In this document: one piece after another, positions 1 through 64,000 of the stretch
How positions within the stretch are numbered: position 1 is the first letter of the stretch
Layout of the letters: each line of letters starts with the position of its first letter
Program-made: the position numbers and the translations under genes
Assembly (NCBI GenBank): GCA_963734885.1
Contig: CAVTIJ010000007.1
Span: 123,620 to 187,619 of the forward strand
Direction: 5' to 3'
Length of the DNA stretch: 64,000 nucleotides
Source: an uncultured Bacteroidales bacterium
GTDB lineage: Bacteria; Bacteroidota; Bacteroidia; Bacteroidales; VadinHA17
Notes under the pieces: generated by a model
Database searches by the model: none
Seen by the model: only the letters and a program-made list of their open reading frames with translations
What the model was told of the DNA's origin: nothing

Positions 1-207
1 AGACTTGATCTCGGAATTCAATTTAAAAAAGAAAAAAAATGGGGTGAGCGAACATGGGAGATCTCGGTTTATAATGTTTATAACAGGATGAACCCATATT
101 ACTATTATTTAGGTTATGAATACCACGATGACAAATCCTATGGAGTTATTAAACAGGTAACCCTCTTCCCGTTTATTCCTTCTTTCTCATACAATATAAA
201 ATTCTGA
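1..207 (+). CDS. TonB-dependent receptor / outer-membrane beta-barrel, C-terminal fragment (5' end outside window)
   Basis: Frame 1 is open from base 1 to TGA at 205-207. The translation ...WEISVYNVYNRMNPYYYYLG...FPFIPSFSYNIKF is aromatic-rich and ends in Phe, as OM barrels do. A DUF4249-like lipoprotein gene follows. Confidence 0.55.
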   Translation, partial: RLDLGIQFKKEKKWGERTWEISVYNVYNRMNPYYYYLGYEYHDDKSYGVIKQVTLFPFIPSFSYNIKF

Positions 208-212
208 ACAAT

Positions 213-1154
213 ATGAAGCTCCAAAATATTAATTTTTATATTCTCATCCTTTTCGCTTTTAATCTCTTTTCATGCAGAAAAGTTGCATCGGATGTTGATC
301 CGCCGGAATTCATTCAGAAATTGGTGGTAAACGCTTATTTATCGCCGGACAAAAAAGACAACAAAATATTCGTTTCATCTAATATTAAACGTTTTGGCGA
401 ATTGAACGGAAACTTTGAACCTTTCGGAAATGCATACCTGCACATTTATGAGAACTCAAAAGAAGTGCAATTTGATACTGTTCGGGAAAATTATTTAAGC
501 TCAGGATATAATTACCTGATAAAGAATTTTCAGTTCAAAGAAGGTCAGACTTACAGCCTTAAAGTTATCAGCGATATTGGTCTTAAAGTTGAAGCGACCT
601 GTAAAATTCCCTTGAAAAGGGATTTTCAGATCTCTGTCGATACAACATTTAAAAAAACCAAAGATGAATACGGATTCAATATATCATTGCTTATTGCTAA
701 AATCAGTATTACAGATTTCCCGGGTGAGGCAAACTATTACCGGTTGCTCTATTTATATGATACATATTACCCCGCATCTCCCCATAATAAGAATCTATCA
801 TATAAGGACGCTGTAGAATCTCCTATCCCTTCATGGGCAGAGTATAACGCATGGCAAAATGACTTTGTGAAAAATGATGCCGGATTAGATGGAAAAAAAT
901 TTGTTATTAGGACAATTGAGTTCCAGCCTGTTTACTTGGATCATATCAGCCAGGCAGGCCCGGACTCAGCGTTCCTGAGAATTTACCTCTTGAGTACTGA
1001 TAAACCATATTATGATTTTCATAAGTCTCTTGAGAATTTTTCATTGGGCGATTCTCCTTTTTCGGAACCATCATTTCTTTATTCCAATATTAAAGGTGGT
1101 CTTGGAATTCTTGCATCCTATACGCTTGATTCATTGATTTTCAGAATAAAATAA
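213..1154 (+). CDS. DUF4249-like lipoprotein
   Basis: Lipoprotein signal (LFSC). Has the DPPEF..LVVNAYLSPD start and a GGLGILASYT motif near the C-terminus, typical of DUF4249 proteins that follow TonB-dependent receptors. Confidence 0.55.
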   Translation: MKLQNINFYILILFAFNLFSCRKVASDVDPPEFIQKLVVNAYLSPDKKDNKIFVSSNIKRFGELNGNFEPFGNAYLHIYENSKEVQFDTVRENYLSSGYNYLIKNFQFKEGQTYSLKVISDIGLKVEATCKIPLKRDFQISVDTTFKKTKDEYGFNISLLIAKISITDFPGEANYYRLLYLYDTYYPASPHNKNLSYKDAVESPIPSWAEYNAWQNDFVKNDAGLDGKKFVIRTIEFQPVYLDHISQAGPDSAFLRIYLLSTDKPYYDFHKSLENFSLGDSPFSEPSFLYSNIKGGLGILASYTLDSLIFRIK

Positions 1155-1187
1155 TACTTTCTTTATACAATTAATCCAATTCTCATT

Positions 1188-1649
1188 ATGAAAAAATCGA
1201 TTGTTTTGTTCATCGCCATTTTTTGTCTTGCAATCGCATGTAAAAAAGAGAATACGAATTTTTCTCAATTTAGTGTTGATTTTGCAAATCTTGAAGATAG
1301 CATCTACTATGATTCAGTTTCATACGCTATAATAAACTATTCAGATGTTACTGAATTTAAAGATACTTCAGCGTTCAATAATCCTGACATTTTCAGTCAT
1401 AGCGAAAAGGTTGAAAGAAGATCCCCATACAATACTAATACATATGGGATAACTGTGAAATCTGAGCACACTTATGTAATCAAGAAATTTGACCTTGTAA
1501 GTAAATCAGGTAATGTAATATTCTATATCCCATATGGAATGCAATATTTCACCAGAAATGGTATTAAACGTTCATGGGCTCCTTTCCCATTCGTTTTTAA
1601 GGCTTTTAGTGGAAGTATGAGCGGAGGGCTTTATGAAGTAAGAAAATAG
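1188..1649 (+). CDS. hypothetical lipoprotein
   Basis: ORF with signal peptide plus lipobox (LAIAC). No recognisable domain. Confidence 0.45.
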   Translation: MKKSIVLFIAIFCLAIACKKENTNFSQFSVDFANLEDSIYYDSVSYAIINYSDVTEFKDTSAFNNPDIFSHSEKVERRSPYNTNTYGITVKSEHTYVIKKFDLVSKSGNVIFYIPYGMQYFTRNGIKRSWAPFPFVFKAFSGSMSGGLYEVRK

Positions 1650-1782
1650 TTAGGCTGAACAACTGATCAAATTACCTGGCCGCCAGGTTAATTTATTCAG
1701 TACCAAAGAGAACAATACCGTTTTAAAAAGTGTTAAGGAATTGAGACTATTAACACCCTTAAATGAATTGTTCTATTAAAAA

Positions 1783-1788
1783 AGGAGG
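1783..1788 (+). promoter_or_regulatory. canonical Shine-Dalgarno AGGAGG, 6 nt upstream of ATG 1795
   Basis: Sequence aaaAGGAGGattactATG. None of the other gene starts I checked has a comparable SD. Confidence 0.5.
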
Positions 1789-1794
1789 ATTACT

Positions 1795-2259
1795 ATGTCA
1801 AATATTGTTGATTTTGAAAATGTTTCTTCAGCAGGTGTGGAATCATCACCTGTATCGTCATCACTTGCAGGTTTACGTGCTAACGAATCGAGATACTTTA
1901 AGAATAAATACAATCATAATTTTACCGTAAACCCTGCAGCTAAAAGCAAAGATATCCTTGACTATGTCAATAATATTCTTCTTACCGAACGCAATATTAA
2001 AATTTCATCAGAGCCCCTTGAAACATCAGAATTCGTGGCTGGCGGAATAAAATGGACATATGTATTTTATGAAAGCGGTCTTTCAATAAATGTTATGTAT
2101 ACACTTAATGATCCCAAAAAAAGAGCAGTAGGTTTTAAACTTTCAGAAGGGATGGAAGTTCCAAAAGAGCTCGAAGATAAATTTAAGTTTGCAAGACAAA
2201 AATCGAAACTTGCAGGAACAATCCGTGGTTCATTTTTTGTCATCAAAGGGGAATATTAA
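1795..2259 (+). CDS. hypothetical protein
   Basis: 154-aa ORF with a strong SD. No recognisable motif. Confidence 0.45.
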   Translation: MSNIVDFENVSSAGVESSPVSSSLAGLRANESRYFKNKYNHNFTVNPAAKSKDILDYVNNILLTERNIKISSEPLETSEFVAGGIKWTYVFYESGLSINVMYTLNDPKKRAVGFKLSEGMEVPKELEDKFKFARQKSKLAGTIRGSFFVIKGEY

Positions 2260-2301
2260 GACTCAATTTCTCTACCTTCGTTACAAAAATTAATAATTTC
2301 A

Positions 2302-2748
2302 ATGGATTACCTTTATCTTGACAACAAGCCCTGGCAGTATATCCGTTTTGGGATAGGAATATTATCTCTGATAGCTGCTTTGTCGTTTCTGTTCGCTGAT
2401 CCCGGAAATCTTAGTCGTTTCGACTACCTTATGATTTTTGGTTTTTCTCTTTCCGGCGTGGTTAATATGACAAATGATTTCGGAATGCAGAAAACTTACC
2501 TCCGACGCGAAAATAATAGTCTGATAATCAAATGGATCAATAAAATCAGACCGCAAAAAATCAACTTCACTGATATTGAAGGTATCTACCTGAGAAAAAC
2601 AGAGATCATCATAAACAATAAAGGTTGTAAACCTGTAAAGCTAAAATTGTTAGTATACAGACCGGATCAAAAAAAAGAGTTATACGAATTTTTTATTAAT
2701 CTCTCAAAGATCCATGAATTGAATTTATTCAGACAGTTTACTTCATAA
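2302..2748 (+). CDS. hypothetical membrane protein (2 TM plus soluble C-terminal domain)
   Basis: Two N-terminal hydrophobic helices, then a basic soluble domain. Confidence 0.4.
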   Translation: MDYLYLDNKPWQYIRFGIGILSLIAALSFLFADPGNLSRFDYLMIFGFSLSGVVNMTNDFGMQKTYLRRENNSLIIKWINKIRPQKINFTDIEGIYLRKTEIIINNKGCKPVKLKLLVYRPDQKKELYEFFINLSKIHELNLFRQFTS

Positions 2749-2852
2749 CAAATTATCACATATTATCACCTACTGAAGCCGGGCCCGGTTTGTAAATACC
2801 TGTTTAAACATTTTCGTTTTTCTTATTGTTTTAATATTAAAAATATTACAAT

Positions 2853-3071
2853 ATGAATATAATCGATCTGAATAAAAGAAAAATATATTTACAGCTGGCT
2901 ATGAGTTTCTGGATAGGAGTCGGACTTATGAGTATAATAAATGTCTGGAAAATTACTAAGGCAAATGATGCAATCCGTTATTCCTGGATCATGTCTGCCG
3001 TTTCCTTAATATTTTTAATTATATGCATAATCAATCTTATCATCATAAATCAAAAAAGTAAAATAAGATAG
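2853..3071 (+). CDS. small hypothetical membrane protein
   Basis: 72-aa ORF with two hydrophobic segments. Confidence 0.3.
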   Translation: MNIIDLNKRKIYLQLAMSFWIGVGLMSIINVWKITKANDAIRYSWIMSAVSLIFLIICIINLIIINQKSKIR

Positions 3072-3164
3072 CCCAATTCAGGAAATTTAAATTAGTCAGC
3101 TAATCCAAGCCGGGAGATTGCTTCTGATGTGGTTCTTTAAATTTGTATTAAAATTCTAATCAAA

Positions 3165-3614
3165 ATGACAAAAAACGTTTTTCTTTTCCTGAATCTGGCT
3201 CTGGCTTTTTATAACATTGGAACGATCTGGGCAATGGAAGTAGATATTTTCAGATCGTGGAAACCACTTGATCCGAAGACGTTTAAATTGGTACAAACAA
3301 TTCATTGGAAAAAACTGCCTTACTGGATCTTTTTCCCGGTATTTCTGGCATTTATTGGTTCAATAATACTTTTTTGGTATCATCCTGACAATATTCCATT
3401 ATGGGAAATATGGACCGTTTTCCTGCTTCAGTTCATTTCACATATTCTGACTGCAATTTTCTGGGGACAATGGCAGGCAAAACTTTCAAAAGATGAATCA
3501 GGAGGTGCAAGTCCATACCTTCACAAAATTTTAAGAACACATTGGATCAGAACTTCTTTAATAAATGCCTATGGCTTAATGCTACTTTTTATAACTATTC
3601 AGTCTATAAAATAA
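3165..3614 (+). CDS. hypothetical 4-TM membrane protein (possibly DUF1772-like)
   Basis: 149 aa with four hydrophobic helices. The family assignment is a guess. Confidence 0.35.
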   Translation: MTKNVFLFLNLALAFYNIGTIWAMEVDIFRSWKPLDPKTFKLVQTIHWKKLPYWIFFPVFLAFIGSIILFWYHPDNIPLWEIWTVFLLQFISHILTAIFWGQWQAKLSKDESGGASPYLHKILRTHWIRTSLINAYGLMLLFITIQSIK

Positions 3615-3854
3615 ACGGCATTATCTGCAGACGAGGCGTCAGCCATTATAAATCCGGATCCTTGCACTTCCCTGGGCTTAATAGTTAAGAATTCTTGTTT
3701 AAAACTCAAAACAAAAAAGCGCCAAAGGCTGTTATAATATTTTACAGAACATGAGATCCTTTTCAAGACAACTGAGGGATTTTTTCATCTTTTAGAACGT
3801 TACATAGATACTTTCTCAAAGTCCTGGGAATAAAACTATTTACGCCAAAACAAA

Positions 3855-4412
3855 ATGAGAAAAATAATTGGAGCAATCAATATGACAGTTGATGGGTTTT
3901 GCGATCACACTGCGATGAATCCGGATGATGAAGTTCTTGAACATTACAATGATCTTCTTAGAAATTCTGACACCATTTTATACGGAAGGATAACTTATCA
4001 ACTTATGGAAAATTACTGGCCGGTTATTGTGAAAAATCCTACCGGTGATAAACCAGCAAATGAATTTGCAGTATTAATAGAGAACATCTCAAAAATTGTT
4101 TTTTCCGGCACTTTGAAAAATCTTGATTGGAAAAATGTAAAAATGGCAAAGTCAGGAATTGAAGAAGAAGTATTGGAACTAAGGAAACAAGAAGGAAAAG
4201 ACATTTTAGCCGGCAGCCGGAGCTTAATTGTGACCTTGATGAACCTCAATTTAATTGATGAATTTCAACTCTGTATTCACCCGATCATTTTAGGGAGCGG
4301 GGTAACGCCTTTATTCACAAACATAAAGGATACCGTCAACCTGAAACTCTTAAAAACAAAAACCTTTAGATGCGGTTCGGTAGTGCATTACTATAAACCG
4401 ACAATAAAATGA
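3855..4412 (+). CDS. dihydrofolate reductase family protein (RibD C-terminal domain type)
   Basis: N-terminus MRKIIGAINMTVDGF...ILYGRITYQLMENYWP, as in RibD_C/YwjB-like reductases. Confidence 0.7.
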   Translation: MRKIIGAINMTVDGFCDHTAMNPDDEVLEHYNDLLRNSDTILYGRITYQLMENYWPVIVKNPTGDKPANEFAVLIENISKIVFSGTLKNLDWKNVKMAKSGIEEEVLELRKQEGKDILAGSRSLIVTLMNLNLIDEFQLCIHPIILGSGVTPLFTNIKDTVNLKLLKTKTFRCGSVVHYYKPTIK

Positions 4413-4443
4413 ATTTTGAAGAAGTTGTAAAGAATATGAAATT

Positions 4444-5037
4444 ATGAGAAAAATAATCGTTTTATCATTCATCACATTAGATGGTGTTATGCAGGCACCA
4501 GGGGGACCTGAGGAAGATACATCTGACGGATTCAAATATGGCGGTTGGGTTGCACCCTATTTTGACGAGGCGGGCGGTAAAGTCATGGAAAAACAAATGA
4601 AACCTGCCGACCTTCTTTTGGGCAGAAAAACTTTTGAGATCTTTGCCGGTTACTGGCCTGAGCATGAAAATGTCTGGCCAGGAATAAATGATGTCACAAA
4701 ATATGTCATGTCCACTACCATGAAAAAGTCAGGCTGGAAAAACTCAGTTTTCATCAATAGCGTGGCAGATATCAAAAAGATTAAGAGTTCAGAAGGCCTT
4801 GATATTCAGGTTCATGGCAGCGGTGAGCTTATACAGCTTCTGCTTAAGAATGATCTGGCAGACGAACTCTGGCTCAAAATTTTTCCGCTGACTTTAGGTA
4901 AAGGGAAAAAGTTGTTTGACAATGGTGCTATTCCGGCAGCATTTGCTTTGACAGAGAGTCTGATTACACCGGCCGGAGTGATCTTTGCCAACTACAAACG
5001 GGCCGGAAAAGTAACGACAGGTACAGTTGGATCTTAA
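4444..5037 (+). CDS. dihydrofolate reductase family protein (RibD C-terminal domain type), paralog
   Basis: MRKIIVLSFITLDGVMQAPGGPEED...LLGRKTFEIFAGYWP, typical of this family. Sits in tandem with 3855..4412. Confidence 0.75.
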   Translation: MRKIIVLSFITLDGVMQAPGGPEEDTSDGFKYGGWVAPYFDEAGGKVMEKQMKPADLLLGRKTFEIFAGYWPEHENVWPGINDVTKYVMSTTMKKSGWKNSVFINSVADIKKIKSSEGLDIQVHGSGELIQLLLKNDLADELWLKIFPLTLGKGKKLFDNGAIPAAFALTESLITPAGVIFANYKRAGKVTTGTVGS

Positions 5038-5249
5038 CCATATTAATTTATATGCGGTTTTTGCCGGCGTTATCTCAAGTTTTTCACAATAATCAAGCTC
5101 TGTTAAACAATTAACAGATCATTAAGAATTGATTAACAAATATTTGGGAGAAGAGTAACCTGATCTGACCTAAATTCGTTTTGCAATAAATCACAAGTCA
5201 TGCCGCTCTTCCGCAATTAGGACAGCGATCAATTAACCAGGACCGATTT

Positions 5250-5573
5250 ATGACGAAACTCTTCCTCCCCTACAATAAAACCATTCTGAAGATAAATTGT
5301 ATTTTTTCAATTGTTCTTACCTTATTATCCAGCGTGGTTTTTTTTACAATGAAATCCTCACACTCTCCAATATATCTTGCTATTGAATTTTATGCTTTCT
5401 GTTTAATGACCGGAGGGTTTCTTCTGTCGGCATTTTACTTTGAAATTTCGAGAAAAAGCGAATATTATTTCTATTATAATCTTGGACTTAGTAAAATCAA
5501 ACTGCTTCTGATTACATACGTTCTTCATATGATATTCATTTTACCTTTAATATTCATTTTACAATATGTCTAG
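5250..5573 (+). CDS. small polytopic membrane protein (first gene of ABC/metallophosphoesterase operon)
   Basis: 107 aa with 3 hydrophobic helices. Its stop overlaps the next ATG (ATGTCTAG, 8-nt overlap). Confidence 0.5.
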   Translation: MTKLFLPYNKTILKINCIFSIVLTLLSSVVFFTMKSSHSPIYLAIEFYAFCLMTGGFLLSAFYFEISRKSEYYFYYNLGLSKIKLLLITYVLHMIFILPLIFILQYV

Positions 5574-6231
5574 TCTTCTTGAGGTCGATAGCATCCGTAA
5601 AGCATATGGTGACAAACAAGTTTTGACTGACATTGCCCTGAAATGCCAATCAGGTGATATTCTCGGTTTGCTTGGGAGAAATGGGTCAGGTAAATCAACT
5701 CTCTTAAAAATAATCTTCGGGACTCTCCCTGCCGACTACAAATTCATCAGGATAAATGATAAAATTCTTGAACATCCGTTTAAATCAAAAAATACTATTA
5801 CTTATCTGAGCCAGGACAACTTTTTGCCCAAAAACATAACCGTAAAACAAGTGGTTGAGATTTTCTCTAATGATTTGAATCCTAAAGAATTTTTTGAAGA
5901 CGAAGTTTTTTCGAAAGTATCAGACACTAAGATCCGGGATCTTTCAGGAGGAGAATCAAGATATCTGGAGGTCAAACTTTTATTAACCCTTGATTCCTTA
6001 TTTGTACTTCTGGATGAACCATTTAATGGGATTTCTCCTCTGCATATCGAGAAGGTAAAAAACATGATTCGTGATAAGTCGTCAATAAAGGGAATTTTTC
6101 TTACAGACCACGACTATCGAAACGTACTTGATGTGGCAACCAGCTTTTACCTGCTTTTCGATGGAGGACTAAAACCAGTTAAAACAAAACAGGACCTCAT
6201 TGATTGGGGATATGTTCCGGAAAATAAATGA
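5566..6231 (+). CDS. ABC transporter ATP-binding protein
   Basis: Walker A GRNGSGKST, Q-loop LSQD, signature LSGGE, Walker B LLDEPF, H-loop TDHD. Confidence 0.85.
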   Translation: MSSLLEVDSIRKAYGDKQVLTDIALKCQSGDILGLLGRNGSGKSTLLKIIFGTLPADYKFIRINDKILEHPFKSKNTITYLSQDNFLPKNITVKQVVEIFSNDLNPKEFFEDEVFSKVSDTKIRDLSGGESRYLEVKLLLTLDSLFVLLDEPFNGISPLHIEKVKNMIRDKSSIKGIFLTDHDYRNVLDVATSFYLLFDGGLKPVKTKQDLIDWGYVPENK

Positions 6232-7873
6232 CACAATATCAAAAATAGCTGCAATGACAGAACAGGATAATTGTATTAAATCCGGACTTTATAGTCCTAG
6301 GCAATTGTATATTACGGCTGCAGTTGGTGGTCCTGCCATCGCCGGTTTCATAATAGCCAGCAATCTTTGGTCAAGAGAGAAAAAATTATTGGCAATCATT
6401 CCCATCATTCCCGGGTTGGTTTTCGGTTTTGCGGTAGTGTTTCTCATAGATTCAATTGCCCGCTTTTGGGGTACAAATTATCCTGATCTTATGACGTCAA
6501 GTGTTCTAAGACACATTGTAGCATTTTCATTATACTTTCTTGTTCTCACATTATTTGCTCTTCTGATCAGGTTTATTTTTAACTGGAAAATAAAAGTGAG
6601 GGACTTTATTTTCCCGGAATTCAATGCTTCAATTTTTCATACCAGAAAGTTATATCCGGTAATAATTTTCAGCTTTGTATGTTTCCTAATATTTGCCACA
6701 TTTAACATATACTTATTCTCAGCTCTTTGGTTCTACCTGTTTACACATATTTATTGTTATAATTTAATCCATAAGGTATTTGGGAACTTAAGAATAGCCA
6801 AACCTGTACTTGTCTCTATCGTTATCCTTGCCTGCCTTTTGCCTTTAATAGATACCACCGGTCAGATACTTCATGTTTATGCAAACCTGAAATTAATATC
6901 GTTTACTTATTTAAATCTGGGCATCGGTTATTATACAATTTTTATATTCTATCTGTTCCTGTTTATTCTTGGCATAAGTATCCTGCTAGTAATAAATAGA
7001 TTAATAAAGATCGTACCTGATAATATTCTAAAGAACAAAACCTTTGTACTTGCTACAATATTTTCTGGTTTTTTATACGGAGTTAGTATCCTTGTAATTG
7101 GTAATCATATCAATAACAATCCTGTTATCAACAAATACTATATAACTTTACCAAAAAAATCATCGACCATTAATTCGCTGAAGATTATCAGTATCACCGA
7201 TATTCATTTAAAGAACATTACGAGTTGCCTTTTCCTTAAGAAACTTGTAAAAAAAGTAAATTCAGAAAATCCGGACGTAATCTTTTTGCCGGGAGACATT
7301 GTCGAGACATATGGAAATACAAACGAAGCAAAACTTAACGAATTGATTGAAATACTGAAAGATATAAAATCAGTAAATGGTATATATGCAGTTAGAGGAA
7401 ACCATGATTTCCCCGGACAAAATGTGGCGGATAAAATTGGCTTTAATAAACGCTCAGGCATTACGATGTTGTCCGATTCGCTGATAGAACTGGAAGATAA
7501 AATTTACATTATCGGACTAAAATACCGGGGCAAGAATGAAAAAAGACCAGTCGATTCGCTTCTAAATTTCAGGAGAAAAGAGCTGCCTCTAATACTGCTC
7601 GATCACGCTCCATACAGACTTAAAGAAACCAACAGAAAAAATATTGATGTTCAATTATCAGGGCATACACATAACGGACAAATCTGGCCTCTTAATTATA
7701 TTACTGATGCAGTATATGATATTGCATGGGGTTATAAAAAAACAAATTATACGCATCTTTTCGTATCCTGTGGCGCTCAGGATGCAATAATGCCTGGTTA
7801 CCAGGATTTTAGTATTCCTGTTCGCATTGGAAGTGTCTCTGAGATTATGGAAATAAATATTGAGTTCAAATAA
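6212..7873 (+). CDS. polytopic membrane protein fused to calcineurin-like metallophosphoesterase
   Basis: About 320 aa of multiple TM helices, then DIHL, GDIVE, GNHD and GHTHNGQ metallophosphoesterase motifs. The start is uncertain (6200, 6212 or 6254) and overlaps the ABC gene's stop. Confidence 0.7.
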   Translation: MFRKINDTISKIAAMTEQDNCIKSGLYSPRQLYITAAVGGPAIAGFIIASNLWSREKKLLAIIPIIPGLVFGFAVVFLIDSIARFWGTNYPDLMTSSVLRHIVAFSLYFLVLTLFALLIRFIFNWKIKVRDFIFPEFNASIFHTRKLYPVIIFSFVCFLIFATFNIYLFSALWFYLFTHIYCYNLIHKVFGNLRIAKPVLVSIVILACLLPLIDTTGQILHVYANLKLISFTYLNLGIGYYTIFIFYLFLFILGISILLVINRLIKIVPDNILKNKTFVLATIFSGFLYGVSILVIGNHINNNPVINKYYITLPKKSSTINSLKIISITDIHLKNITSCLFLKKLVKKVNSENPDVIFLPGDIVETYGNTNEAKLNELIEILKDIKSVNGIYAVRGNHDFPGQNVADKIGFNKRSGITMLSDSLIELEDKIYIIGLKYRGKNEKRPVDSLLNFRRKELPLILLDHAPYRLKETNRKNIDVQLSGHTHNGQIWPLNYITDAVYDIAWGYKKTNYTHLFVSCGAQDAIMPGYQDFSIPVRIGSVSEIMEINIEFK

Positions 7874-8072
7874 TATGACCTGTAATTCGGGCAGCAGCGT
7901 ACTGATTATGATATTGTACAAAAACCGGACTGATTCTACTCCTTGGTTGTTAAATAACAACTATTAATAGCGCATTTACAACTACACGTATATGGTTTAT
8001 TTATCGGTTACTGAAGTGGATCGATGTATCTTTGTTGTGACGATAAAAAATTATTCACTAAAAAATGTAACT

Positions 8073-8987
8073 ATGTTAACTACTATTATGATTGGCAATA
8101 AAATCTCTGAAGCTCGAAAGAGAATAAATATTTCCCAGGCCCAGCTGGCTGAGCGTCTGTTTATCAGTTCACAGGCTGTAGGGAAGTGGGAGCGCGGAGA
8201 ATCAATGCCTGACATCATTACTTTTAACCGGCTCGCTGAAATTCTGGGTGTTGATCTTAACTATTTTTCAGAAAGCTTCCAGTCCGAAGCCAGTGAATCC
8301 GGTAGTAATCAGATAGCACAAGGCGAATCTTTGGTTAAGCAACCCGTTAAACTGACTTCCGGGAATGAAAAGAAAAAGCTTAGCTGGGATATGTCACGCG
8401 GGAACTGGATGGGCGCTGATTTTTCAGGTTTGAAAAACCTGCATGAAAAATTCAGCTCCTCCAACATGCAACGCTGCCAGTTTATCGGTTCAGATCTATC
8501 GGGACTTCTTCTGACTGGTAATAATGTTGACCGTTGTGACTTCTCAGGTTCCGACATCAGCAGCAGCCGCATTCAAAATTCCAACTTCCTTAACAATATA
8601 TTTAAGGCCTGTTCTATGAAAGTAGCTGAATTTTCAGCCAGCTATATAACGGGTTGTGATTTCTCCAGCGCCGATTTTACAGGAGCAACGTTTAAATCCG
8701 GCGGCTTACTGAAAACCCCGGTGTCTGATGCAGTGTGGAATGGTACATCTTTTATTTCCATGCAGCTTACCGACATTGTTTTTAATGGCAAAATCGAGGA
8801 CTGTTATTTTGAAAACTGTGGTTTTAGGAAGGTAACATTCCGGAATTCCACGATTATTAATACTTTCTTTAAAAACAAAAGTTTAAAAGGGATCCGGTTT
8901 ATTGATTGCCAGGCAGATAGAATGACGTACGAATTTCTGAAAAACGGAAAGGCTGACTTGACCGGGATCACGTTGTTAACAGCATAA
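8073..8987 (+). CDS. XRE-family HTH regulator fused to pentapeptide-repeat domain
   Basis: N-terminus IGNKISEARKRINISQAQLAERLFISSQAVGKWERGESMP (HTH_XRE). The C-terminal half holds A(D/N)(L/F)xx pentapeptide repeats (ADFSG, SDLSG, CDFSG, ADFTG...). The start is chosen at MLTTIM and may instead be 8088. Confidence 0.7.
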   Translation: MLTTIMIGNKISEARKRINISQAQLAERLFISSQAVGKWERGESMPDIITFNRLAEILGVDLNYFSESFQSEASESGSNQIAQGESLVKQPVKLTSGNEKKKLSWDMSRGNWMGADFSGLKNLHEKFSSSNMQRCQFIGSDLSGLLLTGNNVDRCDFSGSDISSSRIQNSNFLNNIFKACSMKVAEFSASYITGCDFSSADFTGATFKSGGLLKTPVSDAVWNGTSFISMQLTDIVFNGKIEDCYFENCGFRKVTFRNSTIINTFFKNKSLKGIRFIDCQADRMTYEFLKNGKADLTGITLLTA

Positions 8988-9091
8988 TGTATTCCAAGCC
9001 GATATTAAGACATCAGATAATAGTTCGGACTCAGCAACTATAAATCTCAACTTTTGAAGTAAATTTGATCTGATCTAACCTTTCTGGAATT

Positions 9092-9763
9092 ATGATTGAC
9101 TATAAAACGAATAAACATTTTGGCCATTTCGTAATATACATTTTATTAATTCTCATTTTTTCCTGCACAAAAAAAGAACCGGCAGGAAATGAATCTGCCG
9201 GCAACGTACAGATAAAAACCACTATCAAATATCCTTGTGTACAAATAACTACTGCCTGGGAAAATTCTGATTATATTCTTCCCTATCCGATTGGAAAAAC
9301 CTACTATATAAATCAGGCAAATTGTTCCGGGTATGGACATAGCGGTTTTTGGAATCATGGTTATGACTTCACTATGCAAATAGGAACAATAGTAACTGCC
9401 GCCCGTGGAGGGACCGTAGGATGGGCAAAAGATGGATGCTTCGACGGCAATTCAGGTTGTACAAATCTGATAACAATAAAACATAAAGATGGAACAGTTG
9501 CACTTTATTCTCATCTGACAAAGGGCGGAGTTTTAGTAAAATCAGGCGATCTGGTAGATGCAGGTGACACTATTGCACTATCCGGAAATACCGGAAATAC
9601 CGGAGGCCTGCCACATTTGCATTTCTCCGTTCATCCATGCAATGATCTGCCGGGTTTACCTAATGAGGGCGATTGTCCGTCCTGGCCCGTTAATTTTAAA
9701 AATACAGACCCGAATCCTGACGGCCTGATAGCACATCGATCCTATGAGGCTAAAGAGTATTAA
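9092..9763 (+). CDS. M23 family metallopeptidase (lipoprotein)
   Basis: HxxxD-like GHSGFWNHGYDF, GNTGNTGGLPHLHFSVH (HxH) motif, and lipobox IFSC. Confidence 0.8.
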   Translation: MIDYKTNKHFGHFVIYILLILIFSCTKKEPAGNESAGNVQIKTTIKYPCVQITTAWENSDYILPYPIGKTYYINQANCSGYGHSGFWNHGYDFTMQIGTIVTAARGGTVGWAKDGCFDGNSGCTNLITIKHKDGTVALYSHLTKGGVLVKSGDLVDAGDTIALSGNTGNTGGLPHLHFSVHPCNDLPGLPNEGDCPSWPVNFKNTDPNPDGLIAHRSYEAKEY

Positions 9764-9968
9764 GCAACTATTTACAACTATGGCAGAGACAACGCGGACA
9801 CCAAATGAAATTTAAGAAGCTTCCGCTGCTTCAGAAGGCTAAGAAGTGAATGAGAAAAGGATTCTTTAACCCGGATGAACAGAGAACAGGATTCATTGTT
9901 AAACAGCATAGCATTAGATCAGAAGAGGATAATGAATGCTACAATGTCTCATTAAAAAATATAAAAAT

Positions 9969-10346
9969 ATGCAACCAGTCAATAAACTTATGATGTTCTA
10001 CATGGCTGTCAGCGATATGCAGAAAGCCAAAGGATTTTACACCGATAAGCTTGGTTTGAAGGTCACCAGTGACTATAGACAGGCTGATGATAGATGGTGG
10101 GTATCACTCACTCTTCCTGAAGGCGGAGTAACTATTACTCTCAGCACATATTACGGAAATACAAAGCCCGGTACGATGAATCTTTACTTTGCGACTTCAG
10201 ACATAGACAGGGCTCACGATGAGCTCAGCAAAAAAGGTGTCAAAGTCAATGAGGTTAAAGATGACCTTTTTGGTCCGGGTTCAGGAGTAAAATGGTTTGA
10301 TTTTGAGGACCCTGATGGCAATCAGGTCAAGCTGGCGCAGGCGTAA
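9969..10346 (+). CDS. VOC/glyoxalase family protein
   Basis: 126 aa with a YTDKLGLKV...FEDPDGNQVKL pattern. The start is moved to MQPVNK. Confidence 0.7.
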   Translation: MQPVNKLMMFYMAVSDMQKAKGFYTDKLGLKVTSDYRQADDRWWVSLTLPEGGVTITLSTYYGNTKPGTMNLYFATSDIDRAHDELSKKGVKVNEVKDDLFGPGSGVKWFDFEDPDGNQVKLAQA

Positions 10347-10368
10347 TTTACAATCAGGAAGATTGGTT

Positions 10369-11028
10369 ATGATGAAATTTTTCAGGCGATTCCACGATTT
10401 GGAAATTGAAGGCGCAAAAGCAATTTATTACGATAAGATTTCACGTGAACATCGGATTGAGGAAATCAGGGAGGAGGCAAAAGAGGTAGCCAGACATGTC
10501 AAATTGGAGGATTCGGTGCTTGAGGTAGCTCCAGGACCGGGCTATCTGTCAATTGAACTCGCAAGGTTAGGTAAATATAAAATATCTGGCCTTGAACTAA
10601 GCAAAGACCTTGTGGAAATAGCCACGAAAAACGCTAAGGAGGCTGGTGTCGATATTGAATTCCTGCAAGGGAATGCATCAGGTATGCCTTTCACCGGGAA
10701 CACTTTTGATTTTATAATTTGCGTTCTGGCCTTTAAGAACTTCAGGGAACCGGTTAAATGCCTGAATGAATTTAACCGGGTGCTGAAACCGGGAGGTTCG
10801 TGTTTGATTATGGACCTGAACCGGAATGCATCAATAAAGGATATGAAAGCATTTGTAAAAAATTTTGGTTTGAGTGGACTAAATGCGTTCATTGCAGGTT
10901 TTTTACAAAGGAGTGGCGCTTACACCAGAAAAGAATTTGAAGTCTTCATCTCACAAACAGAATTTAAAGAATATTCTATACAAGAGACAGATATGGGGTT
11001 CTCAATATATCTGAAAAAACAGTTTTGA
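10369..11028 (+). CDS. class I SAM-dependent methyltransferase
   Basis: Motif I VLEVAPGPG and post-I/II motifs (FDFIICVLAF, LKPGG). The start is chosen at MMKFF, after the upstream stop. Confidence 0.8.
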   Translation: MMKFFRRFHDLEIEGAKAIYYDKISREHRIEEIREEAKEVARHVKLEDSVLEVAPGPGYLSIELARLGKYKISGLELSKDLVEIATKNAKEAGVDIEFLQGNASGMPFTGNTFDFIICVLAFKNFREPVKCLNEFNRVLKPGGSCLIMDLNRNASIKDMKAFVKNFGLSGLNAFIAGFLQRSGAYTRKEFEVFISQTEFKEYSIQETDMGFSIYLKKQF

Positions 11029-11077
11029 CATCTTTTTCATGAGCATAAATTTTATAACGAACGAACTTATTATATAA

Positions 11078-11197
11078 GCACACAAAGAATGCACAAAGGG
11101 CACAAAGTAGGGACGCAGCATTCTGCCTCCCAACAATAATATAGACCTTTGTGTACTTTGTGTTTTACCTTTGCGACCTTTGTGGTTAATGGATTTT
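11078..11197. repeat. CACAAAG/CTTTGTG palindromic intergenic element, copy 1
   Basis: Left arm has CACAAAG x3. A central hairpin lies at 11110-11131. Right arm has CTTTGTG/CTTTGCG x4, ending CTTTGTGGTTAATGGATTTT. Lies between convergent genes. Confidence 0.85.
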
Positions 11198-11206
11198 GAC
11201 TTTTAT

Positions 11207-13258
11207 TTACCAGATTACCGGCCTTTGTTCGGGCGCTCTGAAGAGTTTATCTCCGGGTTTAATTGTAGAGAATGCCGCATAAAATTCGGGCATGTTATAC
11301 ACAACACCATTTATCCTGACTTTAGCAGGCGAATGCTCGTCGGTTTTTACTCTTTTTCGTAACTCCGCATCTCGCATATTGGTTCTCCATATCTGCGCGT
11401 ATGAAAGAAAGAAACGCTGGGTATCAGTAAAACCGTCAATTGGTTTCGGCGTCTCTTTGCCTGCAAGAGACAATTTATATGCATTAAATGCAACTGTGGC
11501 ACCTCCCAGATCAGCAATATTTTCACCAAGGGTCAGCTTTCCATTCACAAAAGCGGAATCAAGAACTTCATAATGATTATACTGATCAATAAGAATTGCA
11601 GCCCGGTCTTCGAAAGCTTTTGAATCGTCCTTTGTCCACCAGTCACGTAGATTTCCGTCTTTATCGAATTGCCTGCCCTGATTGTCAAAGCCGTGGGTCA
11701 TTTCATGCCCGATGACCATTCCGATTGCGCCATAATTTACTGCATCATCAGCATCAAGATTGAAAAACGGAGGCTGTAATATACCGGCAGGAAATACAAT
11801 TTCGTTTTTATTTGGATAATAGCCTGCATTGACAGTTTGTGGTGTCATCCCCCACTCTTCACGGTCTACAGGCTTCCCTACTTTATTCATTTGATATCTG
11901 AATTCGAATGCCTGTGAGTTAAGCACATTCATGACATAGGAATCCGATGTAATCTCAAGACCTGAATAATCTCTCCATTTATTCGGGTATCCAACTTTTA
12001 CCCCCATTTTATCGAGTTTTGCCAGCGCTTCCTGTTTGGTCTGCGGACTCATCCATGCAAGATTCTCAATCCTCTGCTTCAGTGATGTTTTAAGGTTCAT
12101 CACCAGGGCTGTCATTCTTTCCTTCGCAACAGGCGGGAAGAACTTTTCTACATAAAGTTGACCTATCGCCTCCCCAAGAGAACCGCTGGTAGCATCAAGC
12201 ACCAGTTTCCACCTTGGCTCCATCTTCTCCTGTCCCGATAAAGTCTTATAATAAAAGTCAAAATTCTGATTTTCAAAATCTTTCGACAGGTAGCTTGCTG
12301 TGCTGTTTATAAGTTGCCATCTCAGGAAAGTTTTCCAGTCATCGACAGAAACAGACTTCATCATGTTTCCAAGCTCTTTAAAAAATCCGGGCTGATATAT
12401 ATTTATTTCCTTAAGATCAGGATAGCCGGCCTGTGTGAAGTATGCAACCCATTTGATATTTGGTGAAAGCTTATTCAGACCTGCTACTTCAAATTTGTTA
12501 TATGTCTTCTGAGGATCCTGGTTCTCAACATTGGAGAAAGATGCTCTGGCCAGCTGCGTTTCCATGTTCATGACTTTCTTTGCATTTTTTTCTGCAACAA
12601 CCGGTTCATCCTTCATCAGTTCAAACATTTTCGTCAGATGGATGAGGTATTTTTCCCTTATCTTTTTTGTTGATTCGTCGTTATTGAAATAATAATCCCG
12701 TTCCGGAAGTCCAAGCCCGGCCTGGTAACACTGTGCTATAACATTGTTGCTGTTCTTCGAATCCTGATTTGAAAAAAGATAGAAGAATGGGCTCATTGAA
12801 TAGCTCTGGAAAAATGCTGCTGTCATCTGAACATCATCAATAGTCTTGATAGCTTCAATCTTATCAAAAAATATTTTCAAAGGTTTAATACCCTGTTCTG
12901 CAATCTTAGCTGTATCCATTCCCGATTTATAGAATATACCGATCTTCTGCTTATTGCTGCCGGGAACCGAATCTCCTGAGGCAGCGGCATCAATTATTAT
13001 TTCCTTTATATTTTCTCTGTTCCTTTCAACAAGTTCGTCGAAAGCATCTTTGGAGTTTTTATCTGCAGGAATAGGATTATTCTTAAGCCATGAACCATTG
13101 ACATAAGCAAAGAAATCATCACCTGGCTTTATTGTAGTGTCCATGTTCTGAATATCGAAAGCCGGATATTTTTTCACTGGTTCAGCAGTTTTTTTTACAT
13201 TGCCCGTGCAACCCTGCAACAGTGCAATAGCAAGAATTCCGATTAAAAAATTTTTCAT
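11207..13258 (-). CDS. M13 family metallopeptidase (neprilysin/PepO-like), lipoprotein
   Basis: HEMTHGFD zinc motif, GENIADLGG, C-terminal CxxW-like RPVIW, and lipobox LLQGC. Confidence 0.9.
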   Translation of the reverse strand: MKNFLIGILAIALLQGCTGNVKKTAEPVKKYPAFDIQNMDTTIKPGDDFFAYVNGSWLKNNPIPADKNSKDAFDELVERNRENIKEIIIDAAASGDSVPGSNKQKIGIFYKSGMDTAKIAEQGIKPLKIFFDKIEAIKTIDDVQMTAAFFQSYSMSPFFYLFSNQDSKNSNNVIAQCYQAGLGLPERDYYFNNDESTKKIREKYLIHLTKMFELMKDEPVVAEKNAKKVMNMETQLARASFSNVENQDPQKTYNKFEVAGLNKLSPNIKWVAYFTQAGYPDLKEINIYQPGFFKELGNMMKSVSVDDWKTFLRWQLINSTASYLSKDFENQNFDFYYKTLSGQEKMEPRWKLVLDATSGSLGEAIGQLYVEKFFPPVAKERMTALVMNLKTSLKQRIENLAWMSPQTKQEALAKLDKMGVKVGYPNKWRDYSGLEITSDSYVMNVLNSQAFEFRYQMNKVGKPVDREEWGMTPQTVNAGYYPNKNEIVFPAGILQPPFFNLDADDAVNYGAIGMVIGHEMTHGFDNQGRQFDKDGNLRDWWTKDDSKAFEDRAAILIDQYNHYEVLDSAFVNGKLTLGENIADLGGATVAFNAYKLSLAGKETPKPIDGFTDTQRFFLSYAQIWRTNMRDAELRKRVKTDEHSPAKVRINGVVYNMPEFYAAFSTIKPGDKLFRAPEQRPVIW

Positions 13259-13343
13259 CGCTCATTTTAATTTTAATATTAGGATGCAAAAGTAATGTAA
13301 TATTCCGGATCAATTAATTGAATTTACAAATTGACAACCCTGG

Positions 13344-15782
13344 TTATCCCATTACAACTTTCACTTTATGCTCAGTCCCGGCTTTAAATACCGGAATAAG
13401 ATTTGATCCGTTTTTTTGACCATCAACCAGAACTTCCTTTACGCCTTTGGATTTTCCTCCCTGATTGATAACCTCAATATTATAGGTTGCCCCCCTGAAC
13501 TTCCTTACCGCTGTAAATCCTTTCCAGTCAGATGGAATACACGGATCAATTATTAATCCATCGTATTCAGGACGTATACCAAGCATAAATTGTGTTACAG
13601 CATAAAAATTCCATGATGCCGTTCCTGTTAGCCATGAATTCTTTGCCTCACCAGGTTTAAATGCCTCCTTCCCTGCCACCATCTGAGCATAAACATATGG
13701 TTCAGTCTTATGCAGATCACTTATTTCCTCGAGATAGGAAGGGCATATTTTTTTGTAATATTCCCATGCACGATTCCCGTTACCAACAACCGTTTCCCCA
13801 ATCATTATCCAGGGATTATTATGACAGAATACGCCTGCATTTTCTTTGTACCCTGCCGGATATGAAGATATCTCACCGTATTCAATATAATACTTTGTGA
13901 ACGCCGGGTTATTAAGCACTATGCCATATTTGCTGTCGAGCCTCTCCTTTACTGCATCAAGAGCTTTTGTGCAAAGACCCTCCTCTTTGCCGATCCCTGC
14001 CATGGTGCACCATCCCTGCGATTCAATAAAGATCTTGGATTCTTCATTTTCATTGCTCCCAATCTTCCGTCCATAATAATCATAGGCCCGGATAAACCAT
14101 TCGCCATCCCATCCATGTTTTTTTATTGCATCAACCATGGTATCAACAAGCTTCTGGGCACGGGCTGCCTCGACATTCTTCCCAAGTCTTTTGCACAGTT
14201 CAACATAATCGCGTCCATAAACAACAAAAAGCCCTGCGATCATCACAGATTCAGCTTTTGAACCTTCTGTTTTGTTTTCAGTTGTCTGGAAAGACTCATT
14301 TGGATCATTTGAGAAACAATTCAGGTTCAGACAATCATTCCAGTCAGCCCGGCCAATAAGAGGCAAGCCATGCGGACCCAAATTATTTATAACGTGATCG
14401 AACGAAACGGTAAGATGGTCGAAAAGACTTTTAGAACTTGAAATATCATTATCAAACGGAACCATTTCATCGAGTATTCCGAAGTCACCCGATTCCTTAA
14501 TATAGCTTGTTGTTCCGAGAATTAACCACAGAGGATCATCATTAAATCCTCCGCCAATATCATTGTTCCCTCTCTTATTCAGAGGCTGATACTGGTGATA
14601 GCAGCCTCCGTCAGGAAATTGGGTGGAAGCTATGTCAATAATGCGTTCACGGGCACGTTCAGGTATCTGATGAACAAAACCTGTAAGGTCCTGGTTGGAA
14701 TCGCGGAACCCCATTCCTCTTCCGATACCCGATTCAAAGAATGAAGCTGAACGCGAAAAACAAAAAGTGATCATGCACTGATACTGGTTCCAGATATTCA
14801 CCATCCGATCGACTTTATCATCCCCGGTGGCAACAGTATAAATGCTTAGAAGATTATCCCAGTATTTGTGGAGATCAGCAAGGGCGGCATCAACTTTCGC
14901 GGTAGTGTTGAACCTTGCAATGGTCTCTTTTGCCTTCTTCTTGTTAATTATATTCTTTGATTCCCATTTTTCGTCTTCTTTATTCTCAACATATCCAAGG
15001 ACAAAAATGAAGTCTTTTGATTCACCGGGCTTCAACTCTACTTCAATGTAGTGTGATGCAACAGGTGACCAGCCATGAGCTTCAGTGTTCTTTGGTTTGC
15101 CTTCCAAAACAACCTGAGGTTCGTCAAATCCATTATATAGTCCAAAGAAAGATTCACGGTCAGTGTCATATCCCTGAATCGGAACATTGACAGAATAATA
15201 GGCATAATGATCGCGTCTTTCCTTGTACTCTGTTTTATGATAGATAACTGATCCTTCAATTTCCACTTCACCTGTCGAAAAATTCCTCTGGAAATTTTCC
15301 ATATCGGCGGCAGCATTCCACAAACACCATTCAGTGAATGAAAATACCTTTATTTTTTTTGTTTTTTTGGAGCCATTCGTGAGTGTAAGCTTTTGAACTT
15401 CAGCCCATGTTTTCAGGGGAACAAAATATAGTACATTAGCCGTTATACCGTTCTTTTCTCCCTTAATATTTGTGTAATTCATGCCATGACGGCACTCGTA
15501 GCTATCGAGTTCGGTTTTACAGGGTTTCCAGCCCGGCGACCAGATATTCTCGCCATCATTTATATAGAAATACTTCCCGCCACTGTCCATGGGAACGTTA
15601 TTATACCTGTATCGGGTAATCCGGCGGAACTTGGCGTCCTTATAGAAAGTATAACCACCGGCTGAATTTGAAATGAGTGAGAAAAAATCCTCATTGCCAA
15701 GATAATTTATCCATGGCCATGGGGTTCGCGGATTAGTGATTACATACTCGCGGTTCTTGTCATCAAAATGCCCGTATTTCAT
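13344..15782 (-). CDS. GH94 cellobiose (or related beta-glucoside) phosphorylase
   Basis: 812 aa. N-terminus [29 protein letters not shown]...[14 protein letters not shown] closely recalls the cellobiose phosphorylase N-terminus. Confidence 0.85.
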
Positions 15783-15827
15783 AATGATTTCTTGTTTATT
15801 AATTTTTAGAGGAAGTATCTAATGCAA

Positions 15828-15941
15828 TTTTAACCACAAAGCACACAAAGAAGGCACAAAGGACACAAAGGCAAAACTTCTTAGAACTCACTTTGTGTTC
15901 TTTGCGTATTTACTTTGTGATCTTTGTGGTTGATGGATTTC
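15828..15941. repeat. CACAAAG/CTTTGTG palindromic intergenic element, copy 2
   Basis: TTTTAACCACAAAGCACACAAAGAAGGCACAAAGGACACAAAG, then a loop, then CTTTGTG x4 + GTTGATGGATTTC. The tail contains the TGA stop (15940-15942, minus strand) of the transporter gene. Confidence 0.9.
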
Positions 15942-17548
15942 ATTGTTTTGCAAGTTCGTTTTGCCTTCTGTTATTTAATTCAATTGTGATCTCATTCATT
16001 TTCTTTTGATTCAATGGATAGAGAGTCATAATTCCGGCGGCAATGAAAGTGATAATTGCAGGTATCCAGCTCATAAGCATTATTATGCCGGGTATAGCTC
16101 CTGCGATAGCCACTTCATCCTGTCCGTTATAATGGAACGACGCAAGAACAAAACCAATAATTGCTCCCGCAATTCCCCCTCCGAATTTTGTTGCAAAAGA
16201 GCCTGCAGAATAAACCAATCCGGTTGCTCTCCTGCCATTTTTAAATTCGGAATAGTCAGCAGCATCGCCAAGCATTGCAAAAAACAGTGTCGGGAATATA
16301 GCTGCACCAAACTCCGATATCAGGCCAATAGTGAAAATTGGTACAATATTTCCGGGACCACAAAAAACAAGCATCGCATTTACCGTACCTGAGAAAATGA
16401 GAGCATATATGAACAGATTACGTTTCCCGAAGCGCTTGCCTAGCGGAGAGGTTATCATCGCTCCCGCTATTGAAGCAAGCATCAATCCAACCATAAAAGA
16501 TGCTGCCAGCAGCTGGTTATGCAGATAATGCGAGAAATAGATCACTACGATTCCCTGTTTTATGGAATTGTAAACATTGAAAAGCATTCCGATTACCAGA
16601 AGTACGATCCAGGGTCTGTTTCTGATAAGATCTTTCAGATCTTTACCCAGATTTGTTTGCTGTTCTTTTGGAGGCTGGACGCGTTCTTTAGTTGCCGTAA
16701 ACGTAAGGATCATCAAAAGGGATAAGAAAAATGACAGAAGATAAATTGCGTTGCTATAGCCTTTTTTCTGGTCGATGATTGTCAGCTTTTTTGCCACCAG
16801 GTTTTCTTCTCCCGATACCATAAATGTGTATTCCTTTTTCGCTTCCATAGAAAAAGCTTTTTCCCTTTGTAGGAATATTCACACTATCGGCTACTCCCGG
16901 GTTAACCCAGGTAAACATCGCGATCCCGTCCTTGGTCTTGATGTTCACATTTTTGACATCCTTCAATGTCGATACCGTAACATTATACTTATTCGAGTCA
17001 ATCTTAGCGACAGCAATTGAAGGATTTATATTACCAAAATTGGCTACTAAGAACAGCAAAGCTCCCTGAACCAGCATCCCGCCGGTAAAGGCGCCAACCA
17101 TACGATAGGAGCCCAGACTGGTGCGTTCCTTATCGTCGCCTGTCATTACAGCCATCAATGCCCCGTAAGGGATATTATTTGCTGTATAAAGAATAAAAAA
17201 TATCAGGTAAGTAGCATAGGCATATATTATTTTCCCTGTCGGACCAAGATTGGGTGTAGTAAACAACATCGATAATGTAACACCCAGAGGGATCGCCGTC
17301 CATAAGATCCAGGGACGAAATCTTCCGTACTTCGAATTTGTTCTGTCGCAGATTATGCCCATTGCCACATCGATTACTCCGTCACTTAACCGGGCAATTA
17401 ACATCAGCAATCCCACTGCTGCGGGATTGATTCCAAAAACATCGGTATAAAAAATAAACAGAAATGTGGCCACACCACGCCATGCAATATTAGCGGCGCC
17501 ATCGCCGAGTGCATAACCAATTTTTTCCTTAAGGGATAGTTTTTCCAC
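15940..17548 (-). pseudogene. GPH-family (glycoside-pentoside-hexuronide:cation) MFS symporter, frameshifted, with ~90-aa insert between TM5 and TM6
   Basis: ORFs 16754..17548 and 15940..16848 form one GPH-like protein (GYALGDGAAN, DRTNSKYGRFRPW). The frame changes within A5/T5 runs at 16849-16870. Confidence 0.7.
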
Positions 17549-17591
17549 GATTTCAGGTTTTAGTAAGAGAAATAAACGATTGATTTAGTTT

Positions 17592-18851
17592 TTATACGTG
17601 AACGACATTCTTAATTTTAAATCCTTTTAATCCAAAATAAACGATAAATCCAAAACAACACAAGGGTACAATAAATCCAAGGGCCATATTTGAGACATCC
17701 GCTATCCAGCCCATAAACATAGGGATGATCGCTCCTCCGACTATAGACATCACAAGTATGGATGAACCCTTTTTAGTCAAAGGTCCCAGACCTTTTATTC
17801 CCAGTGCAAAGATAGTCGGGAACATTACCGACATGAAGAAATATGTTGAGAAAAGCGCTACAACCGAAATCCATCCCAGTCCGGCAACCACGAGAGCCAT
17901 CGTAAGAACATTCATGAAAGCATAGAATGCCAGAAGCCTGTTCGGGCGTACTATCCTCATAAAAATTGTGCTTCCGGTAAATCTTCCCAGCCAGAATAAT
18001 CCCATTCCTCCGAATCCAAGGATCTGTGCTGCATGCTGGTTTGTCATTGAAGGGATTTCCTCTGTTACATAATTTATAAAAAAGCTATTGACCCCAGTCT
18101 GGGCAGCTACGTAAAGGAATTGGGCTATGACAGCCAGCACAAAATGCGGGTGCCTGAGAAGATCTTTTAGTTTTCCTGAAGATTCTTCTGCAATAAAATC
18201 TGCTTCCTCTTTTATTTCAGGAAATTTGACCCGCCAGAAAAGAAATGCCACTATCAGAACGAGTGAACCAATAAGAAGATATGGAAGGGCGATAGAAGCA
18301 AATTTATTTGTGTTTTCACTAACAGAAAATATCAGCATACCGCCAACCAGAGGTCCGGCTATCCAGCCCAAACCATTAAATGACTGGGAGAAATTGATCC
18401 GACGTGCTCCGCTTTCTGAAGGACCCAGCACTGTTGTATAAGGATTTGCTGCAGTTTCGAGACATGTTAAACCGCAAGCGATAACAAACAGACAAAAAAG
18501 GAAGCTTCCGAAAGTCTGAATTAGAGTTGCGGGAAGCATTAAAAATGCACCCCCTGCAAATAGCAGCAAGCCAAAAATTATGCCTTTTTTATATCCAAAT
18601 TTCTGCATCAGTAATCCGGCAGGTATCGCCATCAGAAAATAACCGCCATAAAAAACAAACTGAACAAAAGCTGATTTTGCCTTCGACATATGAAGCAATT
18701 CCTGGAAATGTTTATTCAGCACGTCAAGGCATCCATGGGCAAATCCCCACAGGAAGAAAAGACTCGTTACGAGAATAAACGGGACAAGAAATCCCTGGAA
18801 AACGAATTTTTTCTGTTCACTTTTGGATTGAAGATCGGTTACCATTTTCAA
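17592..18851 (-). CDS. sugar MFS transporter (FucP/GluP glucose-galactose-fucose permease family)
   Basis: 419 aa, 12 TM. FFLWGFAHGCLDVLNKHFQ is typical of the FucP/GluP family. Confidence 0.8.
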   Translation of the reverse strand: MKMVTDLQSKSEQKKFVFQGFLVPFILVTSLFFLWGFAHGCLDVLNKHFQELLHMSKAKSAFVQFVFYGGYFLMAIPAGLLMQKFGYKKGIIFGLLLFAGGAFLMLPATLIQTFGSFLFCLFVIACGLTCLETAANPYTTVLGPSESGARRINFSQSFNGLGWIAGPLVGGMLIFSVSENTNKFASIALPYLLIGSLVLIVAFLFWRVKFPEIKEEADFIAEESSGKLKDLLRHPHFVLAVIAQFLYVAAQTGVNSFFINYVTEEIPSMTNQHAAQILGFGGMGLFWLGRFTGSTIFMRIVRPNRLLAFYAFMNVLTMALVVAGLGWISVVALFSTYFFMSVMFPTIFALGIKGLGPLTKKGSSILVMSIVGGAIIPMFMGWIADVSNMALGFIVPLCCFGFIVYFGLKGFKIKNVVHV

Positions 18852-18971
18852 TATTGTTTTGGATATACAATATTGTCAGGATTTACGACTTTACCAAAAA
18901 ATTGATTGATTATAAAAAAATGAACTAATGTAGTTACCCCTGGCCTGTGCGGTCAATCTGTTGAAAAAATC

Positions 18972-19086
18972 GAAATCCATTAACCGCGAAGGTCGCAAAG
19001 AAAATTTCGCAAAGGTCGCAAAGAACTGAATAATAACGTTTTGACTTTGCATACTTTGCAACTACTTTGCGTGCTTTCGGTTAAAA
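18972..19086. repeat. palindromic intergenic element, copy 3 (inverted orientation, CGCAAAG/CTTTGCG variant)
   Basis: GAAATCCATTAACCGCGAAGG, CGCAAAG x3, then CTTTGCA x2, CTTTGCG and CTTTCGGTTAAAA. Confidence 0.85.
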
Positions 19087-19184
19087 ATGATTCTTTCAAA
19101 ACACCTAATTGGGTATCCTTGATGAAATTAATGGTAAACTGAGAATTTATCCCCTTTAGGAGGGCAGGGGGCCGATCAGGGTTT

Positions 19185-19964
19185 TTACAGCTTGTGGATA
19201 TTGAGTCCGCCGCTGATCTCGAAGATCATACCTGTTGAGAAGTTCCAATCGCCTCTTGATATTGAAGCTACGGCTTTACCAATATCATCCGGTAAACCCC
19301 ATCTTTTCTGAGGAACGAGACCTTCATTTATCAGCTTGTCGTATTTATCCTTGATCCTTGTTGTCATATCTGTTTCAATGACACCCGGACGGACTTCAAA
19401 AACCAGAATTCCTTCCTTTGAAAGTCTGTCAGCAAAAACAAGAGAAGCCATACTGAGACCGGCTTTTGAAACACAATATTCTGCGCGGTTAACAGAAGAA
19501 CGGCTTGCGGACACTGAAGTAATAAAAACAATAACCGGCTTATAATCATCCATTTGTTGTTTAAGCCAGATCATTTCTTTGGCAACTTTCTGTGCAAAGA
19601 AAACCGGTCCCTTGAGATTTATATTCATAACCCTGTCGTAGCTTTCCTCCGACATATCAAGGACTTCATCACGCTGAAGGGGTGCAACGCCCGCATTATT
19701 AATCAGGACATCAATCCTTCCATATCTCTCAAGAATATTTGCAACAACTTCTTTCTGACAGTTGGTACAGGATATATCCAAGCCTATCGGAAAGAACTGG
19801 GCTCCTCTTTTTTCAACCTCGCAGCAAAGATTTCCCATTCCCTCGCTGTCAACGGAGCGGGCAATTGCTGCAATATCGTATCCTTCGGATGCCAATGCTA
19901 TTGCAACGGACCTGCCTATCCCTCTGCTGGCGCCAGTAATGACAGCTACGGGTTTGTTGTTCAT
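19185..19964 (-). CDS. SDR family oxidoreductase
   Basis: TGASRGIG cofactor motif, NNAG, and YCVSK catalytic motif. Confidence 0.85.
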   Translation of the reverse strand: MNNKPVAVITGASRGIGRSVAIALASEGYDIAAIARSVDSEGMGNLCCEVEKRGAQFFPIGLDISCTNCQKEVVANILERYGRIDVLINNAGVAPLQRDEVLDMSEESYDRVMNINLKGPVFFAQKVAKEMIWLKQQMDDYKPVIVFITSVSASRSSVNRAEYCVSKAGLSMASLVFADRLSKEGILVFEVRPGVIETDMTTRIKDKYDKLINEGLVPQKRWGLPDDIGKAVASISRGDWNFSTGMIFEISGGLNIHKL

Positions 19965-20138
19965 AAGTTAAGATTCAATCAGGTTTTCACAGTAAATTCG
20001 GTTTAAAGGTAATGATTTGCACGAATTAGTCAACATTCGCTTTAAATATCTTTAATATAAATTCGTTTCTTAATCATCCTCAGAGCCTGTCTGAGAATCC
20101 GGACATATTCCGGATCAAATAAATTGATTGGAAAATGC

Positions 20139-20168
20139 GATCAAAGCTAAAATGTTTTGCTTTGATTC
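20139..20168 (-). terminator. possible intrinsic terminator downstream of GT2 gene
   Basis: 8-bp stem ATCAAAGC/GCTTTGAT, followed on the minus strand by GCATTTTCC. Confidence 0.35.
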
Positions 20169-20279
20169 AACAATTTTTCAGGGAAATTTACTGACAGGGG
20201 ACTTATCCATGATAATCTTAGAAAAGAGCCGAAATAGTAATATATCAAATTAAAATAAATTAATGTCCGCGAGAACAAT

Positions 20280-21158
20280 TTAGGAATGAAGAACAAACAC
20301 AAGTCCGATAATGGCCATGATTCCGCCGGATATTAAATTGTTTAACACAAGAAAGATCTGAATCATTATTTTCGCCGTGGACTTCTTATGTTTGCTGATA
20401 TAAAGATGACGCGAAATATGAACCTGGGTCTTTGTCAGAGATGCCGTTTTCAGGTTTATTCTTGAACTGCCTCCATGATTATGTTCAATTGTAATATTTC
20501 TGCAGAATGCTATTTTCGCGCCAGTTTCGCTGACACGTTTGCAAAGATCAACATCCTCGAAATACATCCAGAAATCTTCATCAAAACCATTGACTTTTGT
20601 AAATAATTCATGCCTTATTAAAATTACGGAGCCCGATACCCAGTCAGGAAAATCAATATCCGGTGTGCGGGATGCGGTGTGCGGTTCGCGGTGTGCGGTT
20701 GGCGGTCCGAGGTGTTTGAAGATAGCTCGCTGAAATCCGGTCAGATTAAAAAATGAGGGAAATACTCCCTCTGCATTGCCTTCTTTCCCGGTTTCATTTA
20801 CCTGTCTGCATGAGACAATTCCATAGTCGGGATTCTGCCCGGCAACTTGAAGTAGCTTGCCGATCTCTGACTCAGTTGCTACGGTATCGGGATTCAGAAA
20901 CAGCAGAAATTTTCCGGAAGCATTTCTCGCGCCCAGATTGCACCCATTGGCAAATCCTCCATTCACTGTATTATAAATGAATCTGAACTTTGGAAATTTT
21001 TTTTCAAGATCGAAAATGGTAACATCCTCAGATTTATTGTCCACGATGATTACTTCATGACTGAAGGCCTTTCCGGTAAAAGAATCAAGTGCATGAAGGC
21101 ACTTAATCAGGCGTTCCCAACCTTTGTGGCATACAATTATTATTGAGAGATCGGTCAT
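20280..21158 (-). CDS. family 2 glycosyltransferase
   Basis: DLSIIIVCHKGWE, IIVDNKS and LNPD (DxD region), then WMYFEDVDLCKR. Contains an in-frame GC-rich repeat insert. Confidence 0.8.
   Translation of the reverse strand: MTDLSIIIVCHKGWERLIKCLHALDSFTGKAFSHEVIIVDNKSEDVTIFDLEKKFPKFRFIYNTVNGGFANGCNLGARNASGKFLLFLNPDTVATESEIGKLLQVAGQNPDYGIVSCRQVNETGKEGNAEGVFPSFFNLTGFQRAIFKHLGPPTAHREPHTASRTPDIDFPDWVSGSVILIRHELFTKVNGFDEDFWMYFEDVDLCKRVSETGAKIAFCRNITIEHNHGGSSRINLKTASLTKTQVHISRHLYISKHKKSTAKIMIQIFLVLNNLISGGIMAIIGLVFVLHS
20661..20716. repeat. 14-nt tandem repeat (CGGTGTGCGGNNNG x3 plus a degenerate fourth) inside the GT2 CDS
   Basis: Units at 20661-20674, 20675-20688, 20689-20702 and 20703-20716. Encodes ...PPTAHREPHTASRTPD.... 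Locally far more GC-rich than its surroundings. Confidence 0.8.
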
Positions 21159-21174
21159 GGGGATGTTTGTTGCT

Positions 21175-21430
21175 GGTTGTTTTTCGTTTTTCGTTTTCCT
21201 GCAGATCTCGCAGATTTTCGCAGAAAATCGTTTGTCGTTTGTCGTTTATCTTTTATCGAAGTTTCCTTAAATCTCTAAGGCCTAGGTCTTTCTTCCCCTG
21301 TGCTCTGTGCGCTGAGCTTTCGCTCACACCTCACTCCTTCTCCGTGATCTCTGTGTCAGTTCTTCAATATTTTTACTTTTCTTCGTTCTCCCATTCTTCC
21401 CTTCTCCCACTCTCCCCCTCATTTATCATA
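21175..21430. repeat. composite low-complexity array (TTTTCGT x2, CGCAGAT x3, CGTTTGT x3, CTCTGTG units, CAGTTCTTCAATATT tail, CT-rich module)
   Basis: Fills the whole GT2-rhomboid intergenic space. Shares its architecture with 22112-22250 and its CT-rich module with 33116-33205. Confidence 0.8.
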
Positions 21431-21439
21431 AATCGGTCT

Positions 21440-22081
21440 TCATCTTCCTGGCTCCTCATCCATCCATTCGTAAACCGGTTTCTGCGGTCCCTGTTTGCGG
21501 TATAACACTGCCAGGATTACCCCGGAAAAGAATCCAAGCATATGAGATTCCCACGAGACATTTTTATAAACTCCGGGGAAGAGTCCCCATATCATTGATC
21601 CGTAAAGAAAAACAATAAGCAGCGATAAAGCAATGAGTCTGAAGTATCTTCTTATTATGCCGCTGAAAAAAAGGAATGATGCTAATCCATAAACAACTCC
21701 GCTTGCCCCGATATGCCAGGCTTCTCTTCCGCCGAACCATACCAGTAATCCTGTCAAAATGTACGTCCATAAAAAAACTTTCAAGGCCACTTCTGAATAA
21801 AAATAGAACAAAGCAAGTGCAAGGAAAAACAGGGGGAGCGAATTGCTGAATAAATGCGTGAAATCGGCATGAACAAAAGGAGATAATAAAATTCCCGGTA
21901 GTCCTTTTGCTGTAAGAGGATATATCCCGAAACGCGTAAAATCTGTGTCGAAGAGGATCTCTATAAGTTTCACAAGCCACATCAGAAACACAAATATCCC
22001 CGGGATAATCATGCTAAGAAGAAGTTTTTTTCTGTAAAAAGCACCTTCTTTCTTTAAATCCGATTCACCTTTTGTCATCAA
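21440..22081 (-). CDS. rhomboid family intramembrane serine protease
   Basis: FVHADFTHLFSN (HxxxxHxxxN), GASGVVYG (GxSG), and a downstream His in WESHMLGFFSG. 6 TM. Confidence 0.85.
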   Translation of the reverse strand: MMTKGESDLKKEGAFYRKKLLLSMIIPGIFVFLMWLVKLIEILFDTDFTRFGIYPLTAKGLPGILLSPFVHADFTHLFSNSLPLFFLALALFYFYSEVALKVFLWTYILTGLLVWFGGREAWHIGASGVVYGLASFLFFSGIIRRYFRLIALSLLIVFLYGSMIWGLFPGVYKNVSWESHMLGFFSGVILAVLYRKQGPQKPVYEWMDEEPGR

Positions 22082-22111
22082 AACTTAAAAATTGTTTCCC
22101 GAAGATCTATT

Positions 22112-22250
22112 TCCCGCAGATTTCGCAGATTTACGCAGATCTGACTCTGTCTGGTTGATTCCAGCAGATTACGCATATTTACGCAGAACTGACTCTGTGC
22201 TTCTTCTGTGTTCTCTGTGACAGTTCTTCATTCTTCATTCTTCAATATTC
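22112..22250. repeat. composite array (CGCAGAT x3 ... CTCTGTG-type units ... CAGTTCTTCATTCTTCATTCTTCAATATT)
   Basis: Same unit order and orientation as 21175-21430, on the other side of the rhomboid gene. Confidence 0.8.
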
Positions 22251-22253
22251 GCA

Positions 22254-23237
22254 TCAATCTTTTCCCGGAAAGGTTATTCCTGCCGCTTTTCTGATCCTGT
22301 CAAGAGTATTCATCAGGTCAATCGAAAACGAATGAGGAACTATATCGCTCTGGAGTTTTCCTTCATCAATACACTTCATTACTTCCAGGGCTTCATACTG
22401 GTAACCCATACCCTCAGGAAGAAGCGAATATTCTTCAACTTCTTTATTGTTTAATGCGACTTTCAGCCTTTGCGACATATCGCGTTCGCGGGAGAAGAAC
22501 AGATTCCCGTTTTCACAATAAATATCACAGCCAATACGCCCTGCTGTGCGGAAAGAACTGTATAATGTTGCTGTCCTCCCATCGGCATAACCAAAGATTA
22601 TACTTATTGAATCTTCAGCTCCCGATTCAGCAAATGAGGCTTTGGCAAGTATTTCCGCAGGAACTCCCATAAAATATAGTGCATCGATCACTGCATAAAT
22701 TCCAATATCAAGAAGTGAGCTGCCACCCAGATTCAGATTGAATTTTCTATCAAGACGGTCATAAGGAGCCTGGAATGAAAAATAAGCGTGTATATGTAAA
22801 ATCTTGCCGGGCCTCCCATTATTAAGTATCTCTTTTGTTTTTTTATAGATAGGCTGAAAAGGAGGCCACAGAGCTTCCATGAGGAATAACCTTTGTTTTA
22901 ACGATTCATCAATCATCTCTTTTGCCTCAAAGCCATTTAGTGCAAAAGCCTTTTCGCAAATGACAGCTTTTTTATGTTTCAGACACAACATTGTATGATC
23001 GTGATGAAAAGAATGAGGCGAAGCGATGTAAACAATTTCCAGTTCAGGGTCAGAGACAAAATCCTCATAGCTCCCGTAATATTTCTTAAAGCCGAATTCT
23101 TCAGCAAAAGCCTTTGCCCTTTGCAGATCGCGGGAGCCAACCGAATGGAGTTCAGCGTTTTCGAGCAGTTTCAATGCTTTTGTAAATTTTGCAGCCATTT
23201 TTCCGGCAGCAAGAATGCCCCATTTGTATTTCTTCAT
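22254..23237 (-). CDS. Gfo/Idh/MocA family oxidoreductase
   Basis: N-terminal Rossmann motif KWGILAAGKMA and EKAFALN. The start is moved to MKKYKW (ATG complement at 23235-23237). Confidence 0.8.
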   Translation of the reverse strand: MKKYKWGILAAGKMAAKFTKALKLLENAELHSVGSRDLQRAKAFAEEFGFKKYYGSYEDFVSDPELEIVYIASPHSFHHDHTMLCLKHKKAVICEKAFALNGFEAKEMIDESLKQRLFLMEALWPPFQPIYKKTKEILNNGRPGKILHIHAYFSFQAPYDRLDRKFNLNLGGSSLLDIGIYAVIDALYFMGVPAEILAKASFAESGAEDSISIIFGYADGRTATLYSSFRTAGRIGCDIYCENGNLFFSRERDMSQRLKVALNNKEVEEYSLLPEGMGYQYEALEVMKCIDEGKLQSDIVPHSFSIDLMNTLDRIRKAAGITFPGKD

Positions 23238-23399
23238 ATCTAAGAATATTTGGATAAAGGTAGGAATAAGTACTATAACCATGGCTTTAAAGTCGTGGTT
23301 ATAGTACTTTGACATAGTTTGGGTTTTAACCCTCAAATTTTATCTTCCTCAGTATCTTCAATTTATAATTTATTTTCAAAAATAAATGAATTATTTTAG

Positions 23400-23418
23400 T
23401 ACTATGTATTGCATAGTA
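23400..23418. promoter_or_regulatory. perfect 7-5-7 palindrome TACTATG-TATTG-CATAGTA upstream of the PspC/PadR operon (candidate operator)
   Basis: Inverted repeat in the AT-rich divergent promoter region. A second palindrome, TACATGTA, lies at 23452-23459. Confidence 0.3.
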
Positions 23419-23432
23419 TAATTATTTATATA

Positions 23433-23440
23433 TATCTTTG
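23433..23440 (+). promoter_or_regulatory. candidate Bacteroidota -7 promoter box (TAnnTTTG)
   Basis: TATCTTTG lies 49 nt upstream of ATG 23489. Confidence 0.3.
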
Positions 23441-23488
23441 TATTGTCATGTTACATGTATTAAACAGTAGTAATTATTTAAAAGAACC

Positions 23489-24076
23489 ATGAAAATCACA
23501 GTTAGCATTAATCTCGGCGGTTATTCATTCAACATCGATGAAGATGCATATGCCGAGTTAAAAAGGTACCTCAAAAACCTCGAATTTCATTTTGCAAGTG
23601 AAGAAAGTTCCTCGGAGATACTTTCAGATATCGAAACAAGAATGGCGGAACTGTTCCGGGCAAAACTAACGAGCTATAAGCAGGTAATAAATATTGAGGA
23701 CGTGCATCAGGTAATGACAGTTTTGGGATCTCCGGAAGACATCTCCAATGCCGAGGGGACAACAACAAGGGATAAATTCTCATCTCCCGGATATCACAGA
23801 ATGTACCGCGATCCCGATCACAGGGCAATCGGAGGTGTCTGTGCCGGTATAGCTGCTTACTGGGATATGGAGATCTGGCTTGTACGGCTAATATTCCTTA
23901 TTCTGGGATTTATGGGTGTTGGCATACTTATTTATCTCATTTTGTACATAGTTCTTCCAGAGGCTAAGACTACTGCAGAGAAGATTGAAATGAAAGGCCA
24001 CCCGGTCAATATTCACAATATTACAGAATCTGTTAAGAAAGAATTTGATACTGTAACAAAGAACATGAAACGATAA
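23489..24076 (+). CDS. PspC domain-containing membrane protein (short paralog)
   Basis: RDPDHRAIGGVCAGIAAYWDMEIWLVRLIFLIL is a PspC motif. The N-terminal domain is homologous to that of 24468..26006. Confidence 0.75.
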   Translation: MKITVSINLGGYSFNIDEDAYAELKRYLKNLEFHFASEESSSEILSDIETRMAELFRAKLTSYKQVINIEDVHQVMTVLGSPEDISNAEGTTTRDKFSSPGYHRMYRDPDHRAIGGVCAGIAAYWDMEIWLVRLIFLILGFMGVGILIYLILYIVLPEAKTTAEKIEMKGHPVNIHNITESVKKEFDTVTKNMKR

Positions 24077-24109
24077 ACGATAAAAAATAAAAAATAAAAA
24101 ACATATACC

Positions 24110-24436
24110 ATGGATCTAGAAAATAACAAAGCACAAATGCGCAAGGGTATACTGGAGTATTGCATCCTATCGGTATTGTCAAGAAACTCCTGCTATGCCA
24201 GCGACATAATTAAAGAACTTAAGGAAGCCGAGGTTATCGTCGTTGAAGGCACTCTCTACCCGTTGCTGACCAGACAAAAGAATGCAGGATTATTAAGTTA
24301 CCGCTGGGAGGAATCACAACAGGGTCCACCACGAAAATATTATGAACTTACCGATGAAGGACGTAAGTATCTGGCCGAACTTGACAAATCGTGGCTCGAG
24401 CTTGTCGAATCAGTCAATCATATAAGAACCAGCTAA
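24110..24436 (+). CDS. PadR family transcriptional regulator
   Basis: 108 aa. ILEYCILSVL...YASDIIKEL...EGTLYPLLTRQKNAGLL...PRKYYELTDEG. Confidence 0.85.
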   Translation: MDLENNKAQMRKGILEYCILSVLSRNSCYASDIIKELKEAEVIVVEGTLYPLLTRQKNAGLLSYRWEESQQGPPRKYYELTDEGRKYLAELDKSWLELVESVNHIRTS

Positions 24437-24467
24437 TCTAAAATTAAATCTATAAAAACTGTCACTA

Positions 24468-26006
24468 ATGGACAAGACAATTAATATAAATCTGGGAGGA
24501 ACTCTATTTCAGATTGATGAAGAGGCTTACCGGATATTGCGTGAATACCTGCAGGCAATTAATAATCGCTATGCCAATGTGCATGGCGGACATGAAACAA
24601 TTGAGGACATTGAATCACGAATAGCTGAAATATTTCAATCTCAGAAAGGACTTGCCGGAGTAATCACAAGGGAAAATGTCGAATCGATGATCTCAATTAT
24701 CGGAAAACCTGAAGAATTTGATCCGGGCGAACCTGAGTATAGTAAACAAACGTTTTCTTCTGAGAAAAAAAGAATGTACCGCAATTCCGATGACACAATT
24801 ATCGGAGGCGTCTGCAGCGGTATAGCAGCATATCTCGATTCTGATCCTGTACTTTTCAGAATCCTTTTTGTTGTTTTTGCAATATTCTTCGGAGTTGGAT
24901 TCTTCGTCTATCTGGCTCTGTGGATTGCCCTGCCTCCAGCCCGGACAGAGGCACAAAAGAGAAGCATGTACGGCAGCTCCTACAATTCATTGCATGATTC
25001 TGGGCAGATAAACAAAGCTCCCGGTTCCTCAAGATTAGGAAATGCCATCAATGAAGTATTCAGAGCAATAGGGAATGTGATCTATGTGATCTTCAGAATA
25101 TTTATGATAATATTTGGAGTCGCATTTGTTCTTATGGGGTTCCTTTTCATCCTAAGTTATGTAATGATCATCTTCTTTAAATTCCCGGGAATCTTTTCAA
25201 TTGATGCAACAGGTGTTAATTTGTTCAACATACCCGATTTTCTAAATTATATCGTGAATCCTTCGACTGTCCCCTGGATTATGATTTTAACATCAGTTGT
25301 AGTTATTCTTCCGATGCTCGCACTCATTTACTGGGGAGTAAAAATGATATTCTGGTTTCATGCCAGAGATGGTGTTGTAAGTCTGGTTGCACTGGTTGTC
25401 TGGGTAATGGCAATAGCTGCTCTGACGATTATCGGGTTCAATGAAGGAGTTAGTTTTGCTCAGACTGCTCAATCTTCAGTAGAAAAAGTTCTGACCCGGA
25501 CTCCTGATACTCTCTATGTTCACACAGATAACAAAATCTCTGCTCTTAAATACGAAAAGGAGATATCGCTTCCCCATGAAGAATATTCTGTGTTCATTAA
25601 TGATGAGAAGAAAGAACTTTATATCAGACCATTCCTTGATGTGGAATTATCAGACAATAAAGCGACAAGGGTAGACGTAAGGAAACGATCAGCCGGACGA
25701 ACAGAATTCGACGCAAACAGTAAATCGGAGGGTCTGATCTATAAATTCAATCTTGAGAATGATTCACTGAATATTGATGAATATTTTACGATTCCGGCAG
25801 GACGTAAATGGTCAGCTGACAATATTAGCATACATCTTTTTGTCCCGGCCGGCACCATTCTTAAATTCGATGAGGCCTCAAGAATACTTGTTCACTCGCA
25901 TATACGCGAAGGTTCTGATGATTATTACGAATCTCGATGGGAATCAAGTATTGGTACCTGGAAAATGACAGACGATGGTCTTGAACCGCTGTCCAAAACT
26001 TATTAA
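24468..26006 (+). CDS. PspC domain-containing membrane protein (long form)
   Basis: DDTIIGGVCSGIAAYLDSDPVLFRILFVVFA PspC motif, several TM helices and a large C-terminal domain. Confidence 0.75.
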   Translation: MDKTININLGGTLFQIDEEAYRILREYLQAINNRYANVHGGHETIEDIESRIAEIFQSQKGLAGVITRENVESMISIIGKPEEFDPGEPEYSKQTFSSEKKRMYRNSDDTIIGGVCSGIAAYLDSDPVLFRILFVVFAIFFGVGFFVYLALWIALPPARTEAQKRSMYGSSYNSLHDSGQINKAPGSSRLGNAINEVFRAIGNVIYVIFRIFMIIFGVAFVLMGFLFILSYVMIIFFKFPGIFSIDATGVNLFNIPDFLNYIVNPSTVPWIMILTSVVVILPMLALIYWGVKMIFWFHARDGVVSLVALVVWVMAIAALTIIGFNEGVSFAQTAQSSVEKVLTRTPDTLYVHTDNKISALKYEKEISLPHEEYSVFINDEKKELYIRPFLDVELSDNKATRVDVRKRSAGRTEFDANSKSEGLIYKFNLENDSLNIDEYFTIPAGRKWSADNISIHLFVPAGTILKFDEASRILVHSHIREGSDDYYESRWESSIGTWKMTDDGLEPLSKTY

Positions 26007-26051
26007 ATCAAAAGAATTCCATGTTTTTTCATTCCTGAATTTTTCCATGAC

Positions 26052-26090
26052 ATCCGGTACCTGTTCTGCGGTACCGGATTTTTTATTTTA
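26052..26090 (+). terminator. rho-independent terminator
   Basis: Perfect 10-bp stem ATCCGGTACC/GGTACCGGAT with an 8-nt loop, followed by TTTTTTATTTT. Lies 46 nt after the stop of 24468..26006. Confidence 0.8.
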
Positions 26091-26210
26091 TGATATATAT
26101 AAGTTTTACAACCAAAAGAGGGACTGAACGAAAACAAAATTTGTAAAAAGCGTCCTGTTTCAGTCTAAAAAGTTATATTTATATTTGAGAATAAATTAAA
26201 GCCTATCCTT

Positions 26211-27299
26211 ATGAAAAAGAACGTCTTGTTTCTCATCGTAATTTTTATTTTTTTAGCTAGTCCAGCAAATGCCCAGGTAAACAGGTTAATGAATAAGGTT
26301 ACAAAATCTGTTGCAGATAAAATTGACGGCAAACCTGCTGAATCCACAAAAAATACAAATAAGGAACCGGAGCCTAAATGTGCATGCGAAAAACCTGAGC
26401 TCATAGTTGATCTGGGCAAATTGAAGCTTATGTATTCTGAGTTATCTATCCTGCTCAACGATGAAGGGGCCATTCTTCTTTCAGAAAGATATTCGGATAA
26501 CTATTATATTGCTAAAGATGGGGTGACACAGGGTCCGGTTAAAAAAGGAGATCCGAGACTGGCAGGTTTCGATATCCCCGATAATTCAATGGCACCTGAT
26601 AATTCAAAAGGCGGGGATGAGGATTCCGCTGATAAAAATCCCTGGGCTAACAATCAGTATATAACCAAAACCGGGGAAAAGTATGTGATAAAATTTGATG
26701 GGAAGAGTTATGGGCCATATTCAACCATTCAACAGTTTAAGGTTACAAAATCTAAAGATAAGTTTGCTGCAATGGTCGTTGAAAACGTCCCGATAACAGA
26801 GGCAGAAGGGAAAAAAATGCAGAAAGAAATTGACAATGCAAAGACAGAACAGGAAAAGAGAGACCTTGCCATGAAGTATAATCAGCAAATGATGAAAAAA
26901 ATGATGGAAGGCGGCGGACCTAGCAGCACTCTTCCAAAATTTGTTTCGAATATTCCTGGTGCAAGCTACGATCTCCTCAAATCACAGGGGGGAAGTCTGA
27001 ATAATGAAATGAAGTACGATGATATTCTGTTCAAAACCTACGATAAAGTAATGGATCTTTCGAATAATGTATTACTGAATCTTAGTAAAGATGCCCAGAA
27101 TAATGAGGACATTTTTGTAACCACTGATAATTCAAAATATGCCTGGTATAACTCCGGAACTCTTACATTTAGTGACAATAAGGTTATGTCTGATCTTTTT
27201 AATCCTCATCTTGTAAAAGTGAACAGCCAGGTAAACCTTGCATATATGTATTATTCGCCTAAGAATAATTCCATTATGCAATGTAAGATACCTTTCTAG
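26211..27299 (+). CDS. hypothetical secreted protein
   Basis: Signal peptide (ASPANA/Q). No recognisable domain. Confidence 0.5.
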   Translation: MKKNVLFLIVIFIFLASPANAQVNRLMNKVTKSVADKIDGKPAESTKNTNKEPEPKCACEKPELIVDLGKLKLMYSELSILLNDEGAILLSERYSDNYYIAKDGVTQGPVKKGDPRLAGFDIPDNSMAPDNSKGGDEDSADKNPWANNQYITKTGEKYVIKFDGKSYGPYSTIQQFKVTKSKDKFAAMVVENVPITEAEGKKMQKEIDNAKTEQEKRDLAMKYNQQMMKKMMEGGGPSSTLPKFVSNIPGASYDLLKSQGGSLNNEMKYDDILFKTYDKVMDLSNNVLLNLSKDAQNNEDIFVTTDNSKYAWYNSGTLTFSDNKVMSDLFNPHLVKVNSQVNLAYMYYSPKNNSIMQCKIPF

Positions 27300-27310
27300 C
27301 CATACAATAT

Positions 27311-27380
27311 ACAAAGTCCCATTTGTAAAGTTTTAACTTTGCGCCCTTTGTGCCAACTTTGTGTTCTCGTGGTTAAAAAA
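27311..27380. repeat. palindromic intergenic element, copy 4 (mostly right arm)
   Basis: ACAAAGtcccaTTTGT hairpin, then CTTTGCG, CTTTGTG, CTTTGTG, TCGTGGTTAAAAAA. Confidence 0.65.
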
Positions 27381-27420
27381 CTTTTTCAACAGCGTACCGG
27401 AAAAGCGTTATGAATTTCGC

Positions 27421-28128
27421 ATGATGAAAGTATTATTTGCTGTTATATTTTTCTGTTTATCATGCCATCCGGCGTCCTCACAGTCTGTCAATTATAAGGA
27501 TCTTTTTGGCGACGACTGGAAAAAGGCAGCGGCATTTGAAAAAGAGAACCGCAGTTGGATGGAGCCCGTTATCAGTAAGTACAAAATCTCCTACCCTCTC
27601 GCAATTTCAATTATTTTCCCTGAACTTGTTCGATATTCAGCGCTACGCGATAAGATGGAAACCACCTTACTGAAAACACTTTATGTTAATCTTGGAGAGG
27701 ATTACGCCGACTTTTCAATCGGTGTCCTCCAAATGAAGCCTTCATTTGCTGAAGCGATAAGGGAAGAGTCACTTTCAGTAAAAAATGAAATGCCGGATTT
27801 CAGTTTTGCTCAGATTTCTGAGTTTGATGATATTATACCATACAGGAAATCGATTGTAAAAGATCTTGAGGACCCTAAAGCCGAGGTTAATTACCTGATT
27901 GCGTTTATAAAGATCTGCGAAAAGAAATTTCCTACTGAAAATGAAAACGAATTATCAAGGATAAGATTTCTTTCCACTGCTTACAATTGTGGCATAAACA
28001 AAACCGCAGCCGAAATTGAGAAGATGTCTGACAAGAAGTTTTTTAATACCAAACTGTTTAAAACTGAAAATTACTCCTACTCCGATGTATCTGTTTTTTG
28101 GTATAAGGAATACACATCTGGGATTTAA
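27421..28128 (+). CDS. hypothetical secreted protein (weak lytic-transglycosylase-like GVLQM motif)
   Basis: Signal peptide from MMKVLFAVIFF. The 27361 start in the ORF track lies inside a repeat and is rejected. The family guess is weak. Confidence 0.45.
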   Translation: MMKVLFAVIFFCLSCHPASSQSVNYKDLFGDDWKKAAAFEKENRSWMEPVISKYKISYPLAISIIFPELVRYSALRDKMETTLLKTLYVNLGEDYADFSIGVLQMKPSFAEAIREESLSVKNEMPDFSFAQISEFDDIIPYRKSIVKDLEDPKAEVNYLIAFIKICEKKFPTENENELSRIRFLSTAYNCGINKTAAEIEKMSDKKFFNTKLFKTENYSYSDVSVFWYKEYTSGI

Positions 28129-28247
28129 TATTGCTCATTTTCAGTTTCTCATTGTTAAAACCTTAGATATCCCATCTGCTTAATCAAAAAAATCAGGCAA
28201 GGTCAACCATACTAAGATCTTGGTTGTTGTAATAAATAAATCTCAAA

Positions 28248-28616
28248 ATGAAAAGCTCAGTTGTTCCCTGGTTAACTGTCAGCAGCTCTTATAAGGCAAG
28301 GGATTTTTATAAATCAGCTTTTGGCGCTGTTGAAGTTTACAGCATGGAAGGAAATAATGATGATCTGGTTGTGAGACTTTCAATAGAAGGAGCCGAATTC
28401 TGGGTGAGTAATGATCCGGTTGAGGAGAAAAGAATGCTTGGCGGAGGAAATGTGAGAATGATATTAACTGTTAATGATCCTGATAAATTGTTTCTTCGGG
28501 CTTTGAAAGCAGGTGCAACACAGGTCTTTCCGGTAAGCGAGGAACATGGCTGGAGGCTTGGACGATTGATTGACCCGTTTGGTCTTCACTGGGAAATTGG
28601 TAAGCCACAAAAATAA
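28248..28616 (+). CDS. VOC/glyoxalase family protein (PhnB-like)
   Basis: 122 aa. VPWLTV...FYKSAFGA...DPFGLHWEI is typical of PhnB-like VOC proteins. Confidence 0.7.
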   Translation: MKSSVVPWLTVSSSYKARDFYKSAFGAVEVYSMEGNNDDLVVRLSIEGAEFWVSNDPVEEKRMLGGGNVRMILTVNDPDKLFLRALKAGATQVFPVSEEHGWRLGRLIDPFGLHWEIGKPQK

Positions 28617-28668
28617 ACTGACTGAAATTTCCTCAAGTTAGAGCACACGCCCTACCCTGTGCCACAAA

Positions 28669-28691
28669 AGCCCGGATTACAAATCCGGGCT
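28669..28691 (+). terminator. stem-loop AGCCCGGAT-TACAA-ATCCGGGCT (possible terminator)
   Basis: Perfect 9-bp stem 53 nt after the stop. It has no immediate T-tract, and flanking CCACAAAAG...TCGTGGTGA resemble a degenerate repeat element. Confidence 0.4.
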
Positions 28692-28794
28692 AGCAGATCA
28701 TTTTGAATCGTGGTGACGAAAATCAAACAAAAAAGTAATTTCTTATGTTAAACTTATCATTTGATTTTTAAAAATTATAATAAGAAATATACCT

Positions 28795-29217
28795 ATGACA
28801 AATCAGATTTATCCTTGCTTATGGTTTGAAAATCAGGCCAGAGCAGCAGCAGAATTTTATTGTTCGATTTTCAAAAACTCAAAAATAACTTCTGAAAATA
28901 ATATGGTTGTTACATTCGAACTGAATGGTTCGAAATTTATGGCGTTAAATGCCGGACCCGAATTCAAATTCAACGAAGCTGTTTCATTCGTGGTGGATTG
29001 TGAAACACAGGAAGAAATTGATTACTTCTGGAATAAGCTTACCAAAGGTGGAAGCGAAGGAGAATGCGGATGGCTTAAAGACAGGTTTGGTGTATCGTGG
29101 CAGATAGTACCTACCGTTCTTGGAAAACTGATGAGCAACCCTGAAAAATCACAAAGAGTAATGAAGGAAATTCTCAAGATGAAAAAACTGGAGATTGAGA
29201 AATTAGTTACAGCATAA
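28795..29217 (+). CDS. VOC family protein (3-demethylubiquinone-9 3-methyltransferase-domain type)
   Basis: IYPCLWFENQARAAAEFYCSIF...CGWLKDRFGVSWQIVP is the signature of this VOC subfamily. Confidence 0.75.
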   Translation: MTNQIYPCLWFENQARAAAEFYCSIFKNSKITSENNMVVTFELNGSKFMALNAGPEFKFNEAVSFVVDCETQEEIDYFWNKLTKGGSEGECGWLKDRFGVSWQIVPTVLGKLMSNPEKSQRVMKEILKMKKLEIEKLVTA

Positions 29218-29317
29218 TCTATGTTCCCTGGTTAACATTACAAAAATTTAGATCTGATTATTTCAACATAACCTCAGCCCTGATTGTTTATCAGTTAATT
29301 TAAAACAATTCACAATC

Positions 29318-29758
29318 ATGGCAAAAGTAAGTACATACCTCAACTTCTCCGGGGATACAGAAGAAGCATTCAATTATTATAAATCAATATTCGGTGGTGA
29401 GTTTACGGGTGACGTAAGCCGTTTCAGCGATATTCCACAACCTGAAGGAATGCTGCCTGTTTCAGATCAGGATAAGGATCTAATTGTCCATATTGAATTG
29501 CCTTTGCCGGGAGGTCATATATTAATGGGCTCTGATGCACCTGAATCGATGGGATTCAAACTGAACTTCGGAAATAATGTACATATCAATGTCGAACCTG
29601 ACTCAAAAGAAGAAACTAAAAGATTGTTCACAGCTCTTTCTTCCGAAGGCAAAGTTACAATGGAACTTCAGGATACTTTCTGGGGTGCATATTATGGAAC
29701 TTGTACTGATAAATTCGGCGTTCAATGGATGTTTAATTTCGATGAAAAGTCAAAATAA
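29318..29758 (+). CDS. VOC family protein (PhnB/YjdN-like)
   Basis: VSTYLNFSGDTEEAFNYYKSIFGGEF...DKFGVQWMFN. Confidence 0.75.
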   Translation: MAKVSTYLNFSGDTEEAFNYYKSIFGGEFTGDVSRFSDIPQPEGMLPVSDQDKDLIVHIELPLPGGHILMGSDAPESMGFKLNFGNNVHINVEPDSKEETKRLFTALSSEGKVTMELQDTFWGAYYGTCTDKFGVQWMFNFDEKSK

Positions 29759-29964
29759 AAACTTCTCCCTGGTGTAACCTGGCATCGCAGCTATCAATCA
29801 TACATTTGCCCTTTCAAAGGGAAATTGTCATTCTGCTAATTCTCCGGCAAAAACTATACAGACAAAATACTGATTCAAAAAAATATTGACAATCTTTGAG
29901 TTCAGATTGCGAATATTAACCTTTTTTGGTTTTTACTGTTAGTACAAACTATCAATATTTTGCT

Positions 29965-31024
29965 ATGACATTGTCAGATTTGGGATATAACGGGAATATG
30001 ATGATCAGCCTGCAGAAACAGGCTTTACAGTAGGACGAGTAATGCAGGAGCACCGCGAACGTTATGTCGTCTCCGACGGTCAAAATGATTACAACTGTGA
30101 AGTAACAGGGAACCTTCGGTTTACAGCCAGTTCCAGAGCCGATTTTCCTGCCGTCGGCGACTGGGTAAAAATGATCGTTTATGATTCAGATATGGGATTA
30201 ATCCACCAGGTGCTTCCGCGTAAATCGGTCCTGGAAAGACAGGCAGTTGGTAATTATGGAGAGAAACAGATAATCTCTGCAAACATCGATGTAGCTCTCA
30301 TAATGCAATCAATTGATAACAACTTCAATGTTAACAGGTTGGAGCGATATCTTACAATATGTCATAATTCGAATCCATAGAGCCTGTCCTCGTTATAAGT
30401 AAAATTGATTTAGTTGATCAAAAAAAGATAGACTCAACCTTAAGAGTTCTTGAACTGAGGGAGAAAAAAGTAAAGACAATTTTAATGAGCAATACTTCAA
30501 AGGAAGGGCTCGAAGGGATTCTGACATTGTTGCAGAAAGGCAGAAGCTATTGCATTATTGGCTCCTCAGGTGTTGGAAAATCCACGCTGATCAATAACTT
30601 GTTGAAAAAAAATGTCTTAAAGACAGGAGAGATCAGTGAAAGTACTAATAAGGGCAGGCACATAACAAGCCGCAGGGAGCTTTTTGTACTGGATAACGGA
30701 GCAATAATTATCGACACTCCGGGCATGAAGGAATTAGGCATTGTTGAGAATGAGGAAGGGGTAAGGACCACATTTGAAGAAATTTACAATCTTAGCCTGA
30801 AATGTAAGTTCCCTGACTGTACGCATACAGTGGAATCGGGTTGTGCTGTAGCAGAAGCTTTGGACAAAGGTGTAATTGACAGTGAAACGCTTGAGAATTT
30901 CAGAAAAATTCAAAGGGAGCAAAAGCATTTTCAGACAACTATAGCTGAAAAAAGAAAAAAAGAAAGAGAATTTGGAAAAATGGCAAAAGAAATAATGAAA
31001 GAAAAGAGAAAAACTAAGTTCTGA
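29965..31024 (+). pseudogene. rsgA: ribosome small-subunit-dependent GTPase A, two frameshifts
   Basis: MTLSDLGYN in frame 1, then GFTVGRVMQEHRERYVV... (30042 ORF), then ESIEPVLVISKIDLV...GSSGVGKSTLIN...DTPG...CKFPDCTHxxExGCAV zinc motif (30485 ORF). Frame changes occur near 29989-29994 and 30362-30372. Confidence 0.75.
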
Positions 31025-31027
31025 CGC

Positions 31028-31915
31028 ATGGAACATCATCACTCTCATAATAGCTCGATCAAATTAAGTAATGCTTTCAAATTAGGCGTTTCCATAAATA
31101 TTATTTTCATTATTTTCGAAGGTCTGACCGGACTAATTTCCAATTCTACCGCGTTAATTGCTGATGCAGGGCATAATCTGAGCGATGTACTGACACTGAT
31201 ACTCTCATGGGTTGCAATCAACCTCTCCCAGAGGCAGCCAACCCTTAAATTTACATACGGATTCCGGCGCTCAACGATTTTAGCAGCTCTGTTAAATACC
31301 ATCCTGTTGCTTGTTGCAGTCGGGTTTATTATTTATGAAACAGTAGTTCGACTCAACCATCCTGCTAATATAGATGCCAACATCATGGTGATTGTTGCTT
31401 CGATCGGAATCGGAGTAAATGGATTTACAGCATGGCTATTTGTTAAAGATAAAAATCGCGACCTCAATATCAGAAGCGCATTTGTGCACTTTCTCTCTGA
31501 TGCTTTGATATCGCTTGGAGTGGTTGTAGCAGGATTGTTAGTGAAATTTACAGGCATTCAATGGTTTGATTCAGCAGTTTCATTTATAATTATTGCGGTC
31601 ATATTATATGGATCCTATAAGCTTCTTATTGGTTCACTGAATCTTGCTCTTGATGCAGTACCCGATAACATAAAAATTGAATCAGTCCTCGAATATCTTG
31701 AGAGCCTTCCGGAGGTGACAGGTGTTCACGATTTGCATATATGGTCGCTGGGTACAACAAATGCCGCGCTCACTGTTCATCTTAAAACATGCGTTCAGAC
31801 AAATGTAAATTTCATAACAACAATCCAGCATGAGCTGAATGAACAGTTTGATATTGAACATTCAACCATCCAGGTTGAATACGGAAGCGATGAAGATTGC
31901 GGCAATAAATTTTAG
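31028..31915 (+). CDS. cation diffusion facilitator family transporter (CzcD-like)
   Basis: N-terminal His cluster, ALIADAGHNLSDV, HFLSDALIS, and a C-terminal cytoplasmic domain. Confidence 0.9.
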   Translation: MEHHHSHNSSIKLSNAFKLGVSINIIFIIFEGLTGLISNSTALIADAGHNLSDVLTLILSWVAINLSQRQPTLKFTYGFRRSTILAALLNTILLLVAVGFIIYETVVRLNHPANIDANIMVIVASIGIGVNGFTAWLFVKDKNRDLNIRSAFVHFLSDALISLGVVVAGLLVKFTGIQWFDSAVSFIIIAVILYGSYKLLIGSLNLALDAVPDNIKIESVLEYLESLPEVTGVHDLHIWSLGTTNAALTVHLKTCVQTNVNFITTIQHELNEQFDIEHSTIQVEYGSDEDCGNKF

Positions 31916-31932
31916 TTAAATCCTTAGTTATC

Positions 31933-32033
31933 CCTTGTGGAAATTCTTCTCTGTGCACTCGTGGTTCTCTGTGATCTCTGTGTAATTTCTTATTACTTTT
32001 TCAGCACACTGATTGTCAGAGACGGACACAGAA
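31933..32033. repeat. CTCTGTG-variant element (B type)
   Basis: CTTGTGG, CTCTGTG x3, then TAATTTCTTATTAC and an opposing CAGAGAcggaCACAGAA arm. Confidence 0.7.
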
Positions 32034-32093
32034 ATACATTGAAACAATATCATCTCATAATTGTTGAAACTATGATAATTAAAACAGAATCTT

Positions 32094-32480
32094 ATGAACG
32101 AATTTATGTTTTTCATCCGGAAGAAAAATAACAGCGAGGATACATTACCTCACGAAAAACTGCACGAATTTCTGAAAGCCTGTGAAATATATATTGAAAA
32201 TCTGAAATCACAGGGTGTTTTACTTTCTGCAAAACCAATCGTCTGGGATGGAAAGATTATTTCAGGCAAAAATCAGAATTGGAAAGAGACAGATTACACC
32301 GAACCCGGTGAAGTAATAGGAGGATACTATCATATTCTGGCCAACGATATAGATGAAGCCATAGAGATTGCAAAAGAAAATCCTGAATTTAAGTATAATG
32401 AAAATACCCGGATTGAAGTTCGTCCGTTAGTGACAAAGGAATCTCATACCGGATTTGTTTATCCGTCCGAAACCATATAA
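32094..32480 (+). CDS. YciI-like / DGPF-type small protein
   Basis: 128 aa. The pattern FMFFIR...HEFLKACEIYIENLKSQGVLLSAKP...GGYYHILANDIDEAIEIAKENPEF resembles YCII-related domains. Confidence 0.4.
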   Translation: MNEFMFFIRKKNNSEDTLPHEKLHEFLKACEIYIENLKSQGVLLSAKPIVWDGKIISGKNQNWKETDYTEPGEVIGGYYHILANDIDEAIEIAKENPEFKYNENTRIEVRPLVTKESHTGFVYPSETI

Positions 32481-32486
32481 TTTCAA

Positions 32487-32522
32487 ATCTCTGTGTACCT
32501 CTGTGTAAGTTCTTAATACTTA
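32487..32522. repeat. CTCTGTG-variant element (B type, half)
   Basis: ATCTCTGTGTACCTCTGTGTAAGTTCTTAATACT, 6 nt after the upstream stop. Confidence 0.65.
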
Positions 32523-32541
32523 TTTTTAAATCTTAATCAAA

Positions 32542-33013
32542 ATGCAAACCGAAACTCTTGAAGTCAAAGCAGCCATTCAAATTATTAAACCTTCAAACGA
32601 GGTATTTGAAGCTATTGTTGATCCCGAAAAAATGTCCAATTATTTTATAGCTCACGGAAGCGGCAGAATGGAAACAGGGAAAGACATAACCTGGAAATTC
32701 CCTGAATTTGATCAACTTGCGCCCATAAAAGTTGACAAGATTGAGAAGAATAAATTCATTTCCTTCTATTGGGAGAATGATGGCGTCGAATACCCTTGTG
32801 GAGATGATTCTTACTCCAAGCGGTGACAGTTCAACCGTTGTAAATATTACTGAAAAAAGCGGGAAAAACGATGAAGCCGGTATCAAATGGCTTAAGGGCA
32901 ATACGGAAGGATGGGCTAATTTTCTGGCTTGCCTGAAAGCATATCTTGAATATGGTATAAACCTAAGAAAAGGCGCTTTCGATTTTATGGCAGACTCAAA
33001 AATGAAAGTCTGA
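32542..33013 (+). pseudogene. SRPBCC / AHSA1 (activator of Hsp90 ATPase homolog 1-like) domain protein, one frameshift
   Basis: ORFs 32542..32826 and 32732..33013 join as ...FYWENDGVEY / LVEMILTPSGDSSTVVNITE...EGWANFLACLKAYLEYG. The frame changes near the CCC run at about 32790-32800. Confidence 0.6.
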
Positions 33014-33115
33014 TTTTTTTAACCACAAAGCACACAAAGCAGGCACAAAGGACACAAAGCTAAAAAATAACTTTGTGATCCTTGTGTATTTCCTTTGTGG
33101 TTAATGGATTTTGAC
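33014..33115. repeat. CACAAAG/CTTTGTG palindromic intergenic element, copy 5
   Basis: Starts at the base right after stop 33013. Its left arm differs from copy 2 at 1 of 44 nt. Ends CTTTGTGGTTAATGGATTTTGAC. Confidence 0.9.
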
Positions 33116-33205
33116 TTTCAAATCATATCCTACCTTCGTTTCAATCTCCATTTCCCCCCTTCTCCCCATTCTCCTTTTTTCCTTACTCCTCACTCCTTAC
33201 TTTTC
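33116..33205. repeat. CT-rich module related to 21329-21430
   Basis: Shares CTTCGTT..CTCC(C)ATT..CCCTTCTCCCCA..CCTCACTCCTT strings with the array downstream of the rhomboid gene. Confidence 0.55.
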
Positions 33206-33329
33206 TGGTACGGTATTTGTTAATTATATTCTGAACAATTGTACCTAACCATATACTGCTATGCCGGTTACCAAGCTGGTTGCATTAGTGAATTTTCAAG
33301 CTAGTGATGAATTAAAAATATAGTAAGTC

Positions 33330-35702
33330 ATGATGTTATTGCGCTCAATATTAATCGTGGTTGCTCTCTCTTTTTCTGAACTTGTCTTTGCCCAATCTTA
33401 CAACCCTGTCCTTAATGAACTGACGGTAAGGTTTGATTCCTTAGCTGAAAATGCAGTTCCTGAAATTGCCTATATCCAAACAAGCAAGGATATTTATGAA
33501 ACAGGAGAAGATTTATGGTTTAAAGTATATCTTCTTAATTCCCAAGACCTGATCCCATCATTATTGAGTAAAACTCTTTACCTGCAGCTCTTAAATGAAA
33601 ATACAGGAAAAATATTCTGGCAGGAAAAATATGAAATTCAAAATGGATTTGCAAATGGAAAAGTTTATCTCAAGAGCACGATGCCTGAAGGAAATTATTT
33701 TCTGGCAGCCTATACACCAAATTCATTCTTTAATGATTCATCGGAATTTAAAGTTCTGAAATTGGTTAAGGTAGTTAATGACATAGAGGCTGTAAAGGGA
33801 ACACCAAAAGATGAATCAGCAAGTAAACAGAAATTTCAGGAAACAAATAAGATTCAATTCACAACCTATCCGGAAGGAGGAAATCTCGTCTCGGGCATAA
33901 GAAGCAAATTGGCTTTTAAAGCAGTCAACATCAATGGAGAACCAATTGATATTTCTGGAATATTGTTTGAAGACTCAACTCCTATTGTGAAATTTAAAAG
34001 TTCACATTTCGGGATGGGCTTCCTGAATTTTATCCCTCATCATGAAAAAAATTACCGGATAAAATTGTCAACACCTCCTCTGGATAGCGCTTTCATTATT
34101 CCGGAGATTTATGAAACTGGTATGGTATTGCACCTTGCCGGAAGAGACAATGATACTCTCTCTTTTAAGATATATCAAAACTCTGTATCAGAAGAGAAGG
34201 GTGTATATCTCAGAGTTCAATCCCGCGGAATTATTTATGGAATGACCTCTGTGCGACTTAGCCATGATATAAAAATAAAAGTACCTCTTTCAGGACTTCC
34301 ACAGGGAATTGCAGAGGTCACTCTTTTTAATAGTAATCTGATGCCGGTAGCTGAAAGACTTATTTATATTAATCAGAATCATAAACTTAATATTACCTCT
34401 GAATTATCCAATGGAATTTATCCAACCCGTGGAAAGGTTGACCTGAAAATATCGGTAAAAGATGAAAACGGGGACCCGGTAATTGCTAACCTTGGTGTAA
34501 GTGCTTTTGATAAAATCTATCAGGATCCCCGGGACTCGAATAATATTCTGACTCACTACTATCTCTCGACTCAGATAAAAGGCAGAATTTACAACCCGTC
34601 ATATTACTTTAATGTCAATAACAAAGACCGACTGGAAGAATTAGATCTTCTTATGCTCACACAAGGATGGAGAAAATATATCTGGAATGAGGAGAATCTT
34701 AAAAAATCTGTGAACCAGAGAGAAAAGGTGATTTTTGATGGTATAAATGGAGAGGTGTTTTTCACAGGCAGAAAAAAGAAAATCCCAAAAGAACAGACTT
34801 TCGTTATGGCTTTTTCTCCTGATAAGGATAGTACAAATTTACTGGTAACTGCAGATTCAGTCGGGAGGTTTGAGGTTCCGCCACATGAATTCAAAAGATG
34901 TGAAAATGACTATGTCTACCTGAAACCTTTTGGAAAGCATAGTTACACTTTTCTTAATATAAATGATGCGCTGGCGCAACCAGAACACAGTCTTGTTATT
35001 AGAGTGGAGGATCCGTATGAAGTCATAAAGAGTATATCCAATTCTAAAGAAATTATTTACCCTTTTCCAGGTATTTTTTACAATAACGAAGATTCAATTG
35101 AATCTGGTTTTAAAATTTCAGGTACAATCAAAATAAAAGAAATTACAATAAAAGGTCAAAGAGCAAAGATTAACAGGGGAAAATACATGGGTTTACTTGA
35201 TAGCGTAGCAAATTCTCTCGCAAAACCAACCGATTGGATATGTTACTGGCATGTTTTAAATTGTCCAAATCACGATGAGCATTATCCGGGAAGCCATAAA
35301 CCTTATCAAGATGAAGAGTGTATTAAGATATACTGCTACAATACACCTGCTGTGATGTACAAAAAAATAAGATACCATGCTCCGGTTATGCCAAGATTTA
35401 CTGAAGAACAGCTATTAAAAATTAATAATCTCTTGAGGATTAAAGCTTATTATGGAGATCGTGATTTTTACAAACCTGATTATGATAAGATGATATTGGA
35501 GACAAATATTCCCGATTTCCGTAATACTCTTCTCTGGGAACCATCAGTAATTACAGATAAAAATGGGAAAGCAACATTGAGCTTCTTCTGTTCTGATATT
35601 AATACTGATTTCGTTGGAAGAATTGAAGGAGTTGGCGGAGATGGACTAATTGGCACAGGATTTTTTAAATTTACAGTTAGAAAACTAAAGTTCAATCCTT
35701 AA
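33330..35702 (+). CDS. large secreted protein with MG2 (alpha-2-macroglobulin-like) N-terminal domain
   Basis: Signal peptide. TSKDIYETGEDLWFKVYLL resembles the MG2 motif. 790 aa, with its stop 2 nt before the TonB gene. Confidence 0.45.
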   Translation: MMLLRSILIVVALSFSELVFAQSYNPVLNELTVRFDSLAENAVPEIAYIQTSKDIYETGEDLWFKVYLLNSQDLIPSLLSKTLYLQLLNENTGKIFWQEKYEIQNGFANGKVYLKSTMPEGNYFLAAYTPNSFFNDSSEFKVLKLVKVVNDIEAVKGTPKDESASKQKFQETNKIQFTTYPEGGNLVSGIRSKLAFKAVNINGEPIDISGILFEDSTPIVKFKSSHFGMGFLNFIPHHEKNYRIKLSTPPLDSAFIIPEIYETGMVLHLAGRDNDTLSFKIYQNSVSEEKGVYLRVQSRGIIYGMTSVRLSHDIKIKVPLSGLPQGIAEVTLFNSNLMPVAERLIYINQNHKLNITSELSNGIYPTRGKVDLKISVKDENGDPVIANLGVSAFDKIYQDPRDSNNILTHYYLSTQIKGRIYNPSYYFNVNNKDRLEELDLLMLTQGWRKYIWNEENLKKSVNQREKVIFDGINGEVFFTGRKKKIPKEQTFVMAFSPDKDSTNLLVTADSVGRFEVPPHEFKRCENDYVYLKPFGKHSYTFLNINDALAQPEHSLVIRVEDPYEVIKSISNSKEIIYPFPGIFYNNEDSIESGFKISGTIKIKEITIKGQRAKINRGKYMGLLDSVANSLAKPTDWICYWHVLNCPNHDEHYPGSHKPYQDEECIKIYCYNTPAVMYKKIRYHAPVMPRFTEEQLLKINNLLRIKAYYGDRDFYKPDYDKMILETNIPDFRNTLLWEPSVITDKNGKATLSFFCSDINTDFVGRIEGVGGDGLIGTGFFKFTVRKLKFNP

Positions 35703-35704
35703 AT

Positions 35705-36505
35705 ATGCGCATACCTGATTTTGATGATATAATATTTGAACGACTTAATAAGGAATATGGAGCATATGTTCTGAGAAAAAGATATAACCATGTCGTGGGC
35801 TTTTCAGTTATTGCAGCTGTCGTCACAGGATGTCTGATCGTACTTATCCCGTTTTTTAGAACCCCTGAACAAAAAAGTCAGGCCATTTATACTGCACGAT
35901 ATGTTTCAATAGAGAAACTTATCGCTCCTCCGACAAAAACCGGTAACATCTCACCTCCTGCCTCAGCTATGCCTGTCCTGCCTAAGGCAGTAACTGCAAA
36001 AATTGCAGAAGCAAAATATGTGCCACCCAGAGTTGTCGACTCAATTCCTGTGATGGAAAAACCGATAACGCTGACATCAGATTCTGTAGGAGTTGCCACT
36101 GAAGGACAGGGAAACATCAATGGCACAGGGAACGGCACGGGAAACATTGCCGGAAACGGTAATGGAAGTGGAGGTGGAGGAGGTGGCGATGGTACATTTA
36201 TTGAAGTAGAGGAAATGCCTCAATTCAAAGGAGGCGATATTAATAAATTCCGCGAATGGGTTCAGAAGAAAACCAGGTATCCCGAGGCTGCCACAATAAA
36301 TGGAATCCATGGTAGAGTGTTTATTACTTTTATTGTTGAAAATGATGGAACAGTTTCTAATGTGAAAATCGCAAGAGGAGTTGACCCGCTTATTGATGAT
36401 GAGGCAGTAAGAGCTGTAAAATCTTCACCAAAATGGACTCCGGGAAAACAAAGAGGAGTACCTGTCAGAGTTGCATATGTAATAATGCTGAATTTTGAAC
36501 TTTAA
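35705..36505 (+). CDS. energy transducer TonB
   Basis: N-terminal TM helix, Gly/Asn-rich linker, and a C-terminal EEMPQFKGG...YPEAATINGIHGRVFITFIVENDGTVSNVKI TonB_C domain. Confidence 0.8.
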   Translation: MRIPDFDDIIFERLNKEYGAYVLRKRYNHVVGFSVIAAVVTGCLIVLIPFFRTPEQKSQAIYTARYVSIEKLIAPPTKTGNISPPASAMPVLPKAVTAKIAEAKYVPPRVVDSIPVMEKPITLTSDSVGVATEGQGNINGTGNGTGNIAGNGNGSGGGGGGDGTFIEVEEMPQFKGGDINKFREWVQKKTRYPEAATINGIHGRVFITFIVENDGTVSNVKIARGVDPLIDDEAVRAVKSSPKWTPGKQRGVPVRVAYVIMLNFEL

Positions 36506-36576
36506 TAAAAGATCAGGAATTTATTCAGATTCTGAACTCTATTTATTAATTTTAAAGTACAGTTAAATGTCATCCA

Positions 36577-38142
36577 ATGACTTTCAGACTTAAATATCTT
36601 TTTTTAGCCTCGATTCTTTTATGGCATTCCAATAATGTTCTTCTTTCTCAATCAGTAAATTTCATCGAAGGCAAAGTACTTAGCTCTGCCTCACCTGATC
36701 CTGTTCCTTTTGCCACCATTCACCTCAGGGATAATCAGTTAGGTGTCTATGCCAATGCCGACGGCGATTTCAAGATAATGCGAAGCACCGAATTTCAATC
36801 CGACAGTGTAATTGTAACGTGTATTGGCTATAAAAGGTATTCAGTAGCATACAGGAACCTAAGCGATTCAACAGTTAACAGGATCTATCTGAATCCCATT
36901 ATCTATAATCTCGCTCAGGTTAATGTGATATCATCGGCCAGAAAACTGGGCTCCATTGCAATAGTAAGAAGAGCTATAAGAAATATCCCGGTCAATTATC
37001 CCGCCAGGCCCTTTAACTACATCTCATATTACCGCGACTATCAAAAGGAAGGTTCAAAATATTATAACCTGAATGAAGCAATAATCCAGACACTTGATAA
37101 TGGGTTCAGTTCAAAATCAACCTCCAATAAATACCGTTTGCTCGATTTCAGGAAAAACATGGAATTCCCCACGATGAATATTACTCCTTTCTATGAGTCA
37201 GGTTCAACCGTGGATGGTGTTACTTCCATTAAAATAATCCCTGATGCTAAATTAGGCGATCAATATGGAAATGAGCTTTTTGTTCTGATGGTTCATGATC
37301 CTGTCAGGAACTTCGATACACGATCTTTTTCTTTTATCGAAACATTCTCAAAGGATTTTCTGCTGAATCATAATTTTGCCCCACCCGTGCCTGTTTATGA
37401 TAATAATCAATTGCTTTTCAAGATCATCTTCAATGGCAAATCGCGGATAATCGGAAATCTGCTGCGGGTATCGGGTGCGATATATATTCAAGCCAGGACC
37501 TATTCAATTCATAAGATCGAATATTCATGTTCTTATCTGAATAAAGGATCTGGAAGCGGAGACATGTTTAATGTGGATATAGAGTACGGTACCGAAAATT
37601 CGGTTGACTCGCTGATGTGTCTTAAATATATATCATTCAATAATTACTTTAAGGTAGAAAATGCTGATGATAACTCATATTTCAGGGTTCTGAGAGCCCA
37701 TTGGGAAACAAAACAATTCCTGAATCCGACTCTCATTGTTGATTTTAATAAGAATATTGATCCGGCATCAGCGATAAAGAAAGAAAATTACAGGATCAGG
37801 GTAGCTAAAAAGGATATAAAAATCAACTCTGTTCAGGCTGTTGGAAGCACATTGTTTATCAGAACAAAAGACAAGATTATTACAAATGAAAGAGATTCCT
37901 GTTGGTTTAATATTGAAAATGTAAAGGATTCTGAAGGGAATTTGATCAACCATCGGAAATCACTGGAACTCTATCAGTATCGGGAGCTTTTTGTCCAGGA
38001 ATACAATAAGCCAATTACTTTTAAGGATTCCTGTTATATAAAATATCTGCCGCTTGATAAAAACTGTAAGTCCTCATACTCAGGGAATGAGAAATATTGG
38101 ATGAATACACCTGCAATTGTAAAAATAGTTCAGACTCAATGA
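36577..38142 (+). CDS. carboxypeptidase-like regulatory domain-containing protein
   Basis: Signal peptide. IEGKVLSSASPDPVPFATIHLRDNQLGVYANADGDFKI is CarboxypepD_reg-like. Confidence 0.55.
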   Translation: MTFRLKYLFLASILLWHSNNVLLSQSVNFIEGKVLSSASPDPVPFATIHLRDNQLGVYANADGDFKIMRSTEFQSDSVIVTCIGYKRYSVAYRNLSDSTVNRIYLNPIIYNLAQVNVISSARKLGSIAIVRRAIRNIPVNYPARPFNYISYYRDYQKEGSKYYNLNEAIIQTLDNGFSSKSTSNKYRLLDFRKNMEFPTMNITPFYESGSTVDGVTSIKIIPDAKLGDQYGNELFVLMVHDPVRNFDTRSFSFIETFSKDFLLNHNFAPPVPVYDNNQLLFKIIFNGKSRIIGNLLRVSGAIYIQARTYSIHKIEYSCSYLNKGSGSGDMFNVDIEYGTENSVDSLMCLKYISFNNYFKVENADDNSYFRVLRAHWETKQFLNPTLIVDFNKNIDPASAIKKENYRIRVAKKDIKINSVQAVGSTLFIRTKDKIITNERDSCWFNIENVKDSEGNLINHRKSLELYQYRELFVQEYNKPITFKDSCYIKYLPLDKNCKSSYSGNEKYWMNTPAIVKIVQTQ

Positions 38143-38192
38143 GTAATTTTACATGATTCCTGATTAGGATAATACATTGAAACCTGATTATC

Positions 38193-39287
38193 ATGAAAAA
38201 TAGAATTCTTTACCTTCTTTTGTTACTTCTCACCGTAAGCTGTAGTAATCATCAATCGGCAAAATGGGATTTCAATTCATTTTATAAACCTGCAGAAAAT
38301 CCTGTTCTCAAAGGCGACTCTACATTTACATTTATCGATCCGATAAAAAAGACAGAAGTGAAATGGCAGAAGGCCGATGTTTTTAATCCAGCCGCTATTG
38401 TTAGAGATAACAAGGTCTGTATGTTTACAGGAGTGAAGATAATCCGGCAGCAATTCTTGGTGGAAGAACCTCCAGGATAGGTTTGGCATTACAGTGACGA
38501 TGGTATTCATTTTACAAAATATCCCGAACCGGTTTTATATCCCGACAGCAGCGAATTTATGAAATATGATTACCCGGGAGGATGTGAAGATCCGAGGATC
38601 GTACAGACTGAAGATAGCTTGTACGTACTGGCTTACACTTCCTGGAATTATAAAATTGCACGACTGAGCATCGCTGTTTCAAAAGACCTTATCCACTGGC
38701 AAAAGAAAGGTCCGGCTTTTGCCAAAGCATATGATGGAAAATTTCTTGATATCTGGTCAAAATCTGGTTCAATAATTACCAGAATGGATGGCAATAAGAT
38801 CGTTGCTGCTAAAATAAATGGGAAATACGGGATGTACTGGGGAGAAAATTTTGTCAATCTTGCCTGGTCCGATAATCTTACCGACTGGTATCCTACTTTG
38901 AATGAAAAAGGCGAGCTAAAACCTGTTATCAGTCCCAGAAAGAACAAATTCGACAGTCAGCTCACTGAATGCGGACCTCCCGCACTAATTAACGATGGAG
39001 GTATCGTTCTGTTCTACAATGGGAAAAATTCAGAAGGTGATGATGCTGATCCGGGTGTGCCAAAAGGAACATATTCTGTGGGTAAAGTAGTTTTTGATGT
39101 GAAAAATCCGGAAACGGTCATCTCACGGTCAGATACCTGTTTGCTCAGACCGACCTTACCGCATGAGATCTCGGGGCAGTATAAAGCTGGTACAACTTTT
39201 TCAGAGGCGCTGGTCTTTTTTCACGAAAAATGGTTTTTGTACTATGGTACTGCCGATTCATTCGTCGGAGTGGCAATATCGAAATAA
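38193..39287 (+). pseudogene. GH130 family glycosidase/phosphorylase (exported, lipoprotein signal), two frameshifts
   Basis: ...KADVFNPAAIVRDNKV.MF / (Y)R(S)EDNPAAILGGRTSRIGLA / YSDDGIHFTKYPEPVLYPD...YPGGCEDPRIV. Frame changes occur near 38424-38432 and 38487-38492. Confidence 0.7.
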
Positions 39288-39317
39288 AACTTTGCAGCGA
39301 GGTTGCCAAAAAAGATC

Positions 39318-39405
39318 TTTATAACCACAAAGAACACAAAGAAGGCACAAAGGACACAAAGCTTAAACACTATAATATAGACCTTTGTGCCCTTTGTGAA
39401 AAACC
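39318..39405. repeat. CACAAAG/CTTTGTG palindromic intergenic element, copy 6
   Basis: TTTATAACCACAAAGAACACAAAGAAGGCACAAAGGACACAAAG, then a loop, then CCTTTGTGCCCTTTGTGAAAAACC. Confidence 0.85.
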
Positions 39406-39533
39406 ATTTTATGTAAAATCCTCATGAACAATATGCGCCTGAAATCAGTCAGTTAGATGGATTATCCAACAATTTTTCGAGTTTTTTGTTATACGTGATT
39501 ATAAAATGTCAGAACAAATAATCCTGCAATTCA

Positions 39534-39911
39534 ATGGAAAAAAAGAATCATCCAACAACTGTAAACGGTAAAATATGCTACCTTGAAATCCCCGCAATTG
39601 ATGTTATTATTTCAGCAAATTTTTATAAAAAGGTCTTCGGATGGCATATTCGTGAACGAAAGGACGGCATGATAGCATTTGATGACGGTGCTAATGAAGT
39701 AAGCGGTACATGGGTGATCGGCAGGAATCCGACAACTGAAGTGGGGTTATTGATATATATAATGGTCGATAGTGTATCATCTACCCTGAGATCAATTGTC
39801 ACCAACGGAGGGAAGATCGTCCAGCCGGTCGGCCTTGACGATCCCGAAATTACTGCACGTTTCAGCGATCCCGCAGGGAACATCATTGGATTGTACCAGG
39901 AACCATCGTAA
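39534..39911 (+). CDS. VOC/glyoxalase family protein
   Basis: 125 aa. ICYLEIPAIDVIISANFYKKVFGW...FSDPAGNIIGLYQ. Confidence 0.7.
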   Translation: MEKKNHPTTVNGKICYLEIPAIDVIISANFYKKVFGWHIRERKDGMIAFDDGANEVSGTWVIGRNPTTEVGLLIYIMVDSVSSTLRSIVTNGGKIVQPVGLDDPEITARFSDPAGNIIGLYQEPS

Positions 39912-39970
39912 GCAACCCGCGGTTCCCTTTCATAATGAACTCACCCCCTTGGAGGTGTCGAAAAAGCCCC

Positions 39971-40004
39971 TTTTAACCACAAAGGACACAAAGAAAGCAC
40001 AAAG
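39971..40004. repeat. palindromic element, copy 7 (left arm only)
   Basis: TTTTAACCACAAAGGACACAAAGAAAGCACAAAG with no opposing arm. Confidence 0.7.
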
Positions 40005-40199
40005 GGTTCCAACTTTAATTATTTATTAAGATAAAATTCTTCTAATCTCCCGGGCCCTCAGAATATGTACCGGCGTTATCATCATTTTTCCTTGAGTAGC
40101 TAGTTCGTAATTGCAATTTTATTTAACTTTGAATAAGAAGGTCAGATTACTTATTGTATTTAAGCTTATAGTCCCTTATATCAACTAATACCAAAAGAA

Positions 40200-41003
40200 A
40201 TGAAACGTCGCAATTTTATTAAGAATGCAGGTCTCGCCGGAGGATTAATGCTGGTGTCTCCAAAATTACCAAATGTCAAATCACCGGAGGAATATCAGTT
40301 TCCTCTTACAGATCTTCATGTTCACCTAACGAATCAATTTACCATTGATACTGTAATGCAGATTGCTAAAGAAAAGAATGTCAAATTCGGAATTGTCGAT
40401 CATCCTGCCGTTTGGGCAATAAAAGATGATGCGGACCTGAAATCATATATCGATAAATTAAGAAAATATCCAGTATATATAGGTATTCAACCTCTTGAAA
40501 TGGGATGGTCTAAACGTTATTCTCCGGAACTTCTGGCTAAAATTGATTATATTTTGATGGATCCTCAGCGTGTAACCATGAAAAATGGGGAAACTCTGTC
40601 AATCTGGATGTTTGATACATATGTTGAGAACACCGAAGAATTCATGGAACGTTATATGGCTCATAGTCTTGATATTCTCAATAATGAACCTATCAATATT
40701 TTCGGATGGCCGCTCTTTCTCCCGGTCTGTATAGCCCGCGATTATTATACAATCTGGACTGAAGAGAGGATGCAGCAGATAATATCAGCTGCAAAAGCGA
40801 AAAATATTGCCATTGAAATCAATGACATGGCTCATACTCCTCATGATAAGTTTATCCTGATGGCAAAGAAACAGGGACTTAAATTCACTTTTGGATCAGA
40901 TTCACGGAATATGAATGCCGGTCGTCTTGATTATTGTAAATCAGTAGCCAAAAAATGCAATCTGAAGAAGGAAGATTTTTATGTGCCTGTATCTAAAGGA
41001 TAA
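40200..41003 (+). CDS. Tat-signal protein, PHP-like/metal-dependent hydrolase fold (tentative)
   Basis: Twin-arginine signal MKRRNFIKNAGLAGG. DLHVH near the N-terminus and GSDS near the C-terminus are reminiscent of PHP phosphoesterases. Confidence 0.35.
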   Translation: MKRRNFIKNAGLAGGLMLVSPKLPNVKSPEEYQFPLTDLHVHLTNQFTIDTVMQIAKEKNVKFGIVDHPAVWAIKDDADLKSYIDKLRKYPVYIGIQPLEMGWSKRYSPELLAKIDYILMDPQRVTMKNGETLSIWMFDTYVENTEEFMERYMAHSLDILNNEPINIFGWPLFLPVCIARDYYTIWTEERMQQIISAAKAKNIAIEINDMAHTPHDKFILMAKKQGLKFTFGSDSRNMNAGRLDYCKSVAKKCNLKKEDFYVPVSKG

Positions 41004-41093
41004 ATTTAGATCAACAAGTACAAAGAACTTAAAAAGAATACATTGAGGAGCACAGCTTCTCCCGCAAGCATGGGAGATAGAAACAGAGATTGA

Positions 41094-41151
41094 GAGGTTA
41101 AGGTTGAGGTTGAGAATTCTTAACCTTGGCTTCAGTCTTAACCTCCTTTTT
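41094..41151 (+). terminator. long hairpin built from GAGGTTR units, followed by T5 (probable intrinsic terminator)
   Basis: Outer 9-bp stem GAGGTTAAG/CTTAACCTC, inner near-perfect palindrome GGTTGAGAATTCTTAACC, then CTTTTT. Confidence 0.5.
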
Positions 41152-41167
41152 ATATACCTTTGCCTGC

Positions 41168-42670
41168 ATGACAGCTATAAAACGCCTGGCCGGTCAGACC
41201 GCAATCTATGGAATCCCAAGTGTTCTGGGCCGTATTCTAAGTTATCTTTTGGTTCCACTTTATACAAAAGTGTTTCTTCCCGGGGAATATGGTACGGTAA
41301 ATGTTTTCTACTCCTATGCTTCGTTCCTTATGGTAGTTGTGACATATGGAATGGAAACAGCATTTTTCAGATTCAATGAACATGAAAATGACAGAGAAAG
41401 TGTTTTCAGCACCGGGATGATCTCCCTTACTTTTTCCTCAATTATTTTTCTGATCCTTGTTTCATTCTATTCAGGTCATATTGCCAGGTTGATTGACTAC
41501 CCAAATCATAAGGAATATGTAATCTGGTTCGCATGGATACTTGCGCTGGATGCACTTGCAGCTATTCCATTTGCCTATCTCAGGGCCGAACACAGACCGG
41601 CCCGCTTTGCTACCATAAAAATGACCGGTATAGGACTGAACATCGGACTAAATCTGTTTTTCCTTTTGTTGTGTCCTTTTGTTCTGAGCCATTTTCATTC
41701 AAGCCTTCCGGGACGTTTTGTGGCAATAATCTTCAGGCCCCACTGGGGAATAGAATATATTTTTATTTCAAACCTTATTGCCAGCGCTGTAACGCTATTA
41801 ATGCTATTCCCTCAGATTTCAAGGGTAAGATGGAAGATACATCCTGACCTGTGGAAGAGGATGCTTTTGTATGCCTTCCCACTCCTTTTTGCAGGAATGG
41901 CAGGAATTATTAACGAAACCTTCGACAGGCTTTTATTACGTTATCTTCTTCCCAAAGATATTGCTTCCTACCAGGTCGGAATTTATGCGGCCTGTTATAA
42001 GATCTCTATCCTGATGACCATCTTCATCCAGGCTTACAGATATGCTGCAGAGCCCTTCTTTTTTGCTCAGGCTAAGGAAAAAGACGCAAAGGAGGTCTAC
42101 GCAAGAATAATGGACTATTTCATTATTGTAGTATCGCTGATTTTCCTGGTAACAATGCTTTACCTTAATGATTTTGTTATGCCAATCCTGGTAGGGAAAA
42201 AATATTGGGAAGGAAAAGGTGTGATACCCATATTAATGATGGCTAATCTTTTTCTCGGCGTTTATTATAACCTTTCAATCTGGTATAAGCTCACCGGCAA
42301 AACTTCCTGGGGAGCATGGCTCTCGCTCTTCGGCGCTATTATTACACTTATTCTCAACTTCTGGTGGATACCTCTCAGCTCTGATCATATGATTTATGGC
42401 TATTATGGATCAGCATGGGCAACTTTCATTTGTTATGGTTCAATGATGATACTTTCATATATTATCGGACAAAAATATTTTCCTGTAAATTATAACCTCG
42501 GAAAATTCACAGGATATTTGGGGCTATCTGTGTTGTTATATGCTGTAAGCACAATGATAAATCCGGAGCTGAAAGTTATAAGTATTGGTTTTCATACAAT
42601 CCTTGTGCTGATCTTTCTTTCAATAGTCTTTCTTGTTGAGAAACCAAAACTTTCGGCAATTTTCAAGTAA
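41168..42670 (+). CDS. polysaccharide biosynthesis / oligosaccharide flippase (MOP superfamily)
   Basis: MTAIKRLAGQTAIYGIPSVLGRILSYLLVPLYT start and about 14 TM. The start is moved from 41126, which lies in the hairpin. Confidence 0.75.
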   Translation: MTAIKRLAGQTAIYGIPSVLGRILSYLLVPLYTKVFLPGEYGTVNVFYSYASFLMVVVTYGMETAFFRFNEHENDRESVFSTGMISLTFSSIIFLILVSFYSGHIARLIDYPNHKEYVIWFAWILALDALAAIPFAYLRAEHRPARFATIKMTGIGLNIGLNLFFLLLCPFVLSHFHSSLPGRFVAIIFRPHWGIEYIFISNLIASAVTLLMLFPQISRVRWKIHPDLWKRMLLYAFPLLFAGMAGIINETFDRLLLRYLLPKDIASYQVGIYAACYKISILMTIFIQAYRYAAEPFFFAQAKEKDAKEVYARIMDYFIIVVSLIFLVTMLYLNDFVMPILVGKKYWEGKGVIPILMMANLFLGVYYNLSIWYKLTGKTSWGAWLSLFGAIITLILNFWWIPLSSDHMIYGYYGSAWATFICYGSMMILSYIIGQKYFPVNYNLGKFTGYLGLSVLLYAVSTMINPELKVISIGFHTILVLIFLSIVFLVEKPKLSAIFK

Positions 42671-42717
42671 AGAAGAGAATGTTTAATTAGTACTTTCACA
42701 ATTTAAAATTTAAAGCA

Positions 42718-43428
42718 ATGGCGGTCACCAAATTGGTTCACAAAGAAGAACACCTAGGGAGTTCAGAATTCATTACAGATATAGTGATCGGAATGTCTGA
42801 TGGTCTTACAGTGCCTTTTGCCCTGGCTGCAGGATTGAGCGGAGCCGTGCAACACAACTCAATTGTTATTACAGCAGGGATAGCGGAGATTGTAGCTGGC
42901 AGCATTGCAATGGGACTGGGAGGCTATCTTGCCGGGAAAACGGAACAGGAACATTACCAGTCGGAATTAAAAAGAGAATATGATGAAATTGAGGATATCC
43001 CTGAAGAAGAAAAAAAAGAGGTTAAGCTGGTTTTTGCCGAATATGGTCTGAATGAGGTGACTCAGAACATTATAGCTGACGAGATGGCAAAAGATAAAGA
43101 TAAGTGGGTCGACTTCATGATGAAATATGAACTTGGTCTGGAAAAGCCAAATGTTAACAGAGCCAGGAATAGCGCGGCTACAATAGGTATTTCATACATA
43201 GTGGGAGGATTGATCCCTCTTTCAGGATATTTCTTTACCAAAACTCCGTATCAGGGTCTTATCATCTCGGCCGTCCTTACCGTGATCTGCCTGTTCCTTT
43301 TCGGTTATTTTAAAAGCAAAGTTACAGGACAACCTCTTATCAAAGGAGCCTTAAAGGTCACTCTTATCGGAATTACTGCGGCAGCTGCAGCATTCCTTGT
43401 TGCAAAAACCTTCAATAACCTCTTTTAA
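42718..43428 (+). CDS. VIT1/CCC1 family iron/manganese transporter
   Basis: GMSDGLTVPFALAAGLSGA, an acidic central helix (EEEKKE) and C-terminal TM helices. Confidence 0.85.
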   Translation: MAVTKLVHKEEHLGSSEFITDIVIGMSDGLTVPFALAAGLSGAVQHNSIVITAGIAEIVAGSIAMGLGGYLAGKTEQEHYQSELKREYDEIEDIPEEEKKEVKLVFAEYGLNEVTQNIIADEMAKDKDKWVDFMMKYELGLEKPNVNRARNSAATIGISYIVGGLIPLSGYFFTKTPYQGLIISAVLTVICLFLFGYFKSKVTGQPLIKGALKVTLIGITAAAAAFLVAKTFNNLF

Positions 43429-43445
43429 GAAATTACAGGATAAAT

Positions 43446-43817
43446 ATGAAATTTGAACATCGCAAACAGAAAATTGCTGCCTTCCCGGTATTTCTCAGAC
43501 GAGTCTTAAAATACACACTGTTTGCCGGGATTTTGATAATTTTTTCTGTATCCATTGGAACTTCTGGTTATCATTATATCGCAAAACTAAGGTGGCTTGA
43601 TAGTTTTCACATGGCATGCATGATACTTACCGGGATGGGGCCAGTGAGTGACATGAAATCGGATGGGGCAAAGATATTTTCTTCACTTTTTGCATTATAT
43701 AGCGGGGTTGCATTCCTAAGTATTACCGCGGTCTTCTTCGCTCCTATCGTACACAGGTTTCTTCATATTCTTCATTTTGAACCCGAGAAGGATATGGATA
43801 AAGAATCCGGTAAATAA
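43446..43817 (+). CDS. small membrane protein with pore-loop-like segment (ion-channel-like, tentative)
   Basis: TM helix, then re-entrant-like MILTGMGPVSD, then a second TM helix. No canonical TVGYG filter. Confidence 0.3.
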   Translation: MKFEHRKQKIAAFPVFLRRVLKYTLFAGILIIFSVSIGTSGYHYIAKLRWLDSFHMACMILTGMGPVSDMKSDGAKIFSSLFALYSGVAFLSITAVFFAPIVHRFLHILHFEPEKDMDKESGK

Positions 43818-43875
43818 ATCAGATCAAACCTTAAAATATTATTCTAATCAACCTGCTGTGTCAGGATATTTATCT

Positions 43876-46026
43876 ATGAAAAGAACAACTTTAATTATTT
43901 TAATTCTAACCTGCATCAGTAAGATCATCGTCGGGCAAAATGGAATATCAGACTCAACAAAAAATTTTAGTCTCGATGAAATAATTGTAACGGCTAACAG
44001 AGTTCCGATTCTTTTAAAAAACAATCCCGGTTCTATTTCGCTGGTAACCCCTGAAGTTCTTTCGTTAATGCCAAAATCAGCCGGCGCTGAAGAAGCACTT
44101 CGGTTAATTCCCGGGGTACGTATCGATAATCAACATGATGGAGAACGTATCCATATGTCAATTCGCGGTCAGGGTATTTTGACTGAAAGAGGATTACGCG
44201 GGATCGGCGTTTTGATTGATGGTATACCTGTAAATGATCCTTCTGGTTTTGCACCGGACCTCTATGATGTGGATTGGGCAACAGTTAACAAAATTGAGGT
44301 TTTAAGAGGTCCCTCAGCGAGTTTATACGGAGGTGGCGGTGCCGGAGGTGTTTTATCGATAACTACAAACGATGGTGGCACAAAATCGTTAGGAGGTGAA
44401 CTAAATCAAACCTTTGGTTCAAATGGCTATTCAAAATCGCTGGTTCAATTGGACGGGTCTCATGATAATCTGAACTACAGGGTAAGTTATTCACGCACCG
44501 GTGGGGATGGATACCGCGATCATCAGGCGTTTCGCGGTAATAAGATTTATGAGAAAATCAATTTCTATCCTTCCAAAAAATTGTCAGTTACACAGATCAT
44601 TTCCCATATTGACTACTTCCAGCAAAACCCTGAAGGTTTAAATATTAGTCAGTTTGATAACCTCCGACAGGCAAACCCCGACGCAAATCCATTCAATGAA
44701 TATCAGAAAACTAATCGTACAACAATCGGTTTTCACTCCAAATATAGTTTCAGTGAAATTCACGATGTGGAAGTCACTTCATATCTGCGGTCATGGACAT
44801 ACAAGGAAACCAGTAATAAGAATGCAGAATACAGGAATATTACAAATCCAGGCCTCAGCTTTCAATACAACCTGCATTTAAGTACCGGAAAAGTTAAAAA
44901 TGATATCAGTTTTGGCGCCGATCTCAAGTGGCAGAATATTGGCGTTTACAAATTACAAAGCGCTGCAAATCCGCAAAGAAAGGAGAGTCTGAGCGAAGAC
45001 AACATAGAAACAGATTCATTGCTCGCTAATCAGACAATTTCGCAAAATAGCCTTGGGGCATTTGCTCTGTATAAACTCAGACTCGGAAAATTAAGTGCAG
45101 TCGGAAGTTTCAGGTATGAGACAATGAATAATGAACTTACAAATAAAATGTTTGGCGCCGATTCAGCCAAAACAGTTAAAAATTTTGAAAAAGTATCTGC
45201 CCGTATTGGTCTAAATTACTCTTTGATGAAAGCGATTAATGTATTTATCGACTGGAGTCATGGTTTTCTGCCGCCCTCTACCGAAGAACTGGCAAGCAAT
45301 CCGACAGGTTATAGCGGATTCAATACTCATCTCATTCCTGCAACAGCTGATTGCGGGGAAATAGGAATCCGCGGATTTTACCAGAACAAATTATCTTATG
45401 AATTGACCGGTTTTGTTATGAATACTGAGAATGATTTCTTCCGTTTTAAACAATCGGGAAGAGGAAATCAGGAGGTATTTTATGGTAATGCAGGAAACAG
45501 CAAAAGGTATGGCATTGAAACTTTCGTCTCTTACCAGATACTCAAAAACCTTAGTCTGCAGGCAGCTTATACTTTTGCTGACTATAAATATACATCATCG
45601 GTGATAGATCCGGTTTACACCGATCCGGCTTATGTCCTTACCGCTCCTCCGGCAAAAGGACAATGGTTGCCGAATTCTCCCAGGAATCAGTTCTACGCTG
45701 AAATCGTTTATACAATCCATAAAAAGATCAAATTAAGTTTTGCCTCTGAACTTCAGTCAAAGTGGGCTATTTATACCGATCCAAAAGCATATAATGGCGA
45801 ACTTGATCCGGCAATATATCAGAACTGGCAGAAAGGATTTAATCTATATCATGCCAGAATATCTTACGAACTGAGTATTGGAAAAGTGAATGGGGAATGC
45901 AGCTTCTTTATCCGTAATCTCACAGGTGCCAGATACATGGCATTCACCGAACCCGATCCGGATGGTAATGCCTATCACCCTGGACCAACAAGAGAATTTT
46001 TCGGAAATATTAAAATAAGATTTTGA
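43876..46026 (+). CDS. TonB-dependent receptor
   Basis: Signal peptide. Plug motifs (IIVTANR, EALRLIPGV, IRG, DGIPVNDP) and a C-terminal ...FGNIKIRF. The start is at MKRTT. Confidence 0.85.
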   Translation: MKRTTLIILILTCISKIIVGQNGISDSTKNFSLDEIIVTANRVPILLKNNPGSISLVTPEVLSLMPKSAGAEEALRLIPGVRIDNQHDGERIHMSIRGQGILTERGLRGIGVLIDGIPVNDPSGFAPDLYDVDWATVNKIEVLRGPSASLYGGGGAGGVLSITTNDGGTKSLGGELNQTFGSNGYSKSLVQLDGSHDNLNYRVSYSRTGGDGYRDHQAFRGNKIYEKINFYPSKKLSVTQIISHIDYFQQNPEGLNISQFDNLRQANPDANPFNEYQKTNRTTIGFHSKYSFSEIHDVEVTSYLRSWTYKETSNKNAEYRNITNPGLSFQYNLHLSTGKVKNDISFGADLKWQNIGVYKLQSAANPQRKESLSEDNIETDSLLANQTISQNSLGAFALYKLRLGKLSAVGSFRYETMNNELTNKMFGADSAKTVKNFEKVSARIGLNYSLMKAINVFIDWSHGFLPPSTEELASNPTGYSGFNTHLIPATADCGEIGIRGFYQNKLSYELTGFVMNTENDFFRFKQSGRGNQEVFYGNAGNSKRYGIETFVSYQILKNLSLQAAYTFADYKYTSSVIDPVYTDPAYVLTAPPAKGQWLPNSPRNQFYAEIVYTIHKKIKLSFASELQSKWAIYTDPKAYNGELDPAIYQNWQKGFNLYHARISYELSIGKVNGECSFFIRNLTGARYMAFTEPDPDGNAYHPGPTREFFGNIKIRF

Positions 46027-46041
46027 AATTCGTCCAGCCAA

Positions 46042-46095
46042 CTTTGTGTCCTTTGTGTAAATTACTTTGTGTTCTTTGTGGTTAAAGGATTTCAT
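46042..46095. repeat. palindromic element, copy 8 (right arm only)
   Basis: CTTTGTG x4 + GTTAAAGGATTTCAT, 15 nt after the receptor's stop. Confidence 0.8.
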
Positions 46096-46157
46096 TTATT
46101 TATTTTTATACGATGAAAAATGCAATTCCAAAAAAGTAGACACAAAGAATAATTATT

Positions 46158-46637
46158 ATGAATGAGTTTGAAACACTCTGCAAAGAAATCGAAGCACTGG
46201 TTCAGGAATGGGAACCAAAACTTAATAGTCTCCCTGAAGAAATAATCTCTAAACGAAGAAATGTCCAGAACAGGAATATGAAGCAGATAACGGGGCATAT
46301 TATTGATTCATGCACTAACAATATTCACAGAATCGTACATCTTCAGAATCTTGCGTCACCACTGGTTTATCCGAATTATGCATCTCATGGTAATAATGAC
46401 AAATGGATTGCCATTCAGGATTATGAGAATGAGGATTGGAATATTCTTGTGCAGTTAATGAAGTATTCACTCCTGCACATCAGTCATATTATCAGAAATG
46501 TGAATAGTGATATGTTGAATAATGAATGGATTGCTGGTGAAGACAGAAATATTAAATTAAAAGATCTCATTGTAGATTTCCTGAGACATTTAAAACTCCA
46601 TCTCTCTGAAATTGATGACCTGATAAATAAAAAATAG
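46158..46637 (+). CDS. DinB-like four-helix-bundle protein (tentative)
   Basis: ITGHIIDSCTNNIHRIVHLQ and a C-terminal HLKLHLSEI, His-rich as in the DinB_2 family. Confidence 0.4.
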   Translation: MNEFETLCKEIEALVQEWEPKLNSLPEEIISKRRNVQNRNMKQITGHIIDSCTNNIHRIVHLQNLASPLVYPNYASHGNNDKWIAIQDYENEDWNILVQLMKYSLLHISHIIRNVNSDMLNNEWIAGEDRNIKLKDLIVDFLRHLKLHLSEIDDLINKK

Positions 46638-46648
46638 TTCTGAATTCA

Positions 46649-47059
46649 ATGAAACCAGTTCACTTTGATATAAGTCATATTGCTGCATGTGGCATAAACT
46701 GCGGTACTTGCAGAGCTTATCTCAGGGAAAGGAACAAATGCACCGGTTGCCGGGCATCCTCGGGTCAGAATATTCCGCATTGTTCAACCTGTAAAATCAG
46801 GAATTGTGAAATGCTGGATAAAACCAATTCAAAATTCTGTTATGAGTGTAAGGAATTCCCCTGCATAAGGATCAGGAAAATTGACAAGAGATACCAGGTA
46901 AAATACAGAACCAGCCTGATTCAAAATCTGAAAACGCTGAGTATTACAAACGTTGATACTTATATATTAAATGAGAGTGCTAAATGGACATGTAAGAATT
47001 GTGGATCAGTTCTTACTATTCATGAAACTAGTTGTTTAAACTGCGGAACTGAGTACTAA
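46649..47059 (+). CDS. DUF3795-like Cys-rich protein
   Basis: CGINCGTCRAY...CTGC...CSTCKIRNC...CYECKEFPC...CKNCG...CLNCG cysteine pattern. Confidence 0.55.
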   Translation: MKPVHFDISHIAACGINCGTCRAYLRERNKCTGCRASSGQNIPHCSTCKIRNCEMLDKTNSKFCYECKEFPCIRIRKIDKRYQVKYRTSLIQNLKTLSITNVDTYILNESAKWTCKNCGSVLTIHETSCLNCGTEY

Positions 47060-47112
47060 AAAAAATCGTTTCACTACCTTTGTATCAGATTCACAAAAGC
47101 AATATAACTCTT

Positions 47113-47790
47113 ATGAAAGCATTTAAAATAAATCAATTTTATCTGACAGGTATTCTGGCAGTTTTCATTTCATTTTCAGGAAAAGCTCAGGAAAACTCGG
47201 CTATTTATGATCTTCCCTCGATGGTTGAAAAAAATCTGTTCGAGGTCTACAACAGGACAATAAGCTCGTTTTCAGAGAATGGGAAGGAAGGTGTCAGGCT
47301 TTCAAAAAACGAAAATGATGGTGTGGCATGGCTGAAACATGTGATCTTTTCAAATGGAGTTATCGAACTTGACATGAGAGGGAAAGAGGACTTACAGCAA
47401 AGCTTTATAGGCATTGCTTTCCATGCAATGGATAATAATACATTTGATGCTATTTATTTTCGTCCTTTTAATTTCCAAACTGACGATCCTGTCAGGAAGA
47501 TTCATGCAGTTCAATATGTATCAATGCCAGATTATCCCTGGGAGGTCCTTCGTGAAAAGTTTAACGGCAAGTACGAAAAAGCTATTATTCCTGCGCCAAA
47601 AGGGACCGAATGGTTTCATGTAAAAATAGTTGTGAAATCACAGCAGGTTTCCGTTTATGTAAATGGAAACCATGAAGCCAGTCTCAGCGTTGAAACCCTT
47701 AATTCCAGGGCTAGCGGTAAAATCGGATTATGGGTCGGAAATAATTCAGACGGAGATTTTGCCAATATGCAAATTACCCCGCTTGAATAA
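47113..47790 (+). CDS. secreted concanavalin/LamG-like (DUF1080-like) protein
   Basis: Signal peptide. WFHVKIVVKSQQVSVYVNG and GKIGLWVGNNSDGDFANMQI are typical jelly-roll strands. Confidence 0.4.
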   Translation: MKAFKINQFYLTGILAVFISFSGKAQENSAIYDLPSMVEKNLFEVYNRTISSFSENGKEGVRLSKNENDGVAWLKHVIFSNGVIELDMRGKEDLQQSFIGIAFHAMDNNTFDAIYFRPFNFQTDDPVRKIHAVQYVSMPDYPWEVLREKFNGKYEKAIIPAPKGTEWFHVKIVVKSQQVSVYVNGNHEASLSVETLNSRASGKIGLWVGNNSDGDFANMQITPLE

Positions 47791-47801
47791 GAAATTAATT
47801 A

Positions 47802-48453
47802 ATGATAAGAGTAAAGATTTGTTGCATTAGCAGCGAGGATGAAGCCAGGATAGCAATAGAATCGGGGGCTTCAGCAATAGGCCTGGTTGCATGGATGCCA
47901 AGCGGCCCGGGACCTATTGCAGATAAGTTGATACAGGCAAATTGCAAAATCAGTCCCTCCTCCTGTTGCGACTTTCATGCTTACAAGTGAGACTTCGGTT
48001 AAGAAAATAATTGAGCATCACAACCGGACAAATACCAGCACAATTCAGATCGTGGATAAATTATCAGCTGGTACTTATGCTGAGTTGAAATCTGCATTAC
48101 CCGATACTAAAATTGTTCAGGTAATTCATGTAATCGATGAAAGCTCGGTTGAAGAGGCTTTTGGTATCTCAGCAATGGTGGATGCAATCCTTCTCGACAG
48201 TGGAAACCCGAAACTAAAAATAAAAGAACTCGGAGGAACCGGGAGAGTTCATAACTGGAAATTAAGCAGAAGGATAGTAGAGATCGCAAAATGCCCTGTA
48301 TTTCTTGCCGGTGGTCTTAATCCTGAAAATGTAAAGCAAGCAATTGATGAGGTTCATCCCTTTGCAATGGATGTTTGCAGCGGAGTGAGAACCGATGGTC
48401 GTCTGGATAGAAAGAAGGTAGAATTATTTATAAGAAATGTTACCGAAATTTAG
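47802..48453 (+). pseudogene. trpF: phosphoribosylanthranilate isomerase, one frameshift
   Basis: MIRVKICCISSEDEARIAIESGASAIGLV... / IAKSVPPPVATFMLTSE...GGTGRVHNW...FLAGGLNPENV...DVCSGVR. The frame changes at about 47936-47942. No other trp genes are nearby. Confidence 0.7.
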
Positions 48454-48459
48454 AAAAGC

Positions 48460-48600
48460 TTTTTAATCACGAGCACACAAAGACCACCTCCGCGGAAGCT
48501 TCGGTGGTTAAAAGGCACAAGGGCAAAAGTTAAGACCTCACTTTTAAAACCTTTGTTCCTTTGTGTTTTTCCTTTGTGACCTTTGTGGTTAAAGGATTTA
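48460..48600. repeat. CACAAAG/CTTTGTG palindromic intergenic element, copy 9
   Basis: Degenerate left arm with an internal hairpin ACCACC...GGTGGT (48483-48508). Right arm has CTTTGT(T/G) x4 + GTTAAAGGATTTAAA. Confidence 0.8.
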
Positions 48601-48678
48601 AATTTTCTATCTTTCCGATGCAAGAAGAGTTAATCCAGAAAAATTAAAAACAGTTCTCAGATTTAAAACTATATCAAA

Positions 48679-49473
48679 ATGATTAAAAAAATCTTCTTTT
48701 ATTCAATCGTGATGCTTCTGGTTCTCACCGGAACAAAATTGATGGCACAGAATCAGAAAATGGCAGGCACATTAAAAAGCCGGCCTGTTCCTGTAGCAGG
48801 TTTTAAGCACAGTGATATTGGAAGTCCGTCAATTGCAGGAACTGTGAAAATCGCCGGAAATGGATTTGACATTATTGGTGGCGGCGCAGATATCTGGGGA
48901 GTAAAAGATGAATTCAATTTCGTATATATTCAGCGTTCGGGAGATTTTGATATTATGACCCGAATAGAGAGCCTGATGGCTGCTAATCTTTACACAAAAG
49001 CAGGGATAATGGCCCGGGAAGATCTCACTCCTGATTGCAGACATATATTTTTCCAGGTATTCTCAGATAACAATCCACGAAATAATAATAACGGAGGATA
49101 TGAATTTCAGTATCGTCAGGTTAAGGCTGGGGAAATGAAAGCTATTTATCCTAAAAATTCAAAGGGTACTCCGGAATTTCCCGTTAACTATCCTGATACC
49201 TGGGTAAGGCTTCAGCGTACAGGTAATATTTTCACAGGTTATTATAGCTCCGATGGAAAAATCTGGAAAGAATATACGAAATATACTCTTGAACTTCCTT
49301 CAAAAATCTATCTTGGCCTGGCTGTTACTTCTCATAACACATCCCATTCAGCATCTGCAAAATTCAGAAATATTGAGCTGAACTTAACACTAGAAACAGA
49401 CATAATAATGAGGCATAGATCATGTTGCTATCTGGACAGACCATCTGGAGAGATTAAAGGAATTTTATGTTAA
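48679..49473 (+). CDS. secreted concanavalin A-like (DUF1349-like) protein; 3' end uncertain
   Basis: Signal peptide. GADIWGVKDEFNFVYIQRSGDFDI...YTKAGIMARED motif. The last ~22 codons overlap the start of a VOC pseudogene and may be read-through. Confidence 0.45.
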   Translation: MIKKIFFYSIVMLLVLTGTKLMAQNQKMAGTLKSRPVPVAGFKHSDIGSPSIAGTVKIAGNGFDIIGGGADIWGVKDEFNFVYIQRSGDFDIMTRIESLMAANLYTKAGIMAREDLTPDCRHIFFQVFSDNNPRNNNNGGYEFQYRQVKAGEMKAIYPKNSKGTPEFPVNYPDTWVRLQRTGNIFTGYYSSDGKIWKEYTKYTLELPSKIYLGLAVTSHNTSHSASAKFRNIELNLTLETDIIMRHRSCCYLDRPSGEIKGILC

Positions 49474-49789
49474 GTATTTCGATGGAAAATCAAATTCAAA
49501 ATACCTCAATAAGGAAACAGGTTTTGAGAGTTACTTCATCACTTTTCAGTCAGGCACAAGGCTTGAAGTGATGCAGAAACCTGGAATACCTGCAAATCTT
49601 AATGACCCGATTGCTCAATACCAGGGAATTATCCATCTGTCTTTTGGTGTTGATGACATGAAGAAGGTCGATGAAAAACTGGAGATGCTGAGAAATGACG
49701 GTTTCAGAATATTGAGAGGTCCGCGCAAAACAGGGGATGGATATTATGAATTCGAAACCCTCGATCCCGACAATAACAGGTTGAGGTAA
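49408..49789 (+). pseudogene. VOC/glyoxalase family protein, frameshift directly after start codon
   Basis: ATG at 49408 (MR), then the frame shifts to (G)IDHVAIWTDHLERLKEFYVKYF...IIHLSFGVDD...YYEFETLDPDNNRL. Confidence 0.6.
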
Positions 49790-49817
49790 TGTCAACTTTT
49801 AAAGACTAGATCTTATT

Positions 49818-49913
49818 CCTTTGTGTACCTTCGTGTTAACCTTTGTGTTCCTTTGTGGTAAAAAAATCCATTAACCACAAAGTAACAAAGTAAAAAACAA
49901 AGTAACATAAAGG
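49818..49913. repeat. palindromic element, copy 10 ('inside-out': CTTTGTG arm, tail, then ACAAAG arm)
   Basis: CTTTGTG/CTTCGTG x4 + GGT, then AAAAAAATCCATTAACCACAAAG, then (T/A)AACAAAG x3. Confidence 0.8.
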
Positions 49914-49936
49914 AAAATACAATATATGAATGTGCT

Positions 49937-50415
49937 ATGATAAGGGAAATGCTTCAAACCGATAGTGAAAGAGTCCTGGAGATCTACAGGATGGGGCTTG
50001 AAACAAGAAATGCTTCCTTTGAAACCATTGTTCCCTCCTGGCCGGAATGGGATTCAAAACATCTTCATCATTCTCGATTTGTTTTTGAAGAGTTAGGGAT
50101 AGTGAACGGCTGGGTTGCGTTATCGCCGTTTTCAGTCAGGGAAGTTTATAAAGGGGTTGCGGAGGTCAGTATCTATGTAGCTGATAACTTCCGAGGAAAA
50201 AATACAGGATCAAAACTCATGGAAAGAGCAAAAAACTCGTTATAGAAAGGAATCTGGACTTTGTTTCCAGTGTGTTTCCTGAAAATGAAGCGATCTTAAA
50301 ACTGCATTTAAAATTCGGCTTCAGAGTCATTGGAAAAAGGGAAAAGATAGCAAAACTTGATGGTGTATGGAGGGACACAATTTTGCTGGAACGTAGAAGC
50401 TCCAAAATGTTTTAA
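49937..50415 (+). pseudogene. GNAT N-acetyltransferase (phosphinothricin acetyltransferase-like), in-frame TAG plus frameshift
   Basis: ...VADNFRGKNTGSKLMERAKNSL * KGIWTL / VSSVFPENEAILKLHLKFGFRVIGKREKIAKLDGVWRDTILLERR. TAG at 50243-50245 and a 1-nt loss near 50261-50264. Confidence 0.7.
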
Positions 50416-50446
50416 TCTCTGTGTAAGAGCAAAAATTCTTGATATT

Positions 50447-50952
50447 ATGAAAGAAATAGCGGCTATAATACTTGAAAATGATAAAGGTGAATTTTTACTT
50501 TATCTGCGTGACAATAAACCGGGTATACCCTTCCCCAATCACTGGGATCTCATTGGCGGTCATGTTGAAGAAGGCGAAACCCCGAAGAGGCTCTTGTCCG
50601 TGAAGTGAAAGAAGAACTGGATATCGATCTGAAGGAATACGCTTTTTATAGAAAGTATGAATGCCTGACAGGAGATGCTTATGAAAATATAAAATATATC
50701 TATACCGGCAGGATTAAACTTCCTATCGAAAAAGTAACCTTGTTGGAGGGAGTCCGTCCTCAATATTTTACAAGAGAAGAAATTCCACATGTAAAATTTG
50801 CAAACATCCTGAAATCAATCGTAATGGATTATATTAATGAACCCGACAGAATCAGGCAGAATCAAGTGCATCTTGATTATACACTGCCTTCTTTGTTAAA
50901 ATATTTTGGTGAACCTTTGTGTCTTGGTGTCTTGGTGGCAATTATTCGTTAA
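50447..50952 (+). pseudogene. NUDIX hydrolase, one frameshift in a C4 run
   Basis: GGHVEEGETP / EEALVREVKEELDI Nudix box, split at 50580-50583. The last ~15 codons are encoded by repeat copy 11. Confidence 0.7.
50887..50945. repeat. palindromic element, copy 11 (degenerate, right-arm type)
   Basis: CTTCTTTGT..., CCTTTGTGTCTTGGTGTCTTGGTGG. Overlaps the 3' end of the NUDIX ORF. Confidence 0.45.
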
Positions 50953-50963
50953 TACGTTTTATC

Positions 50964-52737
50964 TTGAAAAGTTATCGAAAAACCGACCAATACCTTCTTC
51001 CTAAAGTGAAGCCTTTGAACTCAAAGGGTAGTTATGATATCTCCCCGACTTATAAACTCGATGATGAATAAAATTGCTTCAGGATTCGAATCATTGGCTC
51101 TTGCTAATATCCAAACATAAGATTATAATTATCGATGGTTATATAGGTGTTTTTTATGATCAATTCCAAGAAGAAACTGGAAGAACATCTGAAAAATCTT
51201 GGCAAAAAAACTTCATGGAAATCAACAAGTGATTTTTAAAATCTTCCTGATATATTATCGGAGATTGTTTCACCATTTACCGGCGGCGATGATCCTGTTT
51301 TCGGGTACCGGACGACTATGAATCTCGAGGATTTTTTCGATTTAAATGCTTTGAAAAAAAGCACAATTGATAATGAATCTGATATAAATATTCTGATAGG
51401 TCCCGGCGCATCACTTGCTGGTTGGAAAGGGTTATTAGTTTATATAGATATCCCGAAAAATGAAATACAATTCAGATCACAGGGCCGCGAAGCATCACCA
51501 ATCTTGGTGCTGTCATCATCCTGCTGATCCAAAGGAGATGTATAAGCGATTTTATTTTGTTGACTGGATTGTACTGAATAAACACAAACAAAATATCTTC
51601 CCCGGCATAGATATAATTGTAGATGCACAAAATCCTGCAAATCCGTCATGGATGACGGGAGATACGTTTGAGAAGGTCCTTATCAGAAATGTGTCAGACT
51701 TCATTCAGAGTAAGACCGTGGTTTGAGCCTGGCGTTTGGGGAGGGACCTGGATAAAAGACCATATTGGAGGACTAAACCCGATGTTCCTAATTATGCATG
51801 GTCATTCGAATTAATTGTCCCGAAAATGGCCTCCTTTTTGAAAGCTCCGGAAAACTTTTAGAAGTCTCATTTGACTTTCTGATGTACCAGGAAGCAAAAA
51901 ATATTCTGGGTGATTGTTTCGAACGATTTGGAACTGAATTCCCGATAAGATTCGATTTCCTTGATACTTTCGATGGAGGAAATCTTTCGGTACAATGTCA
52001 TCCACGACCAGATTACATTAAAAAGCATTTTGGAGAAAGTTTCACCCAGGAAGAAACCTACTACATACTTGATACTAAAGATAACGCTGTTGTGTATCTT
52101 GGATTTCAGGACAATATAGATCCGACAGAATTCAGAAATGTTCTTGAAGAAAGCCATGCAAAATAAAGCAATCCGGTTCATATTGAGAAATATGTACAGA
52201 GACACCGGGCTTCAAAACATGACCTGTTTCTGATACCTTATGGTACCATTCATGGATCGGGTAAAAACAATCTTGTTCTTGAAATAAGTTCCACTCCATA
52301 TATATTCACTTTCAAAATGTATGACTGGTGCCGTCTGGATCTCGATGGAAAGCCTCGTCCGCTGAATATAAACAGAGGAATGGAAAATTTGTATTTCGAC
52401 CGGAAAGGCTCACATGTAAAGAAAGAACTTAAATCTGCTCCGATTCTCATCGGAGAGGGCAAGGATTGGCAGGTTTATCATTTACCGACTCACGAAACTC
52501 ACCTGTATGATGTCCATAGGTTGAAATTTCAGAAATTCTATTGAAGTTAAAACTGAAAACAAGTGTCATGTTTTGAGCCTGGTTGAAGGGAGTAGTATTA
52601 TTGTCGAAACAGGAAATGGCAAATCTCACCGATTCAACTACGCGGAAACATTTGTGATCCCTGCCGCTGCCGGGAGTTACAGAATAATTAATGAATCGGC
52701 TGATGTGGCAATGGTCGTAAAGGCATTTGTTAAATAA
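50964..52737 (+). pseudogene. class I mannose-6-phosphate isomerase (long form), heavily disrupted
   Basis: Fragments in all three frames: ...[17 protein letters not shown]..., ...[22 protein letters not shown]..., ...[25 protein letters not shown]..., ...[16 protein letters not shown].... At least 6 frame changes plus an in-frame TAA at 52164-52166. The 5' boundary is approximate. Confidence 0.6.
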
Positions 52738-52772
52738 CATCACGCTCCACTGGAACGAGATATTGAATTAAT

Positions 52773-52965
52773 GGAACCCCTCCGGGGTTCTTTAAATCTT
52801 TCCTTGTATATTTATTCTGGTATTTGTGGAACACCTCCGGTGTTCAAAATCACGTTTTCAGAACTTAGGCGGAAAGACAAACGATGCAAACTATAGAACC
52901 GCAGAGCGGTTCCATAAATAATAGCAGGAAACCCGATAGTGAACATAGAACCTCGGAGAGGTTCC
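52773..52965. repeat. four covarying hairpins GGAAC-NNN-TCY-N'N'N'-GTTC (two per orientation)
   Basis: 52773-52790 GGAACCCCTCCGGGGTTC; 52828-52845 GGAACACCTCCGGTGTTC; 52896-52913 and 52948-52965 are reverse complements of GGAACCGCTCTGCGGTTC and GGAACCTCTCCGAGGTTC. Confidence 0.8.
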
Positions 52966-52986
52966 ATTATTAAAAATCTTAACATC

Positions 52987-55900
52987 ATGAAACGATTCTT
53001 CTCTTTCATATTCGTCATTTCTCTCATTATAGGCAATTTAAATGCCCAATCATTCCTCTCTGACGATGACTACCTGATCAACGGTTATGCAAGAAAAATC
53101 TCCGGTCTGGATTATGACTATCAATCATGCATACCCGGTTTGCGCGAAAGTATGCTGGTCAGGGCACTGAATGGCAAGGATTTTATGGAATGGGAAACTG
53201 ATCCGGTTCCGGTGCATATCACTAAAAAATATGCGACGTTTATCTGGGTTGCGGCTCTCGGATCAAGTCCGGGAAAATCAGAGATGGTTTTGAATCTGAA
53301 CGGCGATCAGAATTACACTTTTTACACCGATGGACAGCGACATTGGGAAGTAAAAAACCCCGACGGTTCCTCTTTAACTTTTAATTCAATTATGGTTGAC
53401 CAGAATGGTGACAATCATGGATATATGATATTAAGAATTCCAGGTTCAAAGCTGATTTCAGGTAAGTCCTTTAAAGTTAAAAATAACCGGGGGTCAGAAT
53501 AATCTTACATCATGGTATATGACATTTAAAAAAGAGGTCAGAACCGGCGTAACTATGAATGCCTTCCCGGCAATATTGAAAAAGGGATCTGCACGTCTTC
53601 AACTTATAGAACTTGGAGTTTTTTATTTCGGAAAGGAAGGTGATGCTAAAATATATGCAGATGGCAGATTTCTTGAAAACGCCGCCCTGAAATTCGGTTA
53701 TAATTCAATAAACGTTGGATTACAACCCGTCACTGAAGCCACCCCTATTGAACTGAAAGTTGTAGCATGGTGACATTACAATGCGAAAAAGCGTTGTCCT
53801 CGATCCGGTAAGAAAATGGGATATAAAATTGATTCAGCATACTCATACCGACATAGGTTACACCAGATCGCAAACAGATATCCTTGCAGAACATCTGAGA
53901 TACATTGATTATGCTCTTGATTATTGTGATGCAACGGATAATTATCCCGACAATGCTAAGTTCCGATGGACCTGCGAAGCGTCATGGCCGGTAGATGAAT
54001 ATCTGAAATGCAGACCTGCAGGCCAGATTGAACGTCTGATTAAAAGGATAAAGGAAGGCCGAATTGAAGTTACCGGCATGTATTTCAATTTTGATGAATT
54101 ACCCGATGAAAAAATCCTTGCTGCATCTCTTGCAGCATTGGGCAGGATCAGGGAAAAAGGGATACCTGTTTCCCTGGCAATGCAGGATGACGTAAACGGC
54201 ATTGGCTGGTGCCTTAATGATTATTTCAATCAGGTGGGTGTGAAATATCTGAACATGGGCACCCATGGACATCGTGCATTGATCTGCTTTGATAAACCAA
54301 CTATGTTCTGGTGGGAATCGCCGTCGGGAAAACGACTTCTTACTTTCAGAGCCGAACATTATATGACCGGGAACACCGTTCTGGAAATGCAATCGGGAGA
54401 TATCGACCGTTTTAAAAGAAACCTGATGAACTATCTTATCAGTCTCGATGCCAAAAAATATCCATATGATGAAATGGCAATTCAGCATTCAGGGTACCTG
54501 ACAGATAATTCACCTCCATCAACAATTGCCAGCGATCTTGTAAAACAATGGAATGAGATGTTTGAATGGCCAAGATTGTCAACCTCCACTGCTGAGACAT
54601 TTTTCAGCGATATGGAAAGAGATCACGGAGGTGAATTCCCTGTAATAAGAGGTGCCTGGCCCGATTGGTGGACAGATGGATTTGGCGCCTCAGCCCGGGA
54701 AACAGGAACAACACGCCTCGCATCTTCTTTGCTTACTGCAAATGAAGCCGGACTAACAATGGCTTCCATAGCAGGAGTTAAACTACCAGATGATATAAAA
54801 TATAGTATCAGTCTTACAGATAATGCATTATTGTTTTATACCGAACATACGATGGGTTATTCTGAGAGCGTAAGGGAACCACTCAGTCAGCCCACAATGG
54901 AGCAGCGCGCCCTCAAAGAATCGTACGCATGGGAAGCAAACAGGAGGGCAGCTTCAATTGGTGAAGAAGCAATGGGATTGCTGCAAAGCAGATTTAACCG
55001 CGAACCACAACCATCATTAATTGTATTTAATACACTTAATTGGAAACGATCTGGTCTCGCAAAAGTATATATTGACCATCAGATTATTCCCAGGGGCAAA
55101 ATTGCCGGAATATATGATCACGATGGCAACAGACTACCCGTTCAGGCAATTGAAAGTCGCTCGGATGTCACAGAATGGGCTATATGGTTAAATGATGTGC
55201 CTGCTTTCGGTTATAAAAAATATACTATAAAAGCCATCGACGAACAGGCATCAGAAAATCTTTATGGTAAAACGTTAGAGAACAAATGGTACAAAATAGT
55301 TACAGATCCATTGAAAGGGACAATAACATCATGGTACGATAAAGACCTTGGTACGGAACTTCTCGATCAGGGGAATAAATATAGAATGGGGGAATTCATC
55401 CTTGAGCAGCTTGGAAACAGGTCGCAGATGGAAAGCCACAGGCTTGATGATTTCAAACGATCTCCGTTAGATACTGTATGGTTCGACTCAATGACAAGAG
55501 GAGAAATATGGAACAGTATAAGATTTTATGGTGAATCGTCAACTTCAGAAAAACCGCAGAGGATTCATGTTTGAAATAAGGCTTTTTAATACTGACAAGC
55601 GTCTCGACCTCGCTTGTTCAATAGTAAAAAAGGACATTGTCTCTCCTGAGAGTTTTTATATAGCTTTCCCGTTCATGGTAAAGGACGGAAAACATTTTAC
55701 CGAAGTGCAGGGAGGAGTAATCGAAGCAGGAAAGGATCAGATAAAAGGATCATCAAACGACTGGTATACAGTTCAGGATTTCACTTCAGTCAAAAATGAT
55801 GTGTCGCAAATTATAATCGGCTGTCCAGAGATGCCTCTTATGCAGCTTGGCGCAATAAATACCGGCAGATATATTGCAGGTGCCTTGCCCAGAGTACAAA

Positions 55901-56351
55901 CCTGTTTTCATGGCCAATGAATAATTATTGGGTGACGAACTTCAATGCTGATCAGCGCGGAGGACATTCCTGGACATATTATCTGACAAGTTCCAGTGAT
56001 AACTCAACAGGTTTTGCAACGGAATTCGGCTGGGGATGCCGTATTCCCTATTTAACCAGAATCCTTCCGGGATCGGGAAAAGGCGACAATAACTGGGAGG
56101 GTTCCTTTATCAGCGGATGGCCTTCAAATATTCTACTGGTAAGCGCAGAACCCGAGACTGACGGAAAATCATGCATTATTCATTTGCGGGAAATAAACGG
56201 GAAATCGGCTTCAATTGATCTTATTAACGGGGTGAACAACAAAAGTCTGAAAGCAGTTGAAGTTGATGTTACCGGAAAAACACTCGAAAATCAGTCCTTG
56301 AAGATCAATCCCTTTGAATCAAAGTTTTTCAGGATTATTTTTGCTCCATGA
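52987..56351 (+). pseudogene. GH38 alpha-mannosidase with N-terminal accessory domain, four frameshifts
   Basis: Signal peptide at MKRFF. IKLIQHTHTDIGYT is the GH38 catalytic motif, and WPDWWTDG and MNNYWVTNF are also present. Frame changes occur near 53480-53484 (A run), 53765-53770, 55549-55553 (A run) and 55887-55895. Confidence 0.7.
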
Positions 56352-56369
56352 CAATCTAAAATTACAACT

Positions 56370-56726
56370 ATGCTTACTTACCATGAAACGGGTAAATTTA
56401 AAATTGCCGAAGTTGAAGACTTGAATTTCCTGATCTCTGAACCCCAGGACGTTCTTGACCTCATGGGTGATGCCGTGTCTGAGAACTGCAGCAGGATGAT
56501 AGTGCAGGAAAGGAACCTGAATCCTGATTTTTTCAGGCTTCAGACCGGATTAGCCGGAGAGATCCTTCAGAAATTTTCAAATTATAGTTTCAAGCTGGCG
56601 ATAATTGGGGATTTCGAAAAATATAAAAGTAAAAACCTGCAGGATTTTATGCGGGAAAGCAATAAGGGAAACAGGATATTCTTTGTCAGTACCCATGAAG
56701 AAGCTTTAATGAAATTGATGATTTGA
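56370..56726 (+). CDS. DUF4180-like protein
   Basis: 118 aa. The pattern ...LNPDFFRLQTGLAGEILQKFSNYSFKLAIIGDF...ESNKGNRIFFV is recalled from DUF4180. Confidence 0.55.
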   Translation: MLTYHETGKFKIAEVEDLNFLISEPQDVLDLMGDAVSENCSRMIVQERNLNPDFFRLQTGLAGEILQKFSNYSFKLAIIGDFEKYKSKNLQDFMRESNKGNRIFFVSTHEEALMKLMI

Positions 56727-56799
56727 AAAGGCTTTGCAAAATCGGTAATGCCCAATTTTTGGATGTTCTACTTCCTTCCAAATCGATTTTATATTCGAC

Positions 56800-56950
56800 T
56801 TTTTTTACCACAAAGGAACACTAAGGTAAATCATTAAGGTACACAAAGGAGTTTCTGAATCTTATATGGAATCAGAATCAATCTACAAGATCTTTTGTGA
56901 CCCTTTGTGTATCCTTCGTGACCCTTTGTGGTTAATGGATTTCAATTTTT
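56800..56950. repeat. CACAAAG/CTTTGTG palindromic intergenic element, copy 12
   Basis: TTTTTTTACCACAAAGG...ACACAAAGG, a central TTCTGA(A)T...ATCAGAA hairpin, then TTTTGTG, CTTTGTG, CTTCGTG, CTTTGTGGTTAATGGATTTCAATTTTTT. Lies between convergent genes. Confidence 0.85.
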
Positions 56951-56984
56951 TTCAATATTGCCTCATTCGATGTCCGGAGGAACT

Positions 56985-57854
56985 TTATTTATAATCTTCA
57001 TCCCTGGCTTTCAAAGACAGGAACCCTTTTGGCATTGGCGATTCAACTGTTACCATTTTCCCTGTTGATGGATGCGGAAAAGATATAGAAAATGCATGAA
57101 GCCTGACACGCCTGACAAACTCTTTGGCGGCTCCATATTTCCAATCACCCACAATTGGACATCCGATATCTGATAAATGAACTCTTATCTGGTTTTTACG
57201 GCCTGTTTCGGTTCTAATATCCAAAAGAGTATAATTATCAATATTTCTTATTGTCTTATAATGAGTTATGGCTAGTTTAGCATTTGGAGATTCCTTTACG
57301 GAATGCATCTTCTGGGTATGATCCTCCGCAAGCCAGCTTTGGATTGTTCCTTCGGGATTTTCGGGAACACCTTCAACTAAAGCATAGTAATGTTTTTCTG
57401 TTTCATCCCATTTGTCCTTTATTGTATCCATCACAGCTTCAGATTTAGCGAATATCAGAACACCCGACACTTCCTTATCGAGCCGGTGAACAACGTAAGT
57501 CCTTACGGTTCCTTTACTCTTTTCCTTCAGATACTCTGAAATTGTCCACTGGATATTTGCGCTTCCATCGATGCTGGATGTAGCAATCCCTGCAGGTTTG
57601 TCAATCACTATCATTTCCTGATCATCATATAATACCGGAAAAGGCAGACTGATTTTTGTAATAGTGCTTGCCTTCATGCTAAAGTCGACTGAATCACCGG
57701 GTCTTAATGAATATGAATGCAGTGTAACAGGCTTATTATTCACTTTTACGGTTCCACTCTGAAGAAGCTTTTTTATTCGCGTCTTCGGAGAATCAGGGTA
57801 CTGTTCAAACAGAAATTCGAGTAAAGCCTGAGGTTTATTTATTGTTATTTTCAA
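56985..57854 (-). CDS. RluA family pseudouridine synthase (with N-terminal S4-like domain)
   Basis: HRLDKEVSGVLIFAKS catalytic motif and GRKNQIRVH. Confidence 0.9.
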   Translation of the reverse strand: MKITINKPQALLEFLFEQYPDSPKTRIKKLLQSGTVKVNNKPVTLHSYSLRPGDSVDFSMKASTITKISLPFPVLYDDQEMIVIDKPAGIATSSIDGSANIQWTISEYLKEKSKGTVRTYVVHRLDKEVSGVLIFAKSEAVMDTIKDKWDETEKHYYALVEGVPENPEGTIQSWLAEDHTQKMHSVKESPNAKLAITHYKTIRNIDNYTLLDIRTETGRKNQIRVHLSDIGCPIVGDWKYGAAKEFVRRVRLHAFSISFPHPSTGKMVTVESPMPKGFLSLKARDEDYK

Positions 57855-57948
57855 GTAGTTGCATTTAAATTATTTATCGGCCGAAGTTATGAAAAAATAA
57901 GATTGTTTTTGGATTCCGATCAGGAGTCGTTTGATAATATCTTTTCTA

Positions 57949-58076
57949 CACGCAAAGTAAGCGCAACCTTCGACAAACTCAGGGTGAGTGCGCGAAGGCT
58001 GGGATTAATAAATTAGTTCTTTGTGACCTTTGCGTAAAATCTTTGCGACCTTTGTGGTTAAATGAATTTCAAATTT
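57949..58076. repeat. palindromic element, copy 13 (mixed CGCAAAG/CTTTGCG units)
   Basis: Left arm has CGCAAAG, GCGCAACC, GCGCGAAGG. Right arm has CTTTGTG, CTTTGCG x2, CTTTGTGGTTAAATGAATTTCAAA. Lies between divergent genes. Confidence 0.7.
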
Positions 58077-58123
58077 TAAAAAAAGTTGTATCTTTTATAC
58101 ACAATTTTAAGGCTACATTTATC

Positions 58124-58786
58124 ATGAAAATACGCGCAATTATTACCGGTGTAACAGGAATGGTTGGCGAAGGTGTGCTGCATGAAGCCCTTCAGCATCC
58201 CGATGTAGAAAAAGTTCTGGTAATTAACAGGAGACCATGCAAGGTTTTTCATCCAAAATTGACAGAGATCCTGCATACCGATTTTTTTAATCTTGATTCA
58301 ATAGCTGATCATATGACGGGATATAATGCATGTTTTTTTTGCCTTGGAATATCATCTGTTGGTATAAGCGAAGAAAAATACTACTCTTTGACATATACGC
58401 TTACGATGAATATGGCTGAAATCCTGGCAAAACATAATCCTGAAATGACATTTTGTTATATATCAGGTGCAGGTACAGACAGTACCGAAAAAGGCAGACT
58501 AAACTGGGCACGGGTAAAAGGCAAAACAGAAAACGAGCTTATGAAACTGCCGTTTAAAAAGGTTTTTGCTTTTCGACCGGGGTTTCTGCAACCCACTAAA
58601 GGTCTGAAGAATGTCCACAGGTTTTATGGGATATTTGTATTGTTATATCCTGTTTTCAGATTTCTGATGCCGAAATATGTTTCAACGTTAAAGGAATTAG
58701 GTCTGGCAATGATCAATGTAGTTTTATTTGGTTATGATAAATCAGTTATTGAAGTCAGGGATATTCTTTTGCTGTCAAAAAAATGA
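58124..58786 (+). CDS. NAD(P)H-binding (atypical SDR/epimerase-like) protein
   Basis: MKIRAIITGVTGMVGEGV Rossmann motif. The 58043 start in the ORF track lies in repeat copy 13 and is rejected. Confidence 0.65.
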   Translation: MKIRAIITGVTGMVGEGVLHEALQHPDVEKVLVINRRPCKVFHPKLTEILHTDFFNLDSIADHMTGYNACFFCLGISSVGISEEKYYSLTYTLTMNMAEILAKHNPEMTFCYISGAGTDSTEKGRLNWARVKGKTENELMKLPFKKVFAFRPGFLQPTKGLKNVHRFYGIFVLLYPVFRFLMPKYVSTLKELGLAMINVVLFGYDKSVIEVRDILLLSKK

Positions 58787-58804
58787 TCGTGACCGGTCAC
58801 ACAA

Positions 58805-60331
58805 TTATTTCATAACCTTCCTGAGAATACCAAATACCCCCCTTATAAATGTGGCACTGGTAAGAACTTTTACCATTTCATCCTGAGGAGATCTGCTGGT
58901 TGCACTTCGATAAGTCGTTTGTCTGGGAGCCCGCTGTTGATCCTTTTGAACCACCTCATCAGCTTTAACTTTAGCAACACCTTCAACTTTTCTGCTTAGA
59001 ATTTCATAAGCACTATCCCTGTCTATGGTCTCGATATATTTTTTAACCAGATCTGAAGAAGAATTAATTGATGTGATCTCATCCGCGGTCAGAATATCCA
59101 TTCTGCTCACCGGAGTACGGAGCATTGTCGCAGCAAGGGGTGTCGGAATGCCCTTTTCATTTAGAGCTGTTACTAATGCTTCACCAATTCCCAGATTCGT
59201 AATTGCCTCGTCTGTTTTATAATATTCTGAAACAGGATAGTTCTCAGCAGAAAGCTTAATCGCCTTACGGTCAATAGCAGTAAAAGCCCTTAATGCATGT
59301 TGAACTTTAAGTCCAAGCTGAGCAAGAACGCCATTTGGTACATCCATTGGATTTTGAGTCACAAAAAAGATTCCTACACCTTTGGAACGAATGAGCTTAA
59401 CGATATTTTCTATCTGGTCAAGCAGTGCTTTGCTTGCCTGATTAAAGATCAGATGTGCTTCATCGATGAAAATAACAAGTTCAGGTTTTTCAACATCACC
59501 TTTTTCGGGCATCTGGTTGTAAACCTCAGCGAGGAGAGAAAGCATAAATGTCGAGAAGAGTTTTGGCTTATCCTGAATATCTGTAAGACGTATGATACTG
59601 ATATAGCCATTGCCATTTTTATCCCGCCTCATAAGATCTCTTATGTCAAACGACCGTTCCCCAAAGAAAAGGTCAGCCCCCTGCTGCTCCAGCTCAAGGA
59701 TCTTACGCAAAATTATCCCGGTTGTGGCGGTCGAAATTTTTCCGTAGTTCTTCTCAATGTCAGATTTTCCTTCTTCTGTTACATATTGTGTAACTTTCTT
59801 CAAATCTTTAAGATCAAGCAATGCCAGCTGATTATCATCACAATATTTAAATATCACGGCAAGCACGCCTTCCTGGGTATCATTCAAATCGAGAATTCGT
59901 GCAAGCAAAACCGGTCCGAATTCAGAAACTGTCGCCCTTAACCTCACACCTTCCTGTTTCGAAAGCGACATCAGTTCAACCGGAAAACCCTTTGGCGAAA
60001 ACGGAATATTAATTTTAGAATGTCTTTCAAGAATAAAAGGTTTTGATTCTCCGGGCTTTGCAACTCCGCTTAAGTCACCCTTGACATCCATCAGTAAAAC
60101 CGGTATTCCTTTCTCAGATAACTGTTCAGAAATAACCTGCAAGGTTTTGGTCTTACCCGTACCGGTTGCCCCGGCAATCAATCCATGTCTGTTCATCGTT
60201 CTTAAGGGTATTTTCACCTGGGCTTTTGCAACTGGCTGACCTTCGAGCATTGCGCATCCCAGTAAAATACTGTCTCCATTGCATCCATAGCCGTTTACAA
60301 TATATTCTGCAAATTTTTCTTTTTTATCCAT
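58805..60331 (-). CDS. DUF853 / HerA-like P-loop ATPase (YjgR family)
   Basis: RHGLIAGATGTGKTKT Walker A, VIFIDEAH Walker B. The ~500-aa size and N-terminus resemble the YjgR family. Confidence 0.8.
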   Translation of the reverse strand: MDKKEKFAEYIVNGYGCNGDSILLGCAMLEGQPVAKAQVKIPLRTMNRHGLIAGATGTGKTKTLQVISEQLSEKGIPVLLMDVKGDLSGVAKPGESKPFILERHSKINIPFSPKGFPVELMSLSKQEGVRLRATVSEFGPVLLARILDLNDTQEGVLAVIFKYCDDNQLALLDLKDLKKVTQYVTEEGKSDIEKNYGKISTATTGIILRKILELEQQGADLFFGERSFDIRDLMRRDKNGNGYISIIRLTDIQDKPKLFSTFMLSLLAEVYNQMPEKGDVEKPELVIFIDEAHLIFNQASKALLDQIENIVKLIRSKGVGIFFVTQNPMDVPNGVLAQLGLKVQHALRAFTAIDRKAIKLSAENYPVSEYYKTDEAITNLGIGEALVTALNEKGIPTPLAATMLRTPVSRMDILTADEITSINSSSDLVKKYIETIDRDSAYEILSRKVEGVAKVKADEVVQKDQQRAPRQTTYRSATSRSPQDEMVKVLTSATFIRGVFGILRKVMK

Positions 60332-60612
60332 TGTCTGAAATATTTAATCGTTTTGATCAGAAATTGCTTTCGCAAGTTACCAGATTATTAGAAATTTATT
60401 GTCGCTCTCTTCCCAATTAATTTGAACATCGATACATTTGGATGGTTCCGAATTTATGTATAACTTCGGTTACGGGAAATATCGAACAATCAGAAGTATA
60501 GCGGATTGATCCTCGGGATATTTTTAACGTTTGTTAAACAAAAAATACAAAACAGGTGTTTAATAATCACAAGGATGCAGTTTGCACCCTGAATAACTTA
60601 AACCATATTTAA

Positions 60613-61548
60613 ATGAAAAGAAAATTCTTTACAGTTGCATTATTGTTTGCAGTATTCACCGGTATTGCATTTGGACAAATCACTGATGCTGAAAAAAAAT
60701 TAAGGACACAATCTGCTGATACAGTCACCGGGTGGAAAAAAGGAGGGATTTTTTCCGCCAACCTTGCACAGACGTCACTTACAAATTGGGCAGCTGGAGG
60801 TCAGAACTCATTTGCAGCCAATGGTCTTCTCAGCACTTTTGCCAATTACAAAAAAGATAAAACTACGTGGGCAAACTCATTGGATATCGGCTATGGACTG
60901 CTTAAGCAGGGAAACACTGGCTATCAGAAAACCGATGATAAATTCGATCTGGTGTCAATCTACGGATATAAAGCTTTCAAGAATTTCTATTACTCCGGCC
61001 TTTTGAATTTCAAAACACAAATGGCTCCCGGTTACAAATACCCTGATGTAACTACAAAAATTTCCGACCTGTTTTCTCCGGCGTATTTTCTGGTAGCTCT
61101 CGGACTTGACTATAAACCAAATGACCATTTTAGCGCTTTTATTGCTCCACTGACGCTGAGAATTACTATCGTAAATGACAAAGCTCTTTCTGATGCAGGA
61201 GCATTTGGAGTAACCCCCGGCAAAAAGTCGCTAAGTGAGTTCGGTGGATACATACGTGCAATCTATACAAGGAATGATTTCAAAAGCGAGCTTCTGAAAA
61301 ATGTCACCTTTACAACAAAGGTTGATCTGTTTTCCGACTATACTCACAACCCACAAAATATTGTTGTAAACTGGGAAACTCTTCTGGCGTTTAAAATAAA
61401 TAAATTTCTTGCAGCGAGTATAAATACCCAACTCACTTATGATGACAAAATAAAAATCCCGGTGATCCGAAACGGAGAAGCAACCTCTATTGGCTCTTTA
61501 GTTCAATTTAAAGAGATCCTCGGAGTAGGTTTATCCTATAAATTTTAA
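60613..61548 (+). CDS. DUF3078-like outer-membrane beta-barrel protein
   Basis: Signal peptide, TNWAAGGQNS motif, alternating beta-strand pattern, C-terminal YKF. Confidence 0.55.
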   Translation: MKRKFFTVALLFAVFTGIAFGQITDAEKKLRTQSADTVTGWKKGGIFSANLAQTSLTNWAAGGQNSFAANGLLSTFANYKKDKTTWANSLDIGYGLLKQGNTGYQKTDDKFDLVSIYGYKAFKNFYYSGLLNFKTQMAPGYKYPDVTTKISDLFSPAYFLVALGLDYKPNDHFSAFIAPLTLRITIVNDKALSDAGAFGVTPGKKSLSEFGGYIRAIYTRNDFKSELLKNVTFTTKVDLFSDYTHNPQNIVVNWETLLAFKINKFLAASINTQLTYDDKIKIPVIRNGEATSIGSLVQFKEILGVGLSYKF

Positions 61549-61577
61549 AATATGATTATTAACAAAAAACGAATATT

Positions 61578-61979
61578 ATGAAATTAGCTGATGAGTTTAA
61601 GGCTTTTGCAATGAAAGGCAATGTCGTTGACATGGCTGTTGGTATAATTATCGGAGCAGCATTCGGGAGAATTGTTTCTTCGCTGGTAGGTGACATCATA
61701 ATGCCTCCTCTCGGATTGCTGATAGGCGGCGTCAATTTTACTGATCTGAAAGTAGTATTGAAATCAGCCATAGATGCCACTCACCCCGCCGTTACCTGGA
61801 ATTATGGGAATTTTTTGCAGGTGACTTTTGATTTTCTAATTGTTGCTTTCGCTGTTTTTATGGTTATTAAAGCAATTAATATCGCAAACAGAAAGAAAGC
61901 AGAAGCACCACCTGCTCCCCCGGAACCTACAAAAGAAGTTGTTCTTCTTTCAGAAATACGTGATTTGCTGAAAAAATAA
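61578..61979 (+). CDS. mscL: large-conductance mechanosensitive channel
   Basis: [41 protein letters not shown] is the canonical MscL N-terminus. Confidence 0.95.
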
Positions 61980-62056
61980 CAGCTTTTCTTCTTAAGTCCC
62001 TGGGCTAAAGGCCTTTTAACTGGCTCAAGGATACTAAGTTAAATATTATATTTCAA

Positions 62057-62155
62057 ACCTTTGTGAGCTCCGTGAAAAGCCAGGCTGAAGTCTGGCATAT
62101 TCGCTAATATGGGATACGGTTATTTCTTTAGGATCGGGTAGCTGATGGATTTCGA
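62057..62155. repeat. palindromic element, copy 14 (degenerate)
   Basis: CCTTTGTGAGCTCCGTG, internal CCAGGCTGAAGTCTGG hairpin, then ...GGTAGCTGATGGATTTCGAC tail. Confidence 0.45.
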
Positions 62156-62210
62156 CAAGTTGAATTAGGACTTTTTATTAATTTCAGGGCTCAATTAACT
62201 TAATCTGATT

Positions 62211-62615
62211 ATGAAACGAATCTATCTGATTTTTATTGGTCTGCTCGTAATTTCCGGCATTTGCTTCCCCCAGTATAAATTAACTATAGAAATAACCGGA
62301 ATAAGAAATAATAAGGGAAATATAATGCTGCAACTATTTGATTCTACTAAAAAGGTAATAAAGGAGGAAATGGGTCAGATTAAAGACAACAAATGTCTGA
62401 TTACAGTCGAAAACCTTAGTAAGGGGCAATATGCGGTAAGATATTATCATGACGAAAACATGGATGGAAAGATGGAAACAAATCTTGTAGGTAAACCCAC
62501 TGAAGGTTATGGTTTCTCAAATAATGTCATTGGGAAATTCGGACCTCCGCCGTTTGAAAAATGGTTATTTAAAGTTGATAATGACATGAAGATCAATCTA
62601 AAACCCACATATTAA
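62211..62615 (+). CDS. DUF2141 domain-containing protein
   Basis: Signal peptide. GNIMLQLFDS...GQYAVRYYHDENMDGKMETNLVGKPTEGYGFSNN...GPPPFEKW matches the DUF2141 pattern. Confidence 0.7.
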   Translation: MKRIYLIFIGLLVISGICFPQYKLTIEITGIRNNKGNIMLQLFDSTKKVIKEEMGQIKDNKCLITVENLSKGQYAVRYYHDENMDGKMETNLVGKPTEGYGFSNNVIGKFGPPPFEKWLFKVDNDMKINLKPTY

Positions 62616-62827
62616 TGGACTAAGGTCCAACCTCTTTAGTGTCCCATAACCTAATGGGCTTTAGCCCAGGAAATAACCATGCGATTAAGTCCGAGGTTAA
62701 GAGATAACCAATTCCTTATAGACTTTACATTGAATTCGGGAAATTTATTAATTTTCACCCTAAATTCGGGACAAACCTGATTATTGTAAGTCTTTAGTTC
62801 AGATTTTTAAAAATAAAACATTAAAGA

Positions 62828-64000
62828 ATGACCGCGAAAAAGTCGGCAGCAATCATCGGGGCAGGAATCGGTGGTATTGCAACAGCAATATATTTGTCAA
62901 AAAATGGCTATGAGGTATCGGTATTTGAAAAGAATTCTTCACCTGGCGGAAGATGCGGACAACTAATACGTGATGGCCATCGCTTCGATCTTGGCGCAAC
63001 TATGCTAATGATGCCGGATATCTACCGGGAGATATTTGATTCTCTGGATATTACATTGTTTGAAAATAACGACATCCAGCCTCTTGAAAACCTCTATAAG
63101 ATATATTTTGATAATAACGACGTCATTGCATTTACTACGGATAAGGAAAAGATGAAGGTTCAGCTCGAAAAAATTGAACCCGGCAGTTTTGAGAAATCCC
63201 AAAAATATGTAAACGATGGTTATGAGATATTCCAGATTGGAATCCACAAACTGATTGGACGAAATTTCTCCAATATTTTTCAGTTTGCCAATTTCAGGAA
63301 CTTAGGAATGCTCATTAAACTAAAAACTTACATTTCGAATTATAGGTATGTTAAAAAGTTCTTTCGCAATACCCATCTGAGGATGGCATACACTTTCCAA
63401 AATATCTATGTCGGTCAGAGTCCGTTTAATTCACCGGCCTTGTTTTCGATGGTCCCCGCTGCCGAGCTCACGGAAGGATCTTTTTTCCCAAAAGGAGGCA
63501 TGTATAAAATTGTCGGGAAACTCATTGATAAAGCTAAGTCCTCGGGAGTTAAGTTCCATTACAACATGCCGGTGCAGGAAATAAAAATAAATGGAAAACG
63601 GGCAGAAAGCATAATACTCCAGGATGGAACCGAAGCCAAAGCTGATATTATTGTTGCAAATGCAGATCTGCCGTACGTTTACCGGAAGTTATTACCCGAT
63701 CGGGGTAAATCCAGACAGCTTGACAGATTGAAATTTTCATGTTCTGCGATTTGCTTTCACTGGGGACTCGATAAAGTTTATCCCCAGCTTGGACATCACA
63801 GTGTTTTTCTTTCCGATGGATTCAGAGAAGGACTTGATAAGATTTTTAGAGAAAAATCAGTAAGTGATAATCCAAGCTTTTACATACATGCACCCTCAAG
63901 GACCGATCCCGATGCTGCCCCTGCCAATCAGGATACTCTTTCATTTATTGTAGGTTCAGGACATCTTGACAGCACGAAAAAACAGAACTGGGAAGAATTG
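62828..64000 (+). CDS. phytoene desaturase family protein (CrtI/CrtD-like), 3' end outside window
   Basis: ATG at 62828. AAIIGAGIGGIATAIYLSKNGYEVSVFEKNSSPGGRCG is an FAD dinucleotide-binding motif. The frame is open to the window end and is absent from the ORF track because it is truncated. Confidence 0.85.
   Translation, partial: MTAKKSAAIIGAGIGGIATAIYLSKNGYEVSVFEKNSSPGGRCGQLIRDGHRFDLGATMLMMPDIYREIFDSLDITLFENNDIQPLENLYKIYFDNNDVIAFTTDKEKMKVQLEKIEPGSFEKSQKYVNDGYEIFQIGIHKLIGRNFSNIFQFANFRNLGMLIKLKTYISNYRYVKKFFRNTHLRMAYTFQNIYVGQSPFNSPALFSMVPAAELTEGSFFPKGGMYKIVGKLIDKAKSSGVKFHYNMPVQEIKINGKRAESIILQDGTEAKADIIVANADLPYVYRKLLPDRGKSRQLDRLKFSCSAICFHWGLDKVYPQLGHHSVFLSDGFREGLDKIFREKSVSDNPSFYIHAPSRTDPDAAPANQDTLSFIVGSGHLDSTKKQNWEEL

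Follow-up and report, generated by a model that had tools for sequence, protein, structure and literature searches.

The 64,000-nt window analysed here, taken from an uncultured Bacteroidales bacterium, is strewn with palindromes built from inverted arrays of the heptad CACAAAG/CTTTGTG. This leads to the question of what these elements are and by what means they came to be dispersed among the genes.

Heptad palindromes of the window

The initial annotation had described a dense palindrome family from the letters of the window, and the description was borne out. Exact CACAAAG/CTTTGTG heptads occur 56 times versus 8.3 +/- 2.7 times in shuffled sequences, an approximately 7-fold enrichment, and the tail CTTTGTGGTTAAWGGATTT is found 9 times at three or fewer mismatches where 0.04 occurrences are expected. 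An arm usually consists of four heptads with a spacing of 9, 11-14, and 9 nt. As described, the centre between the arms is variable (10-70 nt long) and small nested hairpins are present inside centres, and the left arms at 15.8, 33.0, and 39.3 kb differ at just 1-2 positions. Folding of the copies yielded long interrupted hairpins, with z values of -2.3 to -6.4 versus shuffles.

A profile HMM was trained solely on arms that flank GxxExxY genes (see below) in unrelated metagenome contigs. With nhmmer, this cassette-arm profile matches 12 of the 14 sites originally listed, namely those at 11.1, 15.8, 19.0, 27.3, 33.0, 39.3, 39.97, 46.0, 48.6, 49.8, 56.8, and 58.0 kb (E 2e-4 to 9e-11). Heptad clusters exist at the positions that had been listed, but the two degenerate copies, 50887-50945 and 62057-62155, gave no profile match at E<10, and their membership in the family is plausible but unsupported. 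The list had also overlooked two to three CTCTGTG-variant copies; variant arms at 31940-31985 and 32488-32511 lie beyond it, as does a scar at approximately 50417. All features are collected in Table 1.

Table 1. Heptad palindromes, solo arms, remnants, and candidates in the window
Feature	Position	Strand	Evidence and context
Full gene-less copy: left arm 11081-11107 (3 heptads), right arm 11147-11184 (4 heptads), tail GGTTAATGGATTT 11185-11197	11076..11197	+	Profile E 2.4e-4 and 2.8e-9; DNA fold z -4.6
Nested GTAG-tagged REP-like hairpin	11107-11131		Centre of the 11076..11197 copy
Full copy, 4+4 heptads; tail variant GGTTGATGGATTT overlapping the MFS_2 stop codon; outer-repeat remnant on the head side	15809..15941	+	Profile E 8e-9 and 5e-7; empty sites in two relatives
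Full copy, CGCAAAG variant, inverted; tail 18973-18991; outer-repeat remnants	18973..19087	-	Profile E 1e-8 and 0.09
Solo right arm, 3 heptads, end GGTTAAAAA, without TGGATTT tail	27336..27380	+	Profile E 3e-7
CTCTGTG-variant right arm, newly listed	31940..31985	+	Profile E 0.004
Weak remnant, two CTCTGTG heptads, newly listed	32488..32511	+	Profile E 0.007
Full copy: 4-heptad left arm, short centre, 3-heptad right arm, tail	33014..33111	+	Profile E 2e-9 and 0.011
4-heptad left arm and truncated 2-heptad right arm, without tail	39318..39401	+	Profile E 4e-8 and 0.006
Solo left arm, 3 heptads, outer-repeat remnant GGAGGTGTCGAAAAAGCC ahead	39971..40006	+	Profile E 4.5e-7
Solo right arm, 4 heptads, tail GGTTAAAGGATTT	46041..46092	+	Profile E 7e-9; 15 nt past the stop of a TonB-dependent receptor gene
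Decayed left arm, nested hairpin 48483-48508, right arm 48551-48587, tail	48460..48599	+	Profile E 2e-6
Tail-to-tail ("form B") unit: right arm, GGTAAAAAAATCCATTAACC, decayed left arm; tail motif on minus strand, 49864-49882	49818..49912	-	Profile E 2.6e-10; fold z -5.5
Degenerate heptad run CTTTGTG, CTTGGTG, CTTGGTG, 8-nt spacing	50915..50937	+	No profile match; membership unsupported; left edge of a 6-kb segment missing from relative L072
Full copy, CACTAAG inner heptads, tail	56800..56942	+	Profile E 6e-7 and 2.5e-7; right edge of the 6-kb segment missing from L072
Left-arm remnant, nested insert CCTTCGACAAACTCAGGGTGAG, 4-heptad right arm, tail variant GGTTAAATGAATT	57950..58068	+	Profile E 9e-11; left edge of a 4.4-kb segment missing from L072
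Very degenerate candidate: one exact heptad, GATGGATTTCGAC tail-like end	62057..62155	+	No profile match; membership unsupported; right edge of the 4.4-kb segment missing from L072

All window copies lie outside crude ORFs, and 107 of 113 copies in a larger sample are intergenic, in agreement with the earlier description. Copies occur between convergent, tandem, and divergent genes, also as described, with 12, 22, and 10 full copies in the respective classes and no orientation bias. The copies had further been said to start usually after a stop codon. The stops at 33013, 46026, and 48453 do exist, but the same flank counts reveal no preferential placement after stops, and the link to termination that had been hinted at did not hold, since neither a 3'-end or orientation bias nor an excess of terminator-like sites was found. 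Terminator-like scoring flagged a single partial site, the solo left arm at 39.97 kb. Intrinsic terminators, which combine a G+C-rich stem with a U-tract in the orientation of the upstream gene, were therefore rejected.

The same arms around a GxxExxY nuclease gene

The repeat arms also bracket a gene for a 125-residue PD-(D/E)XK nuclease (GxxExxY, TIGR04256, PF13366), an association that is new. The cassette consists of (AAATCCA)TTAAC, four C-R-C-N-R-A-G heptads spaced by 9, 11-14, and 9 nt, the GxxExxY gene, four complementary heptads, and GTTAA. Bracketing was assessed in 80 independent metagenome loci, in which 73 GxxExxY genes were assessable and the other ORFs of the same loci served as controls. 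Arms bracket 49 of the 73 genes versus 3 of 162 neighbouring ORFs (Fisher p = 1.5e-28), and 41 of 45 left-to-right arm pairs with a gene-sized centre enclose a GxxExxY gene; most exceptions have other heptad variants. GxxExxY genes are likewise the only genes between a left and a right arm in a tail-anchored sample. The bracket extends over at least five phyla; it was seen in Cytophagia, Bacteroides, Gemmatimonadota, Sphingomonas, Anaerolineae, and Ignavibacteria. A distant Prevotella homologue has direct instead of inverted arrays. In 32 of 46 cases both neighbours run in the same direction as the gene; gene-less copies have no orientation bias. Elements occur inside operons such as fabD-fabG and lexA-ogt. 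Because an identical cassette protein is present on 24 contigs in one genomic context throughout, the cassettes do not appear to have been mobile recently.

Residues E27, D67, E77, K79, and Q91 are invariant in the protein. A confident structure model (pLDDT 93.5) has PD-(D/E)XK nucleases as its nearest solved folds, and judging by the invariant residues and this model the nuclease looks active. Its 125 residues make up a nuclease domain and nothing else, without a separate DNA-binding domain; tandem-fused two-domain forms exist, suggesting a dimer. The GxxExxY/PDDEXK_3 family is large (31,856 clusters at 50% identity, E<=0.001) and has no solved structure, and the literature searched assigns it no function.

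A tblastn search detected no GxxExxY homologue within the window. Since the window copies have no ORF between their arms and only short centres, they were all classed as gene-less derivatives rather than cassettes. The window copies have the arms, the spacing, and both termini in common with GxxExxY cassettes. Inverted arrays of 3-4 C-R-C-N-R-A-G heptads at 9, 11-14, and 9 nt make up the arms of both, the outer termini TTAAC...GTTAA are common to both, and gene-less copies align end to end with a cassette minus its ORF at 72-79% identity. In the window subfamily, one end carries AAATCCATTAACC and the opposite end GGTTAA followed by an A/T run. One cassette comes from a close relative of the window organism, a genome that encodes a 95%-identical GH94 protein; it reads AAATCCATTAACC-(CGCAAAG)4...(CTTTGCG)4-GGTTAAGTTTTTTTT, with both termini as in the window copies. 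The GxxExxY nuclease cassette, the probable gene-carrying parent form, lay beyond what the initial annotation could see.

The arms are conserved as heptad sequences and not as a continuous stem. Arm-to-arm complementarity amounts to 90.5% at heptad positions versus 35% in the 2-nt spacers, and G.T and A.C mismatches are balanced (14 versus 11). Within a whole element the heptad variant stays the same instead of changing with the register, and the variants track GxxExxY protein clades. Several variants coexist within one genome, even at one orthologous site.

Gain and loss of copies, and comparison with known systems

The repeat family was found in dozens of uncultured Bacteroidales genomes and in some Anaerolineae; it is not confined to the window, as an assembly artefact would be. 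Gene-less copies have been gained or lost between close relatives, as a comparison of orthologous intergenic regions demonstrated, and are read as recent insertions. Two relatives lack the 15828-15941 copy at their orthologous MFS_2/GH94 junction, where the gaps measure 13 and 11 nt. A 22-kb locus (L091) has no arms, and approximately 14 kb of it aligns to a window stretch with three copies, whereas L072 has a copy at a place where the window has none. The spread over many genomes together with this presence/absence polymorphism supports the suspicion that the copies are mobile intergenic palindromes of the REP/BIME/MITE type. The flanks of 110 elements showed no consistent direct repeat, no target-site duplication, and no defined cut site; a 5-nt terminal extension is the commonest class (47 of 110). 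The single clean pair of filled and empty sites permits an AT-rich duplication of about 8 nt, which is not compelling.

The initial annotation could not assign the elements to a named family, and none was found here. Rfam gave no match in the window at the gathering score or at E<=5, nor in 20 related loci, and a literature search matched the repeat neither by sequence nor by topic. The closest resemblance is to REPIN/REP-BIME elements and their RAYTs (TnpA-REP, HUH Y1; "REPtrons"), which likewise occur as palindromes in many copies between genes, their inverted arms conserved and their spacer variable (PMC3116915, PMC3733652, PMC6006769). Singletons, head-to-head and tail-to-tail dimers, and mosaics occur in both, copies are polymorphic between relatives, and a small nuclease-type gene, apparently vertically stable, is bracketed by the same repeats. 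However, REP/BIME/REPIN units are self-complementary hairpins of 20-40 nt whose foot bears a conserved tag, GTAG or CGTC (PMC3733652, PMC6006769), whereas the arms described here are direct arrays of four heptads without either tag. The bracketed gene encodes a PD-(D/E)XK nuclease and not an HUH Y1 transposase, of which there is none among the 60 window ORFs. It is multi-copy per genome in many lineages, unlike the RAYT gene, and the REPs listed for the Bacteroidetes RAYT subclass 2.6 are unlike these arms. An assignment to REP/BIME/REPIN proper was therefore rejected for want of the tagged hairpin unit and of a RAYT between the arms or among the 60 window ORFs, although dimers, spacer, and copy number agree.

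Like MITEs, the window copies are short, non-coding, and dispersed between genes, with terminal inverted repeats (here with internal periodicity), presence/absence polymorphism, and a longer gene-carrying relative with the same ends. They may differ in that no clear target-site duplication was detected in the 110 elements and in that the product of the gene-carrying relative is no known transposase. The 23S rRNA intervening sequences of Coxiella and Leptospira carry an S23p four-helix-bundle ORF in the stem of terminal inverted repeats (PMC4990558). They too place an ORF of about 120 residues and of unknown function between inverted repeats able to form a long stem, and they are regarded as selfish, with an unknown mobility mechanism and transcription from host promoters (PMC4990558). 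Their ORF belongs to another family, they reside in rRNA helices, and their arms are not heptad arrays. With no rRNA or Rfam match in the window and copies between protein-coding genes, such an insertion (helix 25 or 45, excised by RNase III) was rejected. The TAACTGA-type intergenic heptamer direct repeats of Beggiatoaceae, Cyanobacteria, and some Bacteroidetes (PMC4679880) likewise repeat a single heptamer in short arrays, which frequently lie immediately ahead of start codons and are patchy across phyla (PMC4679880), but these are contiguous tandem repeats of another sequence with neither inverted arms nor a bracketed gene.

Origin of the elements

We lean towards reading the elements as non-autonomous, REPIN/MITE-like elements that derive from GxxExxY cassettes and lack the gene, and we infer that their propagation in trans is driven by the nuclease. 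In favour of this reading are the bracket and its taxonomic breadth, the match of the window copies to the cassette, the presence/absence polymorphism, conservation at the level of the heptads, a nuclease that looks active, and the orientation of the gene. Counting against it are the bare nuclease domain, flanks with neither a target-site duplication nor a defined cut site, the positional stability of the cassettes, the direct arrays of the Prevotella homologue, and a window with no GxxExxY gene of its own. Each heptad would be a DNA recognition module, the modules being about one helical turn apart with two pairs per arm, and their reader would most simply be the cassette's own nuclease, as a dimer or higher oligomer. 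Short copies that retain the arms could be propagated in trans if cleavage by this nuclease falls on or close to the TTAAC/GTTAA borders of a synapsed or extruded palindrome. Gene-carrying copies would remain stationary and be inherited vertically within host operons, and effects on transcripts, for example through mRNA hairpins, would be secondary. It is conceivable, though rather doubtful, that GxxExxY genes with heptad arms form an unrecognised mobile or self-propagating class, in which a minimal PD-(D/E)XK nuclease reads once-per-turn heptads and spreads gene-less palindromes, replacing an HUH, DDE, serine, or tyrosine enzyme. Such a partnership of the REPIN-RAYT kind would have evolved independently and would occur in many bacterial phyla.

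The element centres hold several unrelated nested small palindromes, which shows them to be insertion hot spots, and the GxxExxY gene could therefore be a guest instead of the driver. On this view some other enzyme, be it a RAYT or a different host or transposon function, would spread the heptad palindromes as a REP-like repeat in their own right, with GxxExxY genes preferentially landing or being retained in exposed centres. The nested palindromes, which include a canonical GTAG-tagged REP at 11107-11131, fit this well, as do the canonical GTAG REPs in a relative's genome, the much higher number of gene-less copies than cassettes, the seemingly stable positions of the latter, and a nuclease devoid of a DNA-binding domain. 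We nevertheless consider it unlikely, because the bracket extends over at least five phyla with heptad variants tracking protein clades, the arms enclose the GxxExxY family only (41 of 45 arm pairs versus 3 of 162 control ORFs), and they lack the hallmarks of a RAYT substrate (self-complementary unit, GTAG or CGTC tag). There is also no RAYT, transposase, or integrase among the 60 window ORFs. A still less probable explanation is that the elements are cis-acting RNA or DNA signals of the host, such as terminators that work in both directions, hairpins that stabilise mRNA, operon insulators that RNase III processes, or controls of translation, retained for their function. Hairpin stability is high (z -4 to -6), many copies directly follow stop codons, and T-rich sequence follows the tail. 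Cassettes are situated within operons and point the same way as their neighbours, which would place both arms in the transcript, and RNase III is known to cut those intervening sequences of 23S rRNA that carry an ORF in a stem (PMC4990558). Yet orthologous sites in close relatives are without copies, which are thus dispensable. The placement and terminator results given above, the non-complementary spacers, and the lack of a G.U versus A.C asymmetry also speak against it, and an A-run rather than a U-run comes after the hairpin when it is read in the sense direction.

Conservation of the heptads but not of the spacers, with sites about one helical turn apart, would also be expected of binding-site arrays for a nucleoid-associated or regulatory host protein, comparable to the IHF or gyrase sites in BIMEs and spread passively. 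We regard this as very improbable, since multiple heptad variants coexist in one genome and at one orthologous site, and since it explains neither the specific bracket around one gene family nor the insertion polymorphism. The attC sites of integrons have the core sites RYYYAAC...GTTRRRY, which the termini TTTTAAC...GTTAAAA resemble. The elements are imperfect palindromes of similar length (90-140 nt), and the small gene lacks a promoter and runs in the direction of its neighbours, as it would if GxxExxY were an integron-like gene cassette and the copies solo or loosely clustered attC sites. However, the ORF lies within the palindrome and not between successive sites, the copies are dispersed singly among housekeeping genes instead of being arrayed beside an integrase (none being encoded by the 60 window ORFs), nothing in the R/L-box layout of attC corresponds to the four-heptad arm, and the core-site match is imperfect, with 1-2 mismatches. 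This explanation is the least credible of all.

The connection of the arms with the GxxExxY nuclease gene gives an uncharacterised protein family of many phyla a testable role, and it links that family to a specific, easily synthesised DNA motif that is open to direct biochemical assay. If the nuclease does propagate the gene-less copies, REPIN-like systems would gain a second and independent example, in which a nuclease gene inherited vertically sustains a population of short palindromes within a genome, with a catalytic fold different from that of the RAYTs. The elements constitute a visible share of the intergenic sequence of Bacteroidales that are abundant in soil and peat, coincide with places where gene order has changed between relatives, and occupy positions within operons, and they are therefore relevant to annotation, assembly, and models of operon expression.

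Heptad elements in the window and beyond

The heptads CACAAAG and CTTTGTG occur 56 times in the window, compared with 8.3 +/- 2.7 expected from dinucleotide-preserving shuffles, and the 19-nt tail CTTTGTGGTTAAWGGATTT was found nine times with three or fewer mismatches against an expectation of 0.04. Heptad and tail matches cluster where the initial annotation had placed copies of a palindromic element. A typical arm comprises four heptads at spacings of 9, 11-14 and 9 nt, and a variable centre of 10-70 nt lies between the left arm (CACAAAG) and the right arm (CTTTGTG). Folded as single strands, the copies give long hairpins with interruptions, at z-scores of -2.3 to -6.4 relative to shuffles. 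All window copies fall outside crude ORFs, in agreement with the earlier description of every copy as intergenic, and 107 of 113 copies are intergenic in a larger sample drawn from the matches listed.

The window is unremarkable Bacteroidota chromosomal DNA of 34-42% G+C, coding among other things for a GH94 cellobiose phosphorylase, an M13 peptidase, MFS transporters, TonB-dependent receptors and HerA. Among 60 window ORFs scanned, none was found to encode a transposase, an integrase, a RAYT (the HUH Y1 transposase paired with REP/REPIN repeats) or a GxxExxY protein, and a search of the window for tRNA and tmRNA genes gave none. A 6-kb "composite transposon" bounded by two solo arms, the left one at 39.97 kb and the right one at 46.04 kb, was rejected because Polysacc_synt, VIT1 and a TonB-dependent receptor, the genes it would contain, are ordinary. 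Several window genes appear broken up or shortened: MFS_2 takes up two ORFs where the relative has one 534-residue gene, RsgA and GH130 are each spread over two ORFs, and the N-terminal third of PRAI is missing. Either the genes are pseudogenes or the long-read assembly contains indel errors.

When 185,579 species-representative genomes were scanned for the tail pattern, at least 90 stretches matched. The possibility that the elements might be confined to the window as an assembly artefact can thus be dropped, as many other genomes carry them. Among the matches listed, nearly all are uncultured Bacteroidales from fens, peat and soil, and three are Anaerolineae genomes (L043, L050, L082) with the element at apparently one orthologous site. 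In these three, a stop codon and a gene starting MAKITMREA flank the element, with the tail GGTTAAAGGATTT 5-8 nt ahead of the ATG; because of this position, the AAGGA of the tail could act as a ribosome-binding site. The arm pattern gave no matches in 2.9 million viral contigs. Related copies contain the heptad variants CGCAAAG, CACAGAG, CGCAGAG and CACTAAG, and three species carry three different variants at one orthologous intergenic site. An additional outer inverted repeat, GAGGCTGTCTCAAAAGTC...GACTTTTGAGACAGCCTC, surrounds some copies (see table) and was also observed with a different inner array, CACAGAG (L009, L073). A second arrangement consists, in this order, of the right arm, GGTTAATGGATTT, a T-run and ACC, and the left arm.

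Coordinates of features in the window and in related loci
Feature	Sequence	Position
Outer repeat wrapping full copies	L081, L070, L026, L077, L065, L056, L068, L073, L074	
Outer-repeat remnants	Window	15809-15827, 39296-39317, 39948-39970
Split or truncated-looking genes (MFS_2, RsgA, GH130, PRAI)	Window	15940-17548, 30042-31024, 38193-39287, 47977-48453
GTAG-tagged REP-like hairpin in 11.1-kb copy	Window	11107-11131
Double-foot GTAG REPs	L091	about 14590-14720
Small hairpin in 48.5-kb copy	Window	48483-48508
Insert in 58.0-kb copy	Window	57966-57990
Possible further ~65-nt repeat	Window	62080-62110
Segments without counterpart in L072	Window	50840-56986, 57901-62271
Sites compared with these segments	L072	1765-1798, 2713-3553
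Doubled tail sequence upstream of cassette	L172	3905-3950
Doubled tail sequence upstream of cassette	L092-L094, L096	
Distant Prevotella GxxExxY homologue	L177 (Prevotella nigrescens NZ_CP082843.1)	415326-415751

GxxExxY cassettes and the gene-less copies

In the tail-anchored sample, the only arm-enclosed genes among the matches listed were two syntenic ORFs of 123-125 residues (L025, L038), and both encode GxxExxY proteins (139 bits to TIGR04256, E 3e-38 to PF13366 PDDEXK_3). A third GxxExxY homologue in this sample adjoins a copy. An alignment of the arm-enclosed ORFs was then used for a metagenome scan, which produced 80 loci. With a strict pattern, a left array lies no more than 120 nt upstream of 58 of 77 GxxExxY genes and a right array no more than 150 nt downstream of 63 of 76; both arrays accompany 49 of 73 genes, against 3 of 162 non-GxxExxY ORFs of the same loci (Fisher p = 1.5e-28). 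Most unbracketed exceptions possess other heptad variants (CACAAGG, CACAAAT, CACAGTG). Where a left and a right arm stand 200-1600 nt apart, they enclose a GxxExxY gene in 41 of 45 cases. The bracket was found again in annotated genomes of Bernardetia, Bacteroides finegoldii, Gemmatirosa and Anaerolineae, and it sits between fabD and fabG in Sphingomonas and between lexA and ogt in an Ignavibacteria genome.

The GxxExxY gene is co-oriented with both neighbours at 32 of 46 loci. When several genomic contexts were sought for one identical cassette protein, the 24 contigs showed a single context throughout, and the cassettes therefore look vertically stable. The distant Prevotella homologue is accompanied by direct, not inverted, ACAAATC/ACAAATA arrays, which lie within a leader of ~70 nt that is repeated ahead of the next gene. 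Two samples of one species (L181, L182) differ by the tandem duplication of a gene-less hairpin beside the cassette, downstream of the gene for P0336.

The GxxExxY family comprises 31,856 clusters at 50% identity (E<=0.001), and residues E27, D67, E77, K79 and Q91 are invariant among members that are 35-62% identical. A structure model reached a pLDDT of 93.5 with a diverse alignment and an unusable 46.8 with a shallow one. Among solved folds the model comes closest, with modest TM-scores, to Cas4 SSO0001 (E 9e-4), lambda-exonuclease-like enzymes, tRNA-splicing endonuclease and Hjc. Searches of the PDB by sequence and by profile gave no match, and PADLOC returned weak similarity to a Cas4-like core and nothing else. 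The nuclease folds nearest to the model, together with the lack of a PDB match, mark the protein as a minimal PD-(D/E)XK nuclease without a close solved relative. Some members of ~275 residues (P0348-P0357 and others) contain two tandem GxxExxY domains, and these fusions point to a dimeric protein.

The cassettes connect to the window. Cassette L172, from a close relative, reads AAATCCATTAACC-(CGCAAAG)4-14 nt-ATG...GxxExxY...-(CTTTGCG)4-GGTTAAGTTTTTTTT and has both termini of the window copies, with the tail upstream of the GxxExxY gene. A profile HMM based on 56 cassette arms and no window sequence matched 12 of the 14 sites claimed initially (E 2e-4 to 9e-11), the degenerate copies at 50.9 and 62.1 kb being left unmatched, and recovered two weaker CTCTGTG-type window arms that had not been listed. 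Gene-less copies align end to end with a cassette minus its ORF at 72-79% identity, and no GxxExxY homologue was found in the window. Thus, the window elements are members of the GxxExxY cassette arm family that do not contain the gene. As a separate observation, the tail sequence AAATCCATTAA(C) occurs twice upstream of some cassettes, and one of the two forms the final codons and stop of the upstream host ORF; this doubling may have arisen as a target duplication, be left over from an older element, or mark where the tail originated.

Gain, loss and nested repeats

The window belongs to a 192-kb contig, and its GH94 protein is 95% identical to the homologue in MAG MFD05705.bin.1.174. The copy at 15828-15941 occupies the MFS_2/GH94 gap, a junction of 13 nt in L091, the 95%-identical relative, and of 11 nt in a JGI contig. 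About 14 kb of the 22.4-kb locus L091 aligns to window positions 11.2-25.1 kb at 78-86% nucleotide identity; the aligned window stretch holds three copies, and no arm was detected in L091 at E<=0.01. At a site where the window shows a mere 37-nt spacer, the relative L072 carries a copy. The mobility suspected initially is thereby borne out as presence/absence polymorphism, and the elements are gained and lost between close relatives. Elements also bound two window segments that are without counterpart in L072. Both segments span several genes, are missing from L072 or replaced there, and have heptad elements at each of their edges.

The centres of related copies hold nested, unrelated small palindromes. 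The 11.1-kb copy contains a canonical GTAG-tagged REP-like hairpin, GTAGGGACGCAGCATTCTGCCTCCC, and "double-foot" GTAG REPs, GTAGGGTCACGCCATGGCGTGACCCTAC, lie behind the M13 peptidase gene of L091; alongside the heptad elements there is thus a second REP family, of the classical type. The small hairpin ACCACCTCCGCGGAAGCTTCGGTGGT of the 48.5-kb copy recurs in centres elsewhere (L019, L086), and other loci contain TCCCGATAGCTATCGGGA, CTGCCTGCCGGCAGGCAGG and CCCAACCGAAGCGTTGGG. The insert CCTTCGACAAACTCAGGGTGAG of the 58.0-kb copy has a counterpart, CCTTCGACAAGCTCAGGGTGAGG, in a copy of L026, and the two look like another small repeat family targeting element centres. A separate repeat of ~65 nt, GCCACCCCTGCAGTCTGGCCACTGCGCTAAAATAGCCCACCGGGCTATTTCTTAACGCTTGTGCCC, was seen in or beside heptad elements of fen Bacteroidales (L012, L024, L061, L063, L016).

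Reading of the arms and place of the family

When the left and right arms of a single cassette are compared, Watson-Crick complementarity is 90.5% at heptad positions but 35% in the 2-nt spacers. An RNA-strand signal was sought in the arm mismatches and none was obtained: G.T (14) and A.C (11) are balanced, so selection acting on one RNA strand is not apparent. The idea of compensatory pairing tied to particular hairpin registers was rejected, since the inter-arm match runs element-wide. Heptad variants follow protein clades, 47 of 110 elements have a palindrome that reaches 5 nt past the outer heptads (TTAAC...GTTAA), and no consistent target-site duplication was found. Judged from these sequence patterns, heptads recognized as DNA sequence about once per helical turn fit better than a conserved RNA stem does. 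The proposed link to stop codons and termination was not upheld. Gene-less copies have neither an orientation bias nor a bias towards 3' ends, and with one partial site scoring as terminator-like, a terminator function was rejected.

Somewhat more probably than not, the elements are non-autonomous copies propagated in trans by the cassette nuclease, which would read the heptads. Were they instead primarily cis-acting RNA signals, which we regard as improbable, the balanced mismatches would have to be accommodated along with the bracket around GxxExxY genes. That the GxxExxY gene is a guest in the hot-spot loop of an independent repeat is unlikely, if the best of the alternatives. Arms serving as arrays for a host DNA-binding protein are a highly improbable explanation, and attC-like sites an even more remote one. 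All four explain the specific bracket, which recurs across phyla, less simply than does a cassette whose own nuclease recognizes its arms.

The elements had at first been matched to no named family, and none has come to light since. Rfam gave no match in the window (gathering score, E<=5) or in 20 related loci (gathering score), the REP lists of Bacteroidetes RAYT subclass 2.6 bear no resemblance to the heptad arms, and exact sequence strings of the elements had no literature match. In the literature searched, GxxExxY, PF13366 and TIGR04256 appear in annotation lists alone, with the function given as "unknown". Across Rfam and the openly searchable literature, neither a description of the heptad bracket nor a function for GxxExxY proteins was found. 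The elements are classed with non-autonomous palindromic repeats of intergenic DNA that have an associated nuclease gene. Their relation to the cassette nuclease would resemble that of REPINs to their RAYT, although the two systems differ in repeat unit and in enzyme fold.

Follow-up and report, generated by a model that had tools for sequence, protein, structure and literature searches.

The window analysed here is a stretch of 64 000 nucleotides from an uncultured Bacteroidales bacterium (contig CAVTIJ010000007.1 of assembly GCA_963734885.1), in which genes disrupted by small lesions are interleaved with long intact ones (Table 1). Its source genome (G000) consists of nine contigs of 4.3 Mb in total with an estimated completeness of 95%, and this profile of few contigs and high completeness suggests a long-read or hybrid MAG. 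To map the breaks, the window was divided into stop-to-stop fragments, and these were aligned to intact orthologues in congeneric genomes (G007, G010, G004, G001 and G008), with nucleotide alignments added for the placement of lesions. Approximately 20 lesions, comprising 1–2-base indels and in-frame stops, were located between 29.9 and 56.4 kb; 13 of these fall within 50.2–53.8 kb.

Table 1. Disrupted and intact features of the window (window coordinates; +1, inserted base; -1, deleted base).
Feature	Position	Strand	Observation
GPH-type transporter	15964..17548	-	one +1 at 16835-16860; 488-aa G010 orthologue aligned 1-480 over two frames
331-aa gene	20174..21158	-	one +1 at 20298-20311, by comparison with G007 orthologue
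rsgA	30024..31024	+	single -1 at ~30366-30376; both pieces match Pfam RsgA_GTPase
SRPBCC/AHSA1-like gene	32542..33010	+	+1 at ~32792
790-aa gene	33330..35702	+	intact; aligns to 7-795 of 795-aa G007 orthologue
521-aa gene with CarboxypepD_reg-like domain	36577..38142	+	intact
GH130 gene	38190..39287	+	-1 at 38423-38425, +1 at 38489-38491, spacing 66 nt
500-aa Polysacc_synt-family gene	41168..42670	+	intact
716-aa TonB-dependent receptor with Plug domain	43876..46026	+	intact
trpF	47802..48453	+	+1 at ~47933
VOC/glyoxalase gene	49408..49789	+	one extra base between ATG at 49408 and codon 4
GNAT gene	49937..50415	+	in-frame TAG 50243-50245; one-base deletion after 50262
Dense patch of probable errors	50240..53770		~13 coding lesions; window-only indels in intergenic spacers (51066, 51099, 51168)
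NUDIX gene	50444..50841	+	one-base deletion at 50580
Class I mannose-6-phosphate isomerase-like gene (PMI)	51264..52737	+	5-7 shifts; TAA at 52164-52166
GH38 alpha-mannosidase-like gene	52987..56351	+	+1 at ~53467, 53767 and 55556; -1 at 55889; orthologue 1122 aa

Disrupted and intact genes of the window

Comparison with sister genomes, as proposed in the initial annotation, showed that G007 and G010 both carry unbroken orthologues of the genes disrupted in the window. trpF, the VOC gene and the NUDIX gene are also intact in L076, a sister-species contig that has ~85% nucleotide identity to the window and a name of the kind that long-read assemblers give; a further intact VOC gene is present in L077. 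The numbers of shifts first assigned to the SRPBCC (one), GH130 (two), trpF (one), VOC (one), NUDIX (one) and GH38 (four) genes were borne out against the same-genus orthologues, as were the stop and single shift in the GNAT gene and the break placed at 16.85 kb in the GPH transporter. For rsgA, two shifts had been described and only one was found; the stop reported in PMI is present, and its shifts, previously put at six or more, were counted as five to seven. The 331-aa gene, which bears a single inserted base, was absent from the earlier list of broken genes.

In GH130, the 22 codons between the deletion and the insertion are correct in the shifted frame only, and in the VOC gene the extra base severs the start codon from the remainder of the gene. 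Three homopolymer runs had been named as indel sites, and none of them proved to be one: the A5 runs at 53480 and 55549 have the same length in two relatives, and the C4 at 50580 is itself the result of a missing A that would separate C from CCC.

The four long genes described at the outset as uninterrupted are so, with full-length alignment where a reference exists. Lesions are not distributed uniformly, as with ~20 in 26.4 kb the probability that a given 7.6 kb would carry none is ~0.001. It had been argued from these genes that uniform error would not spare the larger ones; the non-uniformity stands, but not its use as an argument against error, since genome-wide 80% of genes at least 1.5 kb long are intact, which gives a probability of ~0.42 for four out of four and makes their sparing unremarkable.

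The dense patch and comparison with a sister species

PMI, so named from a match to PDB 1qwr (E 2.6e-11) and from source annotations, carries window-only indels of 1–2 nt at ~51484, 51507, 51666, 51780, 51817, 52173 and 52524. In the three-way alignment the window-only events amounted to 12 insertions and four deletions, each of 1–2 nt. Given a density of ~3.7 lesions per kb, far over the 0.2 per kb averaged across the genome, and a make-up of dispensable accessory genes, the NUDIX-PMI-GH38 block (50.2–56.4 kb) could be viewed as a mannoside-utilisation operon that is truly inactivated and decaying in the lineage, with the scattered breaks elsewhere being mostly errors. PMI and GH38 are fragmented in L076 as well, which speaks for such decay; their breaks in L076, however, sit at different sites from those in the window. 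In L076, 19 events were counted that are particular to it, at different sites and in different genes, and no frameshift was clearly common to the two sequences. At window positions ~51780 and ~52170 both assemblies are faulty only a few bases apart, which could reflect either a hot spot for sequence-specific error or a genuine change in the lineage.

The broken genes of the window show no relaxed constraint. With G007 as outgroup, unique amino acid changes in GH38 numbered 35 in the window versus 34 in L076, and those in PMI 16 versus 10; and amino acid change in both genes resembles that of their intact neighbours. Spontaneous indels in bacteria are about ten times rarer than substitutions, and the four to seven indels per gene, if real, should on this basis have brought dozens of extra substitutions, in contrast to the lack of excess lineage-specific change. 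These 1–2-nt lesions are also biased towards insertion, whereas bacterial pseudogenes are biased towards deletion, and equally dense patches elsewhere in the genome include obg, dnaE and mfd. Decay of this operon against a background of error is therefore unlikely. We consider it quite unlikely, too, that the 50.2–53.8 kb block is something other than pure error in a broader sense, with the NUDIX-PMI-GH38 operon either being lost or hypervariable among co-existing strains, and the consensus recording indel heterogeneity at the population level.

The sole conspecific sequence found, L075 (936 nt, 99.6% identity; short-read run ERR11594406), spans 56012–56947 and has no indels by comparison with the window over this stretch, which is one without any window lesion, so that it speaks directly against none of the individual indels. 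Exact-protein look-ups with one intact neighbour and two truncated N-terminal fragments returned no matching record, and when homologues were sought for the VOC fragment and for a piece of PMI carrying X at the stop, no conspecific protein was returned, the best matches being 96% and 83% identical respectively.

Genome-wide extent, clustering and spectrum

A genome-wide broken fraction, corresponding to the pseudogene fraction called for in the initial annotation, was computed from 799 orthologous loci (890 kb), of which 101 (12.6%) were broken by 176 events. A uniform model predicted 152 broken genes (minimum 136 over 5000 simulations), and the odds of a gene being broken were 3.4-fold higher with a broken neighbour (p = 2.6e-5); lesions cluster across the genome regardless of gene function. 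The event rate was independent of distance to contig ends and the broken-gene fraction showed no significant difference between contigs (p = 0.39). The broken fraction was 9.9% for genes with identity of at least 75% versus 14.1% below this value (p = 0.09), so that better conserved genes were hit almost as frequently as the others; among the most conserved genes (identity of at least 85%) it was 6%, a figure that is ambiguous as errors themselves reduce the measured identity.

Insertions of one base outnumbered deletions by 121 to 37 (p = 1e-11) and account for about three quarters of events. The association with homopolymers that had been offered as a sign of long-read error applies to the deletions only, 62% of which lie at runs of four or more (37% in the control; p = 0.003); it does not apply to the insertions (33% versus 37% in the control). 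Homopolymer-length spectra of the source genome and four relatives were similar, and so held no platform signature. With the same pipeline, the control G008, a 40-contig relative, had a single event in 122 kb and a broken fraction of roughly 1%, and the five-contig relative G004 had 33 in 375 kb, likewise in patches; the cross-control between these two is tiny as G008:C23 is not syntenic with G004:C1.

Many purported bacterial pseudogenes have been argued to be functional (PMC11017572), and on this basis the frameshifted genes might be real and expressed through transcriptional or translational slippage. This is scarcely credible here, given that the events are mostly insertions at non-repetitive, non-slippery positions, that several genes combine four to seven events with stops, and that a dense patch would call for numerous independent sites of recoding.

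Disruption of essential genes

Genes that the organism should be unable to lose are among those broken. ileS is split at 283419/283420 of contig C8, and no other copy of it scores above the cut-off for the family; cysS, yidC, dnaE, obg and pheS each occur at only one locus, which is spread over two or more frames (three for dnaE). mfd, pyrC and the genes for methylmalonyl-CoA mutase and pyruvate phosphate dikinase are broken as well.

That ~13% of sampled genes are broken could in principle point to real pseudogenisation throughout the genome, in the course of reductive evolution like that of bacteria recently restricted to a host. Mycobacterium leprae and Sodalis glossinidius are examples of such pseudogene-rich genomes and resemble the present one in having many frameshifted genes interspersed among intact ones. 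Here, however, the damage extends to indispensable single-copy genes and constraint is not relaxed; the indels, uniform in size, are biased towards insertion; open reading frames of at least 100 aa cover 0.88–0.92 of the genome, equal to its relatives; and the size of the genome is usual for its genus. Pseudogenisation on this scale is very improbable.

Discussion

The initial annotation had left open whether the disrupted genes reflect pseudogenisation, locally poor consensus or both. Our findings favour locally poor consensus over pseudogenisation: because single-copy genes that are essential have breaks of the same kind, because lesions cluster genome-wide whatever the function of the gene, and because constraint in the broken genes is not relaxed, comparative sequence analysis indicates that the frameshifts and two stops of the window are very probably errors in the assembly consensus rather than mutations carried by the organism. 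The genes concerned are best treated as intact.

Under this interpretation the consensus of the source genome would carry ~0.2 frame-breaking indels of 1–2 bases per coding kb, with single-base insertions at ordinary non-homopolymer positions making up three quarters and deletions favouring homopolymers one quarter. Clean stretches of several kb would alternate with blocks of two to four errors per kb, and the window would hold one such block (50.2–53.8 kb) together with scattered single events. This patchiness would likely stem from local low read support or from co-assembled strains, where the consensus was degraded or polishing was escaped. An inserted base might conceivably represent the alleles of two strains set next to each other.

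Frameshifts arising from residual indels are documented for long-read assemblies and MAGs; the IDEEL test measures the fragmentation of gene calls that consensus indels cause in Nanopore or PacBio CLR data, and proovframe is one of the tools that correct it (PMC9262707; bioRxiv 10.1101/2021.08.23.457338). The lesions described here resemble these in being 1–2-base indels in well-conserved genes, including essential ones, with few substitutions, and in affecting the few-contig sequences (G000, G004 and L076) but not the 40-contig G008. They differ from the homopolymer deletions of classic Nanopore R9 data in being mostly insertions away from homopolymers, and a further difference is their strongly patchy distribution.

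The breaks in the window would therefore be relevant to annotation and data quality only and not to biology, adding nothing new on rsgA or mannan utilisation. Roughly one in eight of the genes in the record of this genome would be mis-called. Until it is re-polished, the record would be an unreliable basis for calling genes, counting pseudogenes, reconstructing pathways and estimating completeness or contamination.

Broken genes in the window

The 4.32 Mb assembly that contains the window (G000; 9 contigs; window at C7:123620–187619) has an estimated completeness of 95.35% and contamination of 3.1%, and the nearest genomes compared belong to different species within its genus and share about 65–79% nucleotide identity with it. 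The plus strand of 29–58 kb was divided into stop-to-stop fragments that were aligned to uninterrupted orthologues from congeners G007, G010, G004 and G001; further relatives were then compared over the whole window, and lesion positions were set by nucleotide alignments. Every gene in the table except that at 20174–21158 had been named as broken in the initial annotation, and all of these breaks were confirmed against intact congener orthologues; likewise, the four long ORFs named as uninterrupted are intact. Not all details held: rsgA has one shift rather than two, and in a three-way alignment two A5 runs proposed as indel sites (53480 and 55549) do not differ in length from those of the relatives, while a third proposed site, the C4 run at 50580, arises through loss of an A. 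Identity of the class I mannose-6-phosphate isomerase-like gene (PMI) rests on a match to PDB 1qwr (E 2.6e-11) and on source names.

Frame-breaking lesions in the window (window coordinates)
Gene	Strand	Lesion	Remark
GPH transporter		split at 16835–16860	
Gene at 20174–21158	minus	+1 at about 20300	absent from the initial annotation
rsgA		one split, −1, about 30366–30376	both fragments match Pfam family RsgA_GTPase
SRPBCC/AHSA1-like		one base inserted, about 32792	
GH130		deletion 38423–38425; insertion 38489–38491	spacing 66 nt
trpF		one base inserted, about 47933	
VOC		one surplus base between ATG (49408) and codon 4	
GNAT		in-frame TAG 50243–50245; deletion after 50262	
NUDIX		deletion at 50580	
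PMI-like		5–7 indels, each 1–2 nt; TAA 52164–52166	
GH38 (alpha-mannosidase-like)		insertions about 53467, 53767, 55556; deletion 55889	

Upstream of VOC, a DUF1349-like gene has an apparent 3' end (region 49374–49473) some 33 codons beyond the stop of its G007 orthologue and, as read, overlaps the VOC start. Two short repeat families, at about 39310–39405 (about 90 nt) and about 48455–48600 (about 150 nt), are repeated a dozen or more times, with 79–94% identity, on contigs C1, C2, C3 and C4, and have weaker matches in several congeners; both resemble intergenic elements of the REP or MITE type.

Breakage across the genome and in control assemblies

Uninterrupted reference ORFs were drawn from 1.9 Mb of G004 and G008, also congeners, and used to score 799 distinct loci of G000, which together make up 890 kb or roughly one fifth of its genome. 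Breaks were found in 101 of the 799 (12.6%), with 176 events or 0.20 per kb over these 890 kb; gene breakage is thus not special to the interval 29965–56351. A uniform model predicted 152 broken genes (5000 simulations, minimum 136) against the 101 observed, the odds of breakage were 3.4-fold higher beside a broken neighbour (p = 2.6e-5), and the first 481 kb sampled held eight clusters of at least five events each. The argument that uniform error would not spare large genes proved non-discriminating: genome-wide, 80% of genes of at least 1.5 kb are intact, so that a run of four large genes without a break has P of about 0.42. Conserved genes are barely depleted among the broken ones (9.9% broken at ≥ 75% identity versus 14.1% below 75%, p = 0.09, 799 loci). 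The densest patch found, one of these eight clusters, has 22–23 events and lies in a gene for a 1859-amino-acid bacterial alpha-2-macroglobulin (C8:271610–277191); the adjoining 762-amino-acid gene has one or two only.

In a reverse control, in which the same pipeline took G000 ORFs as references, G008 (40 contigs) showed 1 event in 122 kb and G004 (5 contigs) 33 events in 375 kb, also patchy. Breakage therefore tracks assembly type and is not made by the method; by the same count G004 is not an error-free reference. G004, which is rated 100% complete, has frameshift patches of its own against intact G000 ORFs (C1, about 20.0–22.7 kb and about 446–456 kb).

Indel spectrum and essential genes

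Insertions outnumbered deletions among the G000 events (121 versus 37, p = 1e-11). Bacterial pseudogenes are deletion-biased. Deletions lay in runs of at least 4 in 62% of cases versus a control value of 37% (p = 0.003); no homopolymer association was found for insertions in the G000 sample. Insertion-rich raw reads are typical of PacBio-type sequencing (bioRxiv 10.1101/2021.08.23.457338).

The ileS gene is interrupted at C8:283419/283420, and no second copy in G000 passes the family cut-off; cysS, yidC, dnaE (three frames), obg, pheS, mfd, methylmalonyl-CoA mutase, pyrC and pyruvate phosphate dikinase are likewise broken. Joint loss of all these indispensable single-copy genes is incompatible with a living cell. 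At a second locus of class I aminoacyl-tRNA synthetase type (C2:352052–354308), five distinct open frames of 133–273 amino acids match the ileS model, so that a further essential-type gene is split into at least four fragments.

Comparison with a sister species

A sister-species contig located via the VOC fragment (L076; ENA ERZ25039463 contig_71910) has about 85% identity to the window. New indels are roughly tenfold rarer than new substitutions, so that 4–7 real indels per gene would imply dozens of extra substitutions. None such were found in PMI or GH38: with G007 as outgroup, unique amino-acid changes numbered 35 in the window versus 34 in L076 for GH38 and 16 versus 10 for PMI, a balance no different from that of intact neighbours. 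L076 carries 19 events of its own, which affect different genes and positions from those of the window; its copies of trpF, VOC and NUDIX are unbroken, and genes of 159, 222 and 240 amino acids are broken there and intact in the window. Of the frame-breaking indels in the three-way alignment, 16 were window-only and 11 L076-only, with none clearly common to both. Near 51780 and near 52170 the two assemblies falter within a few bases of each other, which suggests error-prone sequence. That the NUDIX–PMI–GH38 block also holds real lesions has a small residual probability.

A short conspecific contig (L075; Logan assembly, ERR11594406) covers 56012–56947 at 99.6% identity with four transitions and no indel; as this segment holds no window lesion, all that the contig demonstrates is the presence of strain variants in public data.

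The interval between VOC and NUDIX contains a GNAT gene in the window (49790–50445), G007 and G010 but none in L076 (4662–4781). Hairpins of the form GGAAC...GTTCC in the PMI–GH38 spacer (52756–52975) recur in L076 (7066–7255), two of them differing compensatorily between window and L076 (CCGC/GCGG against CCAC/GTGG; CCTC/GAGG against CCGC/GCGG); the whole spacer is missing in G007.

Origin of the breaks

No link of events to contig ends, repeats or homopolymer spectra was found. The patches probably reflect low support in places, or a consensus degraded, or polishing blocked, by co-assembled strains. Residual indels that fragment gene calls are well described in long-read assemblies and MAGs (PMC9262707; 10.1101/2021.08.23.457338), and the G000 breaks are of the same kind. 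The breaks, those in the window included, very probably arise from an indel-only error process with a bias to insertions, a patchy distribution and no regard to gene function, and are not a biological feature.
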